Sequence record: PZ386973.1
Reading direction: 5' to 3' (one strand)
DNA length: 64,000 nucleotides
From: a phage
Shown here: one piece after another, positions 1 through 64,000 of the stretch
Layout: each line of letters starts with the position of its first letter
Position numbering within the stretch: the stretch's first letter is position 1
Program-made: the position numbers and the translations under genes
Notes under the pieces: model-generated
Told to the model about the DNA's origin: nothing
The model's input: the letters and a program-made list of their open reading frames with translations, nothing else
Databases searched by the model: none

Positions 1-58
1 CAATAATCCCAAAGTTCATCATCGGGCTTGAAATAGGCTTTATTAGATATAACAACCT

Positions 59-556
59 TCATAATTTTATTCTAAGTCTAGGAATTTCAGGCTCCTCTTG
101 ATGGACTTGATAAATAACAGGGCTATTATTTACCAGAATATAGCTTATATAAGCTGGAACATAGGATAATACAAATGGATAAGGGACTTTAGCCACATAG
201 CATTGGTATTTTCCGTTATAAATTCTAGCTGAATGCAAAACTTTAGAGGTGACAACATCATAGAACGTAGTTTTCTTCCAGTTAATAAGATTTCCATCAG
301 AATCTATAAATTGGCTACGCTTTGACCCAACTAATTGAGACAACATTGATATTCTGCCCCTAATAGGATAGAGCTTGTAGGGTAATTCCTTCCGTTTCTC
401 AAATAGAATAAGCCTACGTTGAGAAAACGTGCCAGGCAACTTCCTGTTATCTAGCACATATTTATTATACCTTGTTGTAATTACGGAATAATCACCTTCT
501 TGCTCAATTGATACAAACGCCCGTAACGCATAGACGGGCAATTTGAAATTAAGCAC
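59..556 (-). CDS. hypothetical protein
   Basis: 165-aa ORF on the leftward strand directly downstream of the polymerase gene; no recognisable motif. Confidence 0.35.
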   Translation of the reverse strand: MLNFKLPVYALRAFVSIEQEGDYSVITTRYNKYVLDNRKLPGTFSQRRLILFEKRKELPYKLYPIRGRISMLSQLVGSKRSQFIDSDGNLINWKKTTFYDVVTSKVLHSARIYNGKYQCYVAKVPYPFVLSYVPAYISYILVNNSPVIYQVHQEEPEIPRLRIKL

Positions 557-3116
557 CGAGAATCCTTTTCACGTTATCCAGATCTTTACATACAGCAATA
601 AACTTATCATCCTTGTACTTGCTGTGATCTGGATGCTCTTTATCCATTGCAGCTAGTTTCTTATACTCGAACTCTGCATCAAGTAATACACCCTTGACAT
701 AACGAGTATATTCATCATCATCAATACAAGCGATTGATGGGTGCTGTTTCTTCATCTTACCACAAGAATAGTCACGAGAACCCCCAGCTTCAGAATCTGA
801 ATCAATACCAATCGGACAGCCAGGAATACTGATACCACGGTCTTTCTGAATATTACGAATCAGGATTTCATTGTATTGGTCGATCAAATCCTCACGAACA
901 ATAGCAACTACGGAGTCATGAACCAGCATAACAATCTTCATCTCTTGTTCTAAGCCAAGAGAAATGATCTCATTATCTGCATCTACAGCACCTAAAAGGA
1001 GACTATCAGAAGAAGCAGACTGAATGATTGCGTTAAATCCAGAACGAATTTCTTCACCCTGAACGCCACGGTCTTCGGAGTGGATATTATGCAGACGACG
1101 TTTACGACCAAAGTGACTATAGATAAATCCATGATTCTTGATCTGGTCGTGACACTTATCAATCCAACGCTTAAGCTGCGGGAACTGACCGAAGTAAGTT
1201 TCGATATAGTCCTTCGCATCCGCAACAGTACACTCAACAAACGGTTCTCCTGTCTTAGCAGCCTGTTCCAGAAGAGCTTCGTTAACAGAATGAGCTACTT
1301 TAGCTGGGCCAGAACCATACAGAATACCGAAGGTAATTGCTTTAGCTGCTTGACGCAGAGCTGGGAACAGCTTTTTAACATCACGGGGTTCGCACTGGAG
1401 CTTAAATACCATGTGTGCGATGTTAGAGTGGAAGTCCGGGTATTTATCAGGTTCATTTCTCATGTTGATAAATACCTGTTGCATATTTCTATCACCAGAT
1501 AGAACAGCAGCATAATAAACTTCCGCAGTTGTTAAGTCCCACGCGATTACACGATACCCCGGAGGAGCTACTACACAACCCTTGATAATAGATTCATCAC
1601 GAGGTAACTGCTGCAGGTTCAGTTTACCAGAAGAACTCAGACGACCGGAAGTAGTCATGTGTTCGTGGAAACCAGTACGAATGCAACCATCTGCATCAAT
1701 ACTCAGAAGAATTTTCTCAACATAAGTAGAGATTAGCTTAGTCAGCTTACGAATCTCTAGCAGAGTTTTAGCAATTGGATGCTGCGTAGCCAGTTCGTTC
1801 AGAGCTTCTGCATCTGTAGAATCTGCCCCAGTATCTGTCAGTTTACCTGTTGGAGTTAACCCAACATAATCAAACAGAAGAACACGTAGCTGCTTAACAG
1901 AGTTTGGGTTAAACGCTTCGTTCTGATCTTTTTCTAGCTGAACGACTTCTGGATAAGTATACAGTTTCTCACGGGCTTTATTCAGATTATGAGTTAACTG
2001 ATACTGAGCTTCTTTTAAACGATCAACAGAAATAGGTACACCACGATCTTCAACACGCTGTAGGAATACACAACCAGGCATTAGAACATCATAATACAGA
2101 CTGCAAAGTTTTTCATTCTTCTCAATTTTTGGTAAGAAGAAGTTGTGCAAACGTATGGTAGCATCTGTATCTTTCGCAGCGTAAGGCCACATAATATCAA
2201 ACGGAATTAAATCATAGGTGAAATCCTCTTTCTTGATTTTATGTGCTTTGCAATAATCATCCTTGAATTTATCTAGTTCGAAGTCATAGTCACCCATATC
2301 GGTGTACTTCATCGCTAGAGATTTCAAGCCATGAGTACCACGACGTTCATCTAGAACATAGTGCTGCAACATGGTATCATGGAGCCTGCGTTCTTTATGT
2401 GCTTTATCAAAAGTAAGTCCCAGATGGTACTTATAAAAGTGCATATCAAACTTCAAGTTGTGAAAAACAATGGTGTGGTTTTCACTATCCAGAATTTTCT
2501 GGAGATAATATACTGCAACCTCTGTGAGACAATCAGAATCGATATATACACCCTGATATTCTTGGTGAGACATAGAAACACCAAGCAGATAACCATCCCG
2601 ACAGTATAGTGCTGAGGTTTCGGAGTCGAATGCGACAGGTCCGATAACCATATTATACACCATCTTGATATATTCTTCCGCCTCATCAGGGTCAGTAATA
2701 GGACGGTAATCACCAGCTTTTGCAATCTTCTCACGACCATTGATAATATCGTGGATATTCTCTACTGTTGCATCAAAAACTGGTTTCATTTCAGGTTTAA
2801 AATGTAACTGGGCTGGGCTGATACTCGCAATCCAGTTAGCATACCCATTATACTCTACACGTTTACCGGTATAATCACCAATACCTTTCTTACCTGCAAA
2901 GTACAGGAAAGGTTCGGCACCTACCAGTATAACAAAATCATAATCATTCGGATCAAATGGGTTTTCTGGTGTTCCAATAGTAATGTGCTTTTTAAGCAAA
3001 CGACCAGATAACTTCTCGTTACACATATGGAATACATCAACTTCCTCGCCGTATAGCTGGAAATGTTTATCATAACGAGTGTTATTTAGAGCTTTATCAA
3101 CTACTGCGATTTTCAA
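549..3116 (-). CDS. DNA polymerase, family A, with 3'-5' exonuclease domain
   Basis: 855 aa; exonuclease motif FDSETS; Pol A motif B-like KAITFGILYG; probable TTG start behind an AGGAGA ribosome-binding site. Confidence 0.9.
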   Translation of the reverse strand: MKIAVVDKALNNTRYDKHFQLYGEEVDVFHMCNEKLSGRLLKKHITIGTPENPFDPNDYDFVILVGAEPFLYFAGKKGIGDYTGKRVEYNGYANWIASISPAQLHFKPEMKPVFDATVENIHDIINGREKIAKAGDYRPITDPDEAEEYIKMVYNMVIGPVAFDSETSALYCRDGYLLGVSMSHQEYQGVYIDSDCLTEVAVYYLQKILDSENHTIVFHNLKFDMHFYKYHLGLTFDKAHKERRLHDTMLQHYVLDERRGTHGLKSLAMKYTDMGDYDFELDKFKDDYCKAHKIKKEDFTYDLIPFDIMWPYAAKDTDATIRLHNFFLPKIEKNEKLCSLYYDVLMPGCVFLQRVEDRGVPISVDRLKEAQYQLTHNLNKAREKLYTYPEVVQLEKDQNEAFNPNSVKQLRVLLFDYVGLTPTGKLTDTGADSTDAEALNELATQHPIAKTLLEIRKLTKLISTYVEKILLSIDADGCIRTGFHEHMTTSGRLSSSGKLNLQQLPRDESIIKGCVVAPPGYRVIAWDLTTAEVYYAAVLSGDRNMQQVFINMRNEPDKYPDFHSNIAHMVFKLQCEPRDVKKLFPALRQAAKAITFGILYGSGPAKVAHSVNEALLEQAAKTGEPFVECTVADAKDYIETYFGQFPQLKRWIDKCHDQIKNHGFIYSHFGRKRRLHNIHSEDRGVQGEEIRSGFNAIIQSASSDSLLLGAVDADNEIISLGLEQEMKIVMLVHDSVVAIVREDLIDQYNEILIRNIQKDRGISIPGCPIGIDSDSEAGGSRDYSCGKMKKQHPSIACIDDDEYTRYVKGVLLDAEFEYKKLAAMDKEHPDHSKYKDDKFIAVCKDLDNVKRILGA

Positions 3117-3177
3117 ATTTAATCTCCTCTTGGTAAGTAAGTATAACTTCAGTGTTTCTTCTCTAACTTACCAATAT

Positions 3178-3206
3178 ATTATATCAAAATATTGGGATAA
3201 TAGCAA
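3178..3206 (-). promoter_or_regulatory. sigma70-type promoter (-35 TTGCTA, 17-bp spacer, -10 TATAAT) upstream of the polymerase gene
   Basis: Reverse complement reads TTGCTA-17 nt-TATAAT; same architecture as the other promoters in the window. Confidence 0.5.
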
Positions 3207-3209
3207 ATA

Positions 3210-3539
3210 CTATTTATAGGTGTGAAGTAATTTACGCATTTCATTGCGCTGCTTTTCTAGTACCCGAAATTCTTCATCTATACGCAGAAAAGCATCTAGC
3301 GCTTTCATAGATTGCTCAGTATTTTCTACAACAGCCCAATCATATGTTAGGTATACCTCTTGACCTGTATCTTTTACTTTAAAGTAAATATAAGATGCAG
3401 GTAATTTAGGATCACCAAATAAATGGAAATTCTTTCGTTTATTAAGGGACTCCAGTGTTGTAAACCGCTCTAGTTTAACCTCTTTGTGTGTTATACTATC
3501 ATACACTGGAACATCCGCATAAATATATACATATTCCAT
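3210..3539 (-). CDS. hypothetical protein
   Basis: 109-aa ORF between primase and polymerase, same strand. Confidence 0.4.
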   Translation of the reverse strand: MEYVYIYADVPVYDSITHKEVKLERFTTLESLNKRKNFHLFGDPKLPASYIYFKVKDTGQEVYLTYDWAVVENTEQSMKALDAFLRIDEEFRVLEKQRNEMRKLLHTYK

Positions 3540-3565
3540 AGTAGCTCCTCAGTTATTTAGGACTA

Positions 3566-4456
3566 TTATACCAAATCTTTAAGCGATTCAGCAACTAAAA
3601 TTTCAATACGTTTTGCTAACATATCAATTTCTTCTTTATTTAAGTCACCTGGGTCTTTACCTTCAGGCAGAAGAAAGTTAGCAACTACAGGTGTTAAACG
3701 CGTTTTTGTACGAATTAGCTTGGCCAGTGCTTGTGCAGCTTTATTACCAGAAGCATCATTATCTAGTAAGATAACAACAACTTTTACACCAGCAATAATA
3801 TAAGGACTAAACTTATCTGCAATGTTATCCGAAGTAAACTGATGTGTACCAAAGCAGCAAGAAGCATAGTCTATGCCATTATCCTCTAGGTTCAGCATAT
3901 CAAAGATACCTTCAACTAAAATAAGAACTGGAGTATTATATCGTACAGGAAAAATTGGCGGTGAAACTTGTTTTGGTTTTACTAAGTATTTAGGAGGGGC
4001 AGAACTGTTTATAGAACGACCCAAAAATAGGGTATTGCGTCCAACAGCATCTGTGATTGGGAATACAATTCTGCCTTCCCAGTCTGCTTGGTGTTGGAAA
4101 GCAAAATATTTCTTCAAGGTCTTAGAACTTATACCTCGGAAATCACCTTCGAAAAGGTAAGCAGATTCAGGAATTGCAAGATTCGTTGATCCATTCCTAA
4201 TCTCTGAAATCTTTTTACGTACTTGCGATAGCCTTGGAGACTGTCGGTACTGAGTCTCATTAAAATAATGGTAAATGCTCGGTATACCTTTACCGAAGCC
4301 ACAACTCAAGCAGTGCATAATACCTGTTTCAGGATCAATACGCAAACTTGGGTGTTTATCGTCATGATCTGGATTGAGACAACAGATGAGGATGTCCCCA
4401 CCTGTGTCTTTATATTCAATGCCTTTCAGATCAAGTAGTTCTGTTATTCTACTCAT
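3566..4456 (-). CDS. DNA primase (DnaG-like, zinc finger plus Toprim)
   Basis: CHC2-type zinc finger (CLNPDHDDKHPS...HCLSCGFG); Toprim E (LILVEG) and DxD (LLDNDASG); 4-bp overlap with helicase gene. Confidence 0.8.
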   Translation of the reverse strand: MSRITELLDLKGIEYKDTGGDILICCLNPDHDDKHPSLRIDPETGIMHCLSCGFGKGIPSIYHYFNETQYRQSPRLSQVRKKISEIRNGSTNLAIPESAYLFEGDFRGISSKTLKKYFAFQHQADWEGRIVFPITDAVGRNTLFLGRSINSSAPPKYLVKPKQVSPPIFPVRYNTPVLILVEGIFDMLNLEDNGIDYASCCFGTHQFTSDNIADKFSPYIIAGVKVVVILLDNDASGNKAAQALAKLIRTKTRLTPVVANFLLPEGKDPGDLNKEEIDMLAKRIEILVAESLKDLV

Positions 4457-5925
4457 ATATCGCTGGCCTGTTCACCTGTTGAATTTTCAGCTTTGTCTTT
4501 CTTAGCACGTTTAGGTTGAGCCGGCTTATCCTTCTCAATAGGGATAACGAACTCAGCTTCCATTTGAGATATATCTTCCATTGCTAGGTTGGTAGTGTTA
4601 TCCATCCGCAGGGTTTCCCAGTTCATCTTAGGCATAAACTTAACGCTATCAGAAGAACGAGTCTTAACGAAGTCAAACATAATAGCACCTTGACCATTAT
4701 CAGCTTTTGCAGCATTAAGATTAGCAGCCATGTCTGCGGAATCAAGAATCCCCTTTGACATACGTGTTCTACCATCTTGATCGATCTGGTAAGGAGCTAC
4801 GCCAGCCACGTTATGTTTCTGGCAGATAGATTTGAAAGACGAGCTAACAACCATCTGTTCTTTCCAGTCATACATATCAATGGTTTTAGAGTCTGGAAGT
4901 CGGGTTTGGTTAATATAGTCAAGTAGAGCTACTGTAACTTTATCACCATATCTAGCAACTAATTTATTTAATTCTACGTCAACTGTTGTAATAGACAACT
5001 CAGGGTCATAAACAATAATCATAGGAGTATGTAGCTCATACCCTTCTATTAGCCTACTCTCCATATCGTAGAAATCACTCATCTTAGCCATTGTGTACTG
5101 TTTAACGAAGCTATCAAAAAGCTCTTCGCCACCATTAAACATCCTAGCTCTAGTTCTGGCTAATCTCAACAGAGCTGCACCTTCTAGAGTATTATTACGC
5201 ATTGCTAGTGCTGATACACCAGCTAACATGGCTAGATTACGTCTAAATACTTCATGTTCTTTCATCTCAATTGAGAAGTATGGAGCAATATCTCCATTCA
5301 AATATTGCTGAACCTGTATGTTTGAACAGATAATGGATTTACCAGTACCACGCCAACCACCAAGCAGTAACGTTTCTGTGCGAGCTAAACCAATTTGAGC
5401 GTCGAACTCATTACAAATACCAAGAGCGATTAAGTTCAGTTTGGTATCTTCTTCTCTCTGGAAAATACGCATGTTATCTGCGTTGAATACTTTTCCAGTA
5501 TTCGTTACTTTCTCTTCTAATTTTAAGTGAAGGGAGGCAACTCGGTTGAGAATTTCTCCCTGATCCAGCATTGTTAAATCTTGAAGCACGTCTGTTTCTA
5601 GAAGCTTCAGGAATAAATCCTGTGTATACTCGGCCTCTAGGACTTCAAGTGCCTGTTCCATGCTCACTTCTGGAATTTGAGTGTTAGCTAAGACGACTAG
5701 GGCTTGAGAAAGGCGGGCGTTCCTATTAGCTTCAAGCATAAGTGCGTCAATGGACGGCATTGTGTTATATTTTTTATAATAATTCTGGACGGCTTGGTAA
5801 ATTGAGGAGAAAGCGTCATTAAAATGATCTTTATGCAGTTTTGAGAATGTTTCCAATGCTATTTGCTTCTGTTCGGAAGCTAGAAGCATCTTCAACACTA
5901 CAGCTTGCACGTTAAACAAGGTCAT
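4453..5925 (-). CDS. DnaB-like replicative helicase
   Basis: Walker A GGWRGTGKS; start moved to the ATG at 5925, which has an AAGGAGA ribosome-binding site; track ORF extends to 5976. Confidence 0.7.
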   Translation of the reverse strand: MTLFNVQAVVLKMLLASEQKQIALETFSKLHKDHFNDAFSSIYQAVQNYYKKYNTMPSIDALMLEANRNARLSQALVVLANTQIPEVSMEQALEVLEAEYTQDLFLKLLETDVLQDLTMLDQGEILNRVASLHLKLEEKVTNTGKVFNADNMRIFQREEDTKLNLIALGICNEFDAQIGLARTETLLLGGWRGTGKSIICSNIQVQQYLNGDIAPYFSIEMKEHEVFRRNLAMLAGVSALAMRNNTLEGAALLRLARTRARMFNGGEELFDSFVKQYTMAKMSDFYDMESRLIEGYELHTPMIIVYDPELSITTVDVELNKLVARYGDKVTVALLDYINQTRLPDSKTIDMYDWKEQMVVSSSFKSICQKHNVAGVAPYQIDQDGRTRMSKGILDSADMAANLNAAKADNGQGAIMFDFVKTRSSDSVKFMPKMNWETLRMDNTTNLAMEDISQMEAEFVIPIEKDKPAQPKRAKKDKAENSTGEQASDI

Positions 5926-5957
5926 TCTCCTTTGCACGCTTTCGTGCCTTCTAAATG

Positions 5958-5992
5958 CAAAAAGGGGAAGGAGCATAGCCCCCTCCCCTTAG
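5958..5992 (-). terminator. rho-independent terminator candidate
   Basis: GC-rich hairpin (GGGGAGG...CCTTCCCC) followed by a T-run on the minus strand, just downstream of the 6008-6775 gene. Confidence 0.5.
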
Positions 5993-6007
5993 GTTTAATT
6001 TACCAGA

Positions 6008-6775
6008 TTATTCAGCAGCCGCAGCTTTTGCATCCAGTTTAGCACGCTTAGCGGCACCATCATAGTCCTTAGCAACCAGACCACGACGAGACAGCATAGA
6101 TTTAACACCGCGCTCAGACTTACCAGTTTTCTCAGCGATCTCAGCAACAGTCATGTTAACCAGATCCAGGCCTTCTAACAGATCTTCACGAGTTTTAGCA
6201 CTTGAGGTTTCCTGTACCGGCATAGCAGCGATACGACCTTCACGAAGCAGGCTCAGAGCTTTACCACGGATCTGCTTGATATTACGACCGAAGTGAGCAG
6301 CGATAGCTTCAATAGTAGCACCAGCAACAACCTGATTAACAAAATCAGTTTCTTCATCCGGAGTGAAGGAACGAACAGCGGCGGCTTTTTCGGTTGGTTT
6401 AACAGAAGCGGTCATTTCCAGGCTCAGAATTTTACCCTGTACCTGTTTAGCACCGAACTGACCACCAGCTACAGCAGCAGCGATTTCAGCATAAGTATAC
6501 TGACCAGCATGAGCGTTCAGGAAATCAACCAGTTCAGCTTCCTGCTCAGGAGTCCACGGGGATTTCTGTACTTCGTTAGCTTTCTGTACTTCGAAACCTT
6601 CTTTACGCAGCTTAGAGCCAACAGAGCGAGCGGTAACGTCTTTGCCAGTTTCAGCAGCCAGTTCAGCGGCGATAGCAGCTACTTGTTCTTGAGAGATTAC
6701 AGAAACACCCAGAGCAGTGGCTTTTGCTTTCAGAGACTCGGTTACACCTTCTACGTTCCAGTTCAGTTTAGACAT
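6008..6775 (-). CDS. hypothetical alanine-rich protein
   Basis: 255-aa ORF with internal repeated Ala/Lys-rich segments; position between helicase and ligase genes; function not readable from sequence. Confidence 0.45.
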   Translation of the reverse strand: MSKLNWNVEGVTESLKAKATALGVSVISQEQVAAIAAELAAETGKDVTARSVGSKLRKEGFEVQKANEVQKSPWTPEQEAELVDFLNAHAGQYTYAEIAAAVAGGQFGAKQVQGKILSLEMTASVKPTEKAAAVRSFTPDEETDFVNQVVAGATIEAIAAHFGRNIKQIRGKALSLLREGRIAAMPVQETSSAKTREDLLEGLDLVNMTVAEIAEKTGKSERGVKSMLSRRGLVAKDYDGAAKRAKLDAKAAAAE

Positions 6776-7550
6776 TATTATTTTTCTCCAATAGTTCTTT
6801 AATCGACAGGATTTCTATCCCATTCGTTTCGGCTTTCTTATAAGATGAGGAAGAACGTTTTGATTCATCCTCACAGATTAGGTATTTGACGTCTTTAGTA
6901 ACGGATTTCTTAACCGTATACCCTAGACTTTCTAAATAGTTTGTTGCATCCGTTCTATTTGCAAAATCTTGCAAAGATCCGGTAATACATACCGCGATTC
7001 CATTTGGCTGGGCAACTAATTCATCTGCAATGATGATGTCAGCTTTAGCACCCTTAATACCATTTGAGAATTTCCACGGTAATTCAATAACATCCTTGCC
7101 TTGTGGGGAATTTAGCCAGGCTTTATAATTTTCTCCAGCTTTGCCGTCAGCTCTCACATCTTGAAAACTGGTGCAATTTTGGGATAATTTCTTTGCTGCA
7201 ACCTCTCCAATTAGGGGGATTCCTAAAGAACCGAGAACTGAACCAAAGTCAATGTCTCCGCGAACTTTAGTATTTAATTCGCTAGTTAACTTAGCGGCAA
7301 CCTTGCTACCCACGGCTCTAACCAAATCTTCTTCGGTTAGGTAAAATAGTTCTGAAATCTTCGTCAGCTCCAGCTTCTCAATAGTTTTTGGGCCAAAACC
7401 CTTTAACTTCATCTTTGTACAGAAGTTCTCGATTAACTTACTTGATTGCGCTGGACAGTTGGACTTATTCCGACAGAATAATTGTCCGTTGACAAGATCT
7501 AGCTTAGAACCACAAGAGGGACATTGTGTTGGAATTTCGATTTTCATCAA
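6768..7550 (-). CDS. NAD-dependent DNA ligase, C-terminal part (zinc finger, helix-hairpin-helix, BRCT-like)
   Basis: Cys4 motif CPSCGSKLD...CRNKSNCP; separate ORF from the adjacent adenylation-domain ORF. Confidence 0.7.
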   Translation of the reverse strand: MMKIEIPTQCPSCGSKLDLVNGQLFCRNKSNCPAQSSKLIENFCTKMKLKGFGPKTIEKLELTKISELFYLTEEDLVRAVGSKVAAKLTSELNTKVRGDIDFGSVLGSLGIPLIGEVAAKKLSQNCTSFQDVRADGKAGENYKAWLNSPQGKDVIELPWKFSNGIKGAKADIIIADELVAQPNGIAVCITGSLQDFANRTDATNYLESLGYTVKKSVTKDVKYLICEDESKRSSSSYKKAETNGIEILSIKELLEKNNNV

Positions 7551-7577
7551 ATTTCTTCCTTATCAATTTATATAAAT

Positions 7578-7606
7578 ATTATAGCAAGTATTTAAGCATT
7601 TAGCAA
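7578..7606 (-). promoter_or_regulatory. sigma70-type promoter upstream of ligase C-terminal part
   Basis: Reverse complement TTGCTA-17 nt-TATAAT followed by the conserved ATAAATTGATA leader. Confidence 0.5.
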
Positions 7607-7749
7607 CTACAATTTTAACTAACTTTGCTTACCCTCGCCATAACTTTCTATCCCTCAACTGAATGATAATAGTATATACCTAAGCGGCGAAAATGTCAAT
7701 AACCACTTTATAATTCCGATATGGTAGATGGGTAGCAAAGGGTTATGTA

Positions 7750-8721
7750 TTAATCGTATACTCGCTCTACTATGCACGGGATTACACCACCAGCACGAAT
7801 CACTCGAATCTGGCAACCGATCTCTAGATCAAGAGAGTTAATATAATCAACGTTATTAAGAGTCGCTTTAACAATTGTAGCATCATCAATAATTACCGGT
7901 TCGAAATAACCAACTGGAGTTACTTTACCAGAAGCCCCTACCTGCCATTCAACTTTAGTAAGAGTTGTAATCTCGCCTTCTTCATCCTCTTTAATAGCGA
8001 ATGCTCCACGAGGGAATTTATTAGTCCAGCCTTCTCGGAAGAATTTGTTGTTGTCATTAATACGAACAACTTTACCGTCCGTCGGAATCCATTTAAAGAA
8101 GGAACGCACATTAACAACTGTTAAGAAGTTCTCATTCTCTAGCCAAAGCATATCTTTTAAATACGATTCTGTAATACCTACAGATTCAGTAGAGCACTGG
8201 ATACCGTATGCAACGAAGATTAAACCACCTTCCCCGATACGTTGTACGAAATCATCACTATCTTTGAGGTTAATAGCACCCGAGGCAAAGTTACGTTTAT
8301 TTTCTACTTCTTTTGTAATTAGAACTTCACCAGTGATTTGGGTTGGTACTTTTTGGGAAATCCTTTTAGGAATGTTCAGCAATCTTACGTTGCTTGTGAC
8401 ATCATTCCCTAGAATACCATTACCCCGAGTTAGTGCTTGAACAAATTCGCCATTAATATATAACAGAGAAATCGCACAACCATCTAACTTATCAGTTTCT
8501 ACCTGACCTAATGGGTTAAACGGAGGTTTATCTCCACGATTATAATAAACTTTCTGTAAAGAATACATACGATACAGATGTGGAATATCACCCTTAGGCC
8601 CGATCTCTTCTTCTAACGGAAATCTTTTAATCAGACGATCATATTCTTCGTCAGAGATTAAAGACATTCCCTGGTAATATGCTTCTTGGCAACGTTTAAT
8701 AAATTCTTTTACATTAGTCAT
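7750..8721 (-). CDS. NAD-dependent DNA ligase, N-terminal adenylation domain
   Basis: Adenylation motif KLDG (DKLDGCAI); 323 aa; lies directly upstream of the C-terminal part. Confidence 0.8.
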   Translation of the reverse strand: MTNVKEFIKRCQEAYYQGMSLISDEEYDRLIKRFPLEEEIGPKGDIPHLYRMYSLQKVYYNRGDKPPFNPLGQVETDKLDGCAISLLYINGEFVQALTRGNGILGNDVTSNVRLLNIPKRISQKVPTQITGEVLITKEVENKRNFASGAINLKDSDDFVQRIGEGGLIFVAYGIQCSTESVGITESYLKDMLWLENENFLTVVNVRSFFKWIPTDGKVVRINDNNKFFREGWTNKFPRGAFAIKEDEEGEITTLTKVEWQVGASGKVTPVGYFEPVIIDDATIVKATLNNVDYINSLDLEIGCQIRVIRAGGVIPCIVERVYD

Positions 8722-8752
8722 TTATTTGTATCTCTCATTAATTTATATAAAT

Positions 8753-8781
8753 ATTATATAACAAAACTGAGTTGAAAGCAA
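8753..8781 (-). promoter_or_regulatory. sigma70-type promoter upstream of ligase adenylation-domain gene
   Basis: Reverse complement TTGCTT-17 nt-TATAAT plus ATAAATTAATGAGAG leader. Confidence 0.5.
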
Positions 8782-8808
8782 ATACATTTATAAAGAAAAA
8801 GCCAAGAA

Positions 8809-9117
8809 CTAGGCATTCTTGGCTTTGAGTTCTTCAGCTCGTTTCTGTACTTCATGTAAAACCTCAGATTCGCTAAGAATCTGTGTAAACGCATAGAAAA
8901 GCTGTGATGTTGTTTCTAGAGTGTAAGGAAAAGAGAAGCCAGATTTCGTTGGAAACCATTCATCATTAATATCAAGAAGCCAGTAACGAATACCCATGTA
9001 TAGATTCCCACGAAATTCAGATACTGTTAATCTTACTTGTTCTCCCTCCTTCTCCCAAAGTATGATGGACTGGTCATCAACGTGTCCTTCATAGTTTTGA
9101 TTTACCTGTTCGCTCAT
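8809..9117 (-). CDS. hypothetical protein
   Basis: 102-aa ORF, leftward strand. Confidence 0.4.
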   Translation of the reverse strand: MSEQVNQNYEGHVDDQSIILWEKEGEQVRLTVSEFRGNLYMGIRYWLLDINDEWFPTKSGFSFPYTLETTSQLFYAFTQILSESEVLHEVQKRAEELKAKNA

Positions 9118-9167
9118 TTACATATCCCAAATACACAAAAAGCCCCATATAGGGGCTAATTGGTTTC

Positions 9168-9464
9168 TTATCGGCCTACTGGAGAAGCACGATCTAACTC
9201 TGATTGGAGGCTAGTCACACGACGGACTTTCTCGACAGGAATAAAACGGAAGCTATCATTAGTACGAGAGAAGACAAGGATTTCATCATCTTTCGCTTTA
9301 CGAATACGTTCACGTTTAATACGCTCAGCCAGATATTTATCCTGGGCTGGATCAAATTCCATCGTACCCTGAAGGTACGTGGTTCCTTTCTGACGAAGTT
9401 TCTCGTAATGAAGATAAAACTCACCAAATTTTTCACATTGTGCGATAATTTCAGCTTTGGTCAT
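9168..9464 (-). CDS. hypothetical protein
   Basis: 98-aa ORF, leftward strand. Confidence 0.4.
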   Translation of the reverse strand: MTKAEIIAQCEKFGEFYLHYEKLRQKGTTYLQGTMEFDPAQDKYLAERIKRERIRKAKDDEILVFSRTNDSFRFIPVEKVRRVTSLQSELDRASPVGR

Positions 9465-9500
9465 AACTGTGTTCCTTTTGTTGGTGGATTTATCTAAAAA

Positions 9501-9911
9501 TTACTTAGTGATAGCTCGGATTGCTTCTGCCAGATGAGCAGCTGCTTTACCGGTCAGTTTGTCGATAATTGCATCATCCAGAAAATCTGGTGCTAAGCCA
9601 GCATCAGAGAATGCTGAACGAAGATCGGCGTGGGCTTGGGCTTTGGAAGTACGAGAACCACCAGAAGCTTTTTCTCCGGTAGACGCGCTAGATTTAGAAG
9701 CAGAGCCAGCAGCTTTCTTGATATACAAACCTGCTTTAGTTAGCTTCATACGAAAACCGTTCGGAGTTACACCATTTTCCTGGGCAATTTCGCTAACAAT
9801 TTCCATGCTAACACCCGGACGTTCATCTTCTGGGAATTTCTCCATACGAGCAACATATTCGGAAGACATTTTTTCGAACAGTTCATCAGTCCACTGAGTT
9901 GGAGTAGTCAT
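9501..9911 (-). CDS. hypothetical protein
   Basis: 136-aa ORF with Ser/Ala/Gly-rich C-terminal half. Confidence 0.4.
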   Translation of the reverse strand: MTTPTQWTDELFEKMSSEYVARMEKFPEDERPGVSMEIVSEIAQENGVTPNGFRMKLTKAGLYIKKAAGSASKSSASTGEKASGGSRTSKAQAHADLRSAFSDAGLAPDFLDDAIIDKLTGKAAAHLAEAIRAITK

Positions 9912-10017
9912 ATTTTATATTTCCTTAATTAAGAATTAAACAGAATAGTTCTTTCAAACTATGAGAATATTATATCAAGAATTATAGGATTAAGCAACTG
10001 AAATTTTTCGGTAATTG

Positions 10018-10278
10018 CTACACATCTAGCTCAACAATCTCCCAATCATCCGCTAGAGCTTCGTCTAGTGTTAATTCAACTTCTTCATCACTAGGCAGTA
10101 GTGTAGTATCTGAAGGCATCCACACATATTGGCGTACAGTATTGCTGTCTACGTCAAATTTCAATAGTACAGTATATTCTTTATTATTTTCCCAGCAATC
10201 TCGCTGGAGATATTTTACGTCTCCAGCTTTCAGCAAATCAGTTAGCTTACTCACGGCGTTTTCCTTTTTCTTTATCAA
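10018..10278 (-). CDS. hypothetical acidic protein
   Basis: 86-aa ORF; overlaps the start of the next gene. Confidence 0.35.
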   Translation of the reverse strand: MIKKKENAVSKLTDLLKAGDVKYLQRDCWENNKEYTVLLKFDVDSNTVRQYVWMPSDTTLLPSDEEVELTLDEALADDWEIVELDV

Positions 10279-10951
10279 GTTTCAGGGCAGCCTTAACAGC
10301 TTCGTTAATCAATGTAATAATTTCTTCACGAGTCCACTTGTACCCAAGGGATTTTACGTCAACCCCTAACTTTTCCAGGTGTTTAACAGAAGCCAGCTCA
10401 TAATTCATATAATGAACGTTCTGTTGTTTGCCTTCCGATAGAAGCCATACGCGGTAACAACCAACAGGGTTATCCATTGCTTTTTTGATTTCACCGATAC
10501 ACTGATATCCAGGAACCCAGACAAGTTCTCCAACCTCAAATTCTTCTGCTACAGCATCATCAGGAATAATTGGTGGATTCAATGGATCTACAATATCATT
10601 CAAACGAAGCAGAGCGCCATAGCGTTCCAGAACAGATTTAACCATTGCTACAGAGCGGTAATTACGATCGGCAATTTCTTCAAAAGAATCACCAGACAAA
10701 TACTGCTCAATAACGTTAGCTAACTCAATGCCTTCAATGAGAGTGCCGCGTTTCTTTTTCTTCATTTCGGCAACTTGAATCTGGCGGTCTTGCCATTCTT
10801 CAATCATCCTTTCCATAGTTGGATTGGACGATACGCCGAGCATTTCACATGCTGCTTTCTTGGTACCACCGTTCTCCAGATGCTCTATAACCTTTTTAAA
10901 GACTTCATCAGGGATTTCATGGATATGTTTCTTTCTGCGAGAACCAGCCAT
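10247..10951 (-). CDS. hypothetical protein (possible DNA-binding regulator)
   Basis: 234-aa ORF; N-terminal helix-turn-helix-like segment (GGTKKAACEMLGVS); directly downstream of the PN25-like promoter. Confidence 0.45.
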   Translation of the reverse strand: MAGSRRKKHIHEIPDEVFKKVIEHLENGGTKKAACEMLGVSSNPTMERMIEEWQDRQIQVAEMKKKKRGTLIEGIELANVIEQYLSGDSFEEIADRNYRSVAMVKSVLERYGALLRLNDIVDPLNPPIIPDDAVAEEFEVGELVWVPGYQCIGEIKKAMDNPVGCYRVWLLSEGKQQNVHYMNYELASVKHLEKLGVDVKSLGYKWTREEIITLINEAVKAALKLDKEKGKRRE

Positions 10952-10982
10952 ATTTAAACTCCTCTCTCAAATTTATGAATCT

Positions 10983-11011
10983 ATTATACAGAAAAATTTT
11001 CCTGAAAGCAA
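10983..11011 (-). promoter_or_regulatory. strong early promoter matching the T5 PN25 sequence
   Basis: Reverse complement AAAAATTTATTTGCTTTCAGGAAAATTTTTCTGTATAATAGATTCATAAATTTGAGAGAGGAG matches the PN25 promoter as recalled from memory. Confidence 0.7.
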
Positions 11012-11019
11012 ATAAATTT

Positions 11020-11262
11020 TTACGATTCCTTGAGCAAAGAAGCAAGTTCAGCATAGACTTTATCTAACTCAAAGCCGATGCGAAGAGACACGTTTGTTTT
11101 CCGTTGTTTAAGTAACCACTCGGATATGTTAGGGATGCCAGCTAGTCTAGCAGGAACCACCCTACATAGCTTTTCCGAAGTGTCGTAAACAGGAACTTTA
11201 CGTTCTTTTACAGGGAACTTCCTTGTTTCCCATTTTTTATTCTTCACTGTCATTTCTAGCAC
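11020..11262 (-). CDS. hypothetical protein
   Basis: 80-aa ORF. Confidence 0.35.
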   Translation of the reverse strand: MLEMTVKNKKWETRKFPVKERKVPVYDTSEKLCRVVPARLAGIPNISEWLLKQRKTNVSLRIGFELDKVYAELASLLKES

Positions 11263-14104
11263 CTAGCTCTGCCATTGCTTCATCATGCATATGTTTTTCC
11301 TCATCAGTCATAAACTTATATGGAATTGGCATACACTCGATTTTACAATAGGTTCTGTACCAGTCTACAATATTTTCAGTGTTCATATCCTTACCAATAC
11401 CCATCATACCAAGATACATTCTCGCATATTTTGGGTTAGCACTCTGACCTGTTTTAAGGAAGAAATCTTTCTTCTTACCTTTCAGAGCTTCTATGAATGG
11501 TTTGATAGTGATATTTGAACACTTCTTAATATCCTCCCAGAACATCTCGTGCATCTTATGGAAGAATGCAGCTCGATCATTCGGTTTATCCTTGATATAT
11601 TGTTCGACATGCTCAACTGTTACATCTTTAATAGACTCAAGATGATAATAGCGAACAAGAAGTAGTTTAGCTTCATACGCATCTGCATGGCGTGGAGCAC
11701 AATAATCAGGAGTTGAATACAAAATAGCTTTGATTCGCTCTTCCGTATACTCTTTTCCTGCACCTTCGATAGTTCCCCAGCTTTCACTGAAAATATCAAT
11801 AGTTGCACCCTGATCAAGCAAGTAATAACGTAAAGTACTAGTATAGTTCCTAGACTCCAGCTCCCTACGACGTGTGTATAATTGCTGTGCTAACTCCAGC
11901 CAACCTTCATCAATGTTATATTGTTCAGAGCCTGCGGAGAATCCACTCGTAGATTTATCAATAAAATAATAAATGTTCTGAGCGCCACGGTCGCGCCTGA
12001 TTGCTTGAAAACGCATGTTTGGCGCTTGATTACTGGTTCTAGTAATAACGAATACGTTATCAAAATAGTTGAAGTCAACACCACTCGTTACGGATGGACT
12101 ACATAATAAGCAATCAATTTGTTGATCAATTAGCTCATTAGTTGTATAATCCAGGATACGTCGAATATCTACATCAGACGTAGAATTTGAGTGAATTTCC
12201 TTAACTAACGCACCCGTATTACGACGCAATGCCATGCCCTTCTCATTCAGTTCATCCGGTCCACAGTCAGATACTAGGATAGATTTCTCACCCATCTCTA
12301 GGGAAGTCTGAAGTGCAACCCAAATACTGGATTCATCAGGAAACTCATAAGCATGAGCTTTTGATAGCATTTTACGGTGATGATTATAAAATGCAACCGG
12401 TTTATCAAACTCAATCAAAGAACCATATGCTTCAATTGTTTCTGCACTAATATCCCCATCAGATAATATAATGATTTTTGCAGTTGCAAGAATATCCCGA
12501 AGAACCTGAATACATTCACGACGTTGTTTAACAACCGGGGCGAATAATAGGTCATTCATTACAGCATCACATTCATCGATAAAGATTGCATCAATTTGAC
12601 CAATAAAACTCTTGAACTTATGCAAAGAGTGAATAGTTGTGGACATACGGTCAATAGCACCACGCTTAAAATTAAGCATATCTACAGACTTATCATATTG
12701 TCCTGCACTAAATTTCTTAGCATTTGAAGATACCAGTGCTCGAGTATTGGTAATTGCTAAGAAATTACCATTAATAACTCCTGAATCTAACCAACGCACA
12801 ACCGCCGTAGTTTTACCTGTACCTAGACTTGCTTTTACAAAAGTCATATAACCTTCTGGTGGTACAGTATTTAATTTCAAGAAGTTATCAGTCTCTAAAG
12901 AGTTAGTTTCTAGCTTTTTAAGTGGAATACCTTTTAAAACATCCGGTATATCACGTTTAGAATTATTAACAAACGCTTTCAGAGCCTGTTTACGACCATT
13001 ATTAAAGTAGTCTTGAATATTACGACTATTATCTTTAGTTGCAATATATTCTGATAAGGCTGGACGAATTTCTTTTTCTAGCCATGCAAAATCAACACCA
13101 TCCTCTAAAGCCCTGTGATAGAGTTTAGGAATAATACGTAGATACACTCCATCCTCAGCTTCTTCTAGTTCGCTGATAGTTTCTTCTACTTTATCAGAGG
13201 CAGCTTTTTTACCCTTAATTTGGTCGAGTAAAGAGTAGAACTCTTCTTTAAACTCACCTCTAGTTGTTTCATAGTCAACCAGATTATTGGGTAAATTTAC
13301 TTTAGAACCCTTAACAAATACCAGACGTGAAGCACCCTCCGCTTTAAACGGATCTACTATACCATCAGTAAATAAAGGATCTGCAAAATAATGGAGCTGT
13401 ACGGAAGAGTAATAAGCTAAGTCGGCAATATCAAAGCCATACTTTTGTCTACTACTTTCGTTGATAGATGTAAATAAGAATTTGATTTGACCCTGAGTTA
13501 CTTTAACATTAGATTCTAGTATTAAGTGCATTCGGATACCTGGTTTTAGCCCAGCCGAAGACGATGCATGAGCGATAAACCCTGCATCAAGAGGAAACAT
13601 ATCCTCACTAATACTATTTAACATTCTAATAATATGTCGAGCCATGCCAACAAGATCAAACTTGTTACAACCACCTGTATCTACAATACCATCCACGTCC
13701 ATTGCAATTATATGGCTTGGATTAGATACATTAAAGTTGCCCTTCTTACGTCGCACATTATTTTTAGGTGCAAGACATCGACCTCGTACCGCAACGATAT
13801 GAGGGTCAGACGTTAAACGTCTCATAAGAGGAAGCATTTCTACTAGGGTTTGAGGATCAACTTCATCAATTACATCAAACTTGAAGGGCATTGAAGCTGG
13901 TTTACCTTCAGGATGCTTTGAGGAAAATCTTTTAGCAAAAAGATAATCTTCTGCTTTAACTTCTCGCCAATTGCCTGTGGCTAAATCGCGATGAAATCCT
14001 GCATGACCTTGTAGGATTGAGAACACAACAATACTCCTGTGTTGGAAATGAAATAAGTTTTCTTTAGGACTATTCAGAAAGAATAGAACAACTGTTACTG
14101 TCAA
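11237..14104 (-). CDS. large P-loop NTPase, helicase-like (possible origin-binding or replicative helicase)
   Basis: Walker A SLGTGKTTAV and Walker B-like IFIDECDAV; 955 aa; an alternative start at 13891 is possible. Confidence 0.5.
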   Translation of the reverse strand: MTVTVVLFFLNSPKENLFHFQHRSIVVFSILQGHAGFHRDLATGNWREVKAEDYLFAKRFSSKHPEGKPASMPFKFDVIDEVDPQTLVEMLPLMRRLTSDPHIVAVRGRCLAPKNNVRRKKGNFNVSNPSHIIAMDVDGIVDTGGCNKFDLVGMARHIIRMLNSISEDMFPLDAGFIAHASSSAGLKPGIRMHLILESNVKVTQGQIKFLFTSINESSRQKYGFDIADLAYYSSVQLHYFADPLFTDGIVDPFKAEGASRLVFVKGSKVNLPNNLVDYETTRGEFKEEFYSLLDQIKGKKAASDKVEETISELEEAEDGVYLRIIPKLYHRALEDGVDFAWLEKEIRPALSEYIATKDNSRNIQDYFNNGRKQALKAFVNNSKRDIPDVLKGIPLKKLETNSLETDNFLKLNTVPPEGYMTFVKASLGTGKTTAVVRWLDSGVINGNFLAITNTRALVSSNAKKFSAGQYDKSVDMLNFKRGAIDRMSTTIHSLHKFKSFIGQIDAIFIDECDAVMNDLLFAPVVKQRRECIQVLRDILATAKIIILSDGDISAETIEAYGSLIEFDKPVAFYNHHRKMLSKAHAYEFPDESSIWVALQTSLEMGEKSILVSDCGPDELNEKGMALRRNTGALVKEIHSNSTSDVDIRRILDYTTNELIDQQIDCLLCSPSVTSGVDFNYFDNVFVITRTSNQAPNMRFQAIRRDRGAQNIYYFIDKSTSGFSAGSEQYNIDEGWLELAQQLYTRRRELESRNYTSTLRYYLLDQGATIDIFSESWGTIEGAGKEYTEERIKAILYSTPDYCAPRHADAYEAKLLLVRYYHLESIKDVTVEHVEQYIKDKPNDRAAFFHKMHEMFWEDIKKCSNITIKPFIEALKGKKKDFFLKTGQSANPKYARMYLGMMGIGKDMNTENIVDWYRTYCKIECMPIPYKFMTDEEKHMHDEAMAELGARNDSEE

Positions 14105-14526
14105 TTTCTCAACAAATTAATCGCAAATACTGAAGTGGGGTGGCAACTTCCACTTTCACGCTGCGCTGCTGCCTCATTATACCGCACAAATCCTTGAGGA
14201 TGGCCGCTAAGCCAGATTTGCTCACCTAATGCTTCATATACTAGCTCATACTAGATGCAATATAACTTACAGAATCACGTCTCGGTAGTTTTTCACTCCT
14301 CCCATCTCACTTCACAACCACCTCATACTAGGTTGCTTCGAGGCCTTACCAGGGTTCCTATGGGACGCAGATCGCTAAGTATTCTATTAACTATTTGTTT
14401 AAAAACTAACACGTAACAGTTAAAACAACCCTTAATGGGGCAGCCTAACTGTTCCGTATCGCGGATTGTAAACAAGAAAAATTAGCAAAATCAATTTTTA
14501 CTAATGTCTCTCAATTCAATATAAAT

Positions 14527-14555
14527 ATTATATCAAGATTTTGGGCATCCTGCAA
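14527..14555 (-). promoter_or_regulatory. sigma70-type promoter (-35 TTGCAG, -10 TATAAT)
   Basis: Reverse complement TTGCAG-17 nt-TATAAT; about 400 nt upstream of the 955-aa gene. Confidence 0.4.
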
Positions 14556-14649
14556 GTAAAATTTTCCGGATGGTGCTATCATTGGTCTTGAGTACGGATA
14601 AAACCGAGCCAAAATGACTCGGTAATCAGAGTTCAGCTAATAAAAATCA

Positions 14650-15039
14650 TTAGTCATTTAGGCCAGGAACATAGATCCCAACACGGTTTAATTGTTCTTT
14701 AGCTTCTTTAAGAATATCTGGAGTGTACTCCCAAACATCATCTTCCACCTGTAAAAGATGGGGCGAACAACCATCATCCGGCACACGACATATGGCCAGA
14801 CCACGTGGATGGAACAAAGAGAAATTTAGGGCAACAATCAAGCCCATAGCAGACAATTCATTCCAATCCAATTCCCATTCCCCGGCATATCCAGACAGGA
14901 AAACACCAATGCAGGGATCATCTATTTGCTGCTCCGGAAAAGTGAAGGAGGCTTGTCTTACCCCCAACCAACGTTGTAGTAGCTTCTCCGCACGTCTCAC
15001 CAAACTAGGGTCAATCTGACGCCAATATACTTGTTCCAT
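14650..15039 (-). CDS. hypothetical protein, paralog of adjacent ORF
   Basis: 129 aa; shares GL(I/V)(V/F)ALN..LF.P and C-terminal PGL motifs with 15049-15477. Confidence 0.45.
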   Translation of the reverse strand: MEQVYWRQIDPSLVRRAEKLLQRWLGVRQASFTFPEQQIDDPCIGVFLSGYAGEWELDWNELSAMGLIVALNFSLFHPRGLAICRVPDDGCSPHLLQVEDDVWEYTPDILKEAKEQLNRVGIYVPGLND

Positions 15040-15048
15040 TCTGCCCCC

Positions 15049-15477
15049 TTAAGCAGTTAAACCTGGGATCATATACCCGAAACGTCGAAGTTTCTGAATC
15101 CCCTCATTTACTTCTTCCGGTGAGTAAGACCAACCATAACGTTCATTAACCTGAAAACCAGGGGATTCACTAGTCTTATAGTTAACAACGAGGCGATGCT
15201 TAGCAGGCATAAACAGCTTATAGTTTAACGCAAAAACTAAGCCCATTTCATCTAACTCTTTCCAGCCAACAATTTCTTCAAGACCCTCCTCTACCTGAAC
15301 AATTAAACCAATACAGAGGGCCTCATCAATATCATCTTTAAAAGCAAAGGAGATTTCGTTATTCTCACACCATATTTTCAAGGAATTAATAGCCTCATTA
15401 TACAGGCTAGCCGGGAGAGTACGCCAAAAGTTAACCAAAATTGGGTTAGCTTCTTTAGAGAATACATTATTGAACAT
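15049..15477 (-). CDS. hypothetical protein, paralog of adjacent ORF
   Basis: 142 aa; tandem duplicate of 14650-15039. Confidence 0.45.
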   Translation of the reverse strand: MFNNVFSKEANPILVNFWRTLPASLYNEAINSLKIWCENNEISFAFKDDIDEALCIGLIVQVEEGLEEIVGWKELDEMGLVFALNYKLFMPAKHRLVVNYKTSESPGFQVNERYGWSYSPEEVNEGIQKLRRFGYMIPGLTA

Positions 15478-15479
15478 AC

Positions 15480-15986
15480 TTACACCTTAAATTGTTGTAA
15501 GGATTTACACATTTCAAGATCCGGGCTAAATTCTAGCATATAGCTAACAGCTTTTAAATCTTGAAGATTTATCCCAGTCCTACCGTTGACTATAACTGTT
15601 GGATACTGATACATCATAGCACCAGCATCATCAAGCACACACCAATGTTTGAGCTTATGCTTTTCAACGAAGCGAAGAACAGAATTACCCCTAGATAATC
15701 CACCACCAGTAAAATCCGTTGTACCAAGAAAACGATCGATAAGACCTAATCCGGTCATAATTCGAACGTTCTCCATTTCATTTTTAACAGAAAACCACGA
15801 AGATACCCCAACAATCATTATTGAAGAGGGACGAATAAAATCCTGAAAAGCCTTGAGAAGTGGCTTAAAAACCCAATCACTTCCGAAGAAGATCTTTTCA
15901 TCATCCGGCGCATGGTGGTGCGAGATGCTCGAATTGAGCACCCCATCAATATCTAGAAAAATAACTGGAGTATTACTTATTTCCAT
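15480..15986 (-). CDS. HAD-superfamily hydrolase/phosphatase-like protein
   Basis: N-terminal HAD motif I FLDIDGVL; 168 aa. Confidence 0.55.
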   Translation of the reverse strand: MEISNTPVIFLDIDGVLNSSISHHHAPDDEKIFFGSDWVFKPLLKAFQDFIRPSSIMIVGVSSWFSVKNEMENVRIMTGLGLIDRFLGTTDFTGGGLSRGNSVLRFVEKHKLKHWCVLDDAGAMMYQYPTVIVNGRTGINLQDLKAVSYMLEFSPDLEMCKSLQQFKV

Positions 15987-16155
15987 TTTTGTTCCTTTCT
16001 AAGAACGTATCATACTCAACCGTATCAACATATATGACACCATAGTCATCGGATTTATAGTCCATTTCCCACAGCTCACAGCGATAACACCAACTACCAT
16101 CCGCCCATACAAATATATCATCGGGATGTGTATATACAGATTTAACTATAGACAT
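15973..16155 (-). CDS. hypothetical small protein
   Basis: 60-aa ORF overlapping both neighbours by a few bases. Confidence 0.3.
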   Translation of the reverse strand: MSIVKSVYTHPDDIFVWADGSWCYRCELWEMDYKSDDYGVIYVDTVEYDTFLERNKNGNK

Positions 16156-16970
16156 ATTTGTTTCCCTGGCATATAAGGTCTACCCTCTAAATGAGCTTCC
16201 ACACGAGCAATAAAATCAGGATCACTGAAAGCATCTACCGCACCTTTACTCCAGTAAGGGACCCCACGTTCTTCCAGCTGGTACATCTCACTACGAGTCA
16301 TACCTTGATAGCCGGGCTCCGCTGCTAGAGCACTATCATAGTAGTTAACAACCATAAGTTTCGCAGCAGTCAAATTAAGAACAGGAAATAATTCCCAGTA
16401 GAAGTTAATTACTTGGTTAGAGCAACCAACTACAATAATCATATCTTGACTGGTAATACTGTCAAAAACATTATACATTTCTGCGTATGCAGGAGCATGC
16501 TCTCCAAAGAAGATTACATTAGGTTTAGCCCATTTATAATCATCCGGATCGATAGAACTGTATCCTACATCAATAATCCGTTTATTGCTACTATTGTATC
16601 TATCAGCTACAACAACCTCTTTTAAATATCCGTGAATGTGCAGAATGTCACTATGTGGAACGCCAGCACGCTCAATAAGGTCATCAACGTTGGTAGTCAA
16701 GTTTACTACTTGACCAGGGTATTGTTTATGCCATTCACCAATACGCAAATGCGCAAGATTGGGTTCGACAGTTTTTAGCTCTTCACGACGCTTGTTATAA
16801 AACATATGGGTTTTATGGTAAAAATTACCACGAAAGGCATGAATATTACATACTTCTTCTAGATCATAATCATCCCACAATGCTTTACCACTAGCAGTAT
16901 CAGTACGAAAAGCTCGTACACCACTTTCAACGCTCAAACCTGCACCGCTAATAATAATTACTCTACGCAT
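16146..16970 (-). CDS. Sir2-like (sirtuin family) NAD-dependent protein
   Basis: Rossmann signature SGAGLSVESGVRAFR and HG motif (ILHIHGY); no Cys4 zinc-ribbon visible. Confidence 0.7.
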   Translation of the reverse strand: MRRVIIISGAGLSVESGVRAFRTDTASGKALWDDYDLEEVCNIHAFRGNFYHKTHMFYNKRREELKTVEPNLAHLRIGEWHKQYPGQVVNLTTNVDDLIERAGVPHSDILHIHGYLKEVVVADRYNSSNKRIIDVGYSSIDPDDYKWAKPNVIFFGEHAPAYAEMYNVFDSITSQDMIIVVGCSNQVINFYWELFPVLNLTAAKLMVVNYYDSALAAEPGYQGMTRSEMYQLEERGVPYWSKGAVDAFSDPDFIARVEAHLEGRPYMPGKQICL

Positions 16971-17184
16971 TTTTCACCTGTTCTCTGAAGTTTTGCCCAA
17001 TGCTGTCTAATAGCTCAGCTAATTCTTTATTGCCTTTCTCCATTAAGGTATTAGCAATAACTTCTAGCATAGTAGCACAGGATTCAACACCATCCTTATA
17101 GCCAGTTTCCCACTGCTGCATTAATGCATTTTCCAAAGCGGCATTTAAACCATTATCTGGTAGCATCGGCTTCGAGAATGCCAT
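16963..17184 (-). CDS. hypothetical small protein
   Basis: 73-aa ORF. Confidence 0.3.
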   Translation of the reverse strand: MAFSKPMLPDNGLNAALENALMQQWETGYKDGVESCATMLEVIANTLMEKGNKELAELLDSIGQNFREQVKNA

Positions 17185-17356
17185 AAAGTTTCTCCTCTAG
17201 TTCCATAACACGATTTTCATAAGAGGCACGCAACTTTTCAATTGCCAGCGCACGCACTGTAACCTCATTAGAATTAATAGCTAATTGGGCCAGGTCTTCT
17301 GTTTCCATACGTCCATTGTAAATTAAGCGATATTTAAGATGTTTTACGTTTTTCAT
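17153..17356 (-). CDS. hypothetical small protein
   Basis: 67-aa ORF. Confidence 0.3.
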   Translation of the reverse strand: MKNVKHLKYRLIYNGRMETEDLAQLAINSNEVTVRALAIEKLRASYENRVMELEEKLYGILEADATR

Positions 17357-17365
17357 TCTTGTTCC

Positions 17366-17647
17366 TTAGTTCTGTACTGTAAATTTATTCTTATCACAGT
17401 AAGCATAATAATACCCATACATACGATAAATTTTCACAGCCTTAGTAGACCCCTTCGATTCTTCATAATCAATCCAGAGCCACTTGTCTTTACCTACATA
17501 ATGTACCCGAAACTTCTTAACTTTCTTATCATTCCATGTTGCAACAACACGACGATAATCAAATCCGCCCAACCAATCTAGAGCCTTACGTTCTTCACTA
17601 GGCTCTCCAAGATGGGAGACATCTACTTTAGGAAGCAATTCGCTCAT
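17366..17647 (-). CDS. hypothetical protein
   Basis: 93-aa ORF downstream of a minus-strand promoter. Confidence 0.4.
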   Translation of the reverse strand: MSELLPKVDVSHLGEPSEERKALDWLGGFDYRRVVATWNDKKVKKFRVHYVGKDKWLWIDYEESKGSTKAVKIYRMYGYYYAYCDKNKFTVQN

Positions 17648-17675
17648 AGCTTTCTCCTCTCAAATTTATAAATCT

Positions 17676-17704
17676 ATTATATATAAATTTTTGGCTGAAA
17701 GCAA
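17676..17704 (-). promoter_or_regulatory. sigma70-type promoter
   Basis: Reverse complement TTGCTT-17 nt-TATAAT plus ATAAATTTGAGAGGAG leader. Confidence 0.5.
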
Positions 17705-17746
17705 ATAAAATAAAAGCCAGGTCGACTAGCAACCCGGCTGATTAGC

Positions 17747-19624
17747 TTATTTAGCTCGAATATCCTGATGTTTCACTCTGCCCATCACCTCGTGCTGTTT
17801 GCCGGGGTTAAATGGACGAGCACCTGGATTTCCAAGATACCCACAAACTCGACGAGTTACTTCAAGAGTTTCGGGGTCATGATTACCACAGATAGGGCAC
17901 TTAAATCCATCTTCGGATGCTATTGTTTCACCTAAGAATCCACATTTACCACAAGAATCCACTGGAGTATTAATACCGAAGTAATGAACCTTACTAGCAG
18001 CATAATTAATAACCCATTCCAGTGCATCTGGGAATCGTTTCATATCCGGTAGTTCCACATAGGAAATGCATCCACCAGAAGCAATCGGCGTAAAATTAGA
18101 TTCATAGTCGAACTTCACGTTTGGAGCAACCTTACGCTCCACATCTAGGTGGTGCGAGTTAGTGTAGTAACCTTTACTAAGAATATCTTCATGCTCCGGG
18201 AAATATTCACGATCTAAACGGCAGAAACGATCACATAAGGATTCAGATGGTGTAGCATACAGACTATAGCCTAACTGAGTCTCTTCCTTCTTCTGATCCA
18301 CTCTATCCCGCATATATTGTAGAACACGTTGTACAAACTTAATACAGGTCTCGGACATTGTATCTACATCTTTGCCAAACATAAATTGTAGCATCTCATG
18401 GCAACCAATATATCCCAGAGATACAGAAGCACGGTTATAGAAATGATCAAATACATATTCATCAGGCCCCAAGCGTAGTCCAAAGGCTCCTGACATATAG
18501 AGGATGGGTGCGGCTTTAGCTTGAATGTATTTTAAGCGATCAACTCTCCACTCCAGTGCTTTAAGCGCGGTATCCACACGTAGCTCAAGCAAATCAAAGA
18601 ATAGATCAATGTTCCCTTCAGCTTCGATAGCAATTCTAGGCAAGTTTACAGAAACAACACCTAAGTTATTACGACCGGCAGTTTCTCCATCTTCTGCAGC
18701 AGCTAGGAACGAACGGCAGCCCATAGAAACTTTATAGTCACCAGTAACTTCCACAACCTTATCATAGCTGATGTAATCAGGATACATACGTTCAGCAGTA
18801 CATTTCATAGCTAACTTCTTGATGTCATAATTAACATCCCCTGGTTTCATATTTACGCCATCACGAAGTACAAATACCAGTTTCGGGAAGATAGCTGTAC
18901 GTTTATTGATACCTAAACCATCCATGCGTACTTTCAGTATTGCTTTCTGTACTAGACGTGCTTCCCAAGAAGTTCCTAGACCAAAACCAAAGGTAATAAA
19001 TGGACTCTGACCATTAGAGTTGAACATGGTATTGATTTCATATTCTAAACCCTGACAAGCGTCATAGACTTCTTTTTCAGTCATCTCCGTAGCCATTACG
19101 GATGCTTTAGCTTCATCCTTAGTCCAACGTTTTGCAAACGCATGATTTTTGTCATAGGATTTACGAACATAAGGGGCTAATACTTCATCAAGGCGATCTA
19201 CAGAAGTACCACCATACTGATGGGAGCTAACCTGAGTAATAATTTGAGCAGTAATAGCCGCCGCAGTAGTGATAGAGTTTGGAGTGCTAATTTCAGCATT
19301 ACCAACTTTCATACCATTCTTCAACATATCTTCCAGAGCTACCAGACAACAGTTAGTCATGCCTAATGCAGCATAATCAGCATCATGGAAATGAATATCC
19401 CCAATCATATGAGCATTTCGAATCTGAATTGGCATTTCTTCTAGAATTAGATACTTACTCAATTCACCTGCAAGCATATCCCTTTGTGTAGGGAAACGTT
19501 CTGAGGGTTTATTGGCATTATTAAATAGCAGTTCTTCATCTGCTGACCCTTCGATAATCTCTTTGCAGTTTCTAATTAACGCCTGCATTTCTTTATATTT
19601 TAGTTCTTCATTACGATTCATCAC
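17747..19624 (-). CDS. nrdD: anaerobic ribonucleoside-triphosphate reductase (class III)
   Basis: 625 aa; C-terminal glycyl-radical motif RRVCGYLG and zinc ribbon CGKCGF...CPICG. Confidence 0.85.
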   Translation of the reverse strand: MMNRNEELKYKEMQALIRNCKEIIEGSADEELLFNNANKPSERFPTQRDMLAGELSKYLILEEMPIQIRNAHMIGDIHFHDADYAALGMTNCCLVALEDMLKNGMKVGNAEISTPNSITTAAAITAQIITQVSSHQYGGTSVDRLDEVLAPYVRKSYDKNHAFAKRWTKDEAKASVMATEMTEKEVYDACQGLEYEINTMFNSNGQSPFITFGFGLGTSWEARLVQKAILKVRMDGLGINKRTAIFPKLVFVLRDGVNMKPGDVNYDIKKLAMKCTAERMYPDYISYDKVVEVTGDYKVSMGCRSFLAAAEDGETAGRNNLGVVSVNLPRIAIEAEGNIDLFFDLLELRVDTALKALEWRVDRLKYIQAKAAPILYMSGAFGLRLGPDEYVFDHFYNRASVSLGYIGCHEMLQFMFGKDVDTMSETCIKFVQRVLQYMRDRVDQKKEETQLGYSLYATPSESLCDRFCRLDREYFPEHEDILSKGYYTNSHHLDVERKVAPNVKFDYESNFTPIASGGCISYVELPDMKRFPDALEWVINYAASKVHYFGINTPVDSCGKCGFLGETIASEDGFKCPICGNHDPETLEVTRRVCGYLGNPGARPFNPGKQHEVMGRVKHQDIRAK

Positions 19625-19871
19625 ACCCTCCTTCTCTAACTAAGACTACTATTATAACTCATTCGAGGGCGGATGTCAACAATATTTTACTATAAAGTTC
19701 TGTAACATGATCTGAGTCAAAAAATTTTATTTGCCAACCTCTATTAAAAATTGTATAATCACGCACTCGTGTATGCGATATAAAATGATTGTCTAGTATC
19801 ACACATCTACCATTAAAAGCAAGCAAATTTTTTATTTAAATGCAATATCATAGGCTTATTTAAAATTGTAG

Positions 19872-19900
19872 TTGCTTTTTACTGTATATATTGGTATAAT
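19872..19900 (+). promoter_or_regulatory. sigma70-type promoter upstream of the PhoH-like gene
   Basis: TTGCTT-17 nt-TATAAT; a second candidate (TTTGCC...TGTATAAT) lies at about 19728-19765. Confidence 0.5.
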
Positions 19901-19973
19901 ATATTTGTAAGTTGATAAACAAGATCTTTTTGTTGATCCTCTGTTAGCGAAGTACACTATAGGAGTGTTATTT

Positions 19974-20726
19974 ATGGGAAAAGCACGTCAAAAAAGAGAG
20001 AACCGCAATGGTTCAAGAAAGCGTGGCAACAAATATGAGAATAACGTAATTCAGGCTGATTTTTCTAATGATTACGCTAACCCAGTTGCTAAATCCCTAG
20101 TAGGTAAAAACCGCGAGCAAAAATCATATATCAATATGATCAAGAACAACACAGTGACTGTGGGTATCGGTGAGCCAGGTACTGGTAAAACCTTTATTCC
20201 GTCTGTTCTTGCAGCTCAGGAACTCGTAGACATTCACTCAGATATTGAGCAAGTGATTCTCGTACGTCCTAATGAACCTCTAGGTAAGTCTCTTGGTATG
20301 CTTCCTGGTGATCTAGCGGAAAAGCTAGAGCCTTGGTTGGAGCCAATAGCTGATGGTATGAAATGGGCCATCGGCGACCATGCATATAAAGGATATGTCG
20401 AACGTCAGAAAATTAAATTTTTGGCTATCGAACATGCTCGTGGCAGAACTTTCAACAACTCCTATGTAATTGTCGATGAAGCTCAGAATATTTCCGTTGA
20501 GGCAATGATTTGTCTCCTAACTCGTGTAGGACAAGATTGCCGTTTAATTATCTGCGGAGATATAGCTCAGAAAGACATTAAAGGTGACTCAGGTCTAGCA
20601 CTACTTATGGAAGTCTATGAGAAATACGAAAATGCCCCATTCTCAATGATCGAATTGATTGATAACGTTCGTTCTGTTGAGTCTAAAGCATTCTATGATA
20701 TTTTTAAAGACATGGGGAAGGTGTAA
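19974..20726 (+). CDS. phoH: PhoH-like ATPase
   Basis: Walker A GIGEPGTGKTF; start set at the ATG behind an AGGAG ribosome-binding site (track start 19965 is GTG). Confidence 0.8.
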   Translation: MGKARQKRENRNGSRKRGNKYENNVIQADFSNDYANPVAKSLVGKNREQKSYINMIKNNTVTVGIGEPGTGKTFIPSVLAAQELVDIHSDIEQVILVRPNEPLGKSLGMLPGDLAEKLEPWLEPIADGMKWAIGDHAYKGYVERQKIKFLAIEHARGRTFNNSYVIVDEAQNISVEAMICLLTRVGQDCRLIICGDIAQKDIKGDSGLALLMEVYEKYENAPFSMIELIDNVRSVESKAFYDIFKDMGKV

Positions 20727-20727
20727 T

Positions 20728-20949
20728 ATGGGAAACGTCGTTCATCTGAGCCGTAAAACTAAAATACATCGTACTTCACTGAGTGCTGCTAATATGATTA
20801 CACGTAGGGAAGGGGAAGAAAGTCCTAAGACAACCCTAGCGTGGAAAATTGTAACCTCAAATCCAAATAAACCATTCAATTATAACGAGCTGAGCACCTC
20901 CATAGATATTCTATTAAAAGAAGTAGCTAGAGCTAAAGTAATTGAATAA
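20728..20949 (+). CDS. hypothetical small protein
   Basis: 73 aa from the ATG at 20728, overlapping the PhoH stop. Confidence 0.35.
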   Translation: MGNVVHLSRKTKIHRTSLSAANMITRREGEESPKTTLAWKIVTSNPNKPFNYNELSTSIDILLKEVARAKVIE

Positions 20950-21091
20950 GCTAAAAAGCTAGACTGACAACACAGAAGGCCTGGGTATGAAAATACTCGG
21001 GCCTTTTCTATCAGAAAATTTTATTTGCCTAATGACCGATAATAAAGTAGAATATTTCCTAAATCCTGATAACTATAAAAAGGAAAACCAA

Positions 21092-23422
21092 ATGAGCCAT
21101 CGTATTGAAAAAGTAATTAAACGTGACGGTACTGTAGAAGACTTTGCTCCTGAAAAAATCAATGGTTGGGCAGAGTATGGTTGCAAAACAGTTGATGTAA
21201 GTTGGTCAGCCATTACTATGGCTGCTCAAAAAACTCTGCCTAAAGGGGTTGTAGATTCCGACACTCTGATGGACGCATTAATTAAAGCTGCTGAAAGTCT
21301 TATCAAAGATAACCCAGCATACGACGTGCCGGCAAAGGAATTACGTCTTGCGCAAATGCGTAAACGCCTCTATGATTCCTTCGAACCGCCTTCTCTGCGC
21401 TTCTTCCATGACCATATGGTTAGCGTAGGTGCATGGGAAGACATGAGTGCATGGATTACCGATGAGCAATTTGAAGCTCTGAATCAGGTTATCGACCATG
21501 ATCGTGATCGTCTTTTTACTAGTGGTGGACTGAAGCAGTTCTTTGATAAGTATTCCCGTCGTAATATAGCCACTGGTGAAATTTATGAAACCCCGCAATT
21601 TGCCTACATGGGTATGGCAATGGCGATGCTATCTCAACCTAACTGGACAATTCTAGATGCAATCGACCTCTACAACGCAATGTCGCTCCACAAAATCAAC
21701 GTTCCTACGCCGCCACTGGTTGGTCTGCGCTCTAGTGACCGCGGATTTGCTAGTTGCTGCCTCGTGGATTCCACTGACACATTGGATTCAATCGACACCG
21801 CCGAGCACATCGTCTTCAAAATGGTCGCAGCCAGAGCGGGAATCGGGTATCATCTTGAAAGCCGATCAATTGCTGATCCGGTGCGAAATGGGGCATTCCC
21901 GCATTCCGGAAAACTGCCATATTATCGACACATTGATCGATCAGTAAAAGCGAACACTCAGCAAACCCGTGGTGGTTCTGCTACTGTATCTTACCCGTAC
22001 TTCGATCCTGAAATCATTCAGTTGATGCAGGTTAAGCAACAACGTGCTACAGACGAGAATAAAATCGACAAGATGGATTATTCTCTGAGCTTCAATAATC
22101 TTTTGTTAAAACGTTATCTGAAAAACGAAGATATTACGCTAATGTCGTACTTCTATGCCCCAGAAGTTCATGAAGCGTTTTATAGTGATGACGAGGCTAA
22201 ATTTGAAGAAATCTATGTGGCAGCGGAGAAACGTGTGGCATCTCTTACAAAGATCGACCACGAAGGAAAAACAGTTCCAGCAGCTCCTAAAGTCTCTGCA
22301 AAAGAAATCCTAGATACCTGGCTGCGTATCCGAATGGAAACAGGACGTATGTATGCTCATCACATTGGGGAATCTAATCGTCATGGTAACTTCCTTGATC
22401 CGATCCGTATGACAAACCTTTGTGTTGAAATTACTCAGCCTACACGCCCGTTCCACCATATCACAGAACTGTATAAGACAAAAGAGCAGCTTGATCAAAT
22501 GAAGCCAGAGGATATTGGTGAAGTATCTCTGTGTAACTTAGGCGGTGTTGTACTTGGACGCATGGAATCTCTGGCTGAGTGGGAAAAGACTTGCTATATT
22601 CTTCTGAAATTCGTTGATACCATCATTGAAATTCAGGATTATCCATTCCCAACTATGGAATATACGGCTAAGAAACGTCGTAACGTTGGTATTGGTCTGA
22701 TGAACGCAGCAGGTGCAATGGCAGCGGAAGGTTTGGCTTATGAAGGCGTTGAAGCGCGTAACTGGATTCATCGTGAAGCTGAAAAACTGTCCTACTTCCT
22801 GCATAAAGCCTCTGTACGCCTAGCCAAAGAGCAAGGTGCATGTGAATGGTTTGACCGTACTAAACCGTCTAAAGGAATACTGGTAATCGACACGTACAAG
22901 AAAACTGTTGATGAACTGGTATCAGTAGGTCTAGAAATGGATTGGGAATCTCTACGTGCAGATATTCTGAAATATGGTATGCGTAACTCTGTTCTGACTG
23001 CTCAGATGCCTGGAGAAAGTTCTTCTGTACTGTTGGGTGTTACTAACTCTATCGAACCGCCTCGTAAGATTGTATCTATCAAGGGTAGTGCGGTGAATAA
23101 AGTAATTGCAATTGCTCCAGGTGCAACCGATTGGGAAACGTTAATGAGCTATAAACTGGCTTATGATGTAGATCGTATCGAGTGGATCAAATGGGTAGCA
23201 ACTATGCAGAAATTCTTCAGTCAGTCTATCAGTACGAATATGTACTATGACTACACCAAGTTTGAGAATGAAATCATTCCTGGCCCAGTAGTAGTTCGTG
23301 ATTTCATGACTGCTGTTAAGTATGGGTGGAAAACTTGGTATTATGCTAACTTCAACACTGCAAATGGTGGAGGTGCTGGAGAAGAAGCAGCCGGTTGTGC
23401 ATCCGGTGGTTGTACTATTTAA
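21092..23422 (+). CDS. nrdA: ribonucleoside-diphosphate reductase alpha subunit (class I)
   Basis: ATP-cone start (MSHRIEKVIKRDG) and active-site NLCVEI; start moved from 20987 to the ATG behind an AAAGGAAAA ribosome-binding site. Confidence 0.9.
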   Translation: MSHRIEKVIKRDGTVEDFAPEKINGWAEYGCKTVDVSWSAITMAAQKTLPKGVVDSDTLMDALIKAAESLIKDNPAYDVPAKELRLAQMRKRLYDSFEPPSLRFFHDHMVSVGAWEDMSAWITDEQFEALNQVIDHDRDRLFTSGGLKQFFDKYSRRNIATGEIYETPQFAYMGMAMAMLSQPNWTILDAIDLYNAMSLHKINVPTPPLVGLRSSDRGFASCCLVDSTDTLDSIDTAEHIVFKMVAARAGIGYHLESRSIADPVRNGAFPHSGKLPYYRHIDRSVKANTQQTRGGSATVSYPYFDPEIIQLMQVKQQRATDENKIDKMDYSLSFNNLLLKRYLKNEDITLMSYFYAPEVHEAFYSDDEAKFEEIYVAAEKRVASLTKIDHEGKTVPAAPKVSAKEILDTWLRIRMETGRMYAHHIGESNRHGNFLDPIRMTNLCVEITQPTRPFHHITELYKTKEQLDQMKPEDIGEVSLCNLGGVVLGRMESLAEWEKTCYILLKFVDTIIEIQDYPFPTMEYTAKKRRNVGIGLMNAAGAMAAEGLAYEGVEARNWIHREAEKLSYFLHKASVRLAKEQGACEWFDRTKPSKGILVIDTYKKTVDELVSVGLEMDWESLRADILKYGMRNSVLTAQMPGESSSVLLGVTNSIEPPRKIVSIKGSAVNKVIAIAPGATDWETLMSYKLAYDVDRIEWIKWVATMQKFFSQSISTNMYYDYTKFENEIIPGPVVVRDFMTAVKYGWKTWYYANFNTANGGGAGEEAAGCASGGCTI

Positions 23423-23430
23423 TAAAAACA

Positions 23431-23456
23431 AGGAGATCTTCGGGTCTCCTTTTTCT
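23431..23456 (+). terminator. rho-independent terminator
   Basis: Hairpin GGAGA-TCTTCGGG-TCTCC followed by TTTTTCTTT. Confidence 0.6.
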
Positions 23457-23528
23457 TTGAAATTTTACTTGCTAATCTCTACCAGATTTGCTATAATATT
23501 CCTGAAATAGTGAGAAAGAGGAAAATCA

Positions 23529-24674
23529 ATGACTACTTTACTAAACCTGAATTGGGACCATACTAACGCTGACCTTTTCCTGGGAGATTCTCTCGGTGTC
23601 GCAGATTATGTACGCGTAGCACATCCAGAACTAGAACGTCTGGCACTTCTGCAACGCTCTCAATTTTGGACTGAAACTGAAATCAGTCTGGAAGCAGATA
23701 AGAAACAATGGCCTAATCTCCCACGTGAAATTCAGGAAATTACACTCCTGAACTTAGCATGGCAGACTCAAACTGATTCCTTTATCAGTCGTGCCCCTGA
23801 AGCAGCTATTATGCCGCTTGTAAGTCGTCCAGAATTGGAAGGAATGTTAAAGCAGTGGAGCTACTTCGAAGACCTGCATAGTCGTGCTTATAGTAATATT
23901 ATTCGTAATGTGTTGACTGACCCAGCAGAATTTATTGATTCTGTAACTAAAAACCAAGAAGCATTCGCACGAATCGCTGATTCTGTTGAACTATTCGATG
24001 AACTGTACCAGTTAGGTCAGTATTTCATTGCAGTACGCGATCATCGTGGCGACAATACTTATCCAGAAACTGAGTTCCCTGAAGTTAAACGTGAAACTCA
24101 GGCTAAACTATTAGACGCTTACTTTGCTATCTATGGTCTGGAAGCAATGCAGTTTTACGCATCATTTGCATGTACCTTTGCATTAGCAGAGAACGATATT
24201 CTGCAAGGTATTGCTAAAAATCTGCAATTAATCGCTAAAGATGAAGCTCTGCACACTCAGATGTCCAAAGCAATCATCCAGATTATGTTCCAGCAGTTTG
24301 ACAAAGACCTGGTGGATGAAGCAGTGGCTAAAGCACCAGCACAGCTCCTGAAAACTCTGAAAACTGAAATTGAATGGGGTCATTTCATTTTCAAAGGTCG
24401 TAGTCTGATTGGCTTGAATGCAGAACTTCTAGAAGAATATCTGTACTTTGTGGGGCGTAATGCATTTATGCACATCGGTGTAGAATGGCCTAGTCACTTA
24501 CCAGTAATCACCAAAAACCCTATTCCGTGGATCATGAACTGGTTGGATACTACTTCTCTACAGCCTGCTCCGCAAGAAATCCAGATTGGTGCAGCTTACC
24601 GTGTAGGTCAGGTAACTGAGACCTCTACGGATACCCTGAAAGATCTGGGTAATGAATTTGGAGATTTCTTATGA
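23529..24674 (+). CDS. nrdB: ribonucleoside-diphosphate reductase beta subunit
   Basis: 381-aa ORF directly downstream of nrdA with a ferritin-like profile; 4-bp overlap with the next gene. Confidence 0.8.
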   Translation: MTTLLNLNWDHTNADLFLGDSLGVADYVRVAHPELERLALLQRSQFWTETEISLEADKKQWPNLPREIQEITLLNLAWQTQTDSFISRAPEAAIMPLVSRPELEGMLKQWSYFEDLHSRAYSNIIRNVLTDPAEFIDSVTKNQEAFARIADSVELFDELYQLGQYFIAVRDHRGDNTYPETEFPEVKRETQAKLLDAYFAIYGLEAMQFYASFACTFALAENDILQGIAKNLQLIAKDEALHTQMSKAIIQIMFQQFDKDLVDEAVAKAPAQLLKTLKTEIEWGHFIFKGRSLIGLNAELLEEYLYFVGRNAFMHIGVEWPSHLPVITKNPIPWIMNWLDTTSLQPAPQEIQIGAAYRVGQVTETSTDTLKDLGNEFGDFL

Positions 24675-25204
24675 TTACAGCAATGTATGCAGTTGGGCCG
24701 AATGGGGAGTTCGGCCTCCGCGGTAAACTTCCATGGGGTTCTTTCAAAGAAGAACTAGATGCTTTCTATTCTCAACTGGACGTGTTGAATCCAGATAACA
24801 TCATTATTGGTGCGGGTACTTATTTAGCTCTTCCATACGCCGTTAGGGAACGTATGATTGGAGCCTCCGACCTATTTATTCGTGCAGATCGTCCACTGCC
24901 AGACGATATTACACATGATATTTACACCCCAATTTCTAGGATTGGGGATACATTGCCCACGTTCTTAAAAGATCAGCAAACAGTAGTTCTAGGCGGAGCT
25001 AATCTTCTTTTGGAAATGTACCAGCACGGGCACATAGAAAGTGCTTTTGTATCTACAATCTTTAGCGAACAGAAGCTAGAGGCAGATATACACCTAGATA
25101 GCACAATCCTGGATTATAATTATGAATCCACTAGATTAGTTTATGCAGTTGGCGCTAACAGTGATAACAGCCTGCGATTTGTACAGGAATTGGTTACTTA
25201 TTAA
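24671..25204 (+). CDS. dihydrofolate reductase
   Basis: N-terminal motif VGPNGEFGLRGKLPW; 177 aa; stop overlaps the thymidylate synthase start. Confidence 0.7.
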   Translation: MITAMYAVGPNGEFGLRGKLPWGSFKEELDAFYSQLDVLNPDNIIIGAGTYLALPYAVRERMIGASDLFIRADRPLPDDITHDIYTPISRIGDTLPTFLKDQQTVVLGGANLLLEMYQHGHIESAFVSTIFSEQKLEADIHLDSTILDYNYESTRLVYAVGANSDNSLRFVQELVTY

Positions 25205-26043
25205 TGCAACAATACTTAAAAATTCTAACAGATGTAATTTTATTGGGTGAACCACGTAACGATCGTACGGGAACAGGCACAGTTTCAATTTTCGATTCCT
25301 ATGCTAAGTTCGACCTACGTGAAGGATTCCCTGCCGTAACCACTAAACGTCTAGCTTGGAAATCGGTAGTTGGGGAACTCTTATGGTTTTTATCTGGATC
25401 TACAAATCTTCATGATCTACGTGTATTCACATTTGGTCGTGACGAAGGACAGTGGACCATCTGGACTCCAAATTATGAAGACCAAGCTATAAGTATGGGG
25501 TATGATAAGGGTAATCTAGGACCAGTATATGGTAAACAGTGGCGTAACTTTGGTGGACGAGATCAGATTCTAGAACTTATTGAGGGACTCAAGAATAATC
25601 CTCATGGCCGCAGACATCTAGTTTCTGCATGGAATGTTGCTGAACTTGATAAAATGGCATTACCACCCTGTCACTACGGCTTCCAGTGCTATGTAAGTAA
25701 CGATGGATACCTAGATCTTAAATGGACACAACGTTCTGTAGATTGTTTCCTCGGTTTACCTTTCAATATTGCTAGTTATGCTTTATTAACGCATATAATA
25801 GCAAAACTGACAGGATTAAAACCTCGTTATCTTATCTTTAGTGGCGGTGATACTCATATCTATAATGACCACATGGAACAGGTAGAAGAACAGGTAAAAC
25901 GTAAACCTCGTCCTTTACCGACTCTAGTAATGCCAGAATTTGTAGATCTTTACGACTTACTAGAAAATAATACGGCAGCTTGGTCATTCCATTTAGAGGG
26001 GTACGATCCTCACCCAGCTCTTAAAGCTAAGATGTCTTCTTAA
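25204..26043 (+). CDS. thyA: thymidylate synthase
   Basis: Active-site motif LPPCHYGFQCYV; 279 aa. Confidence 0.9.
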   Translation: MQQYLKILTDVILLGEPRNDRTGTGTVSIFDSYAKFDLREGFPAVTTKRLAWKSVVGELLWFLSGSTNLHDLRVFTFGRDEGQWTIWTPNYEDQAISMGYDKGNLGPVYGKQWRNFGGRDQILELIEGLKNNPHGRRHLVSAWNVAELDKMALPPCHYGFQCYVSNDGYLDLKWTQRSVDCFLGLPFNIASYALLTHIIAKLTGLKPRYLIFSGGDTHIYNDHMEQVEEQVKRKPRPLPTLVMPEFVDLYDLLENNTAAWSFHLEGYDPHPALKAKMSS

Positions 26044-26082
26044 CTCAAATAGCCCTTCGGGGCTATTATATCTAAATTTCAT

Positions 26083-26111
26083 TTGCTTACTGAGTGAAAT
26101 TTAGATATAAT
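26083..26111 (+). promoter_or_regulatory. sigma70-type promoter
   Basis: TTGCTT-17 nt-TATAAT. Confidence 0.5.
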
Positions 26112-26135
26112 ATATTTTATAAATCGGAGACAACT

Positions 26136-26390
26136 ATGGGACTCTTTAAAAAGAAAGTTTATTTAACACAAAGTCAAGAACGTAGGTTCTTAGCTCTGTC
26201 TCAGTATTATCACTTACCTTTCGATCATTTTGTAGAACGGGCGTTAGAACAATTCCTAGAAAAGGAATTAAAGGCAATTAGACCTGAACCGCCAAGAGTA
26301 CCAAATGATGCACAGAGAGGTCATCCATGTATTCCTCCTATGCCGCCAATTCCTCCAGCGACTAGGGTAATTATAGAAGGCGAAAACTAA
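26136..26390 (+). CDS. hypothetical protein with proline-rich C-terminus
   Basis: Start at the ATG behind a GGAGA ribosome-binding site; C-terminal PCIPPMPPIPP. Confidence 0.4.
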   Translation: MGLFKKKVYLTQSQERRFLALSQYYHLPFDHFVERALEQFLEKELKAIRPEPPRVPNDAQRGHPCIPPMPPIPPATRVIIEGEN

Positions 26391-26659
26391 TGTCTATTCT
26401 TTTATCTGCTTTAGAAGCAAAACAAAATACTATTGCTGTTATTAAACAGGAAGTACTTAATCTAGAGTCACTTATTGCCGTAGAGATTGATAAAGCAATC
26501 AAAGAAAAAGAATTTAACTGCCATATTCAGGGATTAACTGAATATTCAGAAAACGCCAGAAACAGCGTTATGCAACGACTCACTAAACTAGGCTATGTCG
26601 TAGAAGCTAAGTATGAGCAGCGTGAAGGTTTTTGGCTTGAAATTGACTGGAGCAAATAA
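26390..26659 (+). CDS. hypothetical protein
   Basis: 89-aa ORF, translationally coupled to both neighbours. Confidence 0.4.
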   Translation: MSILLSALEAKQNTIAVIKQEVLNLESLIAVEIDKAIKEKEFNCHIQGLTEYSENARNSVMQRLTKLGYVVEAKYEQREGFWLEIDWSK

Positions 26660-27135
26660 TGTCGGTTTTCCACATTTACACAGATGGTGCTTGTAAGTCT
26701 AACCCAGGTCCAGGTGCTTGGGGTTTTATTGTCTATGATGATAACGACGATCGTTTAGGTTCTAAATCGGGTTATAGTCCTAAAACTACAAATAATGAGA
26801 TGGAACTCACAGCTATTGTAGAAGCTCTACGTTGGTCTGTTAAAAAAGATAATAGACCAATTGCTATCTATACTGACTCTGCTTATTGCAAAAATGGCAT
26901 GGAAAGTTGGATGTTTTCTTGGCAAAGGAAAGGCTGGAAGAAAGCAGATGGTGAAGTTCCTCTTAATCTAGAACTTTGGCAGGAAGCATTTAGATTAACA
27001 CAGCAGTATATTAACTTTCATAATACTAACCCTACCTTTATTAAGGTTAAAGGACATTCTGGTATTAGTGGTAATGAAGCTGTAGATGCCTTATGTAATA
27101 CAGTTATTACTGAAGCTGAAATGGCTGAGATGTAA
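26659..27135 (+). CDS. ribonuclease H
   Basis: Motif YTDGACKSNPGPGAWG typical of RNase HI; 158 aa. Confidence 0.85.
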   Translation: MSVFHIYTDGACKSNPGPGAWGFIVYDDNDDRLGSKSGYSPKTTNNEMELTAIVEALRWSVKKDNRPIAIYTDSAYCKNGMESWMFSWQRKGWKKADGEVPLNLELWQEAFRLTQQYINFHNTNPTFIKVKGHSGISGNEAVDALCNTVITEAEMAEM

Positions 27136-27155
27136 TAAATAAATTAAAAATTCTC

Positions 27156-27184
27156 TTGCTTAAAGCTCTCTAATTTAGTATAAT
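27156..27184 (+). promoter_or_regulatory. sigma70-type promoter
   Basis: TTGCTT-17 nt-TATAAT. Confidence 0.5.
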
Positions 27185-27211
27185 ATTCGTATTGAAAGTG
27201 AGGAGGGCTTT

Positions 27212-27496
27212 ATGCGGATTTATAACTCAAATTCATTAGGATTTAAACCATTGAGAAAACGTGCACAATCACCTCGTCAAATAAGAAAGGCTAATATTGG
27301 TGAGCCAGAAACACGTCTTCCACCTCCTCCAGAACAACGTTTAGTTTATCTGGACGAAGAATTAGCTGAACGCGAAAGAAAAGCTCAAGAAGAGATTGAG
27401 CGTAAGAAAATGTGTACTGCTCCAGCCTACTCCAAGGGGGCTTATCAGTATATCTATACAGCCGAGGAGGCTAAAGATGCGGGGCGTAAAAAATGA
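27212..27496 (+). CDS. hypothetical protein
   Basis: 94-aa ORF; 4-bp overlap with the NADAR gene. Confidence 0.4.
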   Translation: MRIYNSNSLGFKPLRKRAQSPRQIRKANIGEPETRLPPPPEQRLVYLDEELAERERKAQEEIERKKMCTAPAYSKGAYQYIYTAEEAKDAGRKK

Positions 27497-27942
27497 AGAT
27501 TACTGAATTTAAAGGTACTTATAGTTTCTTATCTAACTTTTATTTATCACCAATTACTTTCGAATATCTAAATGAGATATGGCATGCTGATACTGTAGAA
27601 CATGCCTTTCAGGCTATGAAATCCGACCAAAAAGATGATGTAGCTCATGTACTGCGCTCCCTAAGTGCAGGAGTTGCCAAACGTAGGGGACGTAAATTAA
27701 CTCTGCGCTCTGACTGGGATAAGGTAAAAGATGATGTAATGCTAGAGCTTTTACGGTTAAAGTTTGCAATCCCTGATTTGAGAGACAAACTGTTAGCAAC
27801 AAAAAATGCAACTTTGGTCGAAGGAAATACCTGGGGAGATACATATTGGGGTGTTTGCCGAGGCATCGGGGATAATACTTTAGGAGTTCTTTTGATGCAG
27901 GTAAGGTCTGAAATTAAAAGAAGCTTACAGTTAATAAATTAA
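27493..27942 (+). CDS. NADAR-domain (YbiA-like) protein
   Basis: Motifs FLSNFY, VEHAFQAMK and WGVCRGIGDNTLGVLLMQVR match the NADAR/DUF1768 family. Confidence 0.75.
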   Translation: MKITEFKGTYSFLSNFYLSPITFEYLNEIWHADTVEHAFQAMKSDQKDDVAHVLRSLSAGVAKRRGRKLTLRSDWDKVKDDVMLELLRLKFAIPDLRDKLLATKNATLVEGNTWGDTYWGVCRGIGDNTLGVLLMQVRSEIKRSLQLIN

Positions 27943-27950
27943 AAATTCAT

Positions 27951-27979
27951 TTGCTAAACGCTTCAAATTCTCGTATAAT
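27951..27979 (+). promoter_or_regulatory. sigma70-type promoter
   Basis: AAAAATTCATTTGCTA...TCGTATAAT plus CATAAATTGATAAAC leader. Confidence 0.55.
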
Positions 27980-28017
27980 ATACTTCATAAATTGATAAAC
28001 AAAAAGGAAAATAAATA

Positions 28018-28533
28018 ATGGCTAAGCAGAAAAACGCAAAAACTCAAGCAGCTCCGGCAGTTAAAACTTTCCCTCAGACTGAGGCTAATCGCAAAGCTCG
28101 TCTGGAACGCCACCTGCGCAAGCATCCTACCGATGCTCAGGCTGCGCAAGCACTGAATAACCCGGCTCCGATTCGCCAGAAACCTAAGGCTAAGAATACT
28201 GCTCGTTCTGTAGCCCGCCTTGTAACCTATGTGCAGGGTTATGGTCACAAATCTGTTCCAGTAACACTGAGTTTCAATGCTGGGGCTGAATTGTTCCCTC
28301 GTAATGGCATGGCTATGAAAGACTATGAGAAGGCAGTTAACCAGAAGCGTAAACCAACGGCAGATGTACTTCGTGACACTCGTGGCCAGTTTGGTTCTGT
28401 TAAACCAAATATTTTTGGCGTAGAATATAGCAAAGATAACGTTCGTGCTCTGTGCTACGGTGTAGGAATTAAGTTCACCGGCGATTCTGCTCGTAAATCT
28501 GCTAAACCAGCTCGCAAGCGTAAAGCGAAGTAA
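28018..28533 (+). CDS. hypothetical basic protein
   Basis: 171 aa, Lys/Arg/Ala-rich termini. Confidence 0.45.
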   Translation: MAKQKNAKTQAAPAVKTFPQTEANRKARLERHLRKHPTDAQAAQALNNPAPIRQKPKAKNTARSVARLVTYVQGYGHKSVPVTLSFNAGAELFPRNGMAMKDYEKAVNQKRKPTADVLRDTRGQFGSVKPNIFGVEYSKDNVRALCYGVGIKFTGDSARKSAKPARKRKAK

Positions 28534-28596
28534 TAGATAAATAGGGGCAGAAGCCCCTACAATCTACTAATTCTCTAACTAATCAAGGATATTTTT

Positions 28597-28812
28597 ATGT
28601 TCTCTAAGAAACCACGTTCCGTTACTGAAATCGTTGCTTCCTTTACCACTATCACTGATGAGCTTCAAGCTCGTATTGAGGCTGATCAAAAAATTGCTGC
28701 GGATATTCAGAAACAGCAGGAAGAACTCGCTTTAAAGTTGGCTGAAACCAACAAGAGTGAAAAATCTGCCCAAACTATTATGGAAAATATCCTTAAACTG
28801 CTGGGCAAGTAA
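28597..28812 (+). CDS. hypothetical small protein
   Basis: 71-aa ORF flanked by GC hairpins. Confidence 0.35.
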   Translation: MFSKKPRSVTEIVASFTTITDELQARIEADQKIAADIQKQQEELALKLAETNKSEKSAQTIMENILKLLGK

Positions 28813-28853
28813 TTTAAATCAGGGGGCGAAAGCCCCTCTTATTTGGAGAAACT

Positions 28854-29090
28854 ATGCGTAATTTTGTAGCAAAGAATGATTTTAACCGTGCTAGCACCCA
28901 TAAGTCAGCTAGGGATTATACACGACTTTCTAGTCATGAGGTAATGGATACCTGTTATGAAGAGCTGGAAGGTAGCTGGAATGAATGGCCCGACTTCTCT
29001 ATGGAAGAGAACTGGGATGTCAGTGAGGATATGCTTCCTGGTTTTAAAGACCCCAAGAAGTGGGAGTCTATTAAAGAGACAGCTCTTTAA
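28854..29090 (+). CDS. hypothetical small protein
   Basis: 78-aa acidic ORF. Confidence 0.35.
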   Translation: MRNFVAKNDFNRASTHKSARDYTRLSSHEVMDTCYEELEGSWNEWPDFSMEENWDVSEDMLPGFKDPKKWESIKETAL

Positions 29091-29118
29091 TAGTTTTCTA
29101 CACAATAAAGGATAAGTT

Positions 29119-29820
29119 ATGAAAGTAAAACCATTTGGTATGCTAGATATTGAATCTCTAGGAACCCCTGGAGATTGTGGTACTACCCATATCGCAATGC
29201 CTTCATTCGCTTTTGTGGCTATGCATGGAATTGATAAAGACCCTGATCTAGTATTTGTTACTTTAGATGTACAAGATCAACTTAATTCTGGTGCCAAAGT
29301 TACAGCATCTACTCTAGCATTCTGGATGGATCAGGCTAAACATAGCCCGTCTGCTATTCACATTATGGAAGCTATGAAGGAACGTAATCCAAAACTGATT
29401 GCCTTCCAAAATGGTAAACATCATTGCACTAATAAATTAGGCTCAAACTATGCTGCCTTCTCTATGGCTCAAAATATTATGGAGTTGGCTCTAGGCGAAA
29501 ATGCTTTGTATTATGGCAATGGCCCAGAGTTTGATATGACTATCTACTCTGCAAACACGTTCCATGCTGGAACCAATGAAGAGGTAGTTCCGTGGAAATT
29601 CTGGAATTTGGGTAATGTTCGATCTCTTCGTAATCTCTGGATGCAAGCTGGATACAGTTATAAAGCTCTAGAGACAGAAGGTATTAGCTGGGCAATAGCT
29701 AAAATGGAGAAGATGGACACTATTCGTTATGGGATCTATCCGGTTAAGCATGATCCTGCATTTGATGCCTTAGTTGAAAGCTATTGTGTTGCAGCTATGA
29801 TCGAAAAAATGAAAATTTGA
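29119..29820 (+). CDS. putative DEDDh 3'-5' exonuclease (DnaQ-like)
   Basis: Exo I-like LDIESLG and Exo III-like HDPAFDALVESY; 233 aa. Confidence 0.5.
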   Translation: MKVKPFGMLDIESLGTPGDCGTTHIAMPSFAFVAMHGIDKDPDLVFVTLDVQDQLNSGAKVTASTLAFWMDQAKHSPSAIHIMEAMKERNPKLIAFQNGKHHCTNKLGSNYAAFSMAQNIMELALGENALYYGNGPEFDMTIYSANTFHAGTNEEVVPWKFWNLGNVRSLRNLWMQAGYSYKALETEGISWAIAKMEKMDTIRYGIYPVKHDPAFDALVESYCVAAMIEKMKI

Positions 29821-29821
29821 T

Positions 29822-29850
29822 TTGCCTCCGGCTCCAAAATTCTGTATAAT
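29822..29850 (+). promoter_or_regulatory. sigma70-type promoter
   Basis: TTGCCT-17 nt-TATAAT. Confidence 0.5.
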
Positions 29851-29890
29851 ATATTCATAAATTTGAGAAAACAATAAAAGGAAAACAAAT

Positions 29891-30073
29891 ATGCCAGTAT
29901 CTAAAAATGTTCGTAAAAATGGTAAGAAAGCTACTCGTAATCTGGGTATCCGTCGTATGGCTGAACGTCAATCAGGTGTCCAGAAAATCTTTGATCTGCT
30001 AAATCGTGCTAATCCTAAAATTGATAACAGTAACGATACTGTTCTACGCACTCTGCTGGCAATTGGTCTGTAA
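29891..30073 (+). CDS. hypothetical small basic protein
   Basis: 60-aa ORF behind a promoter and a GGAAAACAAAT leader. Confidence 0.35.
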   Translation: MPVSKNVRKNGKKATRNLGIRRMAERQSGVQKIFDLLNRANPKIDNSNDTVLRTLLAIGL

Positions 30074-30126
30074 TAGACCAAATTTAAACAAATTCAAATC
30101 TCAAACCTCATATAAGGAAGCAAATA

Positions 30127-30765
30127 ATGACTACTCGTATTTCTAAAACTCGCGCTCTGGCAACTATCAAATCTCTGGAAGCTAAAATCCGTAAAGCTAC
30201 TGAACAGCAGCTTCTGATCGCTGTTGGTGAAGGTAAGGATAAAAATAAGGTTGTAGTTGGCGCTGCAATCGAAGTAGACGATCTGTCTGCTCGTATTAAG
30301 GCAGATTTCCAATCTCTCCTGGATATGATGTCCCAGCGTGACCGTATCAAAGCTGCTCTGATTAAGAGCAATGCGGAAACAGTAGTTGAGATTGGTTCTC
30401 GTAAGATGACTGTTGCGGAAGCAATTGAAGCTAAACGTTCTATGGAGCTTAAAGCTCAGCTGCTGGCTAACATGCGTAAGCAGTTCCATGCCGCAACGGT
30501 TAAGTTTAATACCCAGAAAGCACAGTTTGATGCTAAATATGAGCGTTTGCAGGATAGCATGGCTACCCGCGATAAGAAAACTTCCGAAGATGAAGTTAAA
30601 ATGCAGCTCAACCTGCTGGAACTCAAGAATACCCCATTCTTGATTGATCCGCTGGAACTGGAGAAGCTGATTAAGCAGCATGACGAGGAATATCAGGACT
30701 TTGCAACAAATGTTGACTTTGTTCTGTCCGAGTCTAACGCCTCTACTTTCATTGAAGTAGAGTAA
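30127..30765 (+). CDS. hypothetical protein
   Basis: 212 aa, predicted coiled-coil-rich; ribosome-binding site AAGGAAG. Confidence 0.45.
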   Translation: MTTRISKTRALATIKSLEAKIRKATEQQLLIAVGEGKDKNKVVVGAAIEVDDLSARIKADFQSLLDMMSQRDRIKAALIKSNAETVVEIGSRKMTVAEAIEAKRSMELKAQLLANMRKQFHAATVKFNTQKAQFDAKYERLQDSMATRDKKTSEDEVKMQLNLLELKNTPFLIDPLELEKLIKQHDEEYQDFATNVDFVLSESNASTFIEVE

Positions 30766-31148
30766 TGATTTGAAAGCTAGTAAATCGGTAGACGAAAGCC
30801 CAAGCATCTTACCTCGCAGCAGCGGTTGAAATACGAGGTTAAATAAGACCGCTGACCATACTATAAAGTATAATCTATTGGAGATTATGTTTATTACACC
30901 AGCCTTTTAAGCTGACACGTAAGAACAAAGCGTCGTTGATATTACCGACACAACTTCAAAGATCAACATTTAAGTATGAAAGCTGAAAAGTTTAAAGAAC
31001 TCAAACTTCTAAACTTCTAAAGCTAAAAGATGCAAAGTATTCGTTGATGATTCAAACCCTAGATCAAAGGTACATGGCTCATAAGATATGGCCTGTGGCG
31101 CCTCTAGGCTGTTTATCGGTTTACTAGTTTCACAATTTAAAAATGTAT

Positions 31149-31177
31149 TTGCTAATTTATTAAGTTATCTGTATAAT
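31149..31177 (+). promoter_or_regulatory. sigma70-type promoter
   Basis: TTGCTA-17 nt-TATAAT. Confidence 0.5.
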
Positions 31178-31207
31178 ATATTTTTAAATTGATGAAACGA
31201 GGCTATT

Positions 31208-32029
31208 ATGGGTAAATTACAAAAACAAATACTACCATATATAGATTATATTCGAGAAATTATAGAGTATAATCCTTATACCGGTAAATTATTTTATAAG
31301 CCTAATAAATACAAGAATAAAACTTGGCACACCCTATATGCTGGGAGAGAAATATGTAGTAAGAACTCTGATGGGTACATCAGGGTTAGTTTGCTATTAG
31401 ATAATAAACCCACAATTATTTATGGACACCGAATAGCGTGGTTGCTCCATTATGGTGAAGAGCCGCCTTATATGATCGACCATATAAATACCATACCGTG
31501 GGATAACAGAATTATTAATCTAAGAGAGACAAATTTTAAGTTAAATAGGATTAATACTAGTAAAACCGTAGGTGTAGAACTCCTCCCCGAGGGTTTTGTG
31601 TATAGCATTACATTAGGTGGAAAGTTTTTCGTATCTCCTGGCTTCACCACTTTCGAACAAGCTAAAGTAGAAAGAGAAAAACTAGTAAATGGTTTATGTA
31701 ATGCAGAAATTGGGAAGCAGACCAATATTCTAATAGACGATGTTAGAGATTTACCTGAAATGTCCATTATTTGTCGTACAGTTATAGGTGCGCTGGAACT
31801 ATCAGATGTGTTTAGTTTTACAGGATCCTATTTATTTATGGACTCAGATTTAGGAGATCCAGAGGTACAAGGAAAAGATTTATTAGATCATATACTATCA
31901 TTAGGTCAAAGACCCCTAAAAGTGATTCTAGTAACATCTAATCCTGTTGACGCAGAGTACATGAGAGGTACTCTTACGTCTTATGGATACCGAGAAAATC
32001 CCAATAGATTAGAATATGATCTATTTTAA
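31208..32029 (+). CDS. HNH homing-endonuclease-like protein
   Basis: HNH motif GHRIAWLLHYGEEPPYMIDHINTIPWDNRIINL; 273 aa. Confidence 0.7.
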   Translation: MGKLQKQILPYIDYIREIIEYNPYTGKLFYKPNKYKNKTWHTLYAGREICSKNSDGYIRVSLLLDNKPTIIYGHRIAWLLHYGEEPPYMIDHINTIPWDNRIINLRETNFKLNRINTSKTVGVELLPEGFVYSITLGGKFFVSPGFTTFEQAKVEREKLVNGLCNAEIGKQTNILIDDVRDLPEMSIICRTVIGALELSDVFSFTGSYLFMDSDLGDPEVQGKDLLDHILSLGQRPLKVILVTSNPVDAEYMRGTLTSYGYRENPNRLEYDLF

Positions 32030-32041
32030 GGAGTAAAAAGA

Positions 32042-32491
32042 ATGAAGGCAGCTTTGCTTTTAGTAGCTGCCCTTACCTTTAGCTTTAGTAGTCAGGCATC
32101 GCACGATGCAAAAGAAATAGATTGCATTGCTAAAAATATCTATTTCGAAAGTCGTGGTGAGGGCATAAAGGGAATGACGGCGATTGCACACGTTACTAAA
32201 AACCGTGTAAACTCCGGTAAATTCCCAGATTCCTACTGTAAAGTAGTATATCAGTCTAACCAGTTCTCTTGGGTATCTAAGAGACCAAAAGTTGATAAAA
32301 CTGATGAGGCTTGGCAAACCGCCAAGAATTTAGCTAGAGTGATATACTACGTTGATTTACCACAAGATCCTACACATGGAGCTTTATACTTCCATAGTGG
32401 TAAAGATAAACCGTACTGGACAAAGAAGTTTAAGAAAACAACTAAGATTAAGGGACATACATTCTATAAACCTGTTGCCACTAAAACTTAA
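32042..32491 (+). CDS. SleB/CwlJ-like cell-wall hydrolase with signal peptide
   Basis: N-terminal signal peptide; motif NIYFESRGEGIKGMTAIAHVTKNRV typical of the SleB hydrolase domain. Confidence 0.7.
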   Translation: MKAALLLVAALTFSFSSQASHDAKEIDCIAKNIYFESRGEGIKGMTAIAHVTKNRVNSGKFPDSYCKVVYQSNQFSWVSKRPKVDKTDEAWQTAKNLARVIYYVDLPQDPTHGALYFHSGKDKPYWTKKFKKTTKIKGHTFYKPVATKT

Positions 32492-32499
32492 AAATTTAC

Positions 32500-32528
32500 T
32501 TGCTTAAATACTTAAATTTCCGTATAAT
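32500..32528 (+). promoter_or_regulatory. sigma70-type promoter
   Basis: TTGCTT-17 nt-TATAAT. Confidence 0.5.
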
Positions 32529-32559
32529 ACTTCCATAAATTAATGAGAGGAAGCGAAAT

Positions 32560-32730
32560 ATGAAATCAGTTGTAATTATTGGTGTTAACACTCGCGGTAT
32601 TCGTACTACGAAAACTGTTAAAACTTCTAACATTGCTGAAATCACTACGAACCCTAAAAAGTTTGATTTCGCCAAAGTCTCAGCAGTTATGACAGAACAA
32701 TCTTTTAACCAAGCATTGGGGATGAAATAA
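32560..32730 (+). CDS. hypothetical small protein
   Basis: 56-codon ORF not in the supplied track (below 60 aa); stop overlaps the next start (TAATG). Confidence 0.3.
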   Translation: MKSVVIIGVNTRGIRTTKTVKTSNIAEITTNPKKFDFAKVSAVMTEQSFNQALGMK

Positions 32731-33164
32731 TGGGTACGAACATGATTCGTGTACTACGAGAGTTGATTGAAGATGCTCGTAAACGTGGAGATACTGTATC
32801 GGTTAAGCACCTAAGTACGATTCTAGGTGACTTGCAACGTATTAACAAGGATTGCATAACTAAGCTGGAATTTACTAACTGGCTGAAATCCCAGTTCAAG
32901 GCAATTGAGAATACACAGACTGCTGCTGAAAAAGCAAATGTCGAATATATTCCTGATGATGAATATCTAGATCTTTTAGCAGGTTTAGAGTATGAATACG
33001 CTTTGCAACAGCTGACTGAAACCGAAATTCGTAAATACTTTGCAGAACTAGTTAAATTAAACCCAGGTATTACCAAAGCCCTACTAATGAAAACTATTAA
33101 GGCAGAGTTCCCAGGGCGTTATGATGGTAAAACAACTGCTTTGATTGCTAGTGAATTTTTCTAA
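32730..33164 (+). CDS. hypothetical protein
   Basis: 144-aa ORF. Confidence 0.45.
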   Translation: MGTNMIRVLRELIEDARKRGDTVSVKHLSTILGDLQRINKDCITKLEFTNWLKSQFKAIENTQTAAEKANVEYIPDDEYLDLLAGLEYEYALQQLTETEIRKYFAELVKLNPGITKALLMKTIKAEFPGRYDGKTTALIASEFF

Positions 33165-33172
33165 AAATTCAT

Positions 33173-33201
33173 TTGCTAAATGCTTATAAATTCTGTATAA
33201 T
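33173..33201 (+). promoter_or_regulatory. sigma70-type promoter reading into an ORF-free region
   Basis: TTGCTA-17 nt-TATAAT; no ORF of 60 aa or more for about 900 bp downstream. Confidence 0.5.
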
Positions 33202-34013
33202 ATATTCATAAATTAGAGAACAGCGAGCCGATTACGCTGAGTGCAGAATCCCAACCGGAGCGCATTGAATAGAGTCGGTGGGTTAGTTGTAAAACTAGTA
33301 CACAGGGGGCGGCAATCCCGGTTAGTGGCTAGAACGTGTAAAATGGGGCGTCTGAAACCTCTCCCTTAAACTCTTCTCTAATCTATAAATAGTGGGGTGT
33401 GGAAATCACTTATGTAGTAACACTGCCGTCCTAAGTTAATTGGTAGACTTCTGCACGCGGAGATTATATCTCCAGATGCGGAAAGTGCAGGTTCGAATCC
33501 TGCGGTCGGTAAGAACTGGATAACTGGTGCTTTTAACGTAAAAGCTTCCGAGGTTAGTTGCGCACTGCCTAAACCACGCGGTAGTTGGTTCCAGGCTAAC
33601 CAACCCGTCTGCTGAATAGTTTTATTACGATTTAGCTATGTCCAGGCTAAAGAAGAACTTTAGAAGGTATTCTAGGATAGTGAAGTTCTTTCTCCATATC
33701 GGAGTAGTTTTTCAGGCTATCCACAAAGTGGGAAATGCTGACATGAGAGATGTCACTAATGGTGCACAATAGCACAGGTAATTCGCGATAACTCCTGTTG
33801 AGTAGCAGCAAAAGGCGGGAAGTCATGACCCCAAGCCTAACCGAGTCCTCAATATACCGCAGGACATAACCACTAAGTCACCCTGACTTAAACTGGAAAA
33901 TAATAGACGTTACTGTATTTTGTCTTGAAATACTTAATGAGTGAGACTTATGACTCTCCCGGTATCGTCTGTATTTTTAAGAATTTTTACGAGAGTTCTT
34001 AAAAATACTTAAA

Positions 34014-34088
34014 CGGGGTGTAGTCTAAGGGAGAGGCAGGAGTCTTCTAAATTCCTTTATGCAGGTTCGAATCCTGTCACCTCGGCCA
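34014..34088 (+). tRNA. tRNA-Arg (anticodon TCT), read by eye
   Basis: Acceptor CGGGGTG/CACCTCG, T-arm GCAGG-TTCGAAT-CCTGT, anticodon loop CTTCTAA, encoded CCA. Confidence 0.55.
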
Positions 34089-34122
34089 ATTTTATTAACT
34101 GTAACTAAAACAAAGGAAATAT

Positions 34123-35070
34123 ATGTTTGCTACTAAAAATATGAAAGAACTGACTTCTGAGCAGAAAGTAATTCGTACTATTAAACGTTGGGGTATTGGT
34201 GCTGTAGTTGGTTTAGCAGGTTTAATCCTAGCTTTTAATTCATATACTATTGTTTCTGATGGTACGGTTAAAACCCAAACATTCCTGGGTAAAGTAGACC
34301 CTAATCCAGTATTGCCAGGTTTCCATCTTGTAAACCCGTTTGCATCTTTCGATACTTTTAGTACAAAAGATATTGCTGTAAAATTAGATAAACTTCAGGT
34401 TCCTAGTCAGGATAAGTTTAAATCCACTGTTGACCTGACTGTTATGTTGCAGTTTGATGGTTCTAAGGCACCTATTAACCGTATTAATGCGGGTACTCAG
34501 GATCAGGCACTAGACAAGTATGTAACTGAAAAATTACTATCTACTATTCGTGAGTTTGGTAAGTCTGTACCTAAAGCACAAGATTTGTTTGATGCTAAAA
34601 TTCAGGCTCAATTGCAAACTGCAATTCAACAGGAAGTTGAAGAGTATGCACGCCCATATGGTTACACAGTTAAGCAGGTGTTCCTTCAGGATATTACTTT
34701 GCCACCGGTAATCATGGAACAGGTACAGAATACCAAAGTTCGTGAAGAGCAAGTTAATGCTGCGAAAGCTGAACTGGCTCGTGTTGAACAGGAAGCACAG
34801 CAAAAAGTTAAACAAGCAGAAGCAGATCGTGAAGCTCGCAACAACCAAGCTATTGCTAATGAACGTGACGCAGATGCTAAACTGTACGCAGCTAAGAAAG
34901 AAGCTGAAGCTAACGCCGCATTGCAACGTACCATTACTCCTGAGATGATTCGCTGGAAGCAACTGGAAGTTGAAATGATTCGTGCTCAGAAATACCAAGG
35001 TGGTGTACCACAGACGGTAGTTGGTACTGGTTATGATGGCCAGATGATTATGGATATGCGTAACAAGTAA
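34123..35070 (+). CDS. SPFH/band-7 (prohibitin-like) membrane protein
   Basis: N-terminal transmembrane helix, band-7-like core, C-terminal coiled coil; 315 aa. Confidence 0.6.
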   Translation: MFATKNMKELTSEQKVIRTIKRWGIGAVVGLAGLILAFNSYTIVSDGTVKTQTFLGKVDPNPVLPGFHLVNPFASFDTFSTKDIAVKLDKLQVPSQDKFKSTVDLTVMLQFDGSKAPINRINAGTQDQALDKYVTEKLLSTIREFGKSVPKAQDLFDAKIQAQLQTAIQQEVEEYARPYGYTVKQVFLQDITLPPVIMEQVQNTKVREEQVNAAKAELARVEQEAQQKVKQAEADREARNNQAIANERDADAKLYAAKKEAEANAALQRTITPEMIRWKQLEVEMIRAQKYQGGVPQTVVGTGYDGQMIMDMRNK

Positions 35071-35139
35071 TAGTTACACGTAATCTTCGAACCAAGCCTG
35101 CGTTTCCCTCGAGAGCGCGGGCTTTTCTGTATTTAAGGC

Positions 35140-35186
35140 AAAAGAAAAAGCCCCTTACCTTTCGGCAGGGGCTTTTGTTTTTGGTT
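35140..35186. terminator. bidirectional rho-independent terminator
   Basis: Hairpin AGCCCCT...AGGGGCT flanked by an A-run and a T-run, between convergent genes. Confidence 0.7.
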
Positions 35187-35389
35187 TAGAACCACACTCT
35201 CGGTATACAGCAACCACCCATACGGGAGGCCAATCTTGACTGAAAATCTACTCTAGGGGGCAGGATAAGAGTAGGCTTAAAGGCAAACGGATTGAACGCC
35301 GGTATTTGCGTAAACATTGCTGGAGAGCAACAACGTGCTACAGGCATTGGGCAGCACGAAACAGATTTTCTGCAACACATAATTCCTCC

Positions 35390-35806
35390 TTAGGAGTTAT
35401 TACCGCTATTTTGAGCTTTTGCAATTTGGCTTTGGCAGAAGCTATTAAACTTACCCATAAGTGATACAAGCTGCCTCCCATCCTCTGTCTTTGCGAAGTC
35501 TTCGAAAAGGGCTAGTACTGCCTGTCCTTCCGCAGAAACCTGCGGTTGTTGGGTTTGCTGCTGAACTTGCTGCTGAGGCACCTGTTGCTGCATTTGTTGA
35601 GGCATTTGCGACTGCCCGCTCATTTGCTGCATCATTTGCATAGGACTTACACTTCCAGGGTTTTGCTGGAGTTGTTGCTGCATCTGTTGCGCTTCTGCTA
35701 AACGCTGTTGCAATTGTTGTAAGTAGGGGTTATCCAGACCCGGAATGGGCTGCTGGGAGCCCATACTTTGATTAAGTCCGTTATTTACAAAACCATATTT
35801 ACTCAT
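35390..35806 (-). CDS. hypothetical Gln-rich low-complexity protein
   Basis: 138 aa with long Q/M/P-rich tracts. Confidence 0.4.
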   Translation of the reverse strand: MSKYGFVNNGLNQSMGSQQPIPGLDNPYLQQLQQRLAEAQQMQQQLQQNPGSVSPMQMMQQMSGQSQMPQQMQQQVPQQQVQQQTQQPQVSAEGQAVLALFEDFAKTEDGRQLVSLMGKFNSFCQSQIAKAQNSGNNS

Positions 35807-35827
35807 AATGGGCTCCTCCCCTTAATA

Positions 35828-36814
35828 TTAAGCCGGCAGTTTAGCCTGCAGACCAGCCAGAGTCTGAGTGATCGCACCAAGACTTACAGCGATTTGATTA
35901 ATTACCTGACCATTAGCACCGTTACCCGCAGCGATTGCCTCACGTAGGCGACATGCATCTAACTCATCCTGAATACGCGCAGTAGTTACACCAGCGATCG
36001 CAGTCTGAAGTTCACAGCAACATTCAGAGATCTGACGTTCCAGAGAATTCTGGTTAGCACACATCTGAGCCTGAACAGCGGCAAACTGGTTATTAGTTTG
36101 TAAAGTCTGCTGGAAAGCGATCTGTGCAGAATCAAACTTATCTTGTGCACGAGCTATCTGGTTAGCTGCGAAAGATTGATCAATCTGGCGAGAAAGATCG
36201 AACTGACCCTGAATAACGTTGCGAGTTTCCTGGCAGATCTGATTAGACAGATTAGCACCTGTACCATAGATCGTAGTTAGTACAGACTGAGTATCACGGC
36301 TCTGGTTTTGGGATGTCTGGCTAAAACCATTGTTAACTGCGCTTAAAACAGCTCCAGTACCCTGGTTAGCTTCTGTACGAGTAGTGTTAATAGCTGCTAG
36401 AATACTAGCGGTATCTTGGTTCTGAAGTACTGCATCAACTGCGGTACCATCACCAACTACACCACGTCCACCGAATCCACCGAAACCACCGAATCCGCCT
36501 GTTAATAGAGCACCGATTAGGATAGCTCCGAATAGTCCCATACCTTCACCACCGAAAGCACCTGCGTTTGCTGGGTAACCACCCAGTAGGCCAGGGAGGC
36601 CACTAGTAAATACGTTTACTGGTTCTTGCATTTTATGTTTTCCATATTTATGACAATGTTCATCATCGTCATCTTCTTCATCATCGTGTTCACGATGCTT
36701 TTCTTCGTAGGCTCTGACCTTCTCCCACTTTTTCTTATCTGATTCCTCGTGACGGTGCAGTTCTGCTGCAACGCTAGCGACGGTCTCAGGACTCTTAGCT
36801 ACTTCTTCTGTCAT
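35828..36814 (-). CDS. hypothetical Gly-rich protein
   Basis: Start moved to the ATG with an AGGAGG ribosome-binding site (MTEEVAKS); acidic His-rich N-terminus, GGFGGFGGFGG tract, Q/N-rich C-terminal half. Confidence 0.45.
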   Translation of the reverse strand: MTEEVAKSPETVASVAAELHRHEESDKKKWEKVRAYEEKHREHDDEEDDDDEHCHKYGKHKMQEPVNVFTSGLPGLLGGYPANAGAFGGEGMGLFGAILIGALLTGGFGGFGGFGGRGVVGDGTAVDAVLQNQDTASILAAINTTRTEANQGTGAVLSAVNNGFSQTSQNQSRDTQSVLTTIYGTGANLSNQICQETRNVIQGQFDLSRQIDQSFAANQIARAQDKFDSAQIAFQQTLQTNNQFAAVQAQMCANQNSLERQISECCCELQTAIAGVTTARIQDELDACRLREAIAAGNGANGQVINQIAVSLGAITQTLAGLQAKLPA

Positions 36815-37021
36815 TTTTTGACACCTCCTAGTATATAGAAAATGTGTGTCTCTTTGATCACTCATCCATAACATATACTTTACACTACCCCAGCGAAAAT
36901 GTCAAGGGGTCTTTAAAAATTGCCCCCGGATTTTTAGTGGGGTCACAAATTTTGGTCCTCACCACTTATATGCTACCCTTAAGTGCCCTATGATTTTCCT
37001 CTAAAAAGTTAAAAAATTTGA

Positions 37022-37050
37022 TTGCTTGAATGCTAAATTCTCTGTATAAT
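37022..37050 (+). promoter_or_regulatory. sigma70-type promoter
   Basis: TTGCTT-17 nt-TATAAT. Confidence 0.5.
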
Positions 37051-37080
37051 GTATCTATAAATTTGAGAGAGGAACCAAAT

Positions 37081-37599
37081 ATGAATGTTGACGAGCTAAC
37101 ACAGCACCTCTTATCTAGAGGATTTGATACAGATAAATATCATTGCTGGTTAAGTCCGGAAGGATGGCTAACAGTCCCGTTGTATGATTTCTCTGGGATG
37201 TTGAGGGGCTATCAGACGTATAATCCTTCTGCTCCAAAAGGTCATGGTAAGTGCCCCTTTGAGGCTAAATATTTTACCTGCTCTACTACACAGTGTGTAT
37301 GGGGGCTAGAAACTCTCAATGGAGATGAAAAAGTAGTATTGATCGCTGAATCTGTATTTAAGGCAGTTGCGTTACACAACGCTGGTTATCCAGCCCTGGC
37401 AATGTTGGGTTCTTCTCCAGGAAAAGCGTTATTAAAGCAACTGAAATTATTACCTTTTAAATTGGTAGCTGTCGGAGATAATGATCCTGCGGGTGAAAAA
37501 TTTGCTAGAAAATTAAACGGCTTTGTTTCTCCCGTAGATGTGGATGAGATGTCTACCGAAAACTTGAAAAATTTTCTTGCTATGAAGCTAAATTTCTAA
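37081..37599 (+). CDS. Toprim-domain protein
   Basis: Toprim E (LIAES) and DxD (GDNDPAGE); start at the ATG behind a GAGAGAGG ribosome-binding site. Confidence 0.5.
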   Translation: MNVDELTQHLLSRGFDTDKYHCWLSPEGWLTVPLYDFSGMLRGYQTYNPSAPKGHGKCPFEAKYFTCSTTQCVWGLETLNGDEKVVLIAESVFKAVALHNAGYPALAMLGSSPGKALLKQLKLLPFKLVAVGDNDPAGEKFARKLNGFVSPVDVDEMSTENLKNFLAMKLNF

Positions 37600-37620
37600 T
37601 ATAATATATCTTATAAATTC

Positions 37621-37714
37621 GGAAGATTAACCCTAAAGGTAAGGGAGCTGTTTGCTAAACAGCCAGTAACTGTGGAAACATGGTGTGCCAGTTCGAGTCT
37701 GGCATCTTCCTCCA
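37621..37714 (+). tRNA. tRNA-Ser (anticodon GCT), long variable arm
   Basis: Perfect acceptor GGAAGAT/ATCTTCC, T-arm TGCCA-GTTCGAGTC-TGGCA, anticodon loop TTGCTAA, encoded CCA. Confidence 0.65.
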
Positions 37715-37720
37715 GATTTT

Positions 37721-37798
37721 GGTTCTCAAGCTCATATGGTATGAGCACCCGGCTCATAACCGGAAGGTACGTAGGTTCGAATCCTCGGGGAGCCACCA
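37721..37798 (+). tRNA. tRNA with CAT anticodon (Met or Ile), read by eye
   Basis: Acceptor GGTTCTC/GGGAGCC, D-arm GCTC...GAGC, anticodon loop CTCATAA; T-stem weak. Confidence 0.45.
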
Positions 37799-37818
37799 AC
37801 TTAATTAGGGGATTACAA

Positions 37819-38007
37819 GTGGAATTATACATAGTTTATGTTGTGTTTATTCAAGATAGAGAATACCCGGATGAATATAAAAAAGGATATAGGTTAGCCA
37901 GAGCTACCTCTGAGGCCCAAGCTATGGATAAAGTGGCAGATTATATGATTATGGTAGAAAACGTATACTATATCGACTCCCTTGAAGCCTCAAAAGTAAT
38001 TGACTAA
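37819..38007 (+). CDS. hypothetical small protein
   Basis: GTG start after an AGGGGA ribosome-binding site; the track ORF 37672-38007 overlaps two tRNAs. Confidence 0.35.
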   Translation: MELYIVYVVFIQDREYPDEYKKGYRLARATSEAQAMDKVADYMIMVENVYYIDSLEASKVID

Positions 38008-38016
38008 GGAGACTAT

Positions 38017-38202
38017 ATGTCTAAGTTTCAAGAACTCAAGCAAGAGCTAGAAGAATGTGCCTGCCCTGAATGTAGGGGGATTGGTGAAAGTTCTGATGCA
38101 GAAGCAGGAGATACTTTTTGCAATATCTGGATTTGTTCAAATTGCAACGGTACAGGTATTAATCCTAACTGCGGTATTTCCCTAGATATTGAACGAGGAT
38201 AA
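38017..38202 (+). CDS. small zinc-ribbon-like protein
   Basis: 61 aa with CxxC pairs (CACPEC...CSNCNG). Confidence 0.4.
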   Translation: MSKFQELKQELEECACPECRGIGESSDAEAGDTFCNIWICSNCNGTGINPNCGISLDIERG

Positions 38203-38304
38203 TACCTGTGAAACTAAAAGATTATTATATTGGTTGGTTTGTGGGACTAGTAGTAGGATTTTCACTAGGCTATAATATGTATCAACTAATAAACTGATTA
38301 CATG

Positions 38305-38381
38305 GGGGGTGTAATCGAATTGGCATAGGTACTGGACTTAAAATTCAGGTTTTGTGGGTTCGAATCCCACCACCCCTACCA
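38305..38381 (+). tRNA. tRNA, anticodon read as TAA, short variable arm
   Basis: Acceptor GGGGGTG/CACCCCT, T-arm GTGGG-TTCGAAT-CCCAC, anticodon stem CTGGA/TTCAG, encoded CCA; identity needs software. Confidence 0.5.
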
Positions 38382-38556
38382 AATTAAGGAATTAAGATGT
38401 ATAGACCTCCTCCGCCACCAACACGTCGTTCTAGGGAAGTCATCCTTATGGAATTGACGAAAAACTTCAAGGCGACTCTTGAGGATAGAGACTTAGGCAC
38501 AGATGAAGACGTTGATTTCATTTGTAAACTATTAAAAATGAAACTGGAGAAACAAC

Positions 38557-38763
38557 ATGGCTAATCCTGAAATTACCATGCAACGACTCATGACTAAAGG
38601 CATGATAGCCGAGGCAGGTATTGAACAAGAAGTAAAAGGCTATTACGAACAGATTAAGACTATTATAGACTCTGCTAAAAACACCGGAGAAAAAGAACAC
38701 GGTGCAGCAATTATGGCTATAACTCTTATTAGTCTAGACTTGGCCGAAGAATCTGGAGTTTAG
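38557..38763 (+). CDS. hypothetical small protein
   Basis: 68-aa ORF with a GGAGA ribosome-binding site. Confidence 0.35.
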   Translation: MANPEITMQRLMTKGMIAEAGIEQEVKGYYEQIKTIIDSAKNTGEKEHGAAIMAITLISLDLAEESGV

Positions 38764-38793
38764 CTCCTCCAAACAGAATTTTTAAAAATGTAC

Positions 38794-38823
38794 TTGCTTT
38801 TTGTCTTAAATTTCTGATATAAT
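38794..38823 (+). promoter_or_regulatory. sigma70-type promoter
   Basis: TTGCTT-18 nt-TATAAT. Confidence 0.45.
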
Positions 38824-38853
38824 AGTCATATAAATTGATGAAGGAGTTAACTA

Positions 38854-39129
38854 ATGCAAAATCGTGTTGTAGCAACTGGTATTGAAAGTGCAATCTGTAA
38901 ATCCTGGGAAGGCTGGGAAGGTGAGATTGAATGGCTTTATTTCTACGATGTAGAACTCCTGCCGGAAGTTAAAGCTAAATGCGTTGAAGCTGGTATGGCT
39001 CCAGATGCAAAAGCTGATATTGATATTTCAATGTCTGAACTTAAAGGTCGTGTAGTTACCGTTAGTAATGAGGGGGAAGAAGTTTTTGAACTTCCGTTCT
39101 CCTTAGCTGTCACTCCTAAGTTCGACTAA
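38854..39129 (+). CDS. hypothetical protein
   Basis: 91-aa ORF with an AAGGAG ribosome-binding site. Confidence 0.45.
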   Translation: MQNRVVATGIESAICKSWEGWEGEIEWLYFYDVELLPEVKAKCVEAGMAPDAKADIDISMSELKGRVVTVSNEGEEVFELPFSLAVTPKFD

Positions 39130-39136
39130 CTAATAC

Positions 39137-39177
39137 AGCACTGAGCAAGTTCTTCAAAATCTGACTTGCTCAGTGCC
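39137..39177 (+). terminator. stable hairpin, terminator or processing-site candidate
   Basis: 13-14-bp perfect stem AGCACTGAGCAAGT...ACTTGCTCAGTGC; no clear T-run. Confidence 0.4.
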
Positions 39178-39257
39178 CTAAAACTTGATATAATAGTTAT
39201 CTAATTTGGAAACATATTTAAAAGTGTTTAAACAAGTATTTGAATGCTTCTAAATAT

Positions 39258-39345
39258 GGGCGTTTATTCCGTAAGTGGTAGCGGAGGGGATTGTAAATCC
39301 CTGGTCATTGCGACTCGAGTGGTTCGACTCCATTAACGCCCACCA
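39258..39345 (+). tRNA. tRNA-Tyr (anticodon GTA), long variable arm
   Basis: Acceptor GGGCGTT/AACGCCC, anticodon stem-loop GGGGA-TTGTAAA-TCCCT, encoded CCA. Confidence 0.65.
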
Positions 39346-39353
39346 AATTTAAT

Positions 39354-39428
39354 GCACCTATCGTCTAATGGCTAGGACATCAGGATTTCAATCTGAGAAT
39401 CGGAGTTCAATTCTCCGTGGGTGTACCA
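39354..39428 (+). tRNA. tRNA-Glu (anticodon TTC)
   Basis: Acceptor GCACCTA/TGGGTGT, anticodon stem-loop TCAGG-ATTTCAA-TCTGA, T-arm CGGAG-TTCAATT-CTCCG. Confidence 0.55.
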
Positions 39429-39435
39429 ATTTCTG

Positions 39436-39513
39436 CATTCCTAGAGTGTTACTGGACAGCATGTCGGTCTCCAAAACCGTACGGTCTAGGTTCGAGTCCT
39501 AGTGGGTTTGCCA
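39436..39513 (+). tRNA. tRNA-like element with Trp-type anticodon arm (CCA); acceptor stem not resolved
   Basis: Anticodon arm TCGGT-CTCCAAA-ACCGT and T-arm CTAGG-TTCGAGT-CCTAG present; 5' acceptor pairing not found by eye. Confidence 0.35.
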
Positions 39514-39519
39514 AAATTT

Positions 39520-39594
39520 GCACCTTTAGCTGAGATGGATTAGCGCTTGCCTGAAGAGCTTGAGAGGTTCGTTCGATTCGAACAGGGTGCACCA
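39520..39594 (+). tRNA. tRNA-Phe (anticodon GAA), read by eye
   Basis: Acceptor GCACCTT/AGGGTGC, T-arm GTTCG-TTCGATT-CGAAC, anticodon loop CTGAAGA; anticodon stem has two mismatches. Confidence 0.5.
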
Positions 39595-39611
39595 ATTTGA
39601 AGGAGATGCTG

Positions 39612-39884
39612 ATGCATCCTGAAAACTTCTTTATTTACTGCGCGGATAAGTCGCTGAAACGTAGAATTAACAAAGTCTATCATTATCGTGCTAGTCAACA
39701 GCCTTATATATACGCTTTTGACGGTGATCACATTCCACTAGAACAATTATCCTGTGATTACATGATATTGAAGAACTTTGACGAGACAAAGATCTCAAGC
39801 GTTCATAATCGACAGAATCCATTAACGTGGAAATATAAGAAGAAAAAGAAAGGCATCAAATTCTTAAAAAATGTAGTTGCTTAG
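39612..39884 (+). CDS. hypothetical protein
   Basis: Start at the ATG behind a GAAGGAG ribosome-binding site; track start 39597 is TTG. Confidence 0.4.
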   Translation: MHPENFFIYCADKSLKRRINKVYHYRASQQPYIYAFDGDHIPLEQLSCDYMILKNFDETKISSVHNRQNPLTWKYKKKKKGIKFLKNVVA

Positions 39885-39905
39885 TTTCCAAAAGTTCTGT
39901 ATAAT
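39877..39905 (+). promoter_or_regulatory. sigma70-type promoter upstream of tRNA genes
   Basis: TTGCTT-17 nt-TATAAT. Confidence 0.5.
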
Positions 39906-39953
39906 AATTACATAAATTGAACTGGAGAAGCAACATGACAGAACAAGATAAAT

Positions 39954-40029
39954 CGACCGTTGGCTGAATGGCTTAGGCGAAGGATTGCAAATCCTTTTTA
40001 TGTGAGTTCAAATCTCATGCGGTCGTCCA
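39954..40029 (+). tRNA. tRNA-Cys (anticodon GCA)
   Basis: Acceptor CGACCGT/GCGGTCG, anticodon stem-loop AAGGA-TTGCAAA-TCCTT, T-arm GTGAG-TTCAAAT-CTCAT. Confidence 0.65.
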
Positions 40030-40181
40030 ATTTGCTGAAAGAATTGTTAAATCAATTCAGGCACGCGTAGGAACACTGTCTCCGTAATTGAAAGATGAGA
40101 CACGGTTTGGAGAGGTATGCCGCTACACGCTACGGTGCTAACTCCGTCTAGGTGAAAATCCTAGTCAGCAATATAAATTTA

Positions 40182-40264
40182 GGGTCGTTAGCCAAGCGGT
40201 TTGGCGGTGGACTGTTAATCCATGTCGAAAGACAACGTAGGTTCGAATCCTACACGGCCCGCCA
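40182..40264 (+). tRNA. tRNA with long variable arm; anticodon read as GTT, identity uncertain
   Basis: Acceptor GGGTCGT/ACGGCCC, T-arm GTAGG-TTCGAAT-CCTAC, variable stem-loop GTC-GAAA-GAC. Confidence 0.5.
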
Positions 40265-40366
40265 AATTCTGTGTAGAGTTAAGTAAACCGGTAGCCAACC
40301 AGCTATCATTGCTGACATCGAATTCAGCCACAGATACCATTTTCATTAATAACTGAGGAAACAAGC

Positions 40367-40552
40367 ATGTCCAAGAATGTAATTGCGCAGCTAGAAGTTC
40401 ATCGTGATAGCACTATCAATAATATTGAAGTTGAGAAGAAATACATCGAAGAACTTAAACATGATATACTAGTAAGTCTCAACCGTCTTAATGTACGAAA
40501 AGAGTTTCTTAAAGAACTTAATGCAGCTATTGAAAAACTCAAAGCTGAGTAA
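40367..40552 (+). CDS. hypothetical small coiled-coil protein
   Basis: 61-aa ORF with a GAGGAAACAAGC ribosome-binding site. Confidence 0.35.
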   Translation: MSKNVIAQLEVHRDSTINNIEVEKKYIEELKHDILVSLNRLNVRKEFLKELNAAIEKLKAE

Positions 40553-40561
40553 ATAAATTAT

Positions 40562-40638
40562 GCGACCGGGGCTGGCTTGGTAATGGTACTCCCCTGTCAC
40601 GGGAGAGAATGTGGGTTCAAATCCCATCGGTCGCGCCA
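40562..40638 (+). tRNA. tRNA-Asp (anticodon GTC)
   Basis: Perfect acceptor GCGACCG/CGGTCGC, anticodon stem-loop CTCCC-CTGTCAC-GGGAG. Confidence 0.7.
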
Positions 40639-40655
40639 AATAAGGTAGGTTAGCT

Positions 40656-40808
40656 ATGGAACGTAGGGAGTTTACTCCAGAAGAGATAGAGCAGATAAAA
40701 GAATCTGCTATGAAAAATGCTAGAATATCTCTGTCACTGGAAGGTATCATTATTAGTGACGTAAACTTTGAAAAAATCAAAGCCATAGCTGATGAACTGG
40801 AAAAAGTA
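40656..40808 (+). CDS. hypothetical 50-aa protein with S-x3-E-G motif
   Basis: ATG behind an AAGGTAGG ribosome-binding site; sequence RISLSLEG fits the [S/T]xxxE[G/N] motif of FicA/VbhA-type Fic inhibitors. Confidence 0.3.
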
Positions 40809-40814
40809 ATTTAA

Positions 40815-40890
40815 TACATCCATAGCTCAATGGTTAGAGCTACCGCCTCTTAAGCGGAGGGTTCTAGGTTCAAGTCCTAGTGGGTGTACC
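40815..40890 (+). tRNA. tRNA-Lys (anticodon CTT), read by eye
   Basis: Acceptor ACATCCA/TGGGTGT, D-arm GCTCAATGGTTAGAGC, anticodon loop CTCTTAA, T-arm CTAGG-TTCAAGT-CCTAG. Confidence 0.55.
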
Positions 40891-40917
40891 AAATTAAACT
40901 AGCACGAGAAATATGCT

Positions 40918-41265
40918 ATGATTAATGCTAAAGAAGAGTTGTTACTTGCCCTAAAGAATACTAAGTCTGAAGTTAAGTGTATTAAGATAGAATTCGGTTA
41001 TTATGGGGATAAAGAAGTTTGGGTATTACCCGTAGGTTATACAGAAAAAGATATTGAAGATTTTCTAGATAATCTAGACTTTAAATATGATTCTGGTTTC
41101 GGCGGACAACTGCTTTATGGTAACGTATGGTTTACTGATGGAACTTGGTTAGAACGTGGTGAATATGATGGTTCTGAATGGTGGGAATATAAGACTACAC
41201 CAGCAATCCCAGAAGAATGCCGAACAATTAATGGTGAAGTAGATCGTACTTTACTATTAAATTAA
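40918..41265 (+). CDS. hypothetical protein
   Basis: 115-aa ORF. Confidence 0.45.
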   Translation: MINAKEELLLALKNTKSEVKCIKIEFGYYGDKEVWVLPVGYTEKDIEDFLDNLDFKYDSGFGGQLLYGNVWFTDGTWLERGEYDGSEWWEYKTTPAIPEECRTINGEVDRTLLLN

Positions 41266-41657
41266 CAAAATTTCAGTGCAGAACACGGAGCTAGCAATTC
41301 GGAAGTGCTGACTCATGATAAGCTGCCTATGTACTTGCGAAGCGGTCGTGTCCAAGACTCGGACTCTTGCACTGAAAACAATCAAACATTCTAGCGTGGT
41401 TGATGGGGAAACCAGCTTGGCTAGGGCAGAAGCTCGTTCGATTCGAGTGGAAGAATGGTTCTCGTAAGTCCGCACAAGTGATAACAGGTTCGAGTCCTGT
41501 CTAGAATGACACTATAAAGTTTACTTATTGAGTAGGTTCCGATAGATCGGCGGGTCTATTCTGGCATTTAAGAGAGGTCTCGCAAACTTCTTTGTCAGCC
41601 GTGGGGTTCATAGCCTCCAGGTGGCCTACACAATAAGTAAATTTATTAAAAATTCAT

Positions 41658-41686
41658 TTGCTATTCTGCTTAATTATCTGTATAAT
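41658..41686 (+). promoter_or_regulatory. sigma70-type promoter
   Basis: TTGCTA-17 nt-TATAAT. Confidence 0.5.
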
Positions 41687-41718
41687 ATATTTTATAAAGT
41701 GAAGAGAAGGAAAGCAAA

Positions 41719-41877
41719 ATGAAACACAAGATAGCTCAAGTTTTTATGGCATTATGGTGTATGCCAATAGCTATAACAGCATTTAATCTAGATACTCTTA
41801 CTATAGAAGAAAAATGTATCGGATTAGTTAGCGGCTTTAGTATGCTGGGCTTATCTTTGCTGTGGTTAAAGAAATAA
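41719..41877 (+). CDS. hypothetical small membrane peptide
   Basis: 52-codon ORF with a GGAAAG ribosome-binding site; two hydrophobic segments. Confidence 0.3.
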   Translation: MKHKIAQVFMALWCMPIAITAFNLDTLTIEEKCIGLVSGFSMLGLSLLWLKK

Positions 41878-41881
41878 TATT

Positions 41882-41959
41882 CTCCGTGTAGCTCAGTTTG
41901 GCCAGAGCGTTTCGTTTGGGGCGATAGGGTCGGGGGTTCAAATCCTCCCACGGAGACCA
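41882..41959 (+). tRNA. tRNA-Pro (anticodon TGG)
   Basis: Perfect acceptor CTCCGTG/CACGGAG, D-arm GCTCAGTTTGGCCAGAGC, anticodon loop TTTGGGG. Confidence 0.6.
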
Positions 41960-41965
41960 AACAAT

Positions 41966-42043
41966 TGCGGGTTAGATCTCTGGTAGAGATCGCTAGTCTC
42001 ATAAGCTAGAAAGAGGTAGGTTCGATTCCTGCACCCGCTTCCA
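41966..42043 (+). tRNA. tRNA with CAT anticodon (Met or Ile); 1-72 mismatch
   Basis: Acceptor TGCGGGT/ACCCGCT with T-T at 1-72, anticodon stem-loop CTAGT-CTCATAA-GCTAG, T-arm GTAGG-TTCGATT-CCTGC. Confidence 0.5.
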
Positions 42044-42063
42044 TTTTAATAGAGGATTTCGAA

Positions 42064-42231
42064 ATGAAAGTATTTCGATTAGTAGTAAGTGATAAACGTT
42101 TAGGTAAGAATACATCAAAATCCTTACTCGCTCATTACGGTAAAAATTGGGATGAAGTAATGGTAGAGTTTAGTACTAATCACCCTTACCTGAAAGTTCA
42201 CTCTATTAAAGAAGTATACAATGGTTACTAA
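42064..42231 (+). CDS. hypothetical small protein
   Basis: 55-codon ORF with an AGAGGA ribosome-binding site between two tRNAs. Confidence 0.3.
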   Translation: MKVFRLVVSDKRLGKNTSKSLLAHYGKNWDEVMVEFSTNHPYLKVHSIKEVYNGY

Positions 42232-42232
42232 T

Positions 42233-42311
42233 AGATCGCTAGCTCAATAGGTTTAGTAGCATCCGACTTTTAATCGGAAGGTTCTGGGTTCAAGTCCCAG
42301 GCGATCTACCA
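42233..42311 (+). tRNA. tRNA-Lys (anticodon TTT)
   Basis: Perfect acceptor AGATCGC/GCGATCT, anticodon stem-loop TCCGA-CTTTTAA-TCGGA, T-arm CTGGG-TTCAAGT-CCCAG. Confidence 0.7.
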
Positions 42312-42329
42312 ATTTCAAGAAAAACGCAG

Positions 42330-42358
42330 TTGCTTGATGCTTAATTTCTTGTTATAAT
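42330..42358 (+). promoter_or_regulatory. sigma70-type promoter
   Basis: TTGCTT-17 nt-TATAAT. Confidence 0.5.
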
Positions 42359-42596
42359 ATTTATATAAATTGATGAGGATTTCTCCTCATCATAGTTCAC
42401 TAAGGTATTAGCTCGACCTAGGACTGGCTGCCAAAAAGCACGATCCCTACGATTCGGGAGAAGTTCTAGATTAGTCCACTAGATTCAGCGGCAACTGAAT
42501 AGTGTATCGGGTTTGCGAGATGACGTAGTTCCTTCCGCTCGAAGCGAAGGTGCTGTAGTTACGCCGAGCTAATAGCCTTAGTAAATTAAAGAATTT

Positions 42597-42675
42597 GGGG
42601 GATGGGTCTGCTAGGAGTGGACACCTCGCTTGCACCGAGGACATCAGAACGATTCGAATTCGTTATCCTCCACCA
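42597..42675 (+). tRNA. tRNA-Ala (anticodon TGC)
   Basis: Acceptor GGGGGAT/ATCCTCC, anticodon stem-loop CCTCG-CTTGCAC-CGAGG, T-arm AACGA-TTCGAAT-TCGTT. Confidence 0.6.
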
Positions 42676-42680
42676 AATAC

Positions 42681-42757
42681 GCGTGATTGATGGAATGGGC
42701 ATACATACCGTCCTTAGAAGTCGGGTTTTGAGGGTTCGAATCCCTTGTCACGCACCA
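42681..42757 (+). tRNA. tRNA, anticodon read as TAG, short variable arm
   Basis: Acceptor GCGTGAT/GTCACGC, T-arm GAGGG-TTCGAAT-CCCTT; identity needs software. Confidence 0.5.
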
Positions 42758-42869
42758 AATTTGATGGTCAGAGTAAATTAAACCTACTATCTCGGTTGAG
42801 CTGTTTTAATGGGTTCGAATCCCAGCGAGGCGTAACTGCCTGGCGTGATAGAGGCATCATCTTATTATT

Positions 42870-42960
42870 GGAAGAGCAAATCGAATTGGCGACGAAAACC
42901 GCTTGGAAAGTGGCTGACTGGTAAAACGGCTTGAGAGTTCAAATCTCTTCTCTTCCGCCA
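42870..42960 (+). tRNA. tRNA-Ser (anticodon GGA), long variable arm
   Basis: Perfect acceptor GGAAGAG/CTCTTCC, anticodon loop TTGGAAA, T-arm GAGAG-TTCAAAT-CTCTT. Confidence 0.55.
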
Positions 42961-42972
42961 AACAATTTATAT

Positions 42973-43067
42973 GGTAGGTCAATCCAAAGGCTGGCGCTGG
43001 ACTCCGACTTGAAATCGGTTGATCGTAGTGATACGGTGTAAGGGTTCGATCCCCTTACCTACCTCCA
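42973..43067 (+). tRNA. tRNA-Ser (anticodon TGA), long variable arm
   Basis: Perfect acceptor GGTAGGT/ACCTACC, anticodon loop CTTGAAA, T-arm AAGGG-TTCGATC-CCCTT. Confidence 0.55.
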
Positions 43068-43432
43068 AATCTTGGAATATGCCGGAATTAGTAGACGGGA
43101 CTGCCGAATAGGTTTACTAGGAACATCCACTCCTAGAAATATACCTTAAAGGCGGTTGAGATAAATGGTCTATCTCGTGAAGGTTCAAGTCCTTCTATTC
43201 CTTGATACATCAATGGCTCAAAGTGTAACGGTGCTATTTGATGCTCTTGGAAAGACTTTCCCGACAGGCGTTCGGGGGTAAGCTTCTGAGGCTAGAATAG
43301 AAGAGTTTCTGAGAGCCGCCACAATTGAAAATTCGTACTCGTCTTGAGCTGCGTGCAATAGGAGATAACTTGATTAGTATTCTAGAACATGCTAATTGAG
43401 GATGGTTTCGCTAACCCTGCGAGTTTTCAATT

Positions 43433-43509
43433 GTGGCTATATCATAATTGGTTAATGATCCTGATTGTGAATCAGGCCTATGTGGATTCGAATTCCACTA
43501 GCCACCCCA
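43433..43509 (+). tRNA. tRNA-His (anticodon GTG)
   Basis: Perfect acceptor GTGGCTA/TAGCCAC, anticodon stem-loop CCTGA-TTGTGAA-TCAGG, T-arm GTGGA-TTCGAAT-TCCAC. Confidence 0.7.
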
Positions 43510-43534
43510 AATTAACTTAAATAGGAAATAAAAT

Positions 43535-43732
43535 ATGGCTGATTTCTGCAAACAATGCTCTATTGATATGTGGGGCAGAGATACTGGTGATCTTTCTGGT
43601 TTGATTACAGAAGCCGAAGTTAAAGAAGGTTATGGTGCAGTTGTGATTTGCGAAGGATGCGGAGTTATTCGAGTGGATCATGAAGGCAAACGTTTAGAAG
43701 AGCAGGAAAATTTAGGAGAAACAAATGAGTAA
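43535..43732 (+). CDS. small zinc-ribbon-like protein
   Basis: 65 aa with CKQC...CEGCG pairs. Confidence 0.4.
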   Translation: MADFCKQCSIDMWGRDTGDLSGLITEAEVKEGYGAVVICEGCGVIRVDHEGKRLEEQENLGETNE

Positions 43733-43961
43733 TGCCTTAATTAGTGAAATTATGTTAACACGTCTTGCAGAATTACAAACTCTTCGAGATGAATCTCAGA
43801 ATAACTTAGCCTACCATAAACAGATGGTAGATACTCTTACTACTCGTATTGAAACTTACGAGCGCGATATTGCAGCATTACAAGCCCTTTTCTCTGTGTC
43901 AGCACCCGATACGTTAGAACAGCCTCCTGTGTCTCAGCCGGTAGAAACAGCATCTAGTTAA
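43725..43961 (+). CDS. hypothetical small coiled-coil protein
   Basis: 78-aa ORF overlapping the previous stop. Confidence 0.35.
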   Translation: MSNALISEIMLTRLAELQTLRDESQNNLAYHKQMVDTLTTRIETYERDIAALQALFSVSAPDTLEQPPVSQPVETASS

Positions 43962-43970
43962 TAGCATTCT

Positions 43971-44046
43971 TGGAGTGTAGATCAATTGGCAGATCGTCGG
44001 CCTCTGACTCCGAAGGTTCCTGGTTCGATCCCAGGCACTCCAGCCA
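43971..44046 (+). tRNA. tRNA-Gln (anticodon CTG)
   Basis: Perfect acceptor TGGAGTG/CACTCCA, anticodon loop CTCTGAC, T-arm CCTGG-TTCGATC-CCAGG. Confidence 0.6.
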
Positions 44047-44052
44047 AACAAT

Positions 44053-44128
44053 TGGAGAGTAGTGTAACGGTTAGCACAACGGCCTTTGACTCCGTTAATG
44101 GTAGGTTCGATTCCTCCTTCTCCAGCCA
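44053..44128 (+). tRNA. tRNA-Gln (anticodon TTG)
   Basis: Acceptor TGGAGAG/TTCTCCA, anticodon loop CTTTGAC, T-loop TTCGATT. Confidence 0.55.
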
Positions 44129-44136
44129 AATAATAG

Positions 44137-44212
44137 GCGGTTAAGCACACGGGTTGTGTCGCAGGCCTTCCAAGCCTCGCTGAGTAGGGTTCGATTCCCT
44201 CTAGCCGCTCCA
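44137..44212 (+). tRNA. tRNA-Gly (anticodon TCC)
   Basis: Acceptor GCGGTTA/TAGCCGC, anticodon loop CTTCCAA, T-arm TAGGG-TTCGATT-CCCTC. Confidence 0.55.
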
Positions 44213-44228
44213 ACTTTAAGGAAACGTT

Positions 44229-44480
44229 ATGCACGTTTTTGAGTTTCGTAATAAAAGTACCGATAAACGAGTTATTGTTATTGGAGAAACATACCGAGCA
44301 TACGAACAAACTGACGGCTCTGTTATCCTGAATGATGAGAAAGGAGGTTTTAGCTTTTATCCAGAAGAACCTTATGAAGAGTTTCGAAAACAATTTAACC
44401 TAGACTGGAGAAAGCATTTAAACACTGTTGCTTCATCTGTAGTATTGCCAACTACCAGTACTGTACCCCCTAATGGCTGA
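44229..44480 (+). CDS. hypothetical protein
   Basis: 83-aa ORF with an AAGGAAACG ribosome-binding site. Confidence 0.4.
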   Translation: MHVFEFRNKSTDKRVIVIGETYRAYEQTDGSVILNDEKGGFSFYPEEPYEEFRKQFNLDWRKHLNTVASSVVLPTTSTVPPNG

Positions 44481-44637
44481 CAACCTAAAAGTAAAGATCG
44501 ATAAACAAAAGAAACGTGTAGAAGTAGAGATTGGTGAAGAACGTGTAGCCTTCACCTTTGAATTTCTTCAGCAGTTGGCAATGACAGTTATGACTGATAA
44601 GTCTCCTGTTATTGAAAAAGAAATCCCGTTGAAATAA
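44473..44637 (+). CDS. hypothetical small protein
   Basis: 54-codon ORF overlapping the previous stop (ATGGCTGA). Confidence 0.3.
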   Translation: MADNLKVKIDKQKKRVEVEIGEERVAFTFEFLQQLAMTVMTDKSPVIEKEIPLK

Positions 44638-44645
44638 CGGGTTTT

Positions 44646-44720
44646 GCTCCTAAAGCATTGCTGGCGATGCAGTTGCCTTGTAAGCATCTGAACCGGGTTC
44701 GATTCCTGGTGGGAGCACCA
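44646..44720 (+). tRNA. tRNA-Thr (anticodon TGT)
   Basis: Acceptor GCTCCTA/TGGGAGC, D-arm GCAT...ATGC, anticodon loop CTTGTAA, T-arm CCGGG-TTCGATT-CCTGG. Confidence 0.6.
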
Positions 44721-44735
44721 AATTTAAAAATTCAT

Positions 44736-44764
44736 TTGCCTTCTCTCTTATTTATTGTTATAAT
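44736..44764 (+). promoter_or_regulatory. sigma70-type promoter
   Basis: TTGCCT-17 nt-TATAAT. Confidence 0.5.
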
Positions 44765-44794
44765 ATTTATATAAATTAATGAGAGGGAAACCAA

Positions 44795-45088
44795 ATGAAA
44801 CGTTATCTTTCTGTATTATTCCAAGCTGGTGGTCAACGCTATACTTACGAATTTCCTAGCTCTTGGAAAATAAAAGAAGGTGATCAAGTAGTAGTGTTAA
44901 CACCACGTGAAGGGTATAAAGTAGTAACGGTTAAACAAGTATTTCCAAAAGATCATGAACCGGCTAAAGGCATTCGCTATAAGATGATTCATGGTGTGGT
45001 TCGTCAAGTACCACGAGCGGAAGTAGAAATCAGAGTAGATAAAGATGGTAAACTTAAGTATACTTCTTGCTTAGATGAGTTACTATAA
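44795..45088 (+). CDS. hypothetical protein
   Basis: 97-aa ORF. Confidence 0.45.
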   Translation: MKRYLSVLFQAGGQRYTYEFPSSWKIKEGDQVVVLTPREGYKVVTVKQVFPKDHEPAKGIRYKMIHGVVRQVPRAEVEIRVDKDGKLKYTSCLDELL

Positions 45089-45294
45089 TGAGGATTACTT
45101 TCACAGAAAAGATCATGAGTAATGGTGTTATGATCATTACCGCATGGGATGGTAATCAGTGGTGTAGTGTTTCAGGTATTAAGCCCGAAGAACAAACACT
45201 AGAAAATATCTCAAAGATTAAGCGAAGAATGGCAGAACGTGCACGACTTCCAGGTGCGCCTAGAAATGGTAAACGTTCTGCAATTAAATGTTAA
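45088..45294 (+). CDS. hypothetical small protein
   Basis: 68-aa ORF, coupled start (TAATG). Confidence 0.35.
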   Translation: MRITFTEKIMSNGVMIITAWDGNQWCSVSGIKPEEQTLENISKIKRRMAERARLPGAPRNGKRSAIKC

Positions 45295-45295
45295 T

Positions 45296-45372
45296 GCTTC
45301 GGTAGCTTAGCGATCTAAAGCACTCGGCTGATAACCGAGAGATCGGGGGTTTAAATCCCTCCCGGAGTACCA
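45296..45372 (+). tRNA. tRNA-Ile (anticodon GAT)
   Basis: Acceptor GCTTCGG/CCGGAGT, anticodon stem-loop CTCGG-CTGATAA-CCGAG. Confidence 0.6.
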
Positions 45373-45468
45373 AATTTAGGAATTAAGACTATGCGTCCAG
45401 GAAAGTTTAAAAAAGCTAATTGGTCTAAAGAGTATAAAGAATACTTACTTAGTCTAATAAAACATAAT

Positions 45469-45544
45469 AGTTAGTTGGCAGAGTGGTTATGCACCTCCTT
45501 CATACGGAGCGACTACAGTGGTTCAAATCCACTACTAACTACCA
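45469..45544 (+). tRNA. tRNA with CAT anticodon (Met or Ile)
   Basis: Perfect acceptor AGTTAGT/ACTAACT, T-arm AGTGG-TTCAAAT-CCACT, anticodon loop TTCATAC. Confidence 0.55.
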
Positions 45545-45567
45545 AATTCTAACATCGGGGAGATCTA

Positions 45568-45936
45568 ATGAAAGCATATCAAAATCTTAAATCTGGCGTA
45601 ATTAACCTTGTTCATGAAAATCAGATTATTCAGCTATACTCCGACAACGGTGAACTTAAACAGAAAGTTCTAGTTGAAGATCTAGAAGGTATCACCCCAC
45701 AATTCGATCCTGAAGCCTTCCGTGAAGTCAAAGTGGAAGTCGCCCCTCAAATCGAAGGTGGTCAGCACCTAAATGTCAATGTGTTAAGCCGTGATCAGCT
45801 TTTGGATGCGCAGAAACATCCTGAAAAATATCCTCAGTTGACCATCCGTGTCTCTGGCTACGCTGTTCGATTTAACGCACTGACTCGTGAACAACAGAAC
45901 GACGTTATTAGTCGTACATTTACTCAGGCGATGTAA
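45568..45936 (+). CDS. GrcA/YfiD-like autonomous glycyl-radical cofactor protein
   Basis: C-terminal glycyl-radical signature [19 protein letters not shown]; 122 aa. Confidence 0.75.
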
Positions 45937-46017
45937 TGGGGTTTGGATACGATTTCTCCGAGCTACATGAGGTAGTCGAGCAAACTCCATTTATCTCCCA
46001 AGTTTTAGGAGAAATGT

Positions 46018-46323
46018 GTGGATCGAGCATTAAGACGCCATCACCGGCAACGTGTGAAGAACAACCGTAAGAAGTATTGGACAGTCTTTCCACATGAAGA
46101 AAGCCCTAAGCGGTTAGGTATTATCACTACTACTCCTTGCATCTGTTCTTGTTGGATGTGTGGGAACCCTCGCAAATATTATAAGAATAGTAAAGCAGGT
46201 ATGAAAACCTCGGAGATCAGGAAAATGGAAGCGATGATTGCGGACATCACCTATACTGGTGGTATTTCAAATGATGAATTTGATGGCTTCGTAGCGTTCG
46301 AAGATGAACGCCCCGATCTGTAA
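46018..46323 (+). CDS. hypothetical Cys-rich protein (CxxxCxxC)
   Basis: GTG start behind an AGGAG ribosome-binding site; motif C-ICS-C-WM-C; basic N-terminus. Confidence 0.4.
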   Translation: MDRALRRHHRQRVKNNRKKYWTVFPHEESPKRLGIITTTPCICSCWMCGNPRKYYKNSKAGMKTSEIRKMEAMIADITYTGGISNDEFDGFVAFEDERPDL

Positions 46324-46331
46324 TTAATAAC

Positions 46332-46367
46332 AAACCCCAGCTATTGAATAAGTAGTCTGGGGTTTTT
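46332..46367 (+). terminator. rho-independent terminator
   Basis: AAACCCCAG...CTGGGGTTTTTCTG. Confidence 0.6.
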
Positions 46368-46444
46368 CTGTATAAAGGTACATAATATATGTATAATAAA
46401 ATTCATCCACATTAGGTTAATTTAAAAGACTTAATGGAGGTAAT

Positions 46445-46792
46445 ATGAGCCGTACTTATCGTAAACAATCTGGTGATCAGTGGTGGAAGTCTAAAGAACA
46501 ATTCTCTCAAGAATATTCTTTCCTCAAAGAAAATGGCTACTGGATTCGTGTTATTTATGCCAAATCCTGGGACGACATCAAAAAAGAAATGAAGGAAGCA
46601 ACCATTCGTAATGAGAAAAAGGATGGTTATAACTGGAATTCTATTAGTAAGAATGTTAAGTGGCATTCTAATAAAATGGTTCGTCAAGGGAATCGTCAAG
46701 AACTCCACCGCGTGATGAAAGATCCAGAAAATTATGATTATAATCGCGATCATGACATGCGTAAACGTGGGTTATGGTGGTGCTATGACTAA
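46445..46792 (+). CDS. hypothetical Trp-rich protein
   Basis: 115-aa ORF with a GGAGG ribosome-binding site. Confidence 0.45.
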   Translation: MSRTYRKQSGDQWWKSKEQFSQEYSFLKENGYWIRVIYAKSWDDIKKEMKEATIRNEKKDGYNWNSISKNVKWHSNKMVRQGNRQELHRVMKDPENYDYNRDHDMRKRGLWWCYD

Positions 46793-46809
46793 ATTCTGAA
46801 ATAATTCAT

Positions 46810-46838
46810 TTGCTAAACCTCTCTTTTCTTGTTATAAT
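46810..46838 (+). promoter_or_regulatory. sigma70-type promoter
   Basis: TTGCTA-17 nt-TATAAT. Confidence 0.5.
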
Positions 46839-46868
46839 ATGTTTATAAATTGATGAGAGAGGTTTGAA

Positions 46869-47150
46869 ATGAAAACTCGTCTAGACTGTGCTGTTCATGT
46901 TCTTGAACATGATGTTGCGGGAACCTGTATGTCTTACCACGAAGCAGGTCGTTTAATTAAAGAACGTGTGGCAGATGTGTGCGGATTGAAGATTACTGCT
47001 GAGGAAGCTGATGATCTTTTAGGTCAAGCACTGGAGAAAACCGAAATGTTTCTCTGTGATTCTTGTTCTTGGTGGTGTGAAGCCCACGAACGTTCTTTCA
47101 ACGATTATGATGTATGTCGTGATTGTAGTGGGGAGGATGAAGATGAATAA
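46869..47150 (+). CDS. hypothetical Cys-rich acidic protein
   Basis: 93 aa; CDSCSWWC and CRDCSGEDEDE C-terminus. Confidence 0.4.
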   Translation: MKTRLDCAVHVLEHDVAGTCMSYHEAGRLIKERVADVCGLKITAEEADDLLGQALEKTEMFLCDSCSWWCEAHERSFNDYDVCRDCSGEDEDE

Positions 47151-47442
47151 GTTTATTATTGCACTGATGATCTCCGCAGTTAGTTTCGGTTCTCTGGCGT
47201 CTACCAAAGTTTCTATGAAAAATGGTAATGTTAAAGTCCAACAGAACGGCATTATTACCGAGTATGGTAAAGTTCGTGATGTTAAGGAACGTAATGGTAA
47301 AGTAGAAATATATACTAATAAAAACTTCTCTACTCCAGCCGTTACTATTAGCAAACGCGGTGAAATAACCACTCAACGTACTAATAGCTCCAGTTCTTTT
47401 ACTTGTCGTTATGATTGCGACTTTGAAGGTGAAGATGAATAA
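47143..47442 (+). CDS. hypothetical secreted protein
   Basis: Start at the ATG giving an N-terminal signal peptide (MNKFIIALMISAVSFGSLAS); C-terminus CRYDCDFEGEDE. Confidence 0.4.
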   Translation: MNKFIIALMISAVSFGSLASTKVSMKNGNVKVQQNGIITEYGKVRDVKERNGKVEIYTNKNFSTPAVTISKRGEITTQRTNSSSSFTCRYDCDFEGEDE

Positions 47443-47854
47443 TTTAGACCCTAGAATTAAATTTGCAATTACAGAAATCCAAGATCAAATTGATGAGGAC
47501 TTCACCGTTTGGTCAAGGTCTGGTAATGGAGAATATTGCCAGCTTTATAGCCTGAAAATGGGTATCTCAATTGAGCTTAATATCAACTCTGAAGGTAGAG
47601 TAGAGGCCCAACCCATGTTCAGTGTTCCAGGCTTCTCTGGATTTGTTGCAGGTATAAAATTGTGTCTACCAAATAACCATCTTCATCGAGTTATTTGTCA
47701 GTTAGAGACTATTAAGCATTTCTTGCCAGAAGGTAATATTAATGACTACTACCATGAAGTTGTAGCAGCTCATATGATGAAAGAAAGTAAACGTCGGAGA
47801 GAAGAACGTGAAAAGACTAAACATCAACAGCACAGTGCAGATTCCAGCAACTAA
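47411..47854 (+). CDS. hypothetical protein
   Basis: 147-aa ORF. Confidence 0.4.
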   Translation: MIATLKVKMNNLDPRIKFAITEIQDQIDEDFTVWSRSGNGEYCQLYSLKMGISIELNINSEGRVEAQPMFSVPGFSGFVAGIKLCLPNNHLHRVICQLETIKHFLPEGNINDYYHEVVAAHMMKESKRRREEREKTKHQQHSADSSN

Positions 47855-48104
47855 GGATGTTCTAACATTCCTACGTAGTGAGAATACCCAGTTTTGGCAT
47901 GACTATATTCAGGAAAATAAAAATAATCCAGATGTAGTTGCTTTTGCCAAAAAACGTATTGGTGAATATAAAGATCCAGAGATTAAAGATGGGATGATTA
48001 CCATGCAATTATGGATAGCTATGAAAACCTTTGGACCCACTATGAGTCTAGGATTTACTCCACTGTTTACTAATATTCTAGTTAATGAAAAGGATCTGAA
48101 ATGA
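47808..48104 (+). CDS. hypothetical protein
   Basis: 98-aa ORF. Confidence 0.35.
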   Translation: MKRLNINSTVQIPATKDVLTFLRSENTQFWHDYIQENKNNPDVVAFAKKRIGEYKDPEIKDGMITMQLWIAMKTFGPTMSLGFTPLFTNILVNEKDLK

Positions 48105-48385
48105 TTATCTCTCCATTTGCTCTTTGGTTCGTCATTGGATCTGTGGTTGCTATTTACAGCTTGATTGATGATCTGTATATTTCTAAGAATAAAGATGTAA
48201 TATTATACGTTATACATAAAACTCGACCGTTAGATCTGCCACCTCTTGATGATAAAACATTACTCAGATGTGCTAGATCTATGATATTTATTGTGGATAT
48301 TCTTCTAGGCCCAACATCTGTGTTTTTCTTTTATAGAAAAACTCGTAATATGAAAAAATTTAAAGCTGAAATGCAGAATACCTAA
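48101..48385 (+). CDS. hypothetical membrane protein
   Basis: 94 aa with an N-terminal hydrophobic helix. Confidence 0.4.
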   Translation: MIISPFALWFVIGSVVAIYSLIDDLYISKNKDVILYVIHKTRPLDLPPLDDKTLLRCARSMIFIVDILLGPTSVFFFYRKTRNMKKFKAEMQNT

Positions 48386-48459
48386 AGAACTCGCGTAGGA
48401 CCGAGTTGCGTCACCTGCAACTGTTACGGATAAGGGAGTCGTGCCCCTTAGTGCGGTAA

Positions 48460-48840
48460 GTGGTGAGGTGGCTGCTAGCCCTAACTGGAGATAATATGAC
48501 TATATTACTAATTCTTGTTACAACTTGGTTTTTAATTGGTGCTGGATATGCGATAGCTATTATTAGACATTTGGACGAATACTCTGCTGAATGGTTTGTT
48601 AAGTATCTACGTATTGATGATCAAGAGCAGAAGTTTAAAGATGAAAAGCAGAAAAAAGCAGTAAATAATATGACAGCCAAAGAATGCTTGTTCTACATGC
48701 GTATTGTAGGGTTCTTTGGACTATTAGTTGCTGGCCCAATTGGTTCTACCATTGCCCCATATAAAGAAACAGTTGCTGACATCAAATTGTGGAGAAATGC
48801 AGGGGTACTACGCAAAGCTAGAGAAACTAATATTACATAA
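48460..48840 (+). CDS. hypothetical membrane protein
   Basis: 126 aa with two hydrophobic helices. Confidence 0.4.
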   Translation: MVRWLLALTGDNMTILLILVTTWFLIGAGYAIAIIRHLDEYSAEWFVKYLRIDDQEQKFKDEKQKKAVNNMTAKECLFYMRIVGFFGLLVAGPIGSTIAPYKETVADIKLWRNAGVLRKARETNIT

Positions 48841-48883
48841 GATTGATGCTAAATCAACTTACTAGCAAAAGCAAATAATGACA

Positions 48884-48919
48884 AAGCCCAGCCTGCACTT
48901 TTGCGACTGGGCTATTTTT
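48884..48919 (+). terminator. rho-independent terminator
   Basis: AGCCCAG...CTGGGCT followed by ATTTTTA. Confidence 0.6.
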
Positions 48920-48934
48920 ATAATAAAATTTTAG

Positions 48935-48963
48935 TTGCTTAGATGCCCAAACTTTTGTATAAT
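48935..48963 (+). promoter_or_regulatory. sigma70-type promoter
   Basis: TTGCTT-17 nt-TATAAT. Confidence 0.5.
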
Positions 48964-48994
48964 ATGTTTATAGATTGAGGCAAGAGGATTAAAT

Positions 48995-49693
48995 ATGAGG
49001 ATTATTTCTAAGTTCGCCGATGTGTATGATTTGCAGAACAGTTTGTTCGACCCAGATCGTGTGTGGGAACGTAAAACTGAGGAGTTGCTGGTTAAAGTAA
49101 CCGATGACGCAGAAAAGAACATTGTGCATACTCGCCAGGTATTTCGTGATGGTTCGCTATCTTTCCGTGGTGATTTCGAATATTTTGTAAACCCACTATT
49201 TGTTGCAGGTGAGGTTTACTGGTTACACGAGCTGTACTGCTGGCATCCAGCATTTAGCTTCAAAACGTTTAATCTCGACACTATGTTTGATAAAATGGAA
49301 GAGATGGGATTACATGCTCGCTCTTACTTAATGGATAAGAGTCGCGGAGATGTTCGTGAAACAATGCGTGATTTGCTCGCTGAAGCAAAACCTAAAGCAG
49401 AACGTATCTTATCCGAACTGCGTGTACCGATTGCATATGTGAAAGGTATTAAAAAGAACGATAACGATGATGTTCGTAACTTCGTAATTCAGACTAACAT
49501 TCGTTTCCATCAGTCCGGTATTCCGTGGCAGGAAATTGAAAGTAACTTATACCGTTTACACCAAGTTCTCGAACAGTATATCTTCGGTGTACTAGGAACT
49601 GGTGAGCCTGATATGATTAAAGTATCAGATAAAGACAGGTTAGCAGCGCATGGATTTGATACAAAAACTTCTTTCAGGAATATGGCACGGTAA
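48995..49693 (+). CDS. hypothetical protein
   Basis: 232-aa ORF. Confidence 0.45.
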   Translation: MRIISKFADVYDLQNSLFDPDRVWERKTEELLVKVTDDAEKNIVHTRQVFRDGSLSFRGDFEYFVNPLFVAGEVYWLHELYCWHPAFSFKTFNLDTMFDKMEEMGLHARSYLMDKSRGDVRETMRDLLAEAKPKAERILSELRVPIAYVKGIKKNDNDDVRNFVIQTNIRFHQSGIPWQEIESNLYRLHQVLEQYIFGVLGTGEPDMIKVSDKDRLAAHGFDTKTSFRNMAR

Positions 49694-50099
49694 GTGGTAT
49701 ATCCTGGGAGCAGGTCTAGCGATAGGCATCGGATTCGGTGCTTATCACTTAGTAGATAAAGTGGAGACTTTAGCCGGAGATCTTGCGGTAGCTACTAAAA
49801 AGATCTCTTCTCTAGAAACTTCCCTTAATAAGGTGAAAGCTGAGAGCGAACTTCGTGAGACTAGAATGAATCAGTATTTCACAATGAATAATATTTCGCA
49901 AGCAGATCTAGACAAAAAGATTAAGCAGTTAGATAAAGCGCTTAGTCGCCAAGATATTATAGCTGCAAAGCCTGGATTGGTAACATTAATTGCTAAAAAG
50001 CAGAGTAAAGAGTTCGAGGAAAGATTAGCGTGTTTAACTGGAAACTTGGAATACTGCTCGCAGCCGCAATCACAATCACAGGCTGTGCAGAAGAAATAA
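49650..50099 (+). CDS. membrane-anchored coiled-coil protein, i-spanin candidate
   Basis: N-terminal transmembrane helix (WYILGAGLAIGIGFGAY) then a long helical region; overlaps the downstream lipoprotein ORF. Confidence 0.4.
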   Translation: MDLIQKLLSGIWHGKWYILGAGLAIGIGFGAYHLVDKVETLAGDLAVATKKISSLETSLNKVKAESELRETRMNQYFTMNNISQADLDKKIKQLDKALSRQDIIAAKPGLVTLIAKKQSKEFEERLACLTGNLEYCSQPQSQSQAVQKK

Positions 50100-50383
50100 A
50101 ACCAGAGCCATCTCATGAGTTAAAGCAAGCTCATGTAGACTGGCCTAAAGGACTTCAACCTTGTAGCTTTAACTTTAGGTTTGAAAAGAAATTAGCTACA
50201 AATGGAGAAGATGGCGTAGTAGTTGTTATACCATACAAAGATTGGAATGCAAAAGCAAAATGTGAGGAAGCAGTTTACTCTTACATTTCACGACTGACTG
50301 GTATGGTCTGCTTCTATCGTCAAGATTTACAAGAAAAACGTTGCTTAGTTTACTATCCACCCATTACAAATAGGAAAGATTAA
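50030..50383 (+). CDS. lipoprotein, o-spanin candidate
   Basis: Lipobox-like signal LLAAAITITGC; start embedded in the 3' end of the upstream ORF in a different frame. Confidence 0.4.
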   Translation: MFNWKLGILLAAAITITGCAEEIKPEPSHELKQAHVDWPKGLQPCSFNFRFEKKLATNGEDGVVVVIPYKDWNAKAKCEEAVYSYISRLTGMVCFYRQDLQEKRCLVYYPPITNRKD

Positions 50384-51135
50384 TGTCAGTATTAGTCGGT
50401 TTACATGGTGAAGCTGGTTCGGGAAAAGATACCGTTGCAAAATTAATTATCGATTGGTGTAGTGACACGTATCCAACGTGTTTATCCCGTCGTTACAGTT
50501 TTGCTAAGCCCGTTTATGAACTTGCATCCGTAATCCTCGGTGTAACTCCAGAGTTTCTAGGAGAGCGCAGGGGAAAAGAGATTGATCAATGGTTTACGGT
50601 CACACAATCTCAATTGGAGCGAGCCAGAGATGTGTGGTTTAAGTACGGTATCGATAAGTTTGAAGACTTCTCGTACGTTTGGCCTATTTTTGAGGAAAAA
50701 TATCTTAATCCTCAACAACTTATCTCAGAGAGTAAAGAAGACGGACTTTATAGTTTATTTATTTCTCCGAGAAAAATGTTACAGCTCGTAGGAACAGAGC
50801 TAGGAAGGCAGCTGGTGCATGAACGCATTTGGCTCATAATTCTGGAGCAATCCATCGCTAAAGACGACCCAGACGTCGCCATAATAACAGATGTTAGATT
50901 CCCCAATGAAGGAGAGCTACTCAGAGAAACAAACCATTTAGATATGGATTCTTTGATAGTAAATGTAGTACCCGCTGAGCAGAAGTTCACTATTAAATCA
51001 GATCATCCATCTGAAAGTGGTATTCCTGCAAAATATATTACTCACGAATTAGTTAATAAATTCGATGGTATCAATAACCTTAAACTAGAAGTTTATAACT
51101 TCTGTGACTTAGAGCTAGAACCACTAGTTGGATAA
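50383..51135 (+). CDS. deoxynucleoside monophosphate kinase-like P-loop protein
   Basis: Walker A GLHGEAGSGKDT; 250 aa; coupled start. Confidence 0.6.
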   Translation: MSVLVGLHGEAGSGKDTVAKLIIDWCSDTYPTCLSRRYSFAKPVYELASVILGVTPEFLGERRGKEIDQWFTVTQSQLERARDVWFKYGIDKFEDFSYVWPIFEEKYLNPQQLISESKEDGLYSLFISPRKMLQLVGTELGRQLVHERIWLIILEQSIAKDDPDVAIITDVRFPNEGELLRETNHLDMDSLIVNVVPAEQKFTIKSDHPSESGIPAKYITHELVNKFDGINNLKLEVYNFCDLELEPLVG

Positions 51136-51147
51136 TCAAGGATCGCT

Positions 51148-51747
51148 ATGACTAATAAAAAAGAAGAAAAGACTAACCTGTTTCACTCCATTCGCCAATC
51201 TAACGAGTATACCTTTTTCTTTGATGAAGAGTTAGGCCCGCCGGATGAATACCGTGATTTATCAATGGTACTTATGCAGGCACATGAGGACGACGAAATT
51301 AATCTGATGATTAATGGCCCGGGTGGTTATGTTGATACTGCTGCACAGTTATCTAACTTAATTGCTAATTGCCGTGGAACAGTTATAGGACACCTGATTG
51401 GTCCTAGTGCTTCTGCTTACTGCACAATTTTCCTATCCTGTCATGGATGGGTAGTACATCCACATGCTACGCTAATGGGACACACGTTCTCTGGCGGATT
51501 CTGTGAGAAGGGTCAAGAAATCAAGAAAGCCTATGAATCTTACAACAAGTTCGTAGAAGATATGATGCTAGATGTCTACTATCCGTTCTTCTCAATAGAC
51601 GAAATCGACGAGATGGTAAAAGACAACAAAAATATCTATCTAGATAGCAAAGAAATCCATAAGCGTATTGAAATCTTGGCAAAATATCGATCTGAGCAAT
51701 ATAATAAAGCCCAGTTACCTCAATCAGAGGAGCATAACGAAGAGTAA
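51148..51747 (+). CDS. ClpP-like serine peptidase
   Basis: INGPGG motif resembling ClpP INSPGG, and GPSASAY; 199 aa. Confidence 0.5.
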   Translation: MTNKKEEKTNLFHSIRQSNEYTFFFDEELGPPDEYRDLSMVLMQAHEDDEINLMINGPGGYVDTAAQLSNLIANCRGTVIGHLIGPSASAYCTIFLSCHGWVVHPHATLMGHTFSGGFCEKGQEIKKAYESYNKFVEDMMLDVYYPFFSIDEIDEMVKDNKNIYLDSKEIHKRIEILAKYRSEQYNKAQLPQSEEHNEE

Positions 51748-51757
51748 GTAATTTTAA

Positions 51758-51789
51758 GCCAGGGTTTAACGACCCTGGCTTTTCTTTTA
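51758..51789 (+). terminator. rho-independent terminator
   Basis: GCCAGGGT-TTAACG-ACCCTGGC followed by TTTTCTTTT. Confidence 0.65.
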
Positions 51790-51850
51790 TCTAAAATTCT
51801 TCTTGACAACGACAAAATTTTATGCTCCAGAAGTGATCTTTAAAAACACA

Positions 51851-51879
51851 TTGTAATTTTCCTCCAAAATTAGTATAAT
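51851..51879 (+). promoter_or_regulatory. sigma70-type promoter upstream of lysis genes
   Basis: TTGTAA-17 nt-TATAAT; a TTGACA hexamer lies 45 nt upstream. Confidence 0.45.
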
Positions 51880-51903
51880 GGTACTGGTTAGAGGAGGTTA
51901 CAA

Positions 51904-52560
51904 TTGGAAAAGTTCTTACAATTATTAACGGTACTGCTCCAAGAAGCGAAAGATCCAGCATCGCTTCTTAAACGTCTGCTAACTATCTTAGTTGCTGTCA
52001 TTATTTTCTTATTTGTTAGTAATACTAGCGAGGTGATGTCATTCTTAAAGACTTTCTCCACGTCTGCGGTTCTACAGGATGTTCAAACTCAAAGGATAGA
52101 TAACTTTCCTAATGTAGCTAGAGAAAAGAGCATGGTACTTTTTTCTCAAACGGGTGCGGATGCTGTTTTTGTCGTCAAGTATAAACCAGATGCTATTAAT
52201 GATTATTCTAACATTATTGCATGGGAAAGCAATGCGCAATTAGATAGGGCTGACTTGGCCGATAAAGCGGTAAATAAAACGTCTGAGCTATATAGACGTC
52301 ACTTGGAGGGCTTTAACTACGCATCGGATTTAAGTGTAAAAGTAAATAAATACATGGGGTTAAATATACCTGCGTTTAAGAACGTTACTTTTAATTACAT
52401 ATACACTTGTCCGTATTTCAATCTAAACAATATCTATGCTGGATATATTGGTATTGCTTGGAAAGATAACCCTGTAGATGCAGCCGATTCTGAGAAATTT
52501 AAGGAATATTTAACAAAGCTCTGTTCACCACAACAGAGATCTTTAGGTAGATCAATATGA
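51904..52560 (+). CDS. putative holin
   Basis: 218-aa protein with an N-terminal transmembrane segment directly upstream of the endolysin, 4-bp overlap; TTG start behind an AGAGGAGG ribosome-binding site. Confidence 0.5.
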   Translation: MEKFLQLLTVLLQEAKDPASLLKRLLTILVAVIIFLFVSNTSEVMSFLKTFSTSAVLQDVQTQRIDNFPNVAREKSMVLFSQTGADAVFVVKYKPDAINDYSNIIAWESNAQLDRADLADKAVNKTSELYRRHLEGFNYASDLSVKVNKYMGLNIPAFKNVTFNYIYTCPYFNLNNIYAGYIGIAWKDNPVDAADSEKFKEYLTKLCSPQQRSLGRSI

Positions 52561-52970
52561 GTTTTAAATTTGGTAAAAATAGCGAAAAACAATTAGCTAC
52601 CGTTAAGCCAGAGCTACAAAAAGTAGCTCGTAGAGCTTTAGAATTATCTCCATATGATTTCACGATCGTACAGGGTATTCGTACAGTAGCACAAAGTGCC
52701 CAGAATATTGCTAATGGTACTTCATTTTTAAAAGATCCTAGTAAAAGCAAGCATATTACTGGGGATGCCCTTGATTTTGCTCCATACATTAATGGCAAAA
52801 TTGATTGGAATGATTTAGAAGCATTTTGGGCAGTTAAAAAGGCTTTTGAACAAGCTGGTAAAGAACTGGGCATTAAACTTCGCTTTGGTGCTGATTGGAA
52901 TGCTTCGGGGGATTATCACGATGAAATAAAACGTGGTACCTATGATGGCGGTCATGTCGAACTAGTTTAA
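52557..52970 (+). CDS. endolysin, peptidase M15-like (L-alanyl-D-glutamate peptidase type)
   Basis: 137 aa; zinc-ligand-like H-x6-D (HITGDALD) and C-terminal GGHVE. Confidence 0.75.
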   Translation: MSFKFGKNSEKQLATVKPELQKVARRALELSPYDFTIVQGIRTVAQSAQNIANGTSFLKDPSKSKHITGDALDFAPYINGKIDWNDLEAFWAVKKAFEQAGKELGIKLRFGADWNASGDYHDEIKRGTYDGGHVELV

Positions 52971-52981
52971 TTAATAACTTA

Positions 52982-53004
52982 GGCGGGAATATTCCCGCCT
53001 TTTT
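52982..53004 (+). terminator. rho-independent terminator
   Basis: GGCGGGAAT/ATTCCCGCC hairpin followed by TTTTT. Confidence 0.7.
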
Positions 53005-53047
53005 AGGCAAAGGGGGCTTTAATAATTTTTGAAGATAGGAGAAAGCC

Positions 53048-53464
53048 ATGTTTGCAGAACTATTCACTATGATGCTGCTAGGTATCTGGAAAATAAGTCT
53101 AGTAGTATTCATTTTAATGATAGTCTTTACTATCATTGCATTAACTACCCGAAATAGCTTATTAATAAAGGTTATTCACGGACTAGAGTATATAATTATG
53201 GGTTCATTCGGCGTTTGTAAATGCAATTGCCATAGAGATACGAAATATTGTTGGTTATGGATGGAACTAGAGAATCCTATATCCATAGCTTTGGCTGTTT
53301 CATTCGGCATGATTCTTATGGCCCTTACTCTAGCATTAATACCTTTGATGTTAGCTGGGGGAGTTACAGCGTATTTCACCCTTTTCTCCCCGATACTTAT
53401 GTACTCAATTTACCCAATAACTATGTATCTAGTTAGGAAAAGATTTATACATGCAGTAGATTAA
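53048..53464 (+). CDS. hypothetical multi-pass membrane protein
   Basis: 138 aa, at least three hydrophobic helices. Confidence 0.45.
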   Translation: MFAELFTMMLLGIWKISLVVFILMIVFTIIALTTRNSLLIKVIHGLEYIIMGSFGVCKCNCHRDTKYCWLWMELENPISIALAVSFGMILMALTLALIPLMLAGGVTAYFTLFSPILMYSIYPITMYLVRKRFIHAVD

Positions 53465-53477
53465 GATAAAAAAGTAG

Positions 53478-53506
53478 TTGACTTTTAGCCCTAGTTATTA
53501 TATAAT
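53478..53506 (+). promoter_or_regulatory. sigma70-type promoter
   Basis: TTGACT-17 nt-TATAAT. Confidence 0.5.
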
Positions 53507-53539
53507 ATATACATAAATTAGTTAAGAGAGGTATATATT

Positions 53540-53971
53540 ATGTCTGATCGTTTCTATACTCAAATGGCGGAACATTTTCGTATACCACATTACGAGCTAA
53601 ACATTGCACTCCGTGATCATGACTCTCCTGAGTACAAAAAGCTCGAAAAGAAAGCGGAAAAATCTATTGATACAAAGGTAGGTGCATCTATGTCTAAGGG
53701 CAAAAAGTTAACTCGTCTTGATCTTAATAAAATTTTAACTGAACTTTTGGGTACTGATATTGAAGGTGCTAAATTACCGCTTCTTGTACTAGAGACTATG
53801 ATTAAAAAGGTCAAAAATAAAGAATATAAGAAAGTAGAAGTCCCAGAAGGCAGATTAAAGGCTCCTTATCAGGAAGCATTAACCGAGTGTTTGGGTGTAA
53901 ATCTTGATCTGAGCACCGCAACCGTAAAAACTATGAAAAACTTCTTAGAGGCCATTAATAACTATGAGTAA
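53540..53971 (+). CDS. hypothetical protein
   Basis: 143-aa ORF. Confidence 0.45.
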   Translation: MSDRFYTQMAEHFRIPHYELNIALRDHDSPEYKKLEKKAEKSIDTKVGASMSKGKKLTRLDLNKILTELLGTDIEGAKLPLLVLETMIKKVKNKEYKKVEVPEGRLKAPYQEALTECLGVNLDLSTATVKTMKNFLEAINNYE

Positions 53972-54254
53972 ACTAGTATATCTATTGAAAGGTTCCACTT
54001 GCAACCCTTGCAAAATGTTTGAGCCAGTATTTGATAAAGTAGTCAGTGACTATAATTTGGAAATCCATAAAGAGACTGATAATACAGAATTAATGCAGAA
54101 ATTTGGTGTACGCCAAGTTCCTGTAGTAGTTCTGGCGGATCGCTTACCTAATGGTCGAGTAGAAGCTAATCATATTCTGATTGGACGTCAGCTTCGTAAA
54201 GAAACTATGCACGAAGCTATTAAAAATTTCCTGGATGATAATCCAGAGGATTAA
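53964..54254 (+). CDS. thioredoxin/glutaredoxin-like protein
   Basis: CxxC active-site-like CNPC near the N-terminus; 96 aa. Confidence 0.5.
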   Translation: MSKLVYLLKGSTCNPCKMFEPVFDKVVSDYNLEIHKETDNTELMQKFGVRQVPVVVLADRLPNGRVEANHILIGRQLRKETMHEAIKNFLDDNPED

Positions 54255-54260
54255 TAAACC

Positions 54261-54289
54261 AAGCCTGATCTTAGCTGATCAGGCTTTTA
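54261..54289 (+). terminator. rho-independent terminator
   Basis: AAGCCTGATC...GATCAGGCTT followed by TTATTTT. Confidence 0.7.
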
Positions 54290-54295
54290 TTTTAC

Positions 54296-54324
54296 TTGCT
54301 TTTTGCTAAAAATTTTGGTATAAT
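54296..54324 (+). promoter_or_regulatory. sigma70-type promoter
   Basis: TTGCTT-17 nt-TATAAT. Confidence 0.5.
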
Positions 54325-54351
54325 ATTTATATAAATTGATTGGAGGATTAA

Positions 54352-54597
54352 ATGTTAGCGGAACAAGCAAAACGTTTAGCTAGGATAAATAGAGCTGCTC
54401 TTCTCAAGAGCAGAAAGAAGCCGTATAGATACGTTAAAAGGCGGATTCTAGCTTCTGTAGAGGCTGGGGGTTCTTTTATACAATTTAATCGTGATGAAAT
54501 TAGTTATGAAGCTATAAAAGCTCTTAATAAAGAGGGTTATACTCTAAAACTATCAAATAATTATGGTACAACTATTTTAAATGTTATTTGGGAATAA
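54352..54597 (+). CDS. hypothetical protein
   Basis: 81-aa ORF. Confidence 0.4.
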   Translation: MLAEQAKRLARINRAALLKSRKKPYRYVKRRILASVEAGGSFIQFNRDEISYEAIKALNKEGYTLKLSNNYGTTILNVIWE

Positions 54598-55463
54598 TTA
54601 TGAAAAAAGAATTTAATGTACATAAAACACTAGTAGTACCTGATGATGTTAACCTATTCTTTGTTGGTGATATTCATGGATGCAACGATTTACTAGAAGA
54701 TGCACTACAATTAGCTGCTTATAACGGCAAGAAAGATTGTGTTGTATGTGTGGGGGACTTAATTGACCGAGGCACACAAAACTTACAAGTTTTAGCCAAA
54801 TTCTTATATAACCCACGCTTTATCAGTGTCCGTGGAAACCATGACCAGTTTATGATTGTAGGGGATTGGGCTAACTGGATGTATAACGGTGGTATGTGGG
54901 CTATGAATGAGCTAGATTCTGATACCATTACTAATATAGCTAAGGATATGGCTGAAAAACTTCCAGTATTCCTGACCGTACTACATCGTGGTAAGAAATA
55001 TGGTGTTGTTCATGGTGGTGTACCTTTTACATACAAAGAATGTGGTAATGAAGTAGAAACCCCAGTATGGGATAATCTTATTGCACAAGTAGAAGCAGCC
55101 AAGGAAGACCCACGTGACCATCCTGGATACCATATTGAACCTTATTTATGGGATCGAGATGTAATCCAAGAAATAGGCTTCTACTTATCCAAAAATGGCG
55201 AGGAACATCCGTATTTCCAGCGTTATGCAGGATTTAAGGAAAAATATATGGTAGAAGTGCCAGAAGTTAAAGGGGTAGATTATGTGTTTCATGGGCATAC
55301 TGGAGTACCTTACCCGATTTTATACCAGAACCGTGTTTATCTTGATACTGGCGGTGTTTTCAACGGGCAGTTGACGGTTGCGCAAGTTAATGATGAAACT
55401 GGCAAAATCACCACATTTACCACGCTTCGAGAAGATAGCTGTGGTGTACAGAGGATTCTTTAA
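54588..55463 (+). CDS. Ser/Thr protein phosphatase (calcineurin-like metallophosphoesterase)
   Basis: Motifs GDIHG, GDLIDRG and GNHD; the true start may be the ATG at 54600. Confidence 0.8.
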   Translation: MGIIMKKEFNVHKTLVVPDDVNLFFVGDIHGCNDLLEDALQLAAYNGKKDCVVCVGDLIDRGTQNLQVLAKFLYNPRFISVRGNHDQFMIVGDWANWMYNGGMWAMNELDSDTITNIAKDMAEKLPVFLTVLHRGKKYGVVHGGVPFTYKECGNEVETPVWDNLIAQVEAAKEDPRDHPGYHIEPYLWDRDVIQEIGFYLSKNGEEHPYFQRYAGFKEKYMVEVPEVKGVDYVFHGHTGVPYPILYQNRVYLDTGGVFNGQLTVAQVNDETGKITTFTTLREDSCGVQRIL

Positions 55464-55750
55464 TGAATGATAGAATGAAAGAAGTACAAGAAGAATTACG
55501 AGCAATGCGTATTGATGCCCTTCGTTGGAGGGCATTAGTTAATGCTTTCGTCAAAGGAGATACCGGAGTAATATATTCTGGAATAGCAGTCAATTTTTGT
55601 TTTAATTCTCCTGCTGAAATAGAGATAGAAACAAGGCTTACTACCTACCTTAGTGAGGTAGACCTTAAGGAAGGAGAGACTTCCGAGGAGTTTAAAACTA
55701 GAGTATTAACTACCTGGGTTGATAATTTAATACAAAAAAGGAGTAAGTGA
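55463..55750 (+). CDS. hypothetical protein
   Basis: 95-aa ORF, coupled start. Confidence 0.4.
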   Translation: MNDRMKEVQEELRAMRIDALRWRALVNAFVKGDTGVIYSGIAVNFCFNSPAEIEIETRLTTYLSEVDLKEGETSEEFKTRVLTTWVDNLIQKRSK

Positions 55751-56340
55751 TGAAGGTTAAATTCTGGTCAGACTTGCACTTAGACCACCCTGGAGCACTA
55801 CGTTTCCGTCCGTGGTTTAAGAACATGAAAGAGCACGATGAGTATATTCTAGATACTTTATCCAAGCATATTGGTAAACGAACAAAACTTATTTTGCTAG
55901 GAGATATTGCAGTAGGTCGTGAAGGTCTGGCCAAATTAAAGTCGGTTATCCACAATGTCCCTAATCAACTCATTATGGGTAATCATGATGCGGAGCGTCA
56001 AGGACTGAGTATCAGGGACTTAGCGGAAGTTTATGACGATATTCAAGCTCTAGGCAAACAGACTGGAGGTGGCAAAAAGTTTTGGCTATCTCACTGCCCT
56101 TTGCACCCTAATGAACTTCGTGGCAAACTAAATATTCACGGACATGTACATACTACTTCTTTACGTGATCCACGTTATATTAATGTCTCATTTGAAATGA
56201 GTAGAACTCCAATTCCACTAGAGGATATTGTGTCTGGTAAGTTTACTAGTTACGATAGAGTGGTTAATTGTACTACCGGCGAGGTATTACAAATAGGAGA
56301 AGACGTAGCTGCTGTATTGCGTGGCGATATAAATGTCTAA
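55747..56340 (+). CDS. calcineurin-like metallophosphoesterase
   Basis: Motifs DLHLDHPG, LLGDI and GNHD; 197 aa. Confidence 0.65.
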   Translation: MMKVKFWSDLHLDHPGALRFRPWFKNMKEHDEYILDTLSKHIGKRTKLILLGDIAVGREGLAKLKSVIHNVPNQLIMGNHDAERQGLSIRDLAEVYDDIQALGKQTGGGKKFWLSHCPLHPNELRGKLNIHGHVHTTSLRDPRYINVSFEMSRTPIPLEDIVSGKFTSYDRVVNCTTGEVLQIGEDVAAVLRGDINV

Positions 56341-56448
56341 GTATATAGCTGAGGTTATTATTAAACGAATCATACAGGCGATAGCAATACTTATAATCAT
56401 TTGTATTGCTATTGGCACAGGATTAGGCATTTTAATTGAAAGTTTTAT

Positions 56449-56477
56449 TTGCTAAAATGCTTAAGTTTCTGTATAAT
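56449..56477 (+). promoter_or_regulatory. sigma70-type promoter
   Basis: TTGCTA-17 nt-TATAAT. Confidence 0.5.
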
Positions 56478-56507
56478 TACTTTATAAATTGATGAGAAGG
56501 AATCAAA

Positions 56508-56939
56508 ATGAACAAAGTTGATAAAGCTCTAGTTTTCGCAGCAGCAGATAAGTTTGAACAAGTTAAGGCAACTTTCCAAACCTTGTTCCAGTCTTACGTT
56601 CAAGATAAGTCTAATCCTATTTCTGAACGCTTAATGGTTTGGGAATGTCATGCTTGCAATGCCCTGCTAATTGCGGATTATCGTAGTGATATAGATAAAG
56701 ATCTCTGTGAAATCCTCATCCCTGAGGAAGCAGAACGTTATCAGCTAATCTCTTTTCAAGATTTGGCAGAGCATATTATTCCTGATGATCTTTGGGACAA
56801 GTATTACGGAGACCCTGAGGATGAGGGGATGACTCCAGAAGCATGTATTGAGTTAATCTGTAAGGATCATCCTGAAATTGCAGAAAAATTTGAAAAAGTT
56901 TTTGCTTCTGAGTTCTCTGGTGTTGTTAACGATTGGTAA
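56508..56939 (+). CDS. hypothetical acidic protein
   Basis: 143-aa ORF. Confidence 0.45.
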   Translation: MNKVDKALVFAAADKFEQVKATFQTLFQSYVQDKSNPISERLMVWECHACNALLIADYRSDIDKDLCEILIPEEAERYQLISFQDLAEHIIPDDLWDKYYGDPEDEGMTPEACIELICKDHPEIAEKFEKVFASEFSGVVNDW

Positions 56940-56957
56940 GTAATTAAAAAAATTCAG

Positions 56958-56986
56958 TTGCTTTAAGCCTTAAAATTCTGTATAAT
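56958..56986 (+). promoter_or_regulatory. sigma70-type promoter
   Basis: TTGCTT-17 nt-TATAAT. Confidence 0.5.
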
Positions 56987-57018
56987 AAGTTCATAAATTA
57001 ATGAGAGAGGAAATTCTA

Positions 57019-57270
57019 ATGGAAAACATGACTAAAAATGAAATGGCTAACGTTCTGGCAATTCTCCTCGACATGCAGGGTTTTGAGGGTCAGCTCATGA
57101 AGATGTCTATTCCGGCAATGAAAAAGATGTATGATTCTCTGAATAAGAATGCTATGGCATTCAACCTTGCAAAACAGGAAGCACGTTTTGCTAAAGAGCA
57201 TCAAGCGACTGCCGAGCGTCGTGCAGCATCTTTTGAGCGTGAAGTTAAGCAACTGAAAGGTAAGAAATAA
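57019..57270 (+). CDS. hypothetical protein
   Basis: Start moved to the ATG behind a GAGAGAGG ribosome-binding site; track start 57001 lies in the conserved leader. Confidence 0.4.
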   Translation: MENMTKNEMANVLAILLDMQGFEGQLMKMSIPAMKKMYDSLNKNAMAFNLAKQEARFAKEHQATAERRAASFEREVKQLKGKK

Positions 57271-57292
57271 GGACTAAGGGAGTATATAATTA

Positions 57293-57574
57293 ATGTTAAT
57301 TGAAATTCTCATTGGGTTGCTAGTGCTTATGACACTAGTAGCGATTGGTGGGGTTATTGGTATTGTAAGCATGCGAAAAAATATAGAGAGTATGCTTACT
57401 ACTAATAGTGGACTTCACTGCCGATTAATAGAACAAGAACAAGATATTGAACTAGCACAGAGACGCTCAGATATTCTAAAAGAAAAACTAAACAATATTG
57501 AAGCAATAGTTGGGAATAATAAATTACCTGCTAAAGTAATGCGTACACAGATAATCACGGAGATTAAAAAATGA
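57293..57574 (+). CDS. hypothetical membrane protein
   Basis: 93 aa with an N-terminal transmembrane helix. Confidence 0.4.
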   Translation: MLIEILIGLLVLMTLVAIGGVIGIVSMRKNIESMLTTNSGLHCRLIEQEQDIELAQRRSDILKEKLNNIEAIVGNNKLPAKVMRTQIITEIKK

Positions 57575-57816
57575 TGATGTTTATTCTAGCGTTTTATCTA
57601 ATTGTGGTTGGTGTACTGGTTACTAAGTATCACACATGGGCACCAAAGAATGTAGGTAAGGTAGCACTGTTTGTTATCCCAGTTCCGCTTATTATCTTTT
57701 CTATGTTACTGGTGATGTTAATTGGTAAAGTAACAAAAACTGATATTAAACGTATTGCTGATGAATTGCAACAGTCTTGTGATATGGTAGAGGATATTAT
57801 TAAAGATGAAGCTTAA
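57571..57816 (+). CDS. hypothetical membrane protein
   Basis: 81 aa with two hydrophobic helices. Confidence 0.4.
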   Translation: MMMFILAFYLIVVGVLVTKYHTWAPKNVGKVALFVIPVPLIIFSMLLVMLIGKVTKTDIKRIADELQQSCDMVEDIIKDEA

Positions 57817-58132
57817 TTTTAATGAATTAAATACCTTACATGAGATATTACAATTTGTGAATAATAATATTAGTATTCCAGATGATACTCTAGAAGTTCT
57901 CATGTTAATCGAGAAAAAGGTAGGAATTGAAATTGAGGACTCTTGGAAACCACTTTCTGTATTAACACCTCTTAATATGAAAGTGATTGTTAAAAATATT
58001 GATACTGGTGAAGAGTGTGAAATGATTCGTAAAGAACTAGCTAATAGCTATTCACCAAAGTCTGTAGTAATGTACCATGATGATACCGCTAAGACTCTAC
58101 AGACAGCTAATTACGTATGGCGTCTTCCATGA
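57806..58132 (+). CDS. hypothetical protein
   Basis: 108-aa ORF. Confidence 0.4.
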   Translation: MKLNFNELNTLHEILQFVNNNISIPDDTLEVLMLIEKKVGIEIEDSWKPLSVLTPLNMKVIVKNIDTGEECEMIRKELANSYSPKSVVMYHDDTAKTLQTANYVWRLP

Positions 58133-58231
58133 TTGATTTAGTACCAATTACTGCGGGGCTAATAGCACTATTAGTGCTTGCAGTTTTTATTATTGTGGAG
58201 CAGGCCAAAGTAATAAGGAGACTTAAAAACA

Positions 58232-58432
58232 ATGATAAAACGTCTTGTTTATCAAGCACCAAAGATTGTAACTGAGTATTTTGTATTACTGCCTCAGATT
58301 GTATTTCTAACAGCATTATTTAATATACTTTTCCGACATCTAGGAGTAACAGAAAACGTATTTTACACTTCTGAATTACTTCCTTTTATGTACGAAGGCA
58401 TTATCACGGCGTTTAATGGGGTTCGTAAATGA
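58232..58432 (+). CDS. hypothetical small membrane protein
   Basis: 66-aa ORF. Confidence 0.3.
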   Translation: MIKRLVYQAPKIVTEYFVLLPQIVFLTALFNILFRHLGVTENVFYTSELLPFMYEGIITAFNGVRK

Positions 58433-58890
58433 CAGCACTACAACAACTACAGAATTACTGGTTTGATAACCAATTTAATGATCTCTTCATCCAGTTGTTT
58501 GTCGAAACGAACGGGCGTTTTAACTACCGATTCTTTAATAAGTTTCATGAAACAAAATTCTCGCATACAGAAATTAACGCTGCAATTCAGGACTTAACAG
58601 GTTCTAAGGTAGTTCAGTATCGTGAAGTAGACTTTACACCAGATTGTTTTGGATTTGAATTGTTTAAGAAAGCGTATAAATTTGGCAAGTTTGAGGATGC
58701 TCGTCAATGGGTTCATGATTTCTGGTATAATACTGATATTGTTCCTAGTCGTGTGCTGATTCTTAACTGGATTGCTAAACAACACCCACCTAAAGCTCAA
58801 TCGTCCTTCTTACCAACTGACACAGGAAACCTTTACCATGACAGAAAAGAAAAATCCATTGCTGGAGCAGATGAAGGAATGGGAGAGTAA
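58429..58890 (+). CDS. hypothetical protein
   Basis: 153-aa ORF. Confidence 0.45.
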   Translation: MTALQQLQNYWFDNQFNDLFIQLFVETNGRFNYRFFNKFHETKFSHTEINAAIQDLTGSKVVQYREVDFTPDCFGFELFKKAYKFGKFEDARQWVHDFWYNTDIVPSRVLILNWIAKQHPPKAQSSFLPTDTGNLYHDRKEKSIAGADEGMGE

Positions 58891-59209
58891 TATTGAATCT
58901 GGTCTAGTAGACGGAGAAGATATTGTTAACTCTATGCTAGAAGTAACAGTGGATAATATTAACCCTATTTTGGCCGGAGAAACTTCAGATCTTATAGGAC
59001 TTTCTAGTACCTTCGATTCTTTGGCTAAATTAGCTTTAGACGATGAAGAGATAACCAAAGAAGATCTCGCTACAGCTATGAATATGGCTATTAACGCTTA
59101 CATTGGCAAACGTACCGATGAACTCGACAAACAAATCAAAAAGCGGGATACAACGTTAAATCTTATGGAAATGGCCACTATGTTAAGAAGTGGTAAACAA
59201 CTTCATTAA
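58838..59209 (+). CDS. hypothetical acidic protein
   Basis: Start at the internal ATG (MTEKKNPLL); track start is 58772. Confidence 0.4.
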   Translation: MTEKKNPLLEQMKEWESNIESGLVDGEDIVNSMLEVTVDNINPILAGETSDLIGLSSTFDSLAKLALDDEEITKEDLATAMNMAINAYIGKRTDELDKQIKKRDTTLNLMEMATMLRSGKQLH

Positions 59210-59216
59210 TTTTAGA

Positions 59217-59244
59217 GGCCAGGACTTAATTGTTCTGGCCTTTT
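59217..59244 (+). terminator. rho-independent terminator
   Basis: GGCCAG...CTGGCC followed by TTTTGTG. Confidence 0.55.
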
Positions 59245-59700
59245 GTGTATATTATGAGAGAAAAAGTAAATGAATTATTAATCGAGGAAGCTAACAACTT
59301 CCCAGTAAATAGATTCATCAAATCAGATGGATCTATTAATAGAACTAAGATTAAGCAGCTACATCCCGACTTTCAACAAGAAGCGCTAAACCTTATATTT
59401 ATCAAGAAAGCTGTTGCAGCTCATGGGGCTTTCTTTGGGTATGAGCGTGTAAATTATAAAACAATGCAACAGCAGGTTGAGATCTATTGTCCAGACCACG
59501 ATGGTTATTACTGGCAAACTGCTAGATCTCATTTAGAAGGGCATGGTTGTCGACTGTGCGCACACAAGGTTGTGCAGCGTGTCACGGATTATGGAACTTA
59601 TACCGTACCAGCATGTTATCATAAATTTGTAATTGACGATAATCATATAATTTGGTATAATAAGTTTTCAAAGTTAAGAATGGAGATAAATAGTGAGTAG
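59230..59700 (+). CDS. hypothetical protein
   Basis: 156-aa ORF; the true start may be the ATG at about 59245. Confidence 0.4.
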   Translation: MFWPFVYIMREKVNELLIEEANNFPVNRFIKSDGSINRTKIKQLHPDFQQEALNLIFIKKAVAAHGAFFGYERVNYKTMQQQVEIYCPDHDGYYWQTARSHLEGHGCRLCAHKVVQRVTDYGTYTVPACYHKFVIDDNHIIWYNKFSKLRMEINSE

Positions 59701-59986
59701 CTATATTGTATGGTCAAATCCATTAGCCGCACTTAGTAATAAACTATTTAAAACAGAATGGGGTAAAAACGAAATAGACTTAAGTAGTCGTCCAATACCA
59801 AACAAGCACCCATTAGTCCCTGAGCTATATAGGGTGGTTATAAATGACACAGAGTATTTGGTCGATAAATTTGATAGAAAACGTTTACTAGAGGGTATCT
59901 ATGATAATTCTACATCAATGGATGAATTAATAGAGCATGCCCAAATATATGATAAAAGCTGGATGTTAATATGGAGATCATACTAA
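59693..59986 (+). CDS. hypothetical protein
   Basis: 97-aa ORF. Confidence 0.4.
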   Translation: MSSYIVWSNPLAALSNKLFKTEWGKNEIDLSSRPIPNKHPLVPELYRVVINDTEYLVDKFDRKRLLEGIYDNSTSMDELIEHAQIYDKSWMLIWRSY

Positions 59987-60204
59987 TTATTTTAGGAGTT
60001 ATGCTATTTATTGTAGCATTTGTATATTTTGCTATTATGAGTAGAGCCAGAGAGTTAGAAAAAGATCTAACAAAATTACGAGGTGAGTTGGCAGCCCTTA
60101 AATTACAGCGTGAGGCTTTAAAGTTGTTTGTGGTTCAAGGTAGTGTAGAACATACACCAGAAGACTTCATTGCGTGTCTCAAACGTTATATGGGAATTAA
60201 ATAA
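59971..60204 (+). CDS. hypothetical membrane protein
   Basis: 77 aa with an N-terminal transmembrane helix then a coiled coil. Confidence 0.4.
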   Translation: MEIILIILGVMLFIVAFVYFAIMSRARELEKDLTKLRGELAALKLQREALKLFVVQGSVEHTPEDFIACLKRYMGIK

Positions 60205-60389
60205 TGGAAACACTTTTTCTTTTAATGCTCGTAGGTTCGTTAGTAGTTATATTAGCACTCCTATTAATCTGTAATATTCTTAATAATAAGAATTTAGGAC
60301 TAAAGTGTGAAAACCAAATCCTCAACCGTGAACTTAAACAATATAATCTAGCAGCACATAAGCTGCTAGACAAACTGGAGAATAAGTAA
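60204..60389 (+). CDS. hypothetical membrane protein
   Basis: 61 aa with an N-terminal transmembrane helix. Confidence 0.35.
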   Translation: METLFLLMLVGSLVVILALLLICNILNNKNLGLKCENQILNRELKQYNLAAHKLLDKLENK

Positions 60390-60994
60390 TGACTTTATAT
60401 GCACAACAACCTGTTCAAGTAGTACCAGACCATGAGTTAAATACTTGGGATTATAGCTTCAAAGATTTAACTGCTACTGTACAGTTCAAATCTATGAAAT
60501 TAACCTTTGCACATACTGATATTAAAGCATGTAAAGATTTTGAAGGTAAACTAAAAGAAGCTCGTAAGATTTTTGGCAGGGCTCGCATCCCAGCTGATAA
60601 TCTAATTAATACACTAATCGATGCTGGCTATAAACTCGTGAAGACCGAGGTGAACCGTCCTGATACTCCTATAACTGTTGGAGGTTACTGGGCTAAAAGT
60701 GGTATAGCATTTAATCCTAAAATAACGTCGGAAATGCACAATGTTCCATGCGGTGGCAATATAGAAAATAGTTCCTCATATCGAGTTGGTGAAGATTACG
60801 GCCCATCTGTACAGTTGAAACATACTCAAGAGGCTTTTGAATCTGACATGAAAAGCGTAGCACCTGCGGATACTAAAGGTTTTAGAAGTCCCATCTATGT
60901 TACTCACTTTAATAATCTTAGGCCTGGGAGTATAAATGATACTATCCTTGAAGCGTTGGGAGCTGCTCTTAATGAAGATAAGAGAGGTAGTTAA
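60389..60994 (+). CDS. hypothetical protein
   Basis: 201-aa ORF. Confidence 0.45.
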   Translation: MTLYAQQPVQVVPDHELNTWDYSFKDLTATVQFKSMKLTFAHTDIKACKDFEGKLKEARKIFGRARIPADNLINTLIDAGYKLVKTEVNRPDTPITVGGYWAKSGIAFNPKITSEMHNVPCGGNIENSSSYRVGEDYGPSVQLKHTQEAFESDMKSVAPADTKGFRSPIYVTHFNNLRPGSINDTILEALGAALNEDKRGS

Positions 60995-61725
60995 TGAAAG
61001 ATTTGGCTGTAAAGTTTAAGAATATTCTAGCCCTCGCTAAGGGGGCTGATCATCGCTGTTTCTCTGATTTAACCACTGAAGAGAAACATGCAGTAATGTT
61101 TGTTTGCGAAATGTTCCCAGCTAGATGGGAGGGTGGTAAGATTAAGTATGATAACAAAGCAGCAAAAGCTGACCTTGCTTATTCTTACGTTGATATGAAT
61201 AAACTCCTAAAGTCTTTAGACCCCACTGCTAAAGGTCACATGGGAAACTATATTCATGTTATCATTGATGAACCTCTCCCGGCTTATAGAGAAACATCCG
61301 CTAGAGAAGCATTAGAAGCATATCCAGAACAATTATACATTCCGCCTAAGAAATGTAAGTTCGATCATCTTCCAGCGTTAGCATTTGAAACTAGTATCAC
61401 GTTTGAAGATATTTATAGAACGATTGGAGCTGTAGTAGCACGGATTGCAGTGGCACATCATCGTGGCATAGAACTTACTACAGCGGAAGATTATATTCTA
61501 TACGCTATCCATGATGAAAAGGACTCCTTCAAACGTCTAATGGATGCTCTAGGATTAGGCAGTCTCACAGCGCTTGTGCTTAACCAGGCTCCTAGAACCA
61601 AGCGTTATGCAAAAGGATCTATTACTCTTGAAGAAACAGGGTCTACATCTTCATTCCTTGCTACATATATTTATTTAGCATCTAAAGGAATCTATCTAAA
61701 GGCTAGAAAGAATGTCACTATATAA
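60994..61725 (+). CDS. hypothetical protein
   Basis: 243-aa ORF. Confidence 0.45.
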   Translation: MKDLAVKFKNILALAKGADHRCFSDLTTEEKHAVMFVCEMFPARWEGGKIKYDNKAAKADLAYSYVDMNKLLKSLDPTAKGHMGNYIHVIIDEPLPAYRETSAREALEAYPEQLYIPPKKCKFDHLPALAFETSITFEDIYRTIGAVVARIAVAHHRGIELTTAEDYILYAIHDEKDSFKRLMDALGLGSLTALVLNQAPRTKRYAKGSITLEETGSTSSFLATYIYLASKGIYLKARKNVTI

Positions 61726-62068
61726 AGTATATATTCTTGCAAACAGGGATCTGACAAAGATCCCTAAGAGAACAAAGATCGGTATTAGCATGAATCCACA
61801 TAATAGGATTCAAACACTAAACTTAGATAAGATAGTCTATCGAGGTTTTGACGATTTATACGTGTATGGGGTCTATGAAACCCATAATCCTAGAGATCTA
61901 GAAGCCGCTGCTCATATCTACTTTAAGAAATACCGTTGTAATTTAAAGGGATTCGAAGGATGTACAGAGTTCTTTGATATTCACCCACAACTTGCAGAAC
62001 GATTCCTATTAAATACAGGAGCCAAGAAGATTTACGATCCCAATACCAATCTCGAAGGAGATGTATAA
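61712..62068 (+). CDS. GIY-YIG-like / T5orf172-domain-like protein
   Basis: N-terminal YKVYILAN...KIGIS...R pattern resembling the GIY-YIG-related T5orf172 domain; last plus-strand gene before the repeat region. Confidence 0.4.
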   Translation: MSLYKVYILANRDLTKIPKRTKIGISMNPHNRIQTLNLDKIVYRGFDDLYVYGVYETHNPRDLEAAAHIYFKKYRCNLKGFEGCTEFFDIHPQLAERFLLNTGAKKIYDPNTNLEGDV

Positions 62069-62085
62069 ACATTAACAAAATCTTC

Positions 62086-62115
62086 TTGACAACTCATTGC
62101 GGCACATGTTATAAT
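62086..62115 (+). promoter_or_regulatory. sigma70-type promoter reading into the non-coding repeat region
   Basis: Consensus TTGACA-18 nt-TATAAT with no ORF downstream. Confidence 0.45.
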
Positions 62116-62154
62116 AATCTCATAGATTAAAAACAACTCTTGTTTTGAACTCTA

Positions 62155-62253
62155 GGGGCGATGATTATTACACTTAGTATTACGTCTATACGTTGCGACA
62201 GCACGAGTATAGATCTAATTACTAAGTCTTCCGTAATACTCACGCGCCCCACG
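62155..62253. repeat. large imperfect palindrome
   Basis: GGGGCG...CGCCCC flanks with nested inverted repeats (CTTAGTATTACG/CGTAATACT, TCTATAC/GTATAGA). Confidence 0.5.
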
Positions 62254-62467
62254 AGTAAGCTCTCATGAAATGGGGGGACTATTTACTTTTAAAATATATG
62301 AAAATATTTAAAGGCAATATCTGTGTTCAAGATGGTACACCTGTTGCCGCTCTTCTGCTAGGATGGCACAACACTTTCTTCTAGACTCCTAAGTTTATCA
62401 CGAAATACCACACTTCTAGTGGGCGGTTCTCCTAAGTTTCTAGGAACATATACTAGGCGGTTAATAC

Positions 62468-62508
62468 AGGGCGGTTATAGGGAGGGCGGTTATAGGGAGG
62501 GCGGTTAT
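62468..62508. repeat. tandem direct repeats of GGGCGGTTAT(AGGGA), three copies
   Basis: GGGCGGTTATAGGGAGGGCGGTTATAGGGAGGGCGGTTAT read directly; a further GGCGGTT copy at 62456. Confidence 0.7.
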
Positions 62509-62550
62509 TTCTAGAAGACATTTTTTGAAAACACATTTCCAGAAATTACT

Positions 62551-63150
62551 GTCGGATTTGCACACTGCATTTCTAGAAATTTATGGTCGGATTTGCACAA
62601 ACGCCTAAGTTTTTAGGAACATATAATCTCTTGAAAATAGCAGCATTATTTCGGGCCGAAGGCCCATGATTGCCTGAGTTTTTAGAGCCACAGAAATTTT
62701 CCCTTGTCAAGCTATTTTGCCACATTTAGCTAATAAAATTTTACTTTTTCTGCACCTATCTCAAATCTTCTCCAATTATCTCAACTCTTCCCCAAAATCC
62801 CGGCAAATCTGGTGCTCCGCACCAACCATGCGCCCACATCCCTCTAGTCCCCAAAATTTCTTCGTTCTCTCAACTTCTCTCCAAACCTATACAATCACAC
62901 ACCCTCTAATCGAAGTCATAAAAATCTTGTCGGATTCGCACATCTTAATCCTAGAAAAACCGTGTCGGATTTGCACATACCCCACAGGATTCGAACGCAG
63001 TTCGTGATTGCTGGAGTTTTTGGGAAAATTCATTGTCGGATTCGCACACTATAAAAATTTTTAGGGTCGGATTTGCACACTACCAAAAATTGTCGGATTC
63101 GCACATACACGCCAGCACGTAACCCGTGGAGCAAATGTCGGATTTGCACA
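62551..63150 (+). repeat. iteron array: eight direct copies of GTCGGATT(T/C)GCACA
   Basis: Copies at 62551, 62586, 62929, 62964, 63035, 63066, 63092 and 63137, all same orientation, irregular spacing. Confidence 0.8.
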
Positions 63151-63157
63151 AAAGCGC

Positions 63158-63175
63158 AGGGCAATTGCCCTGCTA
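63158..63175. repeat. perfect 18-bp palindrome GCAGGGCAATTGCCCTGC
   Basis: Read directly; immediately follows the last iteron. Confidence 0.7.
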
Positions 63176-63193
63176 GTTTGAATGCGAATAAAA

Positions 63194-63328
63194 ATGAGAA
63201 TCATTATCATTTAAAAAGCGGAATGCGAATGAGAATCATTATCATTTACGAAAGGGAATGAGAACTATTCAGGAAGTGAAACGATTCTCATTTAGATAGT
63301 GAAATGCGAATGATAATGATTCGCATTT
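63194..63328. repeat. direct and inverted repeats of GAATGAGAATCATTATCATTT
   Basis: Two direct copies (63194, 63227), a partial copy (63257) and an inverted copy (AATGATAATGATTCGCATT, about 63304). Confidence 0.7.
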
Positions 63329-63360
63329 AAAAACGGAAGTGAGAAACACTGTTATTTAAG

Positions 63361-63453
63361 TTATCCACAGACTTATCAACAGCACGATTTGACTTGACAA
63401 AATCCTAGCCATTTTGAGGCGTTATTAACAGACTTATCCACAGCTTATCCTAC
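63361..63453 (+). promoter_or_regulatory. cluster of DnaA-box-like 9-mers
   Basis: TTATCCACA at 63361 and 63434 (consensus), TTATCAACA at 63373, TTATTAACA at 63422, within a direct repeat ACAGACTTATC(A/C)ACAGC. Confidence 0.6.
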
Positions 63454-63470
63454 TGTATAAATATACAGTA
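63451..63470. repeat. perfect palindrome TACTGTATAAATATACAGTA
   Basis: Read directly; adjacent to the DnaA-box-like cluster. Confidence 0.7.
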
Positions 63471-63720
63471 TTCCTACGCAGTGAATAGTTCTAATATAGC
63501 GTTAAAACGTCCTAGATCGCATTCTAACGCGTTTAATTTTGGTGGGGATACTAAAACAAGGGGGTATTTATCTGGAGGGAGAAAAACGGGGATCAGATCC
63601 CCGTCGATTATTAGAAAAGAGGGCAATTATCCCGCTTTGCCATTTCGCGCCACTCATCCTGATGCCTAGACTTGCGACGGCGTACTAAAAACCGTTTATA
63701 CCAGTGATTAAACCATCGTT

Positions 63721-63924
63721 TCATAAATCCTCCTCAGGTAGTCGATGCGTGATCTTCTCCTCTTCCCCATAGGAATCGACCAAATGTTGATAATAACCAT
63801 CGGCATCATAAATCACTTTATCATATTCGCCACGCTCGACCGCTTGCCGATTCTCAGGTGTATCCGGCACATAGAAAACATCAACCATTGTGGTAGTTTT
63901 GGTCACAATAATTTTATTGCTCAT
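63721..63924 (-). CDS. hypothetical small protein
   Basis: 67-aa ORF on the minus strand beyond the repeat region. Confidence 0.3.
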   Translation of the reverse strand: MSNKIIVTKTTTMVDVFYVPDTPENRQAVERGEYDKVIYDADGYYQHLVDSYGEEEKITHRLPEEDL

Positions 63925-64000
63925 AATAACGCTCCGTTATTAAAAATCCCCATATATTCCCGGCCAAATTTTACTAGTAACATAAGTTACTATCCCGGCA

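Follow-up and report, generated by a model that had tools for sequence, protein, structure and literature searches.

The window analysed here, a 64,000-nucleotide stretch of phage DNA, covers the early-gene region of a T5-like phage (Demerecviridae) with ~96% identity to Escherichia phage Es2. In this stretch, the pattern AAAAwTT-N3-TTGCTw-N17(18)-TATAAT-N6-ATAAATT marks 30 promoters, where ~2 would be expected by chance. All 30 coincide with promoter features annotated in the T5 reference NC_005859, in a collinear gene order. What recurs is the very strong "early" promoter of T5, described long ago: the stereotyped promoters and their transcribed leader, picked out in a first-pass annotation of this DNA, are real but already known. 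We call the conserved start of this leader the initial transcribed sequence (ITS).

On the minus strand, the promoter before the DNA polymerase gene (3152..3216; T5 70987-71061) has the ITS variant GTAAGTT and a 56-nt leader, which is conserved in Klebsiella and Serratia phages. A further copy of the promoter, with an 18-bp spacer (3537..3604), stands before an extra 109-aa ORF that is absent from T5 at this place. The ligB promoter (7552..7616), orthologous to T5 P-K28a, has the ITS ATAAATTGATAAGG and no ATG; the ligA promoter (8727..8791; T5 65284-65358) has an ATG at +9 that opens a mini-ORF (8718-8738), the TGA of which overlaps the real ATG at 8721. The D3 promoter (9943..10007), orthologous to P-N26, has the ITS ATAGTTTGAAAG and a 51-nt leader. 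The D2 promoter (10957..11021) is the P-N25 orthologue, with a predicted transcription start site (TSS) at 10976 and the ITS ATAAATTTGAGAGAGGAGTT, also without ATG. Its earlier identification as P-N25 from the segment 10983-11011(-) was right: with its flanks the site is identical to T5 P-N25 from -35 to +20; outside this segment, the upstream A-tract has lost 1 nt and carries one substitution, and 1 nt is inserted after +20. One more early promoter on this strand lies at 17650..17714 (T5 55708-55782).

All other sites are on the plus strand. A TTGCC-type promoter without the ATAAATT ITS (19721..19784; T5 53776-53850) has no CDS close downstream. The phoH promoter (19862..19926; T5 53638-53712) has the ITS variant GTAAGTTGATAA and a 67-nt leader, and the ITS of the nrdB promoter (23459..23522; T5 50061-50135) is a weak match. 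Next come two promoters, one with a 7-nt discriminator (26073..26138; T5 46937-47011), the other with an ITS that is not of the ATAAATT type (27146..27212; T5 46337-46411). They are followed by the P-H207 orthologue (27941..28006), by a promoter at 29812..29876 (T5 44393-44467) and by one at 31139..31203 (T5 43067-43141), whose leader ATG opens an out-of-frame mini-ORF (31192-31215) with its stop 5 nt inside the gene. In the P-D/E33 orthologue (32490..32554), the ATG opens a mini-ORF (32543-32563) that overlaps the real start at 32560 as ATGA.

Several of the promoters that follow serve RNA genes. The P16-17 orthologue (33163..33227) precedes a non-coding stable RNA and tRNA-Arg and keeps the ITS ATAAATTAGAGA. 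Beyond the P15a orthologue (37012..37076), the P15b orthologue (37567..37632) is the promoter of tRNA-Ser: the tRNA begins at 37621, 8 nt past the predicted TSS at 37613, so that the ITS would here be a discarded pre-tRNA leader. The P15c orthologue (38784..38849) has an 18-bp spacer and a leader ATG opening a mini-ORF (38838-38885) that runs 29 nt into the gene. The P14a orthologue (39156..39220; ITS CTAATTTGGAAA) precedes the tRNA-Tyr/Glu/Trp/Phe cluster and is followed by the orthologues of P14b (39867..39931) and P13a (41648..41713). The P13b orthologue (42320..42384), the promoter of a stable RNA and tRNA-Ala, has no CDS downstream, and its leader ATG lies within a 5' hairpin (42371-42392; MFE -12.9, z -4.6).

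In the last part of the window, the ATG of the P11 orthologue (44726..44790) opens a mini-ORF (44779-44859) that runs 62 nt into the gene, and that of the promoter at 46800..46864 (T5 26722-26796) opens one (46853-46867) ending in a stop that begins 4 nt upstream of the real start (46869). The promoter at 48925..48989 (T5 24443-24517) has the ITS ATAGATTGAGGC, and the one at 54286..54350 (T5 18550-18624) lies directly 3' of a terminator hairpin (54261-54286). In the P-F30 orthologue (56439..56503), the ATG opens a mini-ORF of 9 codons (56492-56521) with its stop 11 nt inside the gene; at 56948..57012 (T5 16245-16319), the leader ATG (57001) shares its frame with a Shine-Dalgarno-led start (57019). 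The site at the very end of the range given in the first-pass annotation, 62086..62128, does not belong to the TTGCT class: its first part (62086-62115) reads TTGACA-N18-TATAAT, its ITS is ATAGATT, and it has no T5 homologue.

Enrichment is limited to the T5-specific pattern: TTGCTW-N17-TATAAT with at most one mismatch gave 29 matches against 2.2 expected, a number reached in 0 of 100 shuffles, and TATAAT-N6-ATAAATT with at most one mismatch gave 21 against 0.68, whereas a generic sigma-70 scan of the window found no enrichment (58 sites for 65 expected). The earlier reading of more than 25 sites as strong, stereotyped sigma-70 promoters whose transcribed leader is conserved was borne out. When the 30 promoters were aligned in register, the A block at -45 to -42 was found in 25-28, TTGC in 28 and a 17-bp spacer in 28, the other two having 18 bp; TATAAT is present in all 30 by construction of the alignment. 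The A block (-45 to -39) resembles a proximal UP subsite of E. coli promoters (Estrem et al. 1999). Positions +2 to +7 (TAAATT) hold 0.67-0.94 bit each, near the level of the A block, and like it, the -35 and the -10 they are conserved, while spacer positions have low information (mostly 0.03-0.7 bit).

The label of an extended TGTATAAT -10, which had been attached to the whole set, had to be corrected. In this form, found in 11 of the 30 promoters, TG lies at -14/-13, shifted by one base from its place in the canonical extended -10; a true TGn (T at -15, G at -14; TGnTATAAT) is found in 12, seven have neither, and the set does not form an extended -10 class. The numbering follows N25, in which TATAATAGATTCAT corresponds to -12 to +2 (PMC7472727); the predicted TSSs of the window phage, at the A of ATAAATT, were obtained by transferring this register. 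In roughly 16 of the 30 leaders, counted by eye from the alignment, TTGA is found at about +5 to +11. A '+7 TTGA' homology in early promoters was reportedly noted by Gentz and Bujard in 1985 or by Kammerer and co-workers in 1986.

These sites are very probably class-specific early promoters of a T5-like phage that are read by the host sigma-70 RNA polymerase, with an ITS that acts at transcription and an ATG at +9 that is a by-product. Each is a composite promoter: a UP-like A block (-45 to -39), the -35 TTGCTw, a 17-bp spacer (with a true TGn in ~40% of the promoters), TATAAT without mismatch as the -10, a discriminator rich in A and T (AT.T.T), and the ITS A(+1)TAAATT, after which comes a run of purines. 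The ITS would work on the DNA, during initial transcription, by allowing a polymerase that is bound very tightly to escape fast. Where the unit codes for a protein, the purines (about +9 to +17) double as the Shine-Dalgarno of a gene starting at about +25: ribosomes would bind at the GAGAGG after ATAAATT, the Shine-Dalgarno for a real start that mostly lies at +25 or +26, leaving a 5'UTR of only ~24 nt. The ATG at +9 would result from one variant of this block (R-A + TGAGAG) and would not be a functional start codon.

The ITS is kept at the tRNA and stable-RNA promoters (33173, 37577, 39166 and 42330), and also at promoters with leaders of 51-67 nt, where a role as Shine-Dalgarno is impossible. 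It is absent from T5 pre-early and late promoters; the T5 promoter at 110349, before the lpp/Cor superinfection-exclusion gene, carries it. In relatives, an ITS matching at least 5 of 7 positions was found at 11 of 12 promoters in Klebsiella, 12 of 16 in Serratia and 8 of 12 in Vibrio phages. Conservation across the Demerecviridae and retention at promoters of tRNAs and non-coding RNAs argue for a role at the level of transcription. A promoter-escape role is known from the literature for N25 alone, and we infer its extension to all units. In PMC12464699, which cites Kammerer 1986, replacing +3 to +20 of N25 by antiDSR is reported to lower full-length RNA ~10-fold and to slow escape; the same paper presents the native, AT-rich ITS as a product of evolution towards rapid escape.

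The N25 escape data rest on this wholesale swap of +3 to +20, and escape leaves unexplained why the exact word ATAAATT, rather than AT-richness in general, is kept in phages of hosts from E. coli to Vibrio.

Discriminator and ITS might in addition form a class-specific control element, a reading that is compatible with the transcription-level explanation and that we regard as unlikely. The block would be either a target for early shut-off by a phage factor (e.g. gpT5.026 or D5) or a -10-like pause word: TAAATT, which has its A in position 2 and its last T in position 6, could induce sigma-70-dependent promoter-proximal pausing, a resemblance read from the sequence alone. Such a function would fit the presence of the block at early promoters and its absence from the pre-early and late promoters of T5, and the exact word is conserved as far as phages of Vibrio hosts, which is more than AT-richness alone would require. 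Moreover, Klimuk et al. located the main difference between early and late promoters in the discriminator (early consensus ATATT) and found that gpT5.026 makes RNA polymerase bind the -5/+2 segment with lower affinity and brings down the levels of early transcripts (PMC7472727); both findings count in favour of a control element. However, no factor is known to recognise +1 to +12, and the effect of the N25 ITS arises with pure E. coli RNA polymerase, without any phage protein. A related proposal, which we hold to be rather doubtful, is that the word at +1 to +12 (ATAAATTGA then purines) could serve as a handle by which a phage protein, or a pause through sigma-70 re-binding, switches the early class on or off; this word is found at early promoters of T5-like phages from E. 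coli to Vibrio and is absent from pre-early and late promoters.

The likeness of the promoters could also stem from recent duplication or recombination of one promoter cassette, by common descent and homogenisation and not by selection on each position. In relatives, the same promoter with its leader stands before different genes (clusters 0, 1, 2, 6, 13, 14 and 18), and a duplicated promoter flanks the inserted ORF at 3210-3594, where a single T5 promoter spans both copies. Orthologous promoters, however, hold the same functional positions across genera in which D2 is only 36-67% identical, and we consider this origin quite improbable. As the main cause of the stereotypy, recent cassette duplication was rejected because the spacers are not conserved along with the -35, the -10, the A block and the ITS.

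The first-pass annotation suggested translational coupling. The AUG at +9 would then be translated, and a mini-ORF of 4-9 codons would deliver or re-position ribosomes onto the real start; as a variant of this idea, the mini-ORF would tune expression of the gene. The ATG stands at exactly +9 in nine leaders, and the leaders are AU-rich and unstructured, hence accessible. The two mini-ORFs first cited as examples (32543-32563 and 46853-46867) both exist, about 2 nt from where they had been placed, and their stops, like that of 8718-8738, do lie at or beside the real start. The outcomes of the nine are nevertheless mixed: two overlap the start, one ends before it, four run 5-62 nt into the gene out of frame, one is in frame, and one, whose ATG lies within a hairpin 5' of a non-coding RNA, has no CDS. 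Contrary to the first description, the leaders do not have the ATG in common: 21 of the 30 promoters have none in a conserved leader, among them the classic strong N25, N26, K28a and H207; a tenth ATG at +9, in the 19731 leader, is coincidental and lacks the ITS motif.

Signals for initiation at +9 are absent. There is no Shine-Dalgarno in +1 to +8 (anti-SD duplex dG 0.0 in 8/8), and with 8 nt ahead of it in the transcript the AUG does not qualify as leaderless either. The real starts, in contrast, each have their own Shine-Dalgarno (dG -5.6 to -12.5 kcal/mol, with one weak exception) at a gap of 4-9 nt, and the ATG at +9 lies within it or directly 5' of it. Stops fall near the real start in 3/8 leaders with the ATG, in 5/14 leaders without it when these are read from +9, and from 28.6% of arbitrary reading starts.

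Among close relatives the ATG is stable: at orthologous Tequintavirus and Epseptimavirus promoters we counted two losses in ~180 instances, in a sample selected for the ATG. This IMG/VR scan was conditioned on the ATG and thus gives no unbiased rate of loss; whole-region scans of T5, Klebsiella, Serratia and Vibrio phages were used instead. In these, among promoters bearing the ITS, the ATG drops to 2/11 in Klebsiella, 1/12 in Serratia and 0/8 in Vibrio phages, so that the ITS is retained in these genera whereas the ATG is rare or missing. The ligB promoter has an ATG in the Klebsiella phage and lacks it in T5, the window and the Serratia phage. Neither start, frame nor stop of the mini-ORFs is conserved in orthologues or across genera: the changes include a 2-nt indel, ATGA to ATGG, ATG to ACG and ATG to ATA, which alter frame and length. 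Searching the literature for ribosome profiling of T5 or for genome-wide maps of its TSSs yielded nothing relevant. All together, these results make translational coupling very improbable; judged from sequence, weak translation from the unstructured 8-nt leader may occur, since the ATG is so stable at the orthologous promoters of the ATG-selected sample. That the leader is a conserved structured cis-regulatory RNA, the other suggestion made for it, is scarcely credible: a few single leaders fold (42330, z -4.6; the pol leader, 3116-3171), but folding +1 to +40 of the 30 leaders against mononucleotide shuffles revealed no shared structure (mean z -0.19, several with MFE 0.0), the shared AUAAAUU block is unable to pair with itself, and Rfam at the gathering threshold found only tRNAs in the window.

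As a discovery, the promoter set carries little weight: T5 early promoters have been under study since the 1980s, they are annotated in the T5 reference, and PN25 is the promoter of the commercial pQE expression vectors. The useful yield is a clean negative on the mini-ORF idea and the corrected "extended -10" label. With the ITS word conserved across the family and kept at promoters of tRNAs and non-coding RNAs, there is still room for a class-specific regulatory role, and a class-specific handle, if true, would bear on the unsolved early-to-late switch of T5.

Compared with known coupled leader mini-ORFs of the ATGA type, two window leaders, 8738(-) and 32543, have the same stop/start overlap; the window mini-ORFs, however, carry no signal for ribosome binding, whereas the main gene is served by its own Shine-Dalgarno, and their layout varies between units, is no commoner than chance would give and is not conserved. 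The T5 early promoters (Gentz & Bujard 1985; NC_005859) have in common with the window the -35 TTGCTw, the 17-bp spacer, TATAAT, the A block at -43 and TAAATT at +1, and T5-like phage AKFV33 has the same published consensus (TTGCTw, 17-18 bp, TATAATA, AAAAATT at -43, TAAATT at +1; PMC3326045). The window phage is nevertheless an isolate separate from T5, with ~79-99% identity around the promoters, an inserted ORF and one additional promoter copy ahead of pol, and different genes downstream of some promoters. Finally, the 'downstream sequence region' of N25 (Kammerer et al. 1986; Hsu laboratory) is exactly the conserved leader of the window, +1 to +20: in both, the non-template strand is AT-rich and then purine-rich, properties tied to fast escape. 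The experiments on that region concerned N25 and artificial variants only, and to these the window analysis adds the conservation of ATAAATT throughout the family.

Read in reverse, the window has the same gene order as the early region of the reference phage T5 (NC_005859), namely DNA polymerase, primase, D5, ligB/ligA, D3, D2, nrd genes, thy, tRNA cluster and small early genes, and its right end extends to the terminal-repeat/injection-stop region. Positions 10000-14000 matched 448 T5-like phage records, and Escherichia phage Es2 was 96.7% identical over this interval. ARAGORN predicted 22 tRNA genes; Rfam detected no families besides tRNAs in the window.

The first-pass annotation had described stereotyped strong promoters with a conserved transcribed leader, and the motif is indeed far above chance. 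Allowing at most one mismatch, TTGCTW-N17-TATAAT had 29 matches in the window against 2.2 expected, and TATAAT-N6-ATAAATT had 21 against 0.68. In-register alignment of 30 sites gave the consensus AAAA(A/T)TT.A.TTGCT(T/A)-N17-TATAAT-AT.T.T-ATAAATT(g/t/a)(a/g)(t/a)GA(r)(r), in which the A block, the -35, the -10 and positions +2 to +7 (0.67-0.94 bit per position) are rich in information and the spacer is poor. The extended TGTATAAT also proposed was found in 11 of the 30 sites, but it lies one base out of the canonical register (TGnTATAAT); a true TGn was present in 12/30 and neither TGn nor TGTATAAT in 7/30.

Each of the 30 sites falls on an annotated "promoter" of the T5 reference record, among them P-N25, P-N26, P-K28a, P-H207, P11, P13a/b, P14a/b, P15a-c, P16-17, P-D/E33 and P-F30. 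PN25 had been correctly recognized: together with its flanks, window 10983-11011 (-) corresponds to T5 P-N25, without any difference between -35 and +20. According to Klimuk et al., N25 reads TATAATAGATTCAT from -12 to +2 (PMC7472727), which sets the first A of ATAAATT as +1 and makes the "conserved leader" the initial transcribed sequence (ITS). The same authors describe an ATATT discriminator common to early promoters (PMC7472727), with which our alignment agrees. In T5, the ITS block distinguishes the early class: the annotated pre-early (P-H22 and two others) and late (P-G25, P-J5 and others) promoters are without it. The block does occur in the promoter at 110349, which precedes the lpp/Cor superinfection-exclusion gene. 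The leader of late promoter P-G25 (T5 record L006, 12013-12087), ATTAAAGAGGAGAAATTAACTATGAGA, presumably matches the synthetic "RBSII" of pQE vectors.

Within the window, the ITS is retained at promoters that serve tRNAs or stable RNAs rather than proteins, namely P16-17 (33173), P14a (39166) and P13b (42330). It is also retained at P15b (37577), whose predicted start at 37613 lies just 8 nt before tRNA-Ser (37621, +), so that the ITS AUAAAUUC would be the entire 5' leader of the pre-tRNA, and at 3206, 9997 and 19872, despite start codons 51-67 nt downstream. This retention speaks for a transcriptional and not a translational role. At N25, changing +3 to +20 to antiDSR is reported to decrease full-length RNA about 10-fold, to increase abortive synthesis and to slow escape, and the native AT-rich, purine-rich ITS is read as evolved to let polymerase leave its very stable open complex fast (PMC12464699, citing Kammerer et al. 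1986); this escape function was defined at N25 alone, by block substitution. The ITS of the other units would likewise allow rapid escape of tightly bound polymerase. The motif also persists in relatives, at least 5/7 ITS positions being kept in 11/12 promoters of Klebsiella phage IME260, 12/16 of Serratia phage Kamaji and 8/12 of Vibrio phage X1. Phages as far apart as those of E. coli and Vibrio keep the exact word ATAAATT, which is restricted to the early class; this leaves room for an additional, class-specific control: a phage factor could act on the discriminator and ITS or, alternatively, a sigma-70-dependent pause could occur at the -10-like TAAATT.

An AUG at +9 of some leaders may at most be weakly translated. 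The first-pass annotation had proposed that a leader ATG opens mini-ORFs ending at or overlapping the real start codon, suggesting translational coupling or a conserved RNA element. The ATG does occur at +9 in 9 of the 30 leaders, all nine of the conserved type, but not as a shared feature. It lies within, or directly 5' of, the real gene's own Shine-Dalgarno, and the 8 nt preceding it allow no anti-SD pairing (duplex dG 0.0 in 8/8 tested). In compact units, the common type, the gene starts at +22 to +27, mostly +25/+26; the purine run at +9 to +17, 4-9 nt from the start codon, forms an anti-SD duplex with a dG of -5.6 to -12.5 kcal/mol (with a single, weak exception), so GAGAGG serves the real gene as its Shine-Dalgarno. 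The mini-ORF overlaps the start through ATGA at 8718-8738 (-) and 32543-32563 (+), stops 4 nt before it at 46853-46867 (+), and extends into the gene, out of frame, by 5, 11, 29 and 62 nt at 31192, 56492, 38838 and 44779 (all +), respectively; the ATG is in frame with the gene at 57001 (+), and at 42373 (+) it is part of a 5' hairpin that precedes a non-coding RNA. Non-ATG leaders read from +9 likewise stop near the start in 5/14 cases, PN25 (-5) among them, as do 28.6% of arbitrary reading starts (median length 7 codons); by chance alone, then, the AT-rich, fixed-spacing layout yields short mini-ORFs that end close to the start. An IMG/VR search, restricted to ATG-type leaders, matched only contigs of T5-like size, and the mini-ORF differed among orthologues: a 2-nt indel took one from in frame to 10 codons, a change of ATGA to ATGG lengthened another from 6 to 9, and others gained new stops or lost the ATG (ACG, ATA). 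Among promoters bearing at least 5/7 ITS positions, the ATG is present in two in IME260, one in Kamaji and none in X1; the ligB promoter carries ATAAATTGATAAGG in T5, the window and the Serratia phage and ATAAATTGATGAGG in the Klebsiella phage. With no Shine-Dalgarno of its own, such mixed outcomes, chance-level stops and variation among orthologues, translational coupling is unsupported. A conserved RNA element is likewise unsupported, the leaders being unstructured (mean z -0.19).

Individual stem-loops were seen in a few leaders. The P13b transcript opens with a strong 5' hairpin, GATGAGGA-TTTC-TCCTCATC (42371-42392, +; MFE -12.9, z -4.6), whose loop and stem sequences vary in relatives, and the P16-17 leader shows compensatory changes in T5-type relatives (AAATTAGAGA..TCTCTAATTT versus AAATTAGATG..CATCTAATTT); the leaders compared are those of IMG/VR clusters 7 and 17. 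Both are probably stabilising 5' stem-loops of stable-RNA and tRNA precursors. The DNA polymerase gene has a 56-nt 5'UTR (window 3116-3171, -; T5 record L002 26041-26099; records L003 27652-27709 and L004 28599-28653) that is almost invariant between the window, T5, a Klebsiella Sugarlandvirus and a Serratia phage, despite D2 protein identity of only 57-67%. Its fold is a 5'-terminal stem-loop with 12 pairs, in which all changes are of the G-U type; it could serve as a translational operator like that of T4 gp43 autoregulation.

In the primase/polymerase interval, window 3210-3604 (-) holds a 109-aa ORF with its own promoter copy, extra relative to T5, whose single promoter matches parts of both window copies. 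One and the same promoter-leader unit is joined to different genes among IMG/VR relatives. From these arrangements, the stereotyped promoters look like recombination joints for gene cassettes. Non-TTGCT promoters also occur in the early region, at 19679 (-), 51851 (+), 53478 (+) and 59633 (+), with TATAAT and a -35 of TTGACA, TTGACT, TTGACG or TTGTAA; their T5 counterparts precede nrdD, the holin gene, T5.038 and T5.023, and only 53478 retains the ATAAATT ITS. A perfect-consensus TTGACA-N18-(TG)TTATAAT promoter with ITS ATAGATT (62086-62128, +) sits in a 330-bp stretch without T5 homologue and is directed into the injection-stop/terminal-repeat region (window 62326-63943 = T5 10608-8936), with no ORF evident downstream.

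The promoters of the window are already known. For 32 promoters of the T5-like phage AKFV33, the published consensus combines TTGCTw and TATAATA, spaced by 17-18 bp, with AAAAATT at -43 and TAAATT at +1 (PMC3326045); that of the window is the same.

What the first reader, a model, noticed from the sequence alone, without database searches (positions are those of the whole stretch)
14650..16970. Sir2-like protein without zinc ribbon, next to a HAD-like hydrolase and a tandem paralog pair
The Sir2-like ORF has the Rossmann GAGxSxxSG and HG motifs but no visible Cys4 zinc ribbon, a pattern seen in NAD-consuming Sir2 domains of defence systems rather than classical deacetylases. Its neighbours are a HAD-type phosphatase and two duplicated unknown proteins, which could form an NAD or nucleotide-modification module.
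Basis: partly seen in the sequence, partly recalled or inferred. Interest (0 to 1): 0.55.

Follow-up and report, generated by a model that had tools for sequence, protein, structure and literature searches.

The report
Zinc-less phage T5-type sirtuin operon
This is the known Sir2-like gene of T5-like phages (T5.102) with its usual neighbours; it is a classical CobB/SIRT5-type sirtuin that has lost its zinc-binding cysteines, not a defence-type NAD-destroying enzyme, and its real substrate (proteins or damaged RNA ends) has not been tested.

Summary
On the minus strand of a T5-like phage genome lie a 274-aa Sir2 protein (16146-16970), a 60-aa ORF, a HAD phosphatase (15480-15986) and two paralogous DUF7415 proteins (32% identical). 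Sir2 has GAGLSVESG, TTNVD and His113-Gly, and no Cys between HG and FGE.

The defence-NADase reading does not hold:
- The protein matches Pfam SIR2 (PF02146), not SIR2_2, and no PADLOC model.
- Its best sequence and fold matches are E. coli CobB, Sir2Af1 and SIRT5.
- It keeps the small domain, the three-stranded ribbon without metal ligands, and the class III Y-x-x-R pair.

All of this is already published. The gene is T5.102 (2005). Zinc-less phage Sir2/CobB was described in 2016. The sirtuin + "Swiss-army-knife" HAD neighbourhood of T5-like phages was described in 2022 and predicted to remove RNA 2'-phosphates as Tpt1/KptA does.

I reproduced the contexts behind that prediction: RNA ligase-cREC-kinase-Sir2 in rV5-like phages, and 2H-Sir2-Nudix-cREC-PIN/PhoH in larger phages.

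The four genes are not an obligate module. Klebsiella T5-like phages lack the HAD, and DT57C has deleted Sir2 and HAD but kept DUF7415.

RNA-end healing (~0.4) and ordinary lysine deacylation (~0.35) remain nearly tied. Verdict: already known, low-moderate interest.

The parts
16146..16970 (-). Sir2-like protein (274 aa), counterpart of T5.102: a classical class III-like sirtuin with intact catalytic motifs and a ribbon without cysteines
   Evidence: PF02146 E=3.5e-24. phrog_2162 E=5e-120. Best PDB hit CobB 1s5p, E=7e-18. AF2 pLDDT 88.6 and Foldseek to CobB at 5.5e-17. Motif and Cys positions.
15973..16155 (-). Conserved 60-aa acidic ORF between Sir2 and the HAD (matches the length and position of T5.104), function unknown
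   Evidence: phrog_5116 E=6e-30. Overlaps the Sir2 stop by 10 nt and the HAD start by 14 nt. Present in most T5-like loci and in some HAD-less ones such as L058.
15480..15986 (-). HAD-superfamily phosphatase of the 'Swiss-army-knife RNA repair' type (168 aa), counterpart of T5.105
   Evidence: PF18143 HAD_SAK_2 E=2.2e-20, positions 1-138 of 139. DxD, SS and DD motifs conserved. No PDB relative by sequence. 474 phage records match.
15049..15477 (-). DUF7415 protein a (142 aa), counterpart of T5.106
14650..15039 (-). DUF7415 protein b (129 aa), counterpart of T5.107, tandem paralogue of the previous gene
   Evidence: PF24187 E=1.5e-31. 32% identity to paralogue a, E=1e-19. Residues 56-125 have 77-aa homologues next to nrdD/nrdG or rnlA in T4-like phages.
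16963..17184 (-). Small upstream ORF (73 aa), function unknown, overlaps the Sir2 start by 8 nt
   Evidence: phrog_5827 E=5.7e-31. Coordinates.
17153..17356 (-). Small upstream ORF (67 aa), function unknown
   Evidence: phrog_5236 E=3.7e-46.
17366..17647 (-). First ORF of the unit (93 aa, basic), function unknown
   Evidence: phrog_7953 E=5.8e-64.
17676..17704 (-). Promoter-like site: TTGCTT, 17-nt spacer, TATAAT, upstream of the 93-aa ORF
   Evidence: Read directly from the sequence. T5 annotates a promoter at the equivalent place. Below the threshold of the consensus scan.
17715..17739 (-). Terminator-like hairpin after nrdD, marking the upstream end of the unit
   Evidence: 10-bp stem with 6 GC pairs followed by a T-run. 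T5 annotates a terminator here.
14597..14623 (-). Terminator-like hairpin (9-bp stem, UUU loop, UUUUAU tail) after DUF7415b
   Evidence: RNA fold -14.8 kcal/mol, z=-2.4. T5 annotates a rho-independent terminator after T5.107.

Best explanation
Shown:
- The window is a T5-like (Demerecviridae) phage.
- The finding is its T5.100-T5.107-type gene unit, lying between nrdD and the replication-origin-binding protein gene in the phage's replication and nucleotide-metabolism region.
- The Sir2 gene encodes a classical class III-like sirtuin. NAD-binding and catalytic residues are intact: GAGxSxxSG, F21/R22, N94/D96, His113, Y58-x-x-R61.
- The zinc-ribbon module is kept as a beta-ribbon but has lost its four cysteine ligands.
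- Next to it is a catalytically intact HAD phosphatase of the SAK 'RNA repair' type.

Inferred (most likely by a small margin):
- The sirtuin uses NAD+ to attack a phosphate rather than an acyl group. It would transfer ADP-ribose to a 2'-phosphate left on cleaved or re-ligated RNA (tRNA) and release it as ADP-ribose 1'',2''-cyclic phosphate plus nicotinamide.
- This parallels Tpt1/KptA chemistry: first attack at C1'' of NAD+, then attack by the ribose 2''-OH, with His113 as base.
- The HAD would either remove the other terminal phosphate from the RNA end or dephosphorylate the ADP-ribose-phosphate by-product.
- The unit would be an accessory counter-measure against host RNases that leave 2',3'-cyclic phosphate ends.
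- The DUF7415 pair and the small ORFs have no assignable role and are probably not obligate partners.
For: Identity and fold.

Context, reproduced here independently of the published claim:
- In 13 rV5-like loci the roughly 60%-identical orthologue sits near RNA_lig_T4_1, an AAA_33 kinase, an ATP-dependent ligase, MazG and a metallophosphoesterase, all on the same strand. cREC_REC was detected in 9 of the 13.
- In L029 the run RNA ligase - cREC - kinase - Sir2 is contiguous. These are the ligase, cyclic phosphodiesterase, kinase and 2'-phosphate-removal activities of the fungal Trl1/Tpt1 pathway.
- In locus L067 (a 109-kb contig) the order is 2H(Acb1-like) - Sir2 - x - Nudix - cREC - x - PIN-PhoH. 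The jumbo-phage loci L065 and L070 share Sir2, the Nudix-type protein, cREC and the long PhoH.
- In T5-like loci the partner is HAD_SAK_2: 23 of 23 close loci plus 5 divergent ones.

The partner enzymes (2H, cREC, HAD phosphatase, Nudix) fit breakdown of ADP-ribose cyclic phosphate, not of O-acyl-ADP-ribose. This follows the published reasoning in PMC9503650 sec. 3.7.3.

Other genes in the same window fit the theme: cREC (31208-32029), a homologue of the rV5-cluster metallophosphoesterase (55747-56340, E=1e-21), NADAR, and 22 tRNA genes.

Clade-specific changes occur in substrate-facing motifs: TQNID becomes TTNVD, and CobB's V-Y-P, whose Pro is called strictly conserved, becomes V-I-N-F with invariant F190.

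The module is accessory: DT57C carries a natural Sir2-HAD deletion.
Against: - No experiment exists in the searched library. The argument is guilt by association, resting on partner families (cREC, SAK-HAD) whose own functions are only predictions.
- Neither this window nor the annotated rest of relative WP85 has an RNA ligase or polynucleotide 5'-kinase. WP85 does carry one 'polynucleotide kinase' label in its pre-early region, which I take to be the T5 dmp phosphatase; I did not check this. The pathway therefore looks incomplete in T5-like phages, and I know of no host ligase that would use ends healed to 3'-OH/2'-OH.
- Residues lining the acyl-lysine tunnel of CobB keep their character: A76->C41, Y92->Y58, R95->R61, I131->V95, V187->V152 (mapped). 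That is what an ordinary deacylase would show.
- The family is acidic (median pI 5.2), which is unusual for an RNA-binding enzyme.
- About 13 loci from ~140-150 kb phages show none of the RNA-repair neighbours.
- Sir2 occurs without the HAD in Klebsiella T5-like phages.
Confidence: 0.4

Rival explanations
1. It is an ordinary NAD+-dependent protein lysine deacylase (deacetylase/desuccinylase, CobB/SIRT5-like). It would strip acyl groups from host or phage proteins during infection, for example to reactivate acylated metabolic, replication or translation enzymes. The HAD and DUF7415 genes would be unrelated neighbours in a crowded early operon.
For: - Best sequence and structure matches are all deacylases: CobB E=7e-18, Foldseek 5.5e-17; SIRT5; Sir2Af1.
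- NCBIfam's best hits are 'NAD-dependent protein deacylase' models.
- All deacylation residues are present, including the class III Y58-x-x-R61 pair, invariant in the aligned homologues.
- The residues facing CobB's acyl-tunnel positions are hydrophobic or conservative replacements (C41, V95, V152).
- A published in-silico study of the Vibrio phage homologue reached this conclusion and found an intact acetyl-lysine tunnel despite the missing zinc (PMC5107563).
- As far as I recall, almost all characterised PF02146 sirtuins are deacylases.
- The components are distributed independently of one another.
Against: - Scores fall far below every NCBIfam CobB equivalog cutoff (100 vs 243 bits, 91 vs 320).
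- The host already has CobB.
- Linkage to cyclic-phosphate and terminal-phosphate enzymes recurs in three different phage architectures, which deacylation does not explain.
- No macro-domain or esterase partner for O-acyl-ADP-ribose is nearby.
- The Pro of the V-Y-P substrate loop, described as strictly conserved, is replaced by an invariant Phe.
Confidence: 0.35
2. It is an ADP-ribosyltransferase (SirTM-like) or another NAD+-consuming enzyme aimed at a host protein, DNA or a small-molecule immune signal. That would make it a host-takeover or anti-defence factor rather than a repair enzyme.
For: - Sirtuin chemistry allows ADP-ribosyl transfer (PMC9503650).
- In L067 Sir2 lies next to an Acb1-like 2H phosphodiesterase and a Nudix enzyme, which could be read as an anti-signalling island.
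- Sir2 diverges much faster than its neighbours: about 51% identity against 89% for the HAD between two T5-like subgroups. This is typical of conflict genes.
- A NADAR gene is present in the window.
Against: - There is no adjacent macro domain. The NADAR gene is about 10.5 kb away on the other strand.
- The catalytic His and the class III acyl or anion pocket are retained.
- No known anti-defence family matched.
Confidence: 0.12
3. One reading: a defence-type Sir2 NADase that depletes NAD+ (for example for superinfection exclusion), working with the HAD and the paralogues as one NAD or nucleotide-modification module.
For: - The four zinc cysteines are absent.
- The genes are tightly packed in one transcription unit.
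Against: - No SIR2_2 hit and no PADLOC defence-model hit.
- The fold is classical, with the small domain retained.
- None of the sensor or partner domains that I recall for defence Sir2 systems (SLOG, HerA, pAgo, TIR) was found in any of the eight operon proteins scanned.
- The gene sits in a strictly lytic phage that itself needs NAD+ for its NAD-dependent DNA ligase.
- Zinc-bearing and zinc-less forms are mixed within the same clade.
- Sir2, HAD and DUF7415 are lost and kept independently.
Confidence: 0.04

Closest known systems
Phage T5 gene T5.102 'putative Sir2-like protein' and its neighbours T5.103-T5.107 (AY543070)
   Same: - Same genes in the same order, between nrdD and the origin-binding protein gene.
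- Identity to T5: Sir2 92%, HAD 96%, DUF7415b 95%.
- Same flanking promoter and terminators.
   Different: - This window has one small ORF between Sir2 and the HAD where T5 annotates two (T5.103, T5.104).
- The best DNA matches are Salmonella and Escherichia T5-like phages at about 95-97% rather than T5 itself.
Phage sirtuin clade predicted to act in RNA repair (Iyer, Burroughs, Anantharaman, Aravind 2022, PMC9503650 sec. 3.7.3; type 3 = Escherichia phage SP15: sirtuin + SAK-HAD)
   Same: This locus is that type-3 neighbourhood. SP15's DUF7415 protein is 91% identical to the one here. I reproduced the type-1 and type-2 neighbourhoods as well.
   Different: - The section I read does not mention the missing zinc site, the DUF7415 pair, the fact that the HAD is optional, or the lack of an RNA ligase and kinase in T5-like phages.
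- The proposed activity is untested.
E. coli CobB / human SIRT5 (class III sirtuins, lysine deacylases)
   Same: - Same fold: Foldseek TM-score 0.70-0.84 against CobB.
- Same NAD-binding motifs, catalytic His and Y-x-x-R pair.
- Same small-domain topology.
   Different: - Only about 25% identity, and below all CobB equivalog cutoffs.
- No Cys3/4 zinc site.
- TTNVD instead of TQNID, and V-I-N-F instead of V-Y-P.
- An extra C-terminal segment.
- Close (>=47% identical) homologues were found only on viral contigs; the species-genome scan returned five loci at <=43% identity.
Zinc-less Sir2/CobB of Vibrio schizoT4-like phages (KVP40, phiSt2, phiGrn1; Skliros et al. 2016, PMC5107563)
   Same: The same phage sirtuin group: 35-41% identical hits in Vibrio phages. 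That paper describes the same absence of zinc ligands with a preserved finger domain, and names T5 as carrying the gene.
   Different: - Different neighbourhood (their discussion centres on NAD salvage genes).
- The Vibrio protein has I-N-P where this clade has I-N-F.
Tpt1/KptA RNA 2'-phosphotransferase
   Same: Only the proposed chemistry is shared: an NAD+-dependent two-step transfer that releases nicotinamide and ADP-ribose 1'',2''-cyclic phosphate. The companion activities (ligase, kinase, cyclic phosphodiesterase) also appear in the rV5-like cluster.
   Different: The fold is unrelated (ART fold versus sirtuin Rossmann fold). The protein is not a family member, and the activity has not been shown.
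Defence Sir2 NADases (ThsA, DSR1/2, Sir2-HerA, pAgo-associated Sir2; Pfam SIR2_2)
   Same: They share the Rossmann NAD-binding core, and both lack a Cys4 site.
   Different: - No profile match.
- This protein keeps the helical and ribbon small domain and the acyl-lysine-type pocket.
- No sensor or partner domain is present.

Membership tests
Sirtuin family, classical type (Pfam SIR2, PF02146) | Profile match above the curated threshold over the whole domain | tested here: met
   86.2 bits against a cutoff of 24, residues 9-187 on profile positions 1-178 of 180.
Sirtuin family, classical type (Pfam SIR2, PF02146) | NAD-binding and catalytic motifs: GAGxSxxSG, FR, (T)QNxD, catalytic His in HG, FGE | tested here: met
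   GAGLSVESG 9-17, F21-R22, TTNVD 92-96 (T in place of Q), H113-G114, FGE 155-157. All are invariant in 47 aligned homologues.
Sirtuin family, classical type (Pfam SIR2, PF02146) | Structural zinc bound by four cysteines (CxxC...CxxC) in the small domain | tested here: not met
   No Cys or His in residues 115-154. 0-2 Cys in that segment across 121 homologues. Zinc content itself cannot be measured with these tools.
Sirtuin family, classical type (Pfam SIR2, PF02146) | Two-domain architecture: Rossmann domain plus a small domain (helical module and ribbon) | tested here: met
   AF2 model pLDDT 88.6, with strands 114-122, 131-134 and 147-152 forming the ribbon. Foldseek TM-score 0.70 (query) / 0.84 (target) against CobB.
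Sirtuin family, classical type (Pfam SIR2, PF02146) | NAD+-dependent lysine deacylase activity | not testable with these tools
   Needs an enzyme assay.
Class III sirtuins (CobB/SIRT5) | Y-x-x-R pair that binds acidic acyl groups | tested here: met
   Y58 and R61 in FYNKRR align to CobB FYNARR and are invariant in the aligned homologues.
Class III sirtuins (CobB/SIRT5) | Equivalog-level similarity to CobB (NCBIfam cutoffs) | tested here: not met
   NF001753 100.5 bits against 243; NF040867 90.7 against 320.
Defence-associated Sir2 NADases (SIR2_2; ThsA, DSR, Sir2-HerA, SPARSA) | Match to SIR2_2 or to PADLOC defence Sir2 models | tested here: not met
   At E<=0.1 only PF02146 appears in Pfam. 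PADLOC gives only a noise hit to a type I REase model at E=0.063.
Defence-associated Sir2 NADases (SIR2_2; ThsA, DSR, Sir2-HerA, SPARSA) | Fused or adjacent sensor or partner (SLOG, HerA, pAgo, TIR, large C-terminal domain) | tested here: not met
   The protein is a 274-aa single domain. The seven other operon proteins scanned gave only HAD_SAK_2, DUF7415 or no Pfam family.
SirTM (macrodomain-linked ADP-ribosylating sirtuins) | Operon partner with a macro domain | tested here: not met
   No macro domain among the eight operon proteins. The only ADPr-processing domain found is NADAR at 27493-27942 on the opposite strand.
Phage 'RNA-repair' sirtuin clade (Iyer et al. 2022) | Conserved neighbourhood with RNA-end-processing enzymes (type 3: SAK-type HAD) | tested here: met
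   HAD_SAK_2 lies one small ORF downstream. It is conserved in 28 T5-like loci. Orthologues in rV5-like and larger phages sit with RNA ligase, kinase, cREC, 2H and Nudix genes.
Phage 'RNA-repair' sirtuin clade (Iyer et al. 2022) | RNA 2'-phosphate removal activity (Tpt1-like) | not testable with these tools
   It is only a prediction in the literature, and no experimental paper was found.
HAD_SAK_2 phosphatases (PF18143) | Profile match and the HAD catalytic motifs (DxD, S/T, K/R, DD) | tested here: met
   73.8 bits against a cutoff of 27.5. D12/D14, S62/S63 and D123/D124 are conserved. Motif III (R99) is assigned only by eye.
DUF7415 (PF24187) | Profile match | tested here: met
   118.9 and 108.8 bits against a cutoff of 27. 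No functional information and no solved structural relative.

The most novel reading that the evidence does not exclude
The T5/rV5-type phage sirtuin is a sirtuin-fold functional analogue of Tpt1/KptA. It would use NAD+ to remove 2'-phosphates from broken or re-ligated tRNA/RNA, with the SAK-HAD handling the remaining phosphate or the ADP-ribose-phosphate by-product. That would be a new catalytic activity for the sirtuin fold and a new NAD-dependent phage counter-measure against RNA-cleaving host defences. The idea is already in print as a prediction, so only the demonstration would be new.
Probability: 0.35. Interest if true: 0.7.

Novelty: already known. Interest (0 to 1): 0.3.

Why it matters
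T5-like and rV5-like phages are widely used model and therapeutic phages. Nearly a thousand sequenced phage genomes (978 of 50,697 records) carry this sirtuin, yet nobody has shown what it does.

If it removes RNA 2'-phosphates, it would add a new reaction to sirtuin chemistry. It would also add an NAD+-dependent RNA-repair arm to the phage side of the contest with tRNA- and RNA-cleaving defences, and it would help explain why some of these phages invest in NAD+ supply.

If it is simply a deacylase, it would be a case of a virus resetting host protein acylation.

There is also a practical point. Many phage records label the neighbouring HAD gene 'Sir2', which traces to a PHROG family that appears to be built on a deletion remnant. 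That label should be corrected.

Tried and rejected
- **Defence-NADase classification:** rejected on profiles (Pfam, PADLOC), sequence and fold.
- **SirTM-like system:** rejected because there is no macro-domain partner.
- **Internal repeat inside DUF7415 proteins:** the two halves show no similarity.
- **HAD relatives in the PDB by sequence:** none at E<=1.
- **RNA ligase, polynucleotide kinase, MazG or ATP-ligase homologues of the rV5-like cluster in this window:** none. Only the metallophosphoesterase was found. The window's cREC was found by Pfam but not by my cluster HMM.
- **Fusion partners of longer sirtuin relatives:** they gave only WG and RHS repeats or nothing informative.
- **Cellular homologues:** a pattern-limited scan of 185,579 species genomes gave five loci at 43% identity or less, without RNA-repair neighbours; one again sits next to NrdD.
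- **Literature for experiments on T5.102 or a phage sirtuin as Tpt1 analogue:** nothing beyond the two in-silico papers.
- **Burroughs and Aravind 2016 (the SAK definition):** the paper is not held in the library.
- **Electrostatics or tunnel geometry of the model:** not possible, because model coordinates are not exposed.


Full report
**What the window is.** The region is 94-97% identical to the best-matching T5-like phages of Salmonella and Escherichia and matches in 531 phage records. The surrounding genes are the T5 replication and nucleotide-metabolism set:
- DNA polymerase, primase, helicase and a split NAD-dependent DNA ligase;
- the origin-binding protein;
- NrdD, then divergently PhoH, NrdA/B, DHFR, ThyA and RNase H;
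- 22 tRNA genes.

Locus L020 is a 121,750-bp contig, the same length as the T5 record AY543070. In T5 the genes of the finding are T5.102 (Sir2-like), T5.103/104 (small ORFs), T5.105 (HAD), and T5.106 and T5.107 (the paralogues). They are flanked by an annotated terminator and promoter upstream and a terminator downstream.

**Checking the observation.** All four features exist where stated, on the minus strand.
- The 274-aa Sir2 protein carries GAGLSVESG (9-17), F21-R22, TTNVD (92-96), H113-G114 and FGE (155-157).
- It has only three cysteines (41, 183, 273), and none lies in the 40 residues between HG and FGE.
- In the phmmer alignment the CobB cysteines in 'VRCSQ' and 'KCHCC' face non-cysteine residues.
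- Across 121 close homologues that segment has 0, 1 or 2 Cys (68, 49 and 4 sequences), never four.
- The HAD matches PF18143 (HAD_SAK_2) end to end at E=2.2e-20. Its DxD, SS and DD motifs are conserved.
- The two downstream proteins are paralogues (32% identity, E=1e-19) of Pfam DUF7415.
- The eight genes overlap or are at most 10 nt apart and have Shine-Dalgarno sequences.
- They lie between a terminator-like hairpin after nrdD (17715-17739) followed by a TTGCTT-17-TATAAT site (17676-17704), and a 9-bp hairpin with a U-tail (14597-14623).

**What kind of Sir2 it is.** It is a classical sirtuin, not a defence-type one.
- Pfam gives only PF02146. PADLOC gives nothing meaningful. NCBIfam's best hits are 'NAD-dependent protein deacylase' models, but far below their equivalog cutoffs.
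- The best PDB sequences are E. coli CobB (7e-18), Sir2Af1/Af2, SIRT5 and Sir2Tm.
- An AlphaFold2 model built from 47 homologues is confident (pLDDT 88.6, pTM 0.87). It keeps the helical module and a three-stranded ribbon (strands 114-122, 131-134, 147-152) in the place of the zinc ribbon.
- The 50 best Foldseek matches in the PDB are all CobB, Sir2Af1, SIRT5 and Sir2Tm. No ThsA, DSR2, Sir2-HerA or pAgo-Sir2 appears among them.
- The class III signature Y-x-x-R (Y58, R61; 'FYNKRR' against CobB 'FYNARR') is invariant in the aligned homologues.
- Mapping the CobB residues named in the engineered-pocket PDB entries through the alignment gives A76->C41, I131->V95 and V187->V152. All are hydrophobic and invariant in the aligned homologues.

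An exhaustive HMMER search of 1.84 billion cluster representatives found 3,088 relatives. Among the nearest 150:
- 84 have a full Cys4 site, 53 have 0-1 Cys and 13 are intermediate.
- The zinc-less ones are concentrated among the closest 50.
- Both kinds commonly carry a G-Y/N-Y dipeptide in the ribbon and a Cys at position 41.

The zinc ligands were therefore lost within a clade of otherwise ordinary sirtuins. Their absence does not mark a defence-type domain. This zinc loss, with a preserved finger domain and acetyl-lysine tunnel, was already described for the homologous Sir2/CobB of Vibrio phages and KVP40. That paper names T5 as another carrier (PMC5107563). Zinc-less PF02146 proteins have also been noted in acetic acid bacteria.

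**Distribution.**
- tblastn finds the sirtuin in 978 of 50,697 phage records. These include T5-like phages (Escherichia, Salmonella, Klebsiella), rV5-like phages of about 136-152 kb, Erwinia, Pectobacterium and Serratia phages, Vibrio schizoT4-like phages and some jumbo phages.
- A pattern-based scan of one genome for each of 185,579 bacterial and archaeal species found only five loci, at 43% identity or less. Close (>=47% identical) homologues were found only on viral contigs.
- The HAD is in 474 records, almost all of them Salmonella or Escherichia T5-like phages.
- DUF7415b matches 877 records.

**Are the four genes one module?** Only loosely.
- In 80 viral loci fetched around sirtuin homologues, all 23 close T5-like loci and four divergent ones have Sir2 - (usually the small ORF) - HAD - two DUF7415 genes; a fifth divergent locus (L033) has the HAD and one DUF7415.
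- L055, L058 and L059 lack the HAD but keep DUF7415 (L058/L059: NrdD - 76 aa - Sir2 - 63 aa - DUF7415 x2).
- Among phage records, 131 Klebsiella records match Sir2 but only 3 match the HAD.
- Phage DT57C has a natural deletion running from mid-Sir2 to mid-HAD. It leaves a 90-aa 'sir2 (defective)' remnant, while both DUF7415 genes remain. Sir2 and the HAD are therefore dispensable in the laboratory and can be lost without DUF7415.
- Between two T5-like subgroups the HAD is about 89% identical, DUF7415b about 71% and Sir2 only about 51%. The sirtuin evolves, or is exchanged, on its own schedule.
- Residues 56-125 of DUF7415b have 77-aa homologues wedged between nrdD and nrdG in T4-like Klebsiella phages, and directly after rnlA in an Aeromonas phage.

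**What the sirtuin may do.** Two published in-silico proposals exist.
- Skliros et al. 2016 argue for an ordinary deacetylase that activates host enzymes.
- Iyer et al. 2022 define a phage sirtuin clade found in three neighbourhood types: (1) jumbo phages, with 2H, Nudix, cREC and PIN; (2) rV5 and Mydo phages, with a T4-like RNA ligase, cREC, a kinase, MazG and a calcineurin-like phosphoesterase; (3) T5-like phage SP15, with the SAK-type HAD.
- They propose that the sirtuin removes RNA 2'-phosphates as KptA/Tpt1 does.

I reproduced these contexts from raw loci.
- In L029 the order is Metallophos - x - x - RNA_lig_T4_1 - cREC - AAA_33 kinase - Sir2 - ATP-dependent ligase - ... - MazG. All are on one strand with minimal gaps. 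The same gene set occurs in 13 loci, with cREC detected in 9 of them.
- In L067 (a 109-kb contig) the order is 2H(Acb1-like) - Sir2 - x - Nudix(Nudt16-like) - cREC - x - PIN-PhoH. The jumbo-phage loci L065 and L070 share Sir2, the Nudix-type protein, cREC and the long PhoH.

Ligase, cyclic phosphodiesterase, kinase and an NAD-using enzyme are the four activities of the fungal Trl1/Tpt1 pathway (from my knowledge of that pathway). The 2H, cREC, phosphatase and Nudix partners also fit the breakdown of ADP-ribose 1'',2''-cyclic phosphate rather than of O-acyl-ADP-ribose. Sirtuin and Tpt1 chemistries are formally parallel: an oxygen nucleophile attacks C1'' of NAD+, then the ribose 2''-OH attacks the acyl carbon or the phosphorus. 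The window also carries a cREC gene, a homologue of the rV5-cluster metallophosphoesterase (E=1e-21), a NADAR gene and 22 tRNAs.

**Why I do not regard this as settled.**
- No RNA ligase or polynucleotide kinase was found in this window, and none is credibly annotated in the rest of the relative's genome. The one 'polynucleotide kinase' label in WP85's pre-early region I take to be the T5 dmp phosphatase, which I did not check. In T5-like phages the proposed pathway has no sealing step.
- The acyl-lysine tunnel residues are conserved.
- The family is acidic, with a median pI of 5.2.
- About 13 loci from other large phages show none of these partners.
- The partner families' own functions are only predictions.
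- On the other side, the clade has changed substrate-facing motifs: TQNID to TTNVD, and V-Y-P to V-I-N-F with an invariant Phe replacing a Pro described as strictly conserved. The recurring linkage to phosphate-end enzymes in three architectures is also hard to explain for a plain deacylase.

My estimates are:

| Reading | Probability |
|---|---|
| Tpt1-like RNA-end processing | ~0.40 |
| Ordinary lysine deacylase | ~0.35 |
| Other ADP-ribosyl transfer or anti-defence role | ~0.12 |
| Defence-type NADase | ~0.04 |
| Something else | remainder |

**Novelty and verdict.** The gene has been annotated since the T5 genome. The missing zinc site was published in 2016 and the Sir2-HAD neighbourhood, with a mechanistic prediction, in 2022. 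No experimental work was found in the library. The finding is real but already known. Its defence-NADase interpretation is not supported, and its 'module' idea is only partly supported. What remains open, and cheaply testable, is the substrate of a sirtuin carried by about a thousand sequenced phages.

Noticed in passing
window 31208-32029 (+): A single 273-aa ORF joins an HNH_3 endonuclease domain (residues 73-107) in frame to a cREC_REC 'cyclic-phosphate processing' domain (residues 173-257). In relative WP85 the cREC gene is a separate 105-aa ORF. This looks like a homing-endonuclease insertion fused to, or reading into, cREC.
   Followed up: partly
window 27493-27942 (+); 29119-29820 (+); 54588-55463 (+); 55747-56340 (+): Further NAD/ADPr- and RNA-end-related genes are scattered in the window: a NADAR domain protein, an Rv2179c-like 3'-5' exoribonuclease and two calcineurin-like phosphoesterases. 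The second phosphoesterase is homologous (E=1e-21) to the one that sits in the Sir2/RNA-ligase cluster of rV5-like phages.
   Followed up: partly
window 15480-15986 (-) and many public records (e.g. PV844355 CDS055): The HAD gene is labelled 'Sir2 NAD-dependent deacetylase' in many phage records. The cause appears to be phrog_18062 (92 aa, named Sir2), which matches the HAD C-terminus (E=6e-58) and a short piece of Sir2. It probably derives from Sir2-HAD deletion remnants such as the 90-aa 'sir2 defective' ORF of DT57C.
   Followed up: yes
L083 (phage DT57C, NC_027356 46493-46765): A natural deletion removes most of Sir2, the small ORF and most of the HAD, while both DUF7415 genes and the flanks remain. 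Sir2 and the HAD are therefore non-essential for a viable, well-studied T5-like phage.
   Followed up: yes
window 14650-14870 (C-terminal half of DUF7415b); L085 3480-3713; L086 3995-4228: Residues 56-125 of DUF7415b have 77-aa stand-alone homologues in two places: translationally coupled between nrdD and nrdG in T4-like Klebsiella phages (Mineola gp067), and immediately after RNA ligase 1 (rnlA) in Aeromonas phage AsFcp_2. This probably corresponds to phrog_3954.
   Followed up: partly
L041, L042, L047, L048 versus the window: Divergence is uneven inside one syntenic unit. The HAD is about 89-90% identical and DUF7415b about 71% in related phages, but Sir2 is only about 51-52%. This suggests allele replacement or fast evolution of the sirtuin alone.
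   Followed up: partly
window 17747-19624 (nrdD) and loci L062, L064, L088: Sir2 homologues lie within a few kb of an NrdD gene in T5-like phages, in two divergent viral contigs, and in a 43-kb Bacilli MAG contig where Sir2 lies about 0.5 kb upstream of NrdD. This may be inherited synteny or a functional link.
   Followed up: no
window 19651-19759: Back-to-back promoters sit between nrdD and phoH: a perfect consensus TTGACA-17-TATAAT on the minus strand (19679-19651) and TTGCCA-17-TATAAT on the plus strand (19731-19759).
   Followed up: no
window 34014-45544 (+): There are 22 tRNA genes, including two tRNA-Lys, two tRNA-Gln, two tRNA-Leu and two tRNA-Met, interspersed with small ORFs.
   Followed up: no
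window 11237-14104 (-): The mechanical ORF for the origin-binding/helicase protein starts at a TTG and is 955 aa, while relatives annotate about 929 aa (2,790 nt in WP85 and DT57C). The true start is probably downstream of 14104.
   Followed up: no

What the first reader, a model, noticed from the sequence alone, without database searches (positions are those of the whole stretch)
17747..19624. NrdD lacks an adjacent activase; a separate GrcA-like gene and a CxxxCxxC mini-protein lie 26 kb away
Class III reductase needs the radical-SAM activase NrdG, but no NrdG-like ORF flanks nrdD here. Elsewhere, 45568-45936 encodes a GrcA-like glycyl-radical spare-part protein and the next ORF (46018-46323, 101 aa) carries a C-x3-C-x2-C motif, the cluster-binding signature of radical-SAM enzymes, although it is too short for a canonical activase.
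Basis: partly seen in the sequence, partly recalled or inferred. Interest (0 to 1): 0.5.

Follow-up and report, generated by a model that had tools for sequence, protein, structure and literature searches.

The report
T5-like phage nrdD without an activase
This T5-like phage carries an intact anaerobic ribonucleotide reductase gene and a GrcA-like "spare part" gene but no activating enzyme, so both most likely depend on the host's NrdG and PflA; this gene pattern is already documented for T5-type phages, and the nearby cysteine-rich mini-protein is not an activase.

Summary
The window is a T5-like phage (Tequintavirus, about 96% identical to Salmonella phages SCF and oldekolle).

- nrdD (17747-19621, minus strand) is intact and under strong purifying selection. 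It has its own consensus promoter and terminator.
- No NrdG or PflA homologue exists in the window, or in the complete genomes of oldekolle and T5.
- 45568-45936 encodes a GrcA-like glycyl-radical protein.
- 46018-46323 is a real gene whose product contains C-x3-C-x2-C.

The activase idea for the 101-aa protein fails.
- It belongs to a large uncharacterised family (T5.055; more than 2000 clusters) with the motif RRHH…TPxxCSCxMCGNPR.
- The first Cys of the "radical-SAM" triad is conserved in only about 27% of members.
- There is no profile similarity to radical-SAM enzymes or NrdG.
- Family members occur in genomes without glycyl-radical neighbours.

The best explanation is that both phage glycyl-radical proteins are clients of host activases: NrdG for NrdD and PflA for the GrcA-like protein, as shown for T4 Y06I. 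nrdD-only phages, including the T5 group, were described in 2013. This is ordinary and already known. One mildly interesting possibility remains: phage GrcA may protect PFL-derived formate, which is NrdD's reductant.

The parts
19651..19679 (-). sigma-70 consensus promoter of nrdD (TTGACA-17-TATAAT, 12/12)
   Evidence: sequence. T5 has a promoter annotated at the equivalent place.
17747..19621 (-). nrdD, the class III (anaerobic) ribonucleotide reductase catalytic subunit, 624 aa from the ATG at 19621 (the ORF list starts it at the GTG at 19624). It has no ATP-cone. The glycyl radical site is RVCGY, with Gly595 in 625-aa numbering.
   Evidence: Pfam and NCBIfam matches. Residues equivalent to T4 C79, C290, N311, the four Zn-site Cys and G580 are all conserved. 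Synonymous versus non-synonymous codon differences are 113:8 against T5 and 83:4 against oldekolle.
17715..17739 (-). intrinsic terminator directly after the nrdD stop codon, making nrdD monocistronic
   Evidence: The T5 annotation has a terminator at the same place.
17366..17647 (-). 93-aa ORF downstream of nrdD, of unknown function (phrog_7953). It was checked as a possible nrdG remnant and rejected.
   Evidence: Weak NrdG hit (tblastn E=0.57, phmmer E=0.065). hhalign probability is 0.1%, and the matching motif is not conserved in its own family.
19965..20726 (+). phoH, divergent from nrdD. It lies between nrdD and the class Ia genes nrdA (20987-23422) and nrdB (23529-24674).
   Evidence: Pfam PhoH 3e-61. 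Relatives are annotated the same way. The arrangement is described for T5, EPS7 and SPC35 in PMC3653736.
44736..44764 (+). promoter-like site heading the unit that runs through a 97-aa ORF, a 68-aa ORF, tRNA-Ile, tRNA-Met, the grcA-like gene and the 101-aa ORF. By position it would correspond to T5 promoter P11 (my inference).
45568..45936 (+). GrcA/YfiD-like autonomous glycyl-radical 'spare part' protein, 122 aa (homologue of T5.056; T4 vs.6 clade). The radical site is RVSGYAVRF.
   Evidence: Pfam Gly_radical 3.7e-18. NCBIfam GrcA model gives 121 bits, below its cut-off of 170. It is 74% identical to E. coli GrcA and 79% identical to the PflB C-terminus. It is 52-55% identical over its full length to homologues in T4-like phages.
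46018..46323 (+). 101-aa basic Cys-motif protein (T5.055 / ORF053 family, phrog_4499) of unknown function; not an activase. GTG start 5 nt after AGGAGA.
   Evidence: Coding signal: synonymous:non-synonymous 9:4 and 14:5 in frame, against 1-4:11-19 in the other frames. Family and motif. No radical-SAM relationship.
46332..46370 (+). intrinsic terminator closing the grcA-like / 101-aa unit
   Evidence: Hairpin of -19 kcal/mol, z = -5.1, followed by UUUUU. T5 has a terminator annotated at the same place.

Best explanation
A Tequintavirus (T5-like) phage encodes two glycyl-radical proteins and no radical-SAM activase of its own.

(1) nrdD is an intact, independently transcribed class III ribonucleotide reductase catalytic subunit of the E. 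coli/T4 type, which uses formate as reductant. Its Gly595 radical is most likely installed by the host's NrdG, which E. coli and Salmonella both encode, with host flavodoxin and SAM. This would let the phage make dNTPs when oxygen is too low for its own class Ia NrdAB.

(2) The 122-aa GrcA-like protein is a spare glycyl-radical domain for host pyruvate formate-lyase that has been cleaved by oxygen. It would be activated by host PflA, as demonstrated for T4 Y06I.

(3) The 101-aa protein co-transcribed with it belongs to a widespread, uncharacterised family of small basic proteins. Its three conserved Cys, possibly together with the conserved HH, probably bind a structural metal. It has nothing detectable to do with radical-SAM chemistry.

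Shown here: gene identities, intactness, purifying selection, transcription signals, absence of activase homologues, and non-conservation of the Cys triad. Inferred: activation by the host enzymes, and metal binding by the small protein.
For: - Taxonomic placement and synteny with T5 and oldekolle.
- NrdD family scores and conservation of every catalytic, Zn-site and radical residue.
- Purifying selection on nrdD of 113:8 and 83:4 synonymous to non-synonymous codons.
- nrdD has its own promoter, ribosome-binding site and terminator.
- No C-x3-C-x2-C in any long ORF other than the 101-aa one, in the window, oldekolle or T5.
- No NrdG or PflA homologue by tblastn, phmmer or HMM at E<=10, with the HMM detecting the NrdG genes it was built from and, independently, E. 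coli PflA.
- The 32 residues around the radical glycine are 25/32 identical to E. coli NrdD, against 20/32 to T4-type NrdD.
- The host carries nrdG next to nrdD, and pflA.
- The literature reports that many phages carry nrdD plus nrdAB without nrdG, and describes the T5/EPS7/SPC35 nrdD-phoH-nrdAB arrangement (PMC3653736).
- T4 Y06I and E. coli YfiD are activated by PFL-AE and rescue cleaved PFL (PMC8683613).
- The 101-aa family lacks any radical-SAM signal and has unrelated genomic contexts.
Against: - No experiment shows that E. coli or Salmonella NrdG activates a T5-type NrdD. Phage and host NrdD are only 53% identical overall.
- T4 carries its own nrdG, which suggests that cross-activation cannot be taken for granted.
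- Only 64 kb of this phage is in the window. Absence of nrdG from the remainder is inferred from two complete relatives.
- The reference T5 sequence has a 50-aa in-frame deletion in nrdD, so the gene is dispensable at least in laboratory culture.
- The GrcA-like protein scores below NCBIfam's GrcA cut-off (121 against 170 bits), and its N-terminal half is unlike E. coli GrcA.
Confidence: 0.8

Rival explanations
1. The 101-aa Cys-motif protein (46018-46323) is a minimal or novel Fe-S activase, or an activase accessory factor, for the adjacent GrcA-like protein and/or for NrdD.
For: - It contains C-x3-C-x2-C.
- It is co-transcribed with the grcA-like gene, between one promoter and one terminator.
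- NCBIfam gives faint hits to two radical-SAM models over the motif region (E=0.011 and 0.084; 14.6 and 11.4 bits).
- The gene is under purifying selection.
Against: - Those hits lie far below their cut-offs of 268 and 500 bits, and Pfam gives nothing.
- hhalign against NrdG gives a probability of 0.02%.
- At 101 aa the protein is too short for the partial TIM barrel and SAM-binding motifs that every known glycyl-radical activase has (established knowledge).
- The first Cys of the triad is Cys in only 38/142 representatives, and only 42/150 carry any C-x3-C-x2-C.
- The family exceeds 2000 clusters, and the two members examined lie in another phage and in a bacterial chromosome without glycyl-radical enzymes nearby.
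- The structure model is helical and of low confidence, with no PDB match.
Confidence: 0.03
2. The phage does encode an activase, but one so divergent or non-homologous that sequence methods miss it. It would be among the many hypothetical proteins, or in the part of this phage's genome outside the window.
For: - Most small early genes of T5-like phages have no known function.
- The window covers only about 60% of a 110-kb genome.
- Dwivedi et al. accepted nrdG hits only when they lay next to other RNR genes, so a distant nrdG could have been overlooked in that study.
Against: - Complete genomes of oldekolle and T5 were scanned in six frames with an NrdG HMM, phmmer and tblastn at E<=10 without a credible hit, while the HMM found the unrelated-in-training PflA at 2e-12.
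- No ORF of 100 aa or more carries C-x3-C-x2-C, apart from the small T5.055-family protein in all three genomes and one 174-aa T5 reading frame (TICTATCSDC) that was not examined further.
- All known glycyl-radical activases are canonical radical-SAM proteins (established knowledge).
Confidence: 0.07
3. The phage nrdD is a non-functional relic or has been put to another use, so no activase is needed.
For: - The reference T5 genome carries a 150-nt in-frame deletion that removes 50 residues, including the conserved RASVSLGYIGCHE segment.
- The phage also has a complete class Ia NrdAB.
Against: - In this window the gene is full length with every catalytic, Zn-site and radical residue.
- It is under strong purifying selection (113:8 and 83:4).
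- It is driven by a perfect consensus promoter and a strong ribosome-binding site.
- The 3-kb nrdD query region is at least 80% covered in 353 of 455 matching phage records.
Confidence: 0.05

Closest known systems
Bacteriophage T5 nrdD (T5.099) and the nrdD-phoH-nrdA-nrdB arrangement of T5/EPS7/SPC35 phages
   Same: The gene order, strand layout and promoter/terminator placement are the same, and there is no nrdG. DNA identity to T5 nrdD is about 92-93%.
   Different: The window's nrdD is full length, whereas the reference T5 sequence has a 50-aa in-frame deletion.
T4 NrdD/NrdG anaerobic ribonucleotide reductase
   Same: Both are class III enzymes without an ATP-cone. They are about 51% identical, with all catalytic and Zn-site residues and the radical Gly conserved.
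   Different: T4-type phages carry nrdG immediately downstream of nrdD. This phage has none, and its radical loop is closer to the host's (25/32 against 20/32).
E. coli GrcA (YfiD) and T4 Y06I (vs.6) spare-part glycyl radical proteins
   Same: All are small proteins of about 120-127 aa whose C-terminal roughly 60 residues copy the PflB glycyl-radical domain (RVSGYAVRF). The window's protein is 74% identical to GrcA and 79% to PflB there. It is 52-55% identical over its full length to T4-like phage homologues. The T4 protein is activated by host PFL-AE (PMC8683613).
   Different: The N-terminal half is unrelated to that of E. coli GrcA, and the score is below NCBIfam's GrcA equivalog cut-off. 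It is untested biochemically. That Y06I and vs.6 are the same protein rests on my memory.
Radical-SAM glycyl-radical activases (NrdG, PflA)
   Same: The only shared feature with the 101-aa protein is a literal C-x3-C-x2-C string.
   Different: The 101-aa protein has no profile similarity, is about half the minimal size, has a Cys triad that is not conserved in its family, and shows no association with glycyl-radical enzymes across the family.

Membership tests
Class III ribonucleotide reductase catalytic subunit (NrdD) | Match to the NRDD / NrdD equivalog profiles above the curated cut-offs | tested here: met
   Pfam PF13597 at 574 bits (cut-off 26); NCBIfam NF006732 at 843 bits (cut-off 657); TIGR02487 at 587 bits (cut-off 326).
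Class III ribonucleotide reductase catalytic subunit (NrdD) | C-terminal glycyl radical motif RVCGY with the radical Gly (T4 G580) | tested here: met
   TRRVCGYLG is present, and Gly595 aligns with T4 G580 and the E. coli radical Gly.
Class III ribonucleotide reductase catalytic subunit (NrdD) | Active-site Cys pair and Asn (T4 C79, C290, N311) and the four-Cys Zn site | tested here: met
   C92, C303, N320, C558, C561, C576 and C579 all align.
Class III ribonucleotide reductase catalytic subunit (NrdD) | Glycyl radical formation by an activase, and formate-dependent NTP reduction | not testable with these tools
   Requires anaerobic biochemistry and EPR.
Complete class III RNR system (nrdD plus nrdG) | A radical-SAM activase NrdG encoded with nrdD | tested here: not met
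   No NrdG or PflA homologue in the window, oldekolle or T5. nrdD is monocistronic. The ORF downstream of nrdD is not NrdG-like.
Glycyl-radical-enzyme activase (radical SAM) - for the 101-aa protein | C-x3-C-x2-C cluster motif conserved across homologues | tested here: not met
   The first Cys is Cys in 38/142 representatives (otherwise Ala, Thr or Lys). Only 42/150 have the motif. The conserved pattern is CSCxMC.
Glycyl-radical-enzyme activase (radical SAM) - for the 101-aa protein | Similarity to Radical_SAM, Fer4_12, NrdG or PflA profiles | tested here: not met
   Pfam gave no hit at E<=0.1. NCBIfam gave 14.6 and 11.4 bits against cut-offs of 268 and 500. hhalign against NrdG gave a probability of 0.02%.
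Glycyl-radical-enzyme activase (radical SAM) - for the 101-aa protein | Size and fold sufficient for SAM binding (at least about 150 aa; partial TIM barrel) | tested here: not met
   The protein is 101 aa and the family median is 88 aa. The AF2 model is all-helical, with pLDDT 66.
GrcA/YfiD autonomous glycyl radical cofactor | Small protein whose C-terminus reproduces the PflB glycyl-radical domain (RVSGYAVRF) | tested here: met
   Gly_radical 3.7e-18. It is 79% identical to PflB residues 699-760 and 74% identical to GrcA residues 54-127.
GrcA/YfiD autonomous glycyl radical cofactor | Score above the NCBIfam GrcA equivalog cut-off (TIGR04365) | tested here: not met
   121 bits against a cut-off of 170. 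The N-terminal half diverges, so the protein is called 'GrcA-like' and placed with the phage vs.6-type homologues (phrog_1209).
GrcA/YfiD autonomous glycyl radical cofactor | Activation by PFL-AE and rescue of oxygen-cleaved PFL | not testable with these tools
   Shown only for E. coli YfiD and T4 Y06I (PMC8683613).

The most novel reading that the evidence does not exclude
In T5-like phages, and in T4-like phages, the GrcA-like protein and NrdD form one functional module that borrows both host activases. By repairing oxygen-damaged host PFL, the phage GrcA keeps formate flowing, and formate is the reductant of this type of class III reductase. That would secure phage dNTP synthesis in fluctuating micro-oxic gut conditions. 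One genomic hint: in Aeromonas phage Ah1 the GrcA-like gene lies in the operon nrdD-nrdG-vs.6-nrdC-nrdH and overlaps the end of nrdG. GrcA-like genes are found in 1586 phage records; the 40 sampled rows are almost all T5-like and T4-like phages, groups that carry nrdD.
Probability: 0.3. Interest if true: 0.45.

Novelty: already known. Interest (0 to 1): 0.2.

Why it matters
The result shows a phage carrying only the catalytic halves of two oxygen-sensitive radical systems and leaving the radical-generating enzymes to the host. That matters for understanding how gut phages replicate without oxygen, and it predicts that host nrdG and pflA are host factors for T5-like phages under anaerobiosis, which is relevant to phage therapy in the gut. 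The gene pattern itself is already in the literature and in annotations, and the proposed mini-activase does not hold up. The remaining value is modest: a testable GrcA-formate-NrdD link, and a large unannotated family of small proteins.

Tried and rejected
1. The 93-aa ORF directly downstream of nrdD gave the best weak hit to E. coli NrdG. 'LGGFD…GKDKWLWIDY' matched 'LSGGD…GKDIWVWTGY' with identical spacing (tblastn E=0.57, phmmer E=0.065). I tested it as an nrdG remnant and rejected it. hhalign gave a probability of 0.1%, the motif is not kept in its own homologues, and T5 has an unrelated gene, T5.100, at that position.
2. A 47-aa antisense segment at 34243-34383 was the top NrdG-HMM hit (E=0.005). 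It lacks the Cys triad and lies antisense inside the SPFH-protein gene, so it is chance.
3. 'Ribonucleotide reductase subunit' annotated next to the grcA-like gene in phages SE24 and JNwz02 appears, from its position and size, to be the C-terminal piece of a split grcA-like gene rather than an RNR gene. I inferred this from coordinates and did not check the sequence.
4. Structure prediction of the 101-aa protein gave pLDDT 52 with 22 sequences and 66 with 40 sequences. Foldseek against the PDB returned nothing.
5. A profile of the family against PDB sequences and Pfam gave nothing meaningful.
6. Literature searches found no experimental work on T5 NrdD activation or on T5 GrcA.
7. I could not list all 2282 phage records that carry an NrdG homologue, so I could not prove that no T5-like record is among them. 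Two complete genomes were checked instead.
Full report
**What the window is.** The 3-kb region around the finding is 96% identical to Salmonella phages SCF, vB_Sen_I1 and oldekolle, and it matches 455 phage records, almost all T5-like. Oldekolle is classified as Demerecviridae, Tequintavirus. Gene order is collinear with T5. The shared blocks are:
- replication genes;
- nrdD with a divergent phoH, followed by nrdA, nrdB, frd and thy;
- a block of 22 tRNAs;
- small early genes.

**The observation.** The ORF at 17747-19624 (minus strand) is NrdD.
- It matches Pfam NRDD at 4e-172 and Gly_radical at 9e-23. It matches NCBIfam NF006732 at 843 bits against a cut-off of 657.
- It lacks an ATP-cone, as T4 NrdD does.
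- In an alignment with E. coli and T4-type NrdD, every functional residue is conserved. These are the residues matching T4 C79, C290 and N311, the Zn-site Cys543/546/561/564, and the radical Gly580, which is Gly595 here.
- Overall identity is 52.6% to E. coli NrdD and 50.9% to the T4 type.
- The gene is under strong purifying selection. Synonymous versus non-synonymous codon differences are 113 to 8 against T5 and 83 to 4 against oldekolle.

nrdD is also its own transcription unit.
- A 12/12 consensus promoter (TTGACA-17-TATAAT) lies at 19679-19651.
- An AAGGAGG ribosome-binding site sits 5 nt before the ATG at 19621, so the GTG at 19624 is not the real start.
- A GC-rich hairpin with a T-run lies at 17739-17715, directly after the stop codon.
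- T5 is annotated the same way.

None of the flanking ORFs has a radical-SAM domain. They comprise a 93-aa, a 67-aa and a 73-aa ORF, Sir2, a HAD protein, DUF7415 proteins and phoH.

**Is there an nrdG anywhere?** Three lines of evidence say no.
- In the window, the only C-x3-C-x2-C in any stop-to-stop ORF of at least 40 aa is in the 101-aa ORF, apart from a 41-aa Cys-rich stretch. The complete genomes of oldekolle and T5 add only a few further literal matches: short Cys-rich stretches of 44 aa or less, and a TICT(T/A)TCSDC stretch in a 74-aa frame in oldekolle and a 174-aa frame in T5, which I did not examine further.
- tblastn with E. coli NrdG, a T4-type NrdG and E. coli PflA gave only noise at E<=10 against the window and oldekolle.
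- phmmer and a three-sequence NrdG HMM, run with filters off against 2603 six-frame ORFs of the window, oldekolle and T5, gave nothing credible. The HMM scored its own three training NrdG genes at about 1e-85 and found E. coli PflA, which was not in the model, at 1.7e-12.

The top HMM hit (E=0.005) is a 47-aa antisense fragment without the Cys triad. For this phage's unseen 45 kb it remains an inference.

**A lead that failed.** The best E. coli NrdG hit in the window fell on the 93-aa ORF immediately downstream of nrdD, which is where nrdG sits in T4-type phages. The match looked tempting, with LGGxD and GKDxWxWxxY at the same 25-residue spacing. It did not hold up:
- the ORF's own divergent homologues do not keep these residues;
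- profile-profile comparison with NrdG gives a probability of 0.1%;
- T5 has an unrelated gene at that position.

It is not an nrdG remnant.

**The GrcA-like gene.** 45568-45936 encodes 122 aa with a Gly_radical domain (3.7e-18).
- The C-terminal 62-74 residues are 79% identical to the PflB C-terminus and 74% identical to E. coli GrcA. They include GGQHLNVNV and the RVSGYAVRF radical site.
- The radical motif is of the PFL type, not the NrdD type (RVCGYLG). The protein is therefore a spare part for PFL, not for NrdD.
- It scores 121 bits on NCBIfam's GrcA model, below the cut-off of 170, because its N-terminal half differs from bacterial GrcA.
- It is 52-55% identical over its full length to homologues in T4-like phages, annotated as vs.6 or 'autonomous glycyl radical cofactor'. 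In total, 1586 phage records hold a homologue. Apart from one unclassified faecal-metagenome contig, the 40 sampled rows are all T5-like or T4-like phages.
- In T5 the gene is T5.056.
- The T4 protein Y06I and E. coli YfiD receive their radical from host PFL-AE and restore oxygen-cleaved PFL (PMC8683613, citing Wagner et al. 2001).

**The 101-aa ORF.**

*It is a real gene.*
- It has an AGGAGA ribosome-binding site 5 nt before the GTG at 46018.
- It has a strong terminator at 46332-46370 (-19 kcal/mol, z = -5.1).
- Against oldekolle and SE24, synonymous to non-synonymous codon changes are 9:4 and 14:5 in frame, compared with 1-4:11-19 in the other two frames.
- Several deposited annotations, including phiP4 and oldekolle, call only a 32-35-aa tail because they miss the GTG start.
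- It is T5.055 / ORF053.

*It is not an activase.*
- Pfam gives no hit at E<=0.1.
- NCBIfam gives only 14.6 and 11.4 bits to two radical-SAM models over the Cys motif, against cut-offs of 268 and 500 bits.
- An exhaustive profile search finds 2160 cluster representatives at E<=1e-3. The best 150 listed are all small, with a median length of 88 aa.
- The family signature is R-A-x-R-R-H-H … T-P-x-x-C-S-C-x-M-C-G-N-P-R.
- The Cys that opens the C-x3-C-x2-C string, C41, is Cys in only 38/142 representatives; elsewhere it is mostly Ala, Thr or Lys. Only 42/150 carry any C-x3-C-x2-C. C43, C45 and C48 are essentially invariant.
- hhalign of the family against NrdG gives a probability of 0.02%.
- The family has no Pfam family and no relative of solved structure.
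- AF2 models are helical and of low to moderate confidence (pLDDT 52 and 66), and Foldseek finds nothing in the PDB.
- The two family members I examined lie in an unrelated phage (next to Cpn10 and a GIY-YIG nuclease gene) and in a bacterial chromosome among housekeeping genes such as gatB. Neither has a glycyl-radical gene nearby.

My inference is a small, basic protein, possibly nucleic-acid-binding, with a structural metal site formed by three Cys and perhaps one of the conserved His. That is unproven.

**Mechanism.** The most economical reading is that both phage glycyl-radical proteins are substrates of host activases.
- E. coli K-12 carries nrdG next to nrdD, and pflA next to pflB.
- The 32 residues around the NrdD radical glycine, the segment an activase must bind, are 25/32 identical to E. 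coli NrdD and only 20/32 identical to T4-type NrdD. This fits recognition by host NrdG, whereas T4 brings its own.
- For the GrcA-like protein, the T4 precedent of activation by host PFL-AE is experimental.

Activation of a T5-type NrdD by host NrdG is inferred. I found no experiment on it.

**A possible link between the two genes.** E. coli/T4-type class III reductases use formate as reductant (established knowledge, Mulliez et al. 1995, cited from memory). PFL is the cell's formate source. A phage GrcA that repairs PFL would therefore protect the reductant supply for phage NrdD. In Aeromonas phage Ah1 the GrcA-like gene sits inside the operon nrdD-nrdG-vs.6-nrdC-nrdH and overlaps the end of nrdG by 4 nt. 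This remains a hypothesis, and I give it a probability of about 0.3.

**Comparison with what is known, and novelty.** Dwivedi et al. [quoted passage not shown] The T5 reference annotation already marks T5.056 as carrying the glycine-radical domain, and many relatives label the gene 'autonomous glycyl radical cofactor'. The finding is therefore real but already known. The one new suggestion, a mini-activase, is not supported. Interest is low (0.2).

Noticed in passing
L017 (T5 NC_005859.1), about 19140 within nrdD 17962-19686; corresponds to window codons ~394-443 of nrdD (about 18295-18444): The reference T5 genome has a 150-nt in-frame deletion in nrdD, flanked by a 5-nt microhomology. It removes 50 residues, including the conserved RASVSLGYIGCHE segment that is intact in the window and in oldekolle. 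This suggests nrdD is dispensable, and may be inactivated, in laboratory-propagated T5.
   Followed up: partly
L020 (Aeromonas phage Ah1 NC_055733.1) 1367-4947: The operon runs nrdD-nrdG-vs.6 (GrcA-like)-nrdC-nrdH, with the GrcA-like gene overlapping the nrdG stop codon by 4 nt. This is a genomic link between phage GrcA-like proteins and anaerobic ribonucleotide reduction.
   Followed up: partly
window 46018-46323 and relatives P0096-P0243: The T5.055-type small protein belongs to a very large family with no Pfam or PDB match. There are 2160 representatives of 50%-identity clusters at E<=1e-3, and the best 150 have a median length of 88 aa. The motif is RAxRRHH…TPxxCSCxMCGNPR. The two members whose context I examined lie in an unrelated phage and in a bacterial chromosome.
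   Followed up: partly
window 45936-46070 (+): A 44-aa ORF starts at the TAATG that overlaps the grcA-like stop codon, and it overlaps the start of the 101-aa ORF in another reading frame. In one distant homologue (P0073, 124 aa) a similar N-terminal peptide (…FSELHEVVEQTP…) is fused in frame to the small Cys protein. Substitutions among close relatives are mixed, so whether it is translated is unclear.
   Followed up: no
window 46018-46323; L003 2677-2775; L006 12243-12350: Deposited annotations of close relatives (phiP4, oldekolle) call only a 32-35-aa C-terminal fragment of this gene, apparently because the GTG start was missed. The full ORF is intact in both.
   Followed up: yes
window 14650-16970 (-): A cluster lies downstream of nrdD: a Sir2-family protein (16146-16970), a HAD domain of the 'Swiss Army Knife RNA repair' type (15480-15986), and two paralogous DUF7415 proteins (15049-15477 and 14650-15039).
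   Followed up: no
L002 (Salmonella phage SE24) 1762-2130: The grcA-like gene is annotated as two pieces, 'pyruvate formate-lyase' (65 aa) and 'ribonucleotide reductase subunit' (51 aa). This is probably a frameshift or sequencing error, and the second label is misleading.
   Followed up: no
window 53964-54254 (+): A phage thioredoxin-like protein of 96 aa (Thioredoxin_3 and Thioredoxin, E about 8e-6). It is presumably the reductant for the class Ia NrdAB rather than for NrdD.
   Followed up: no
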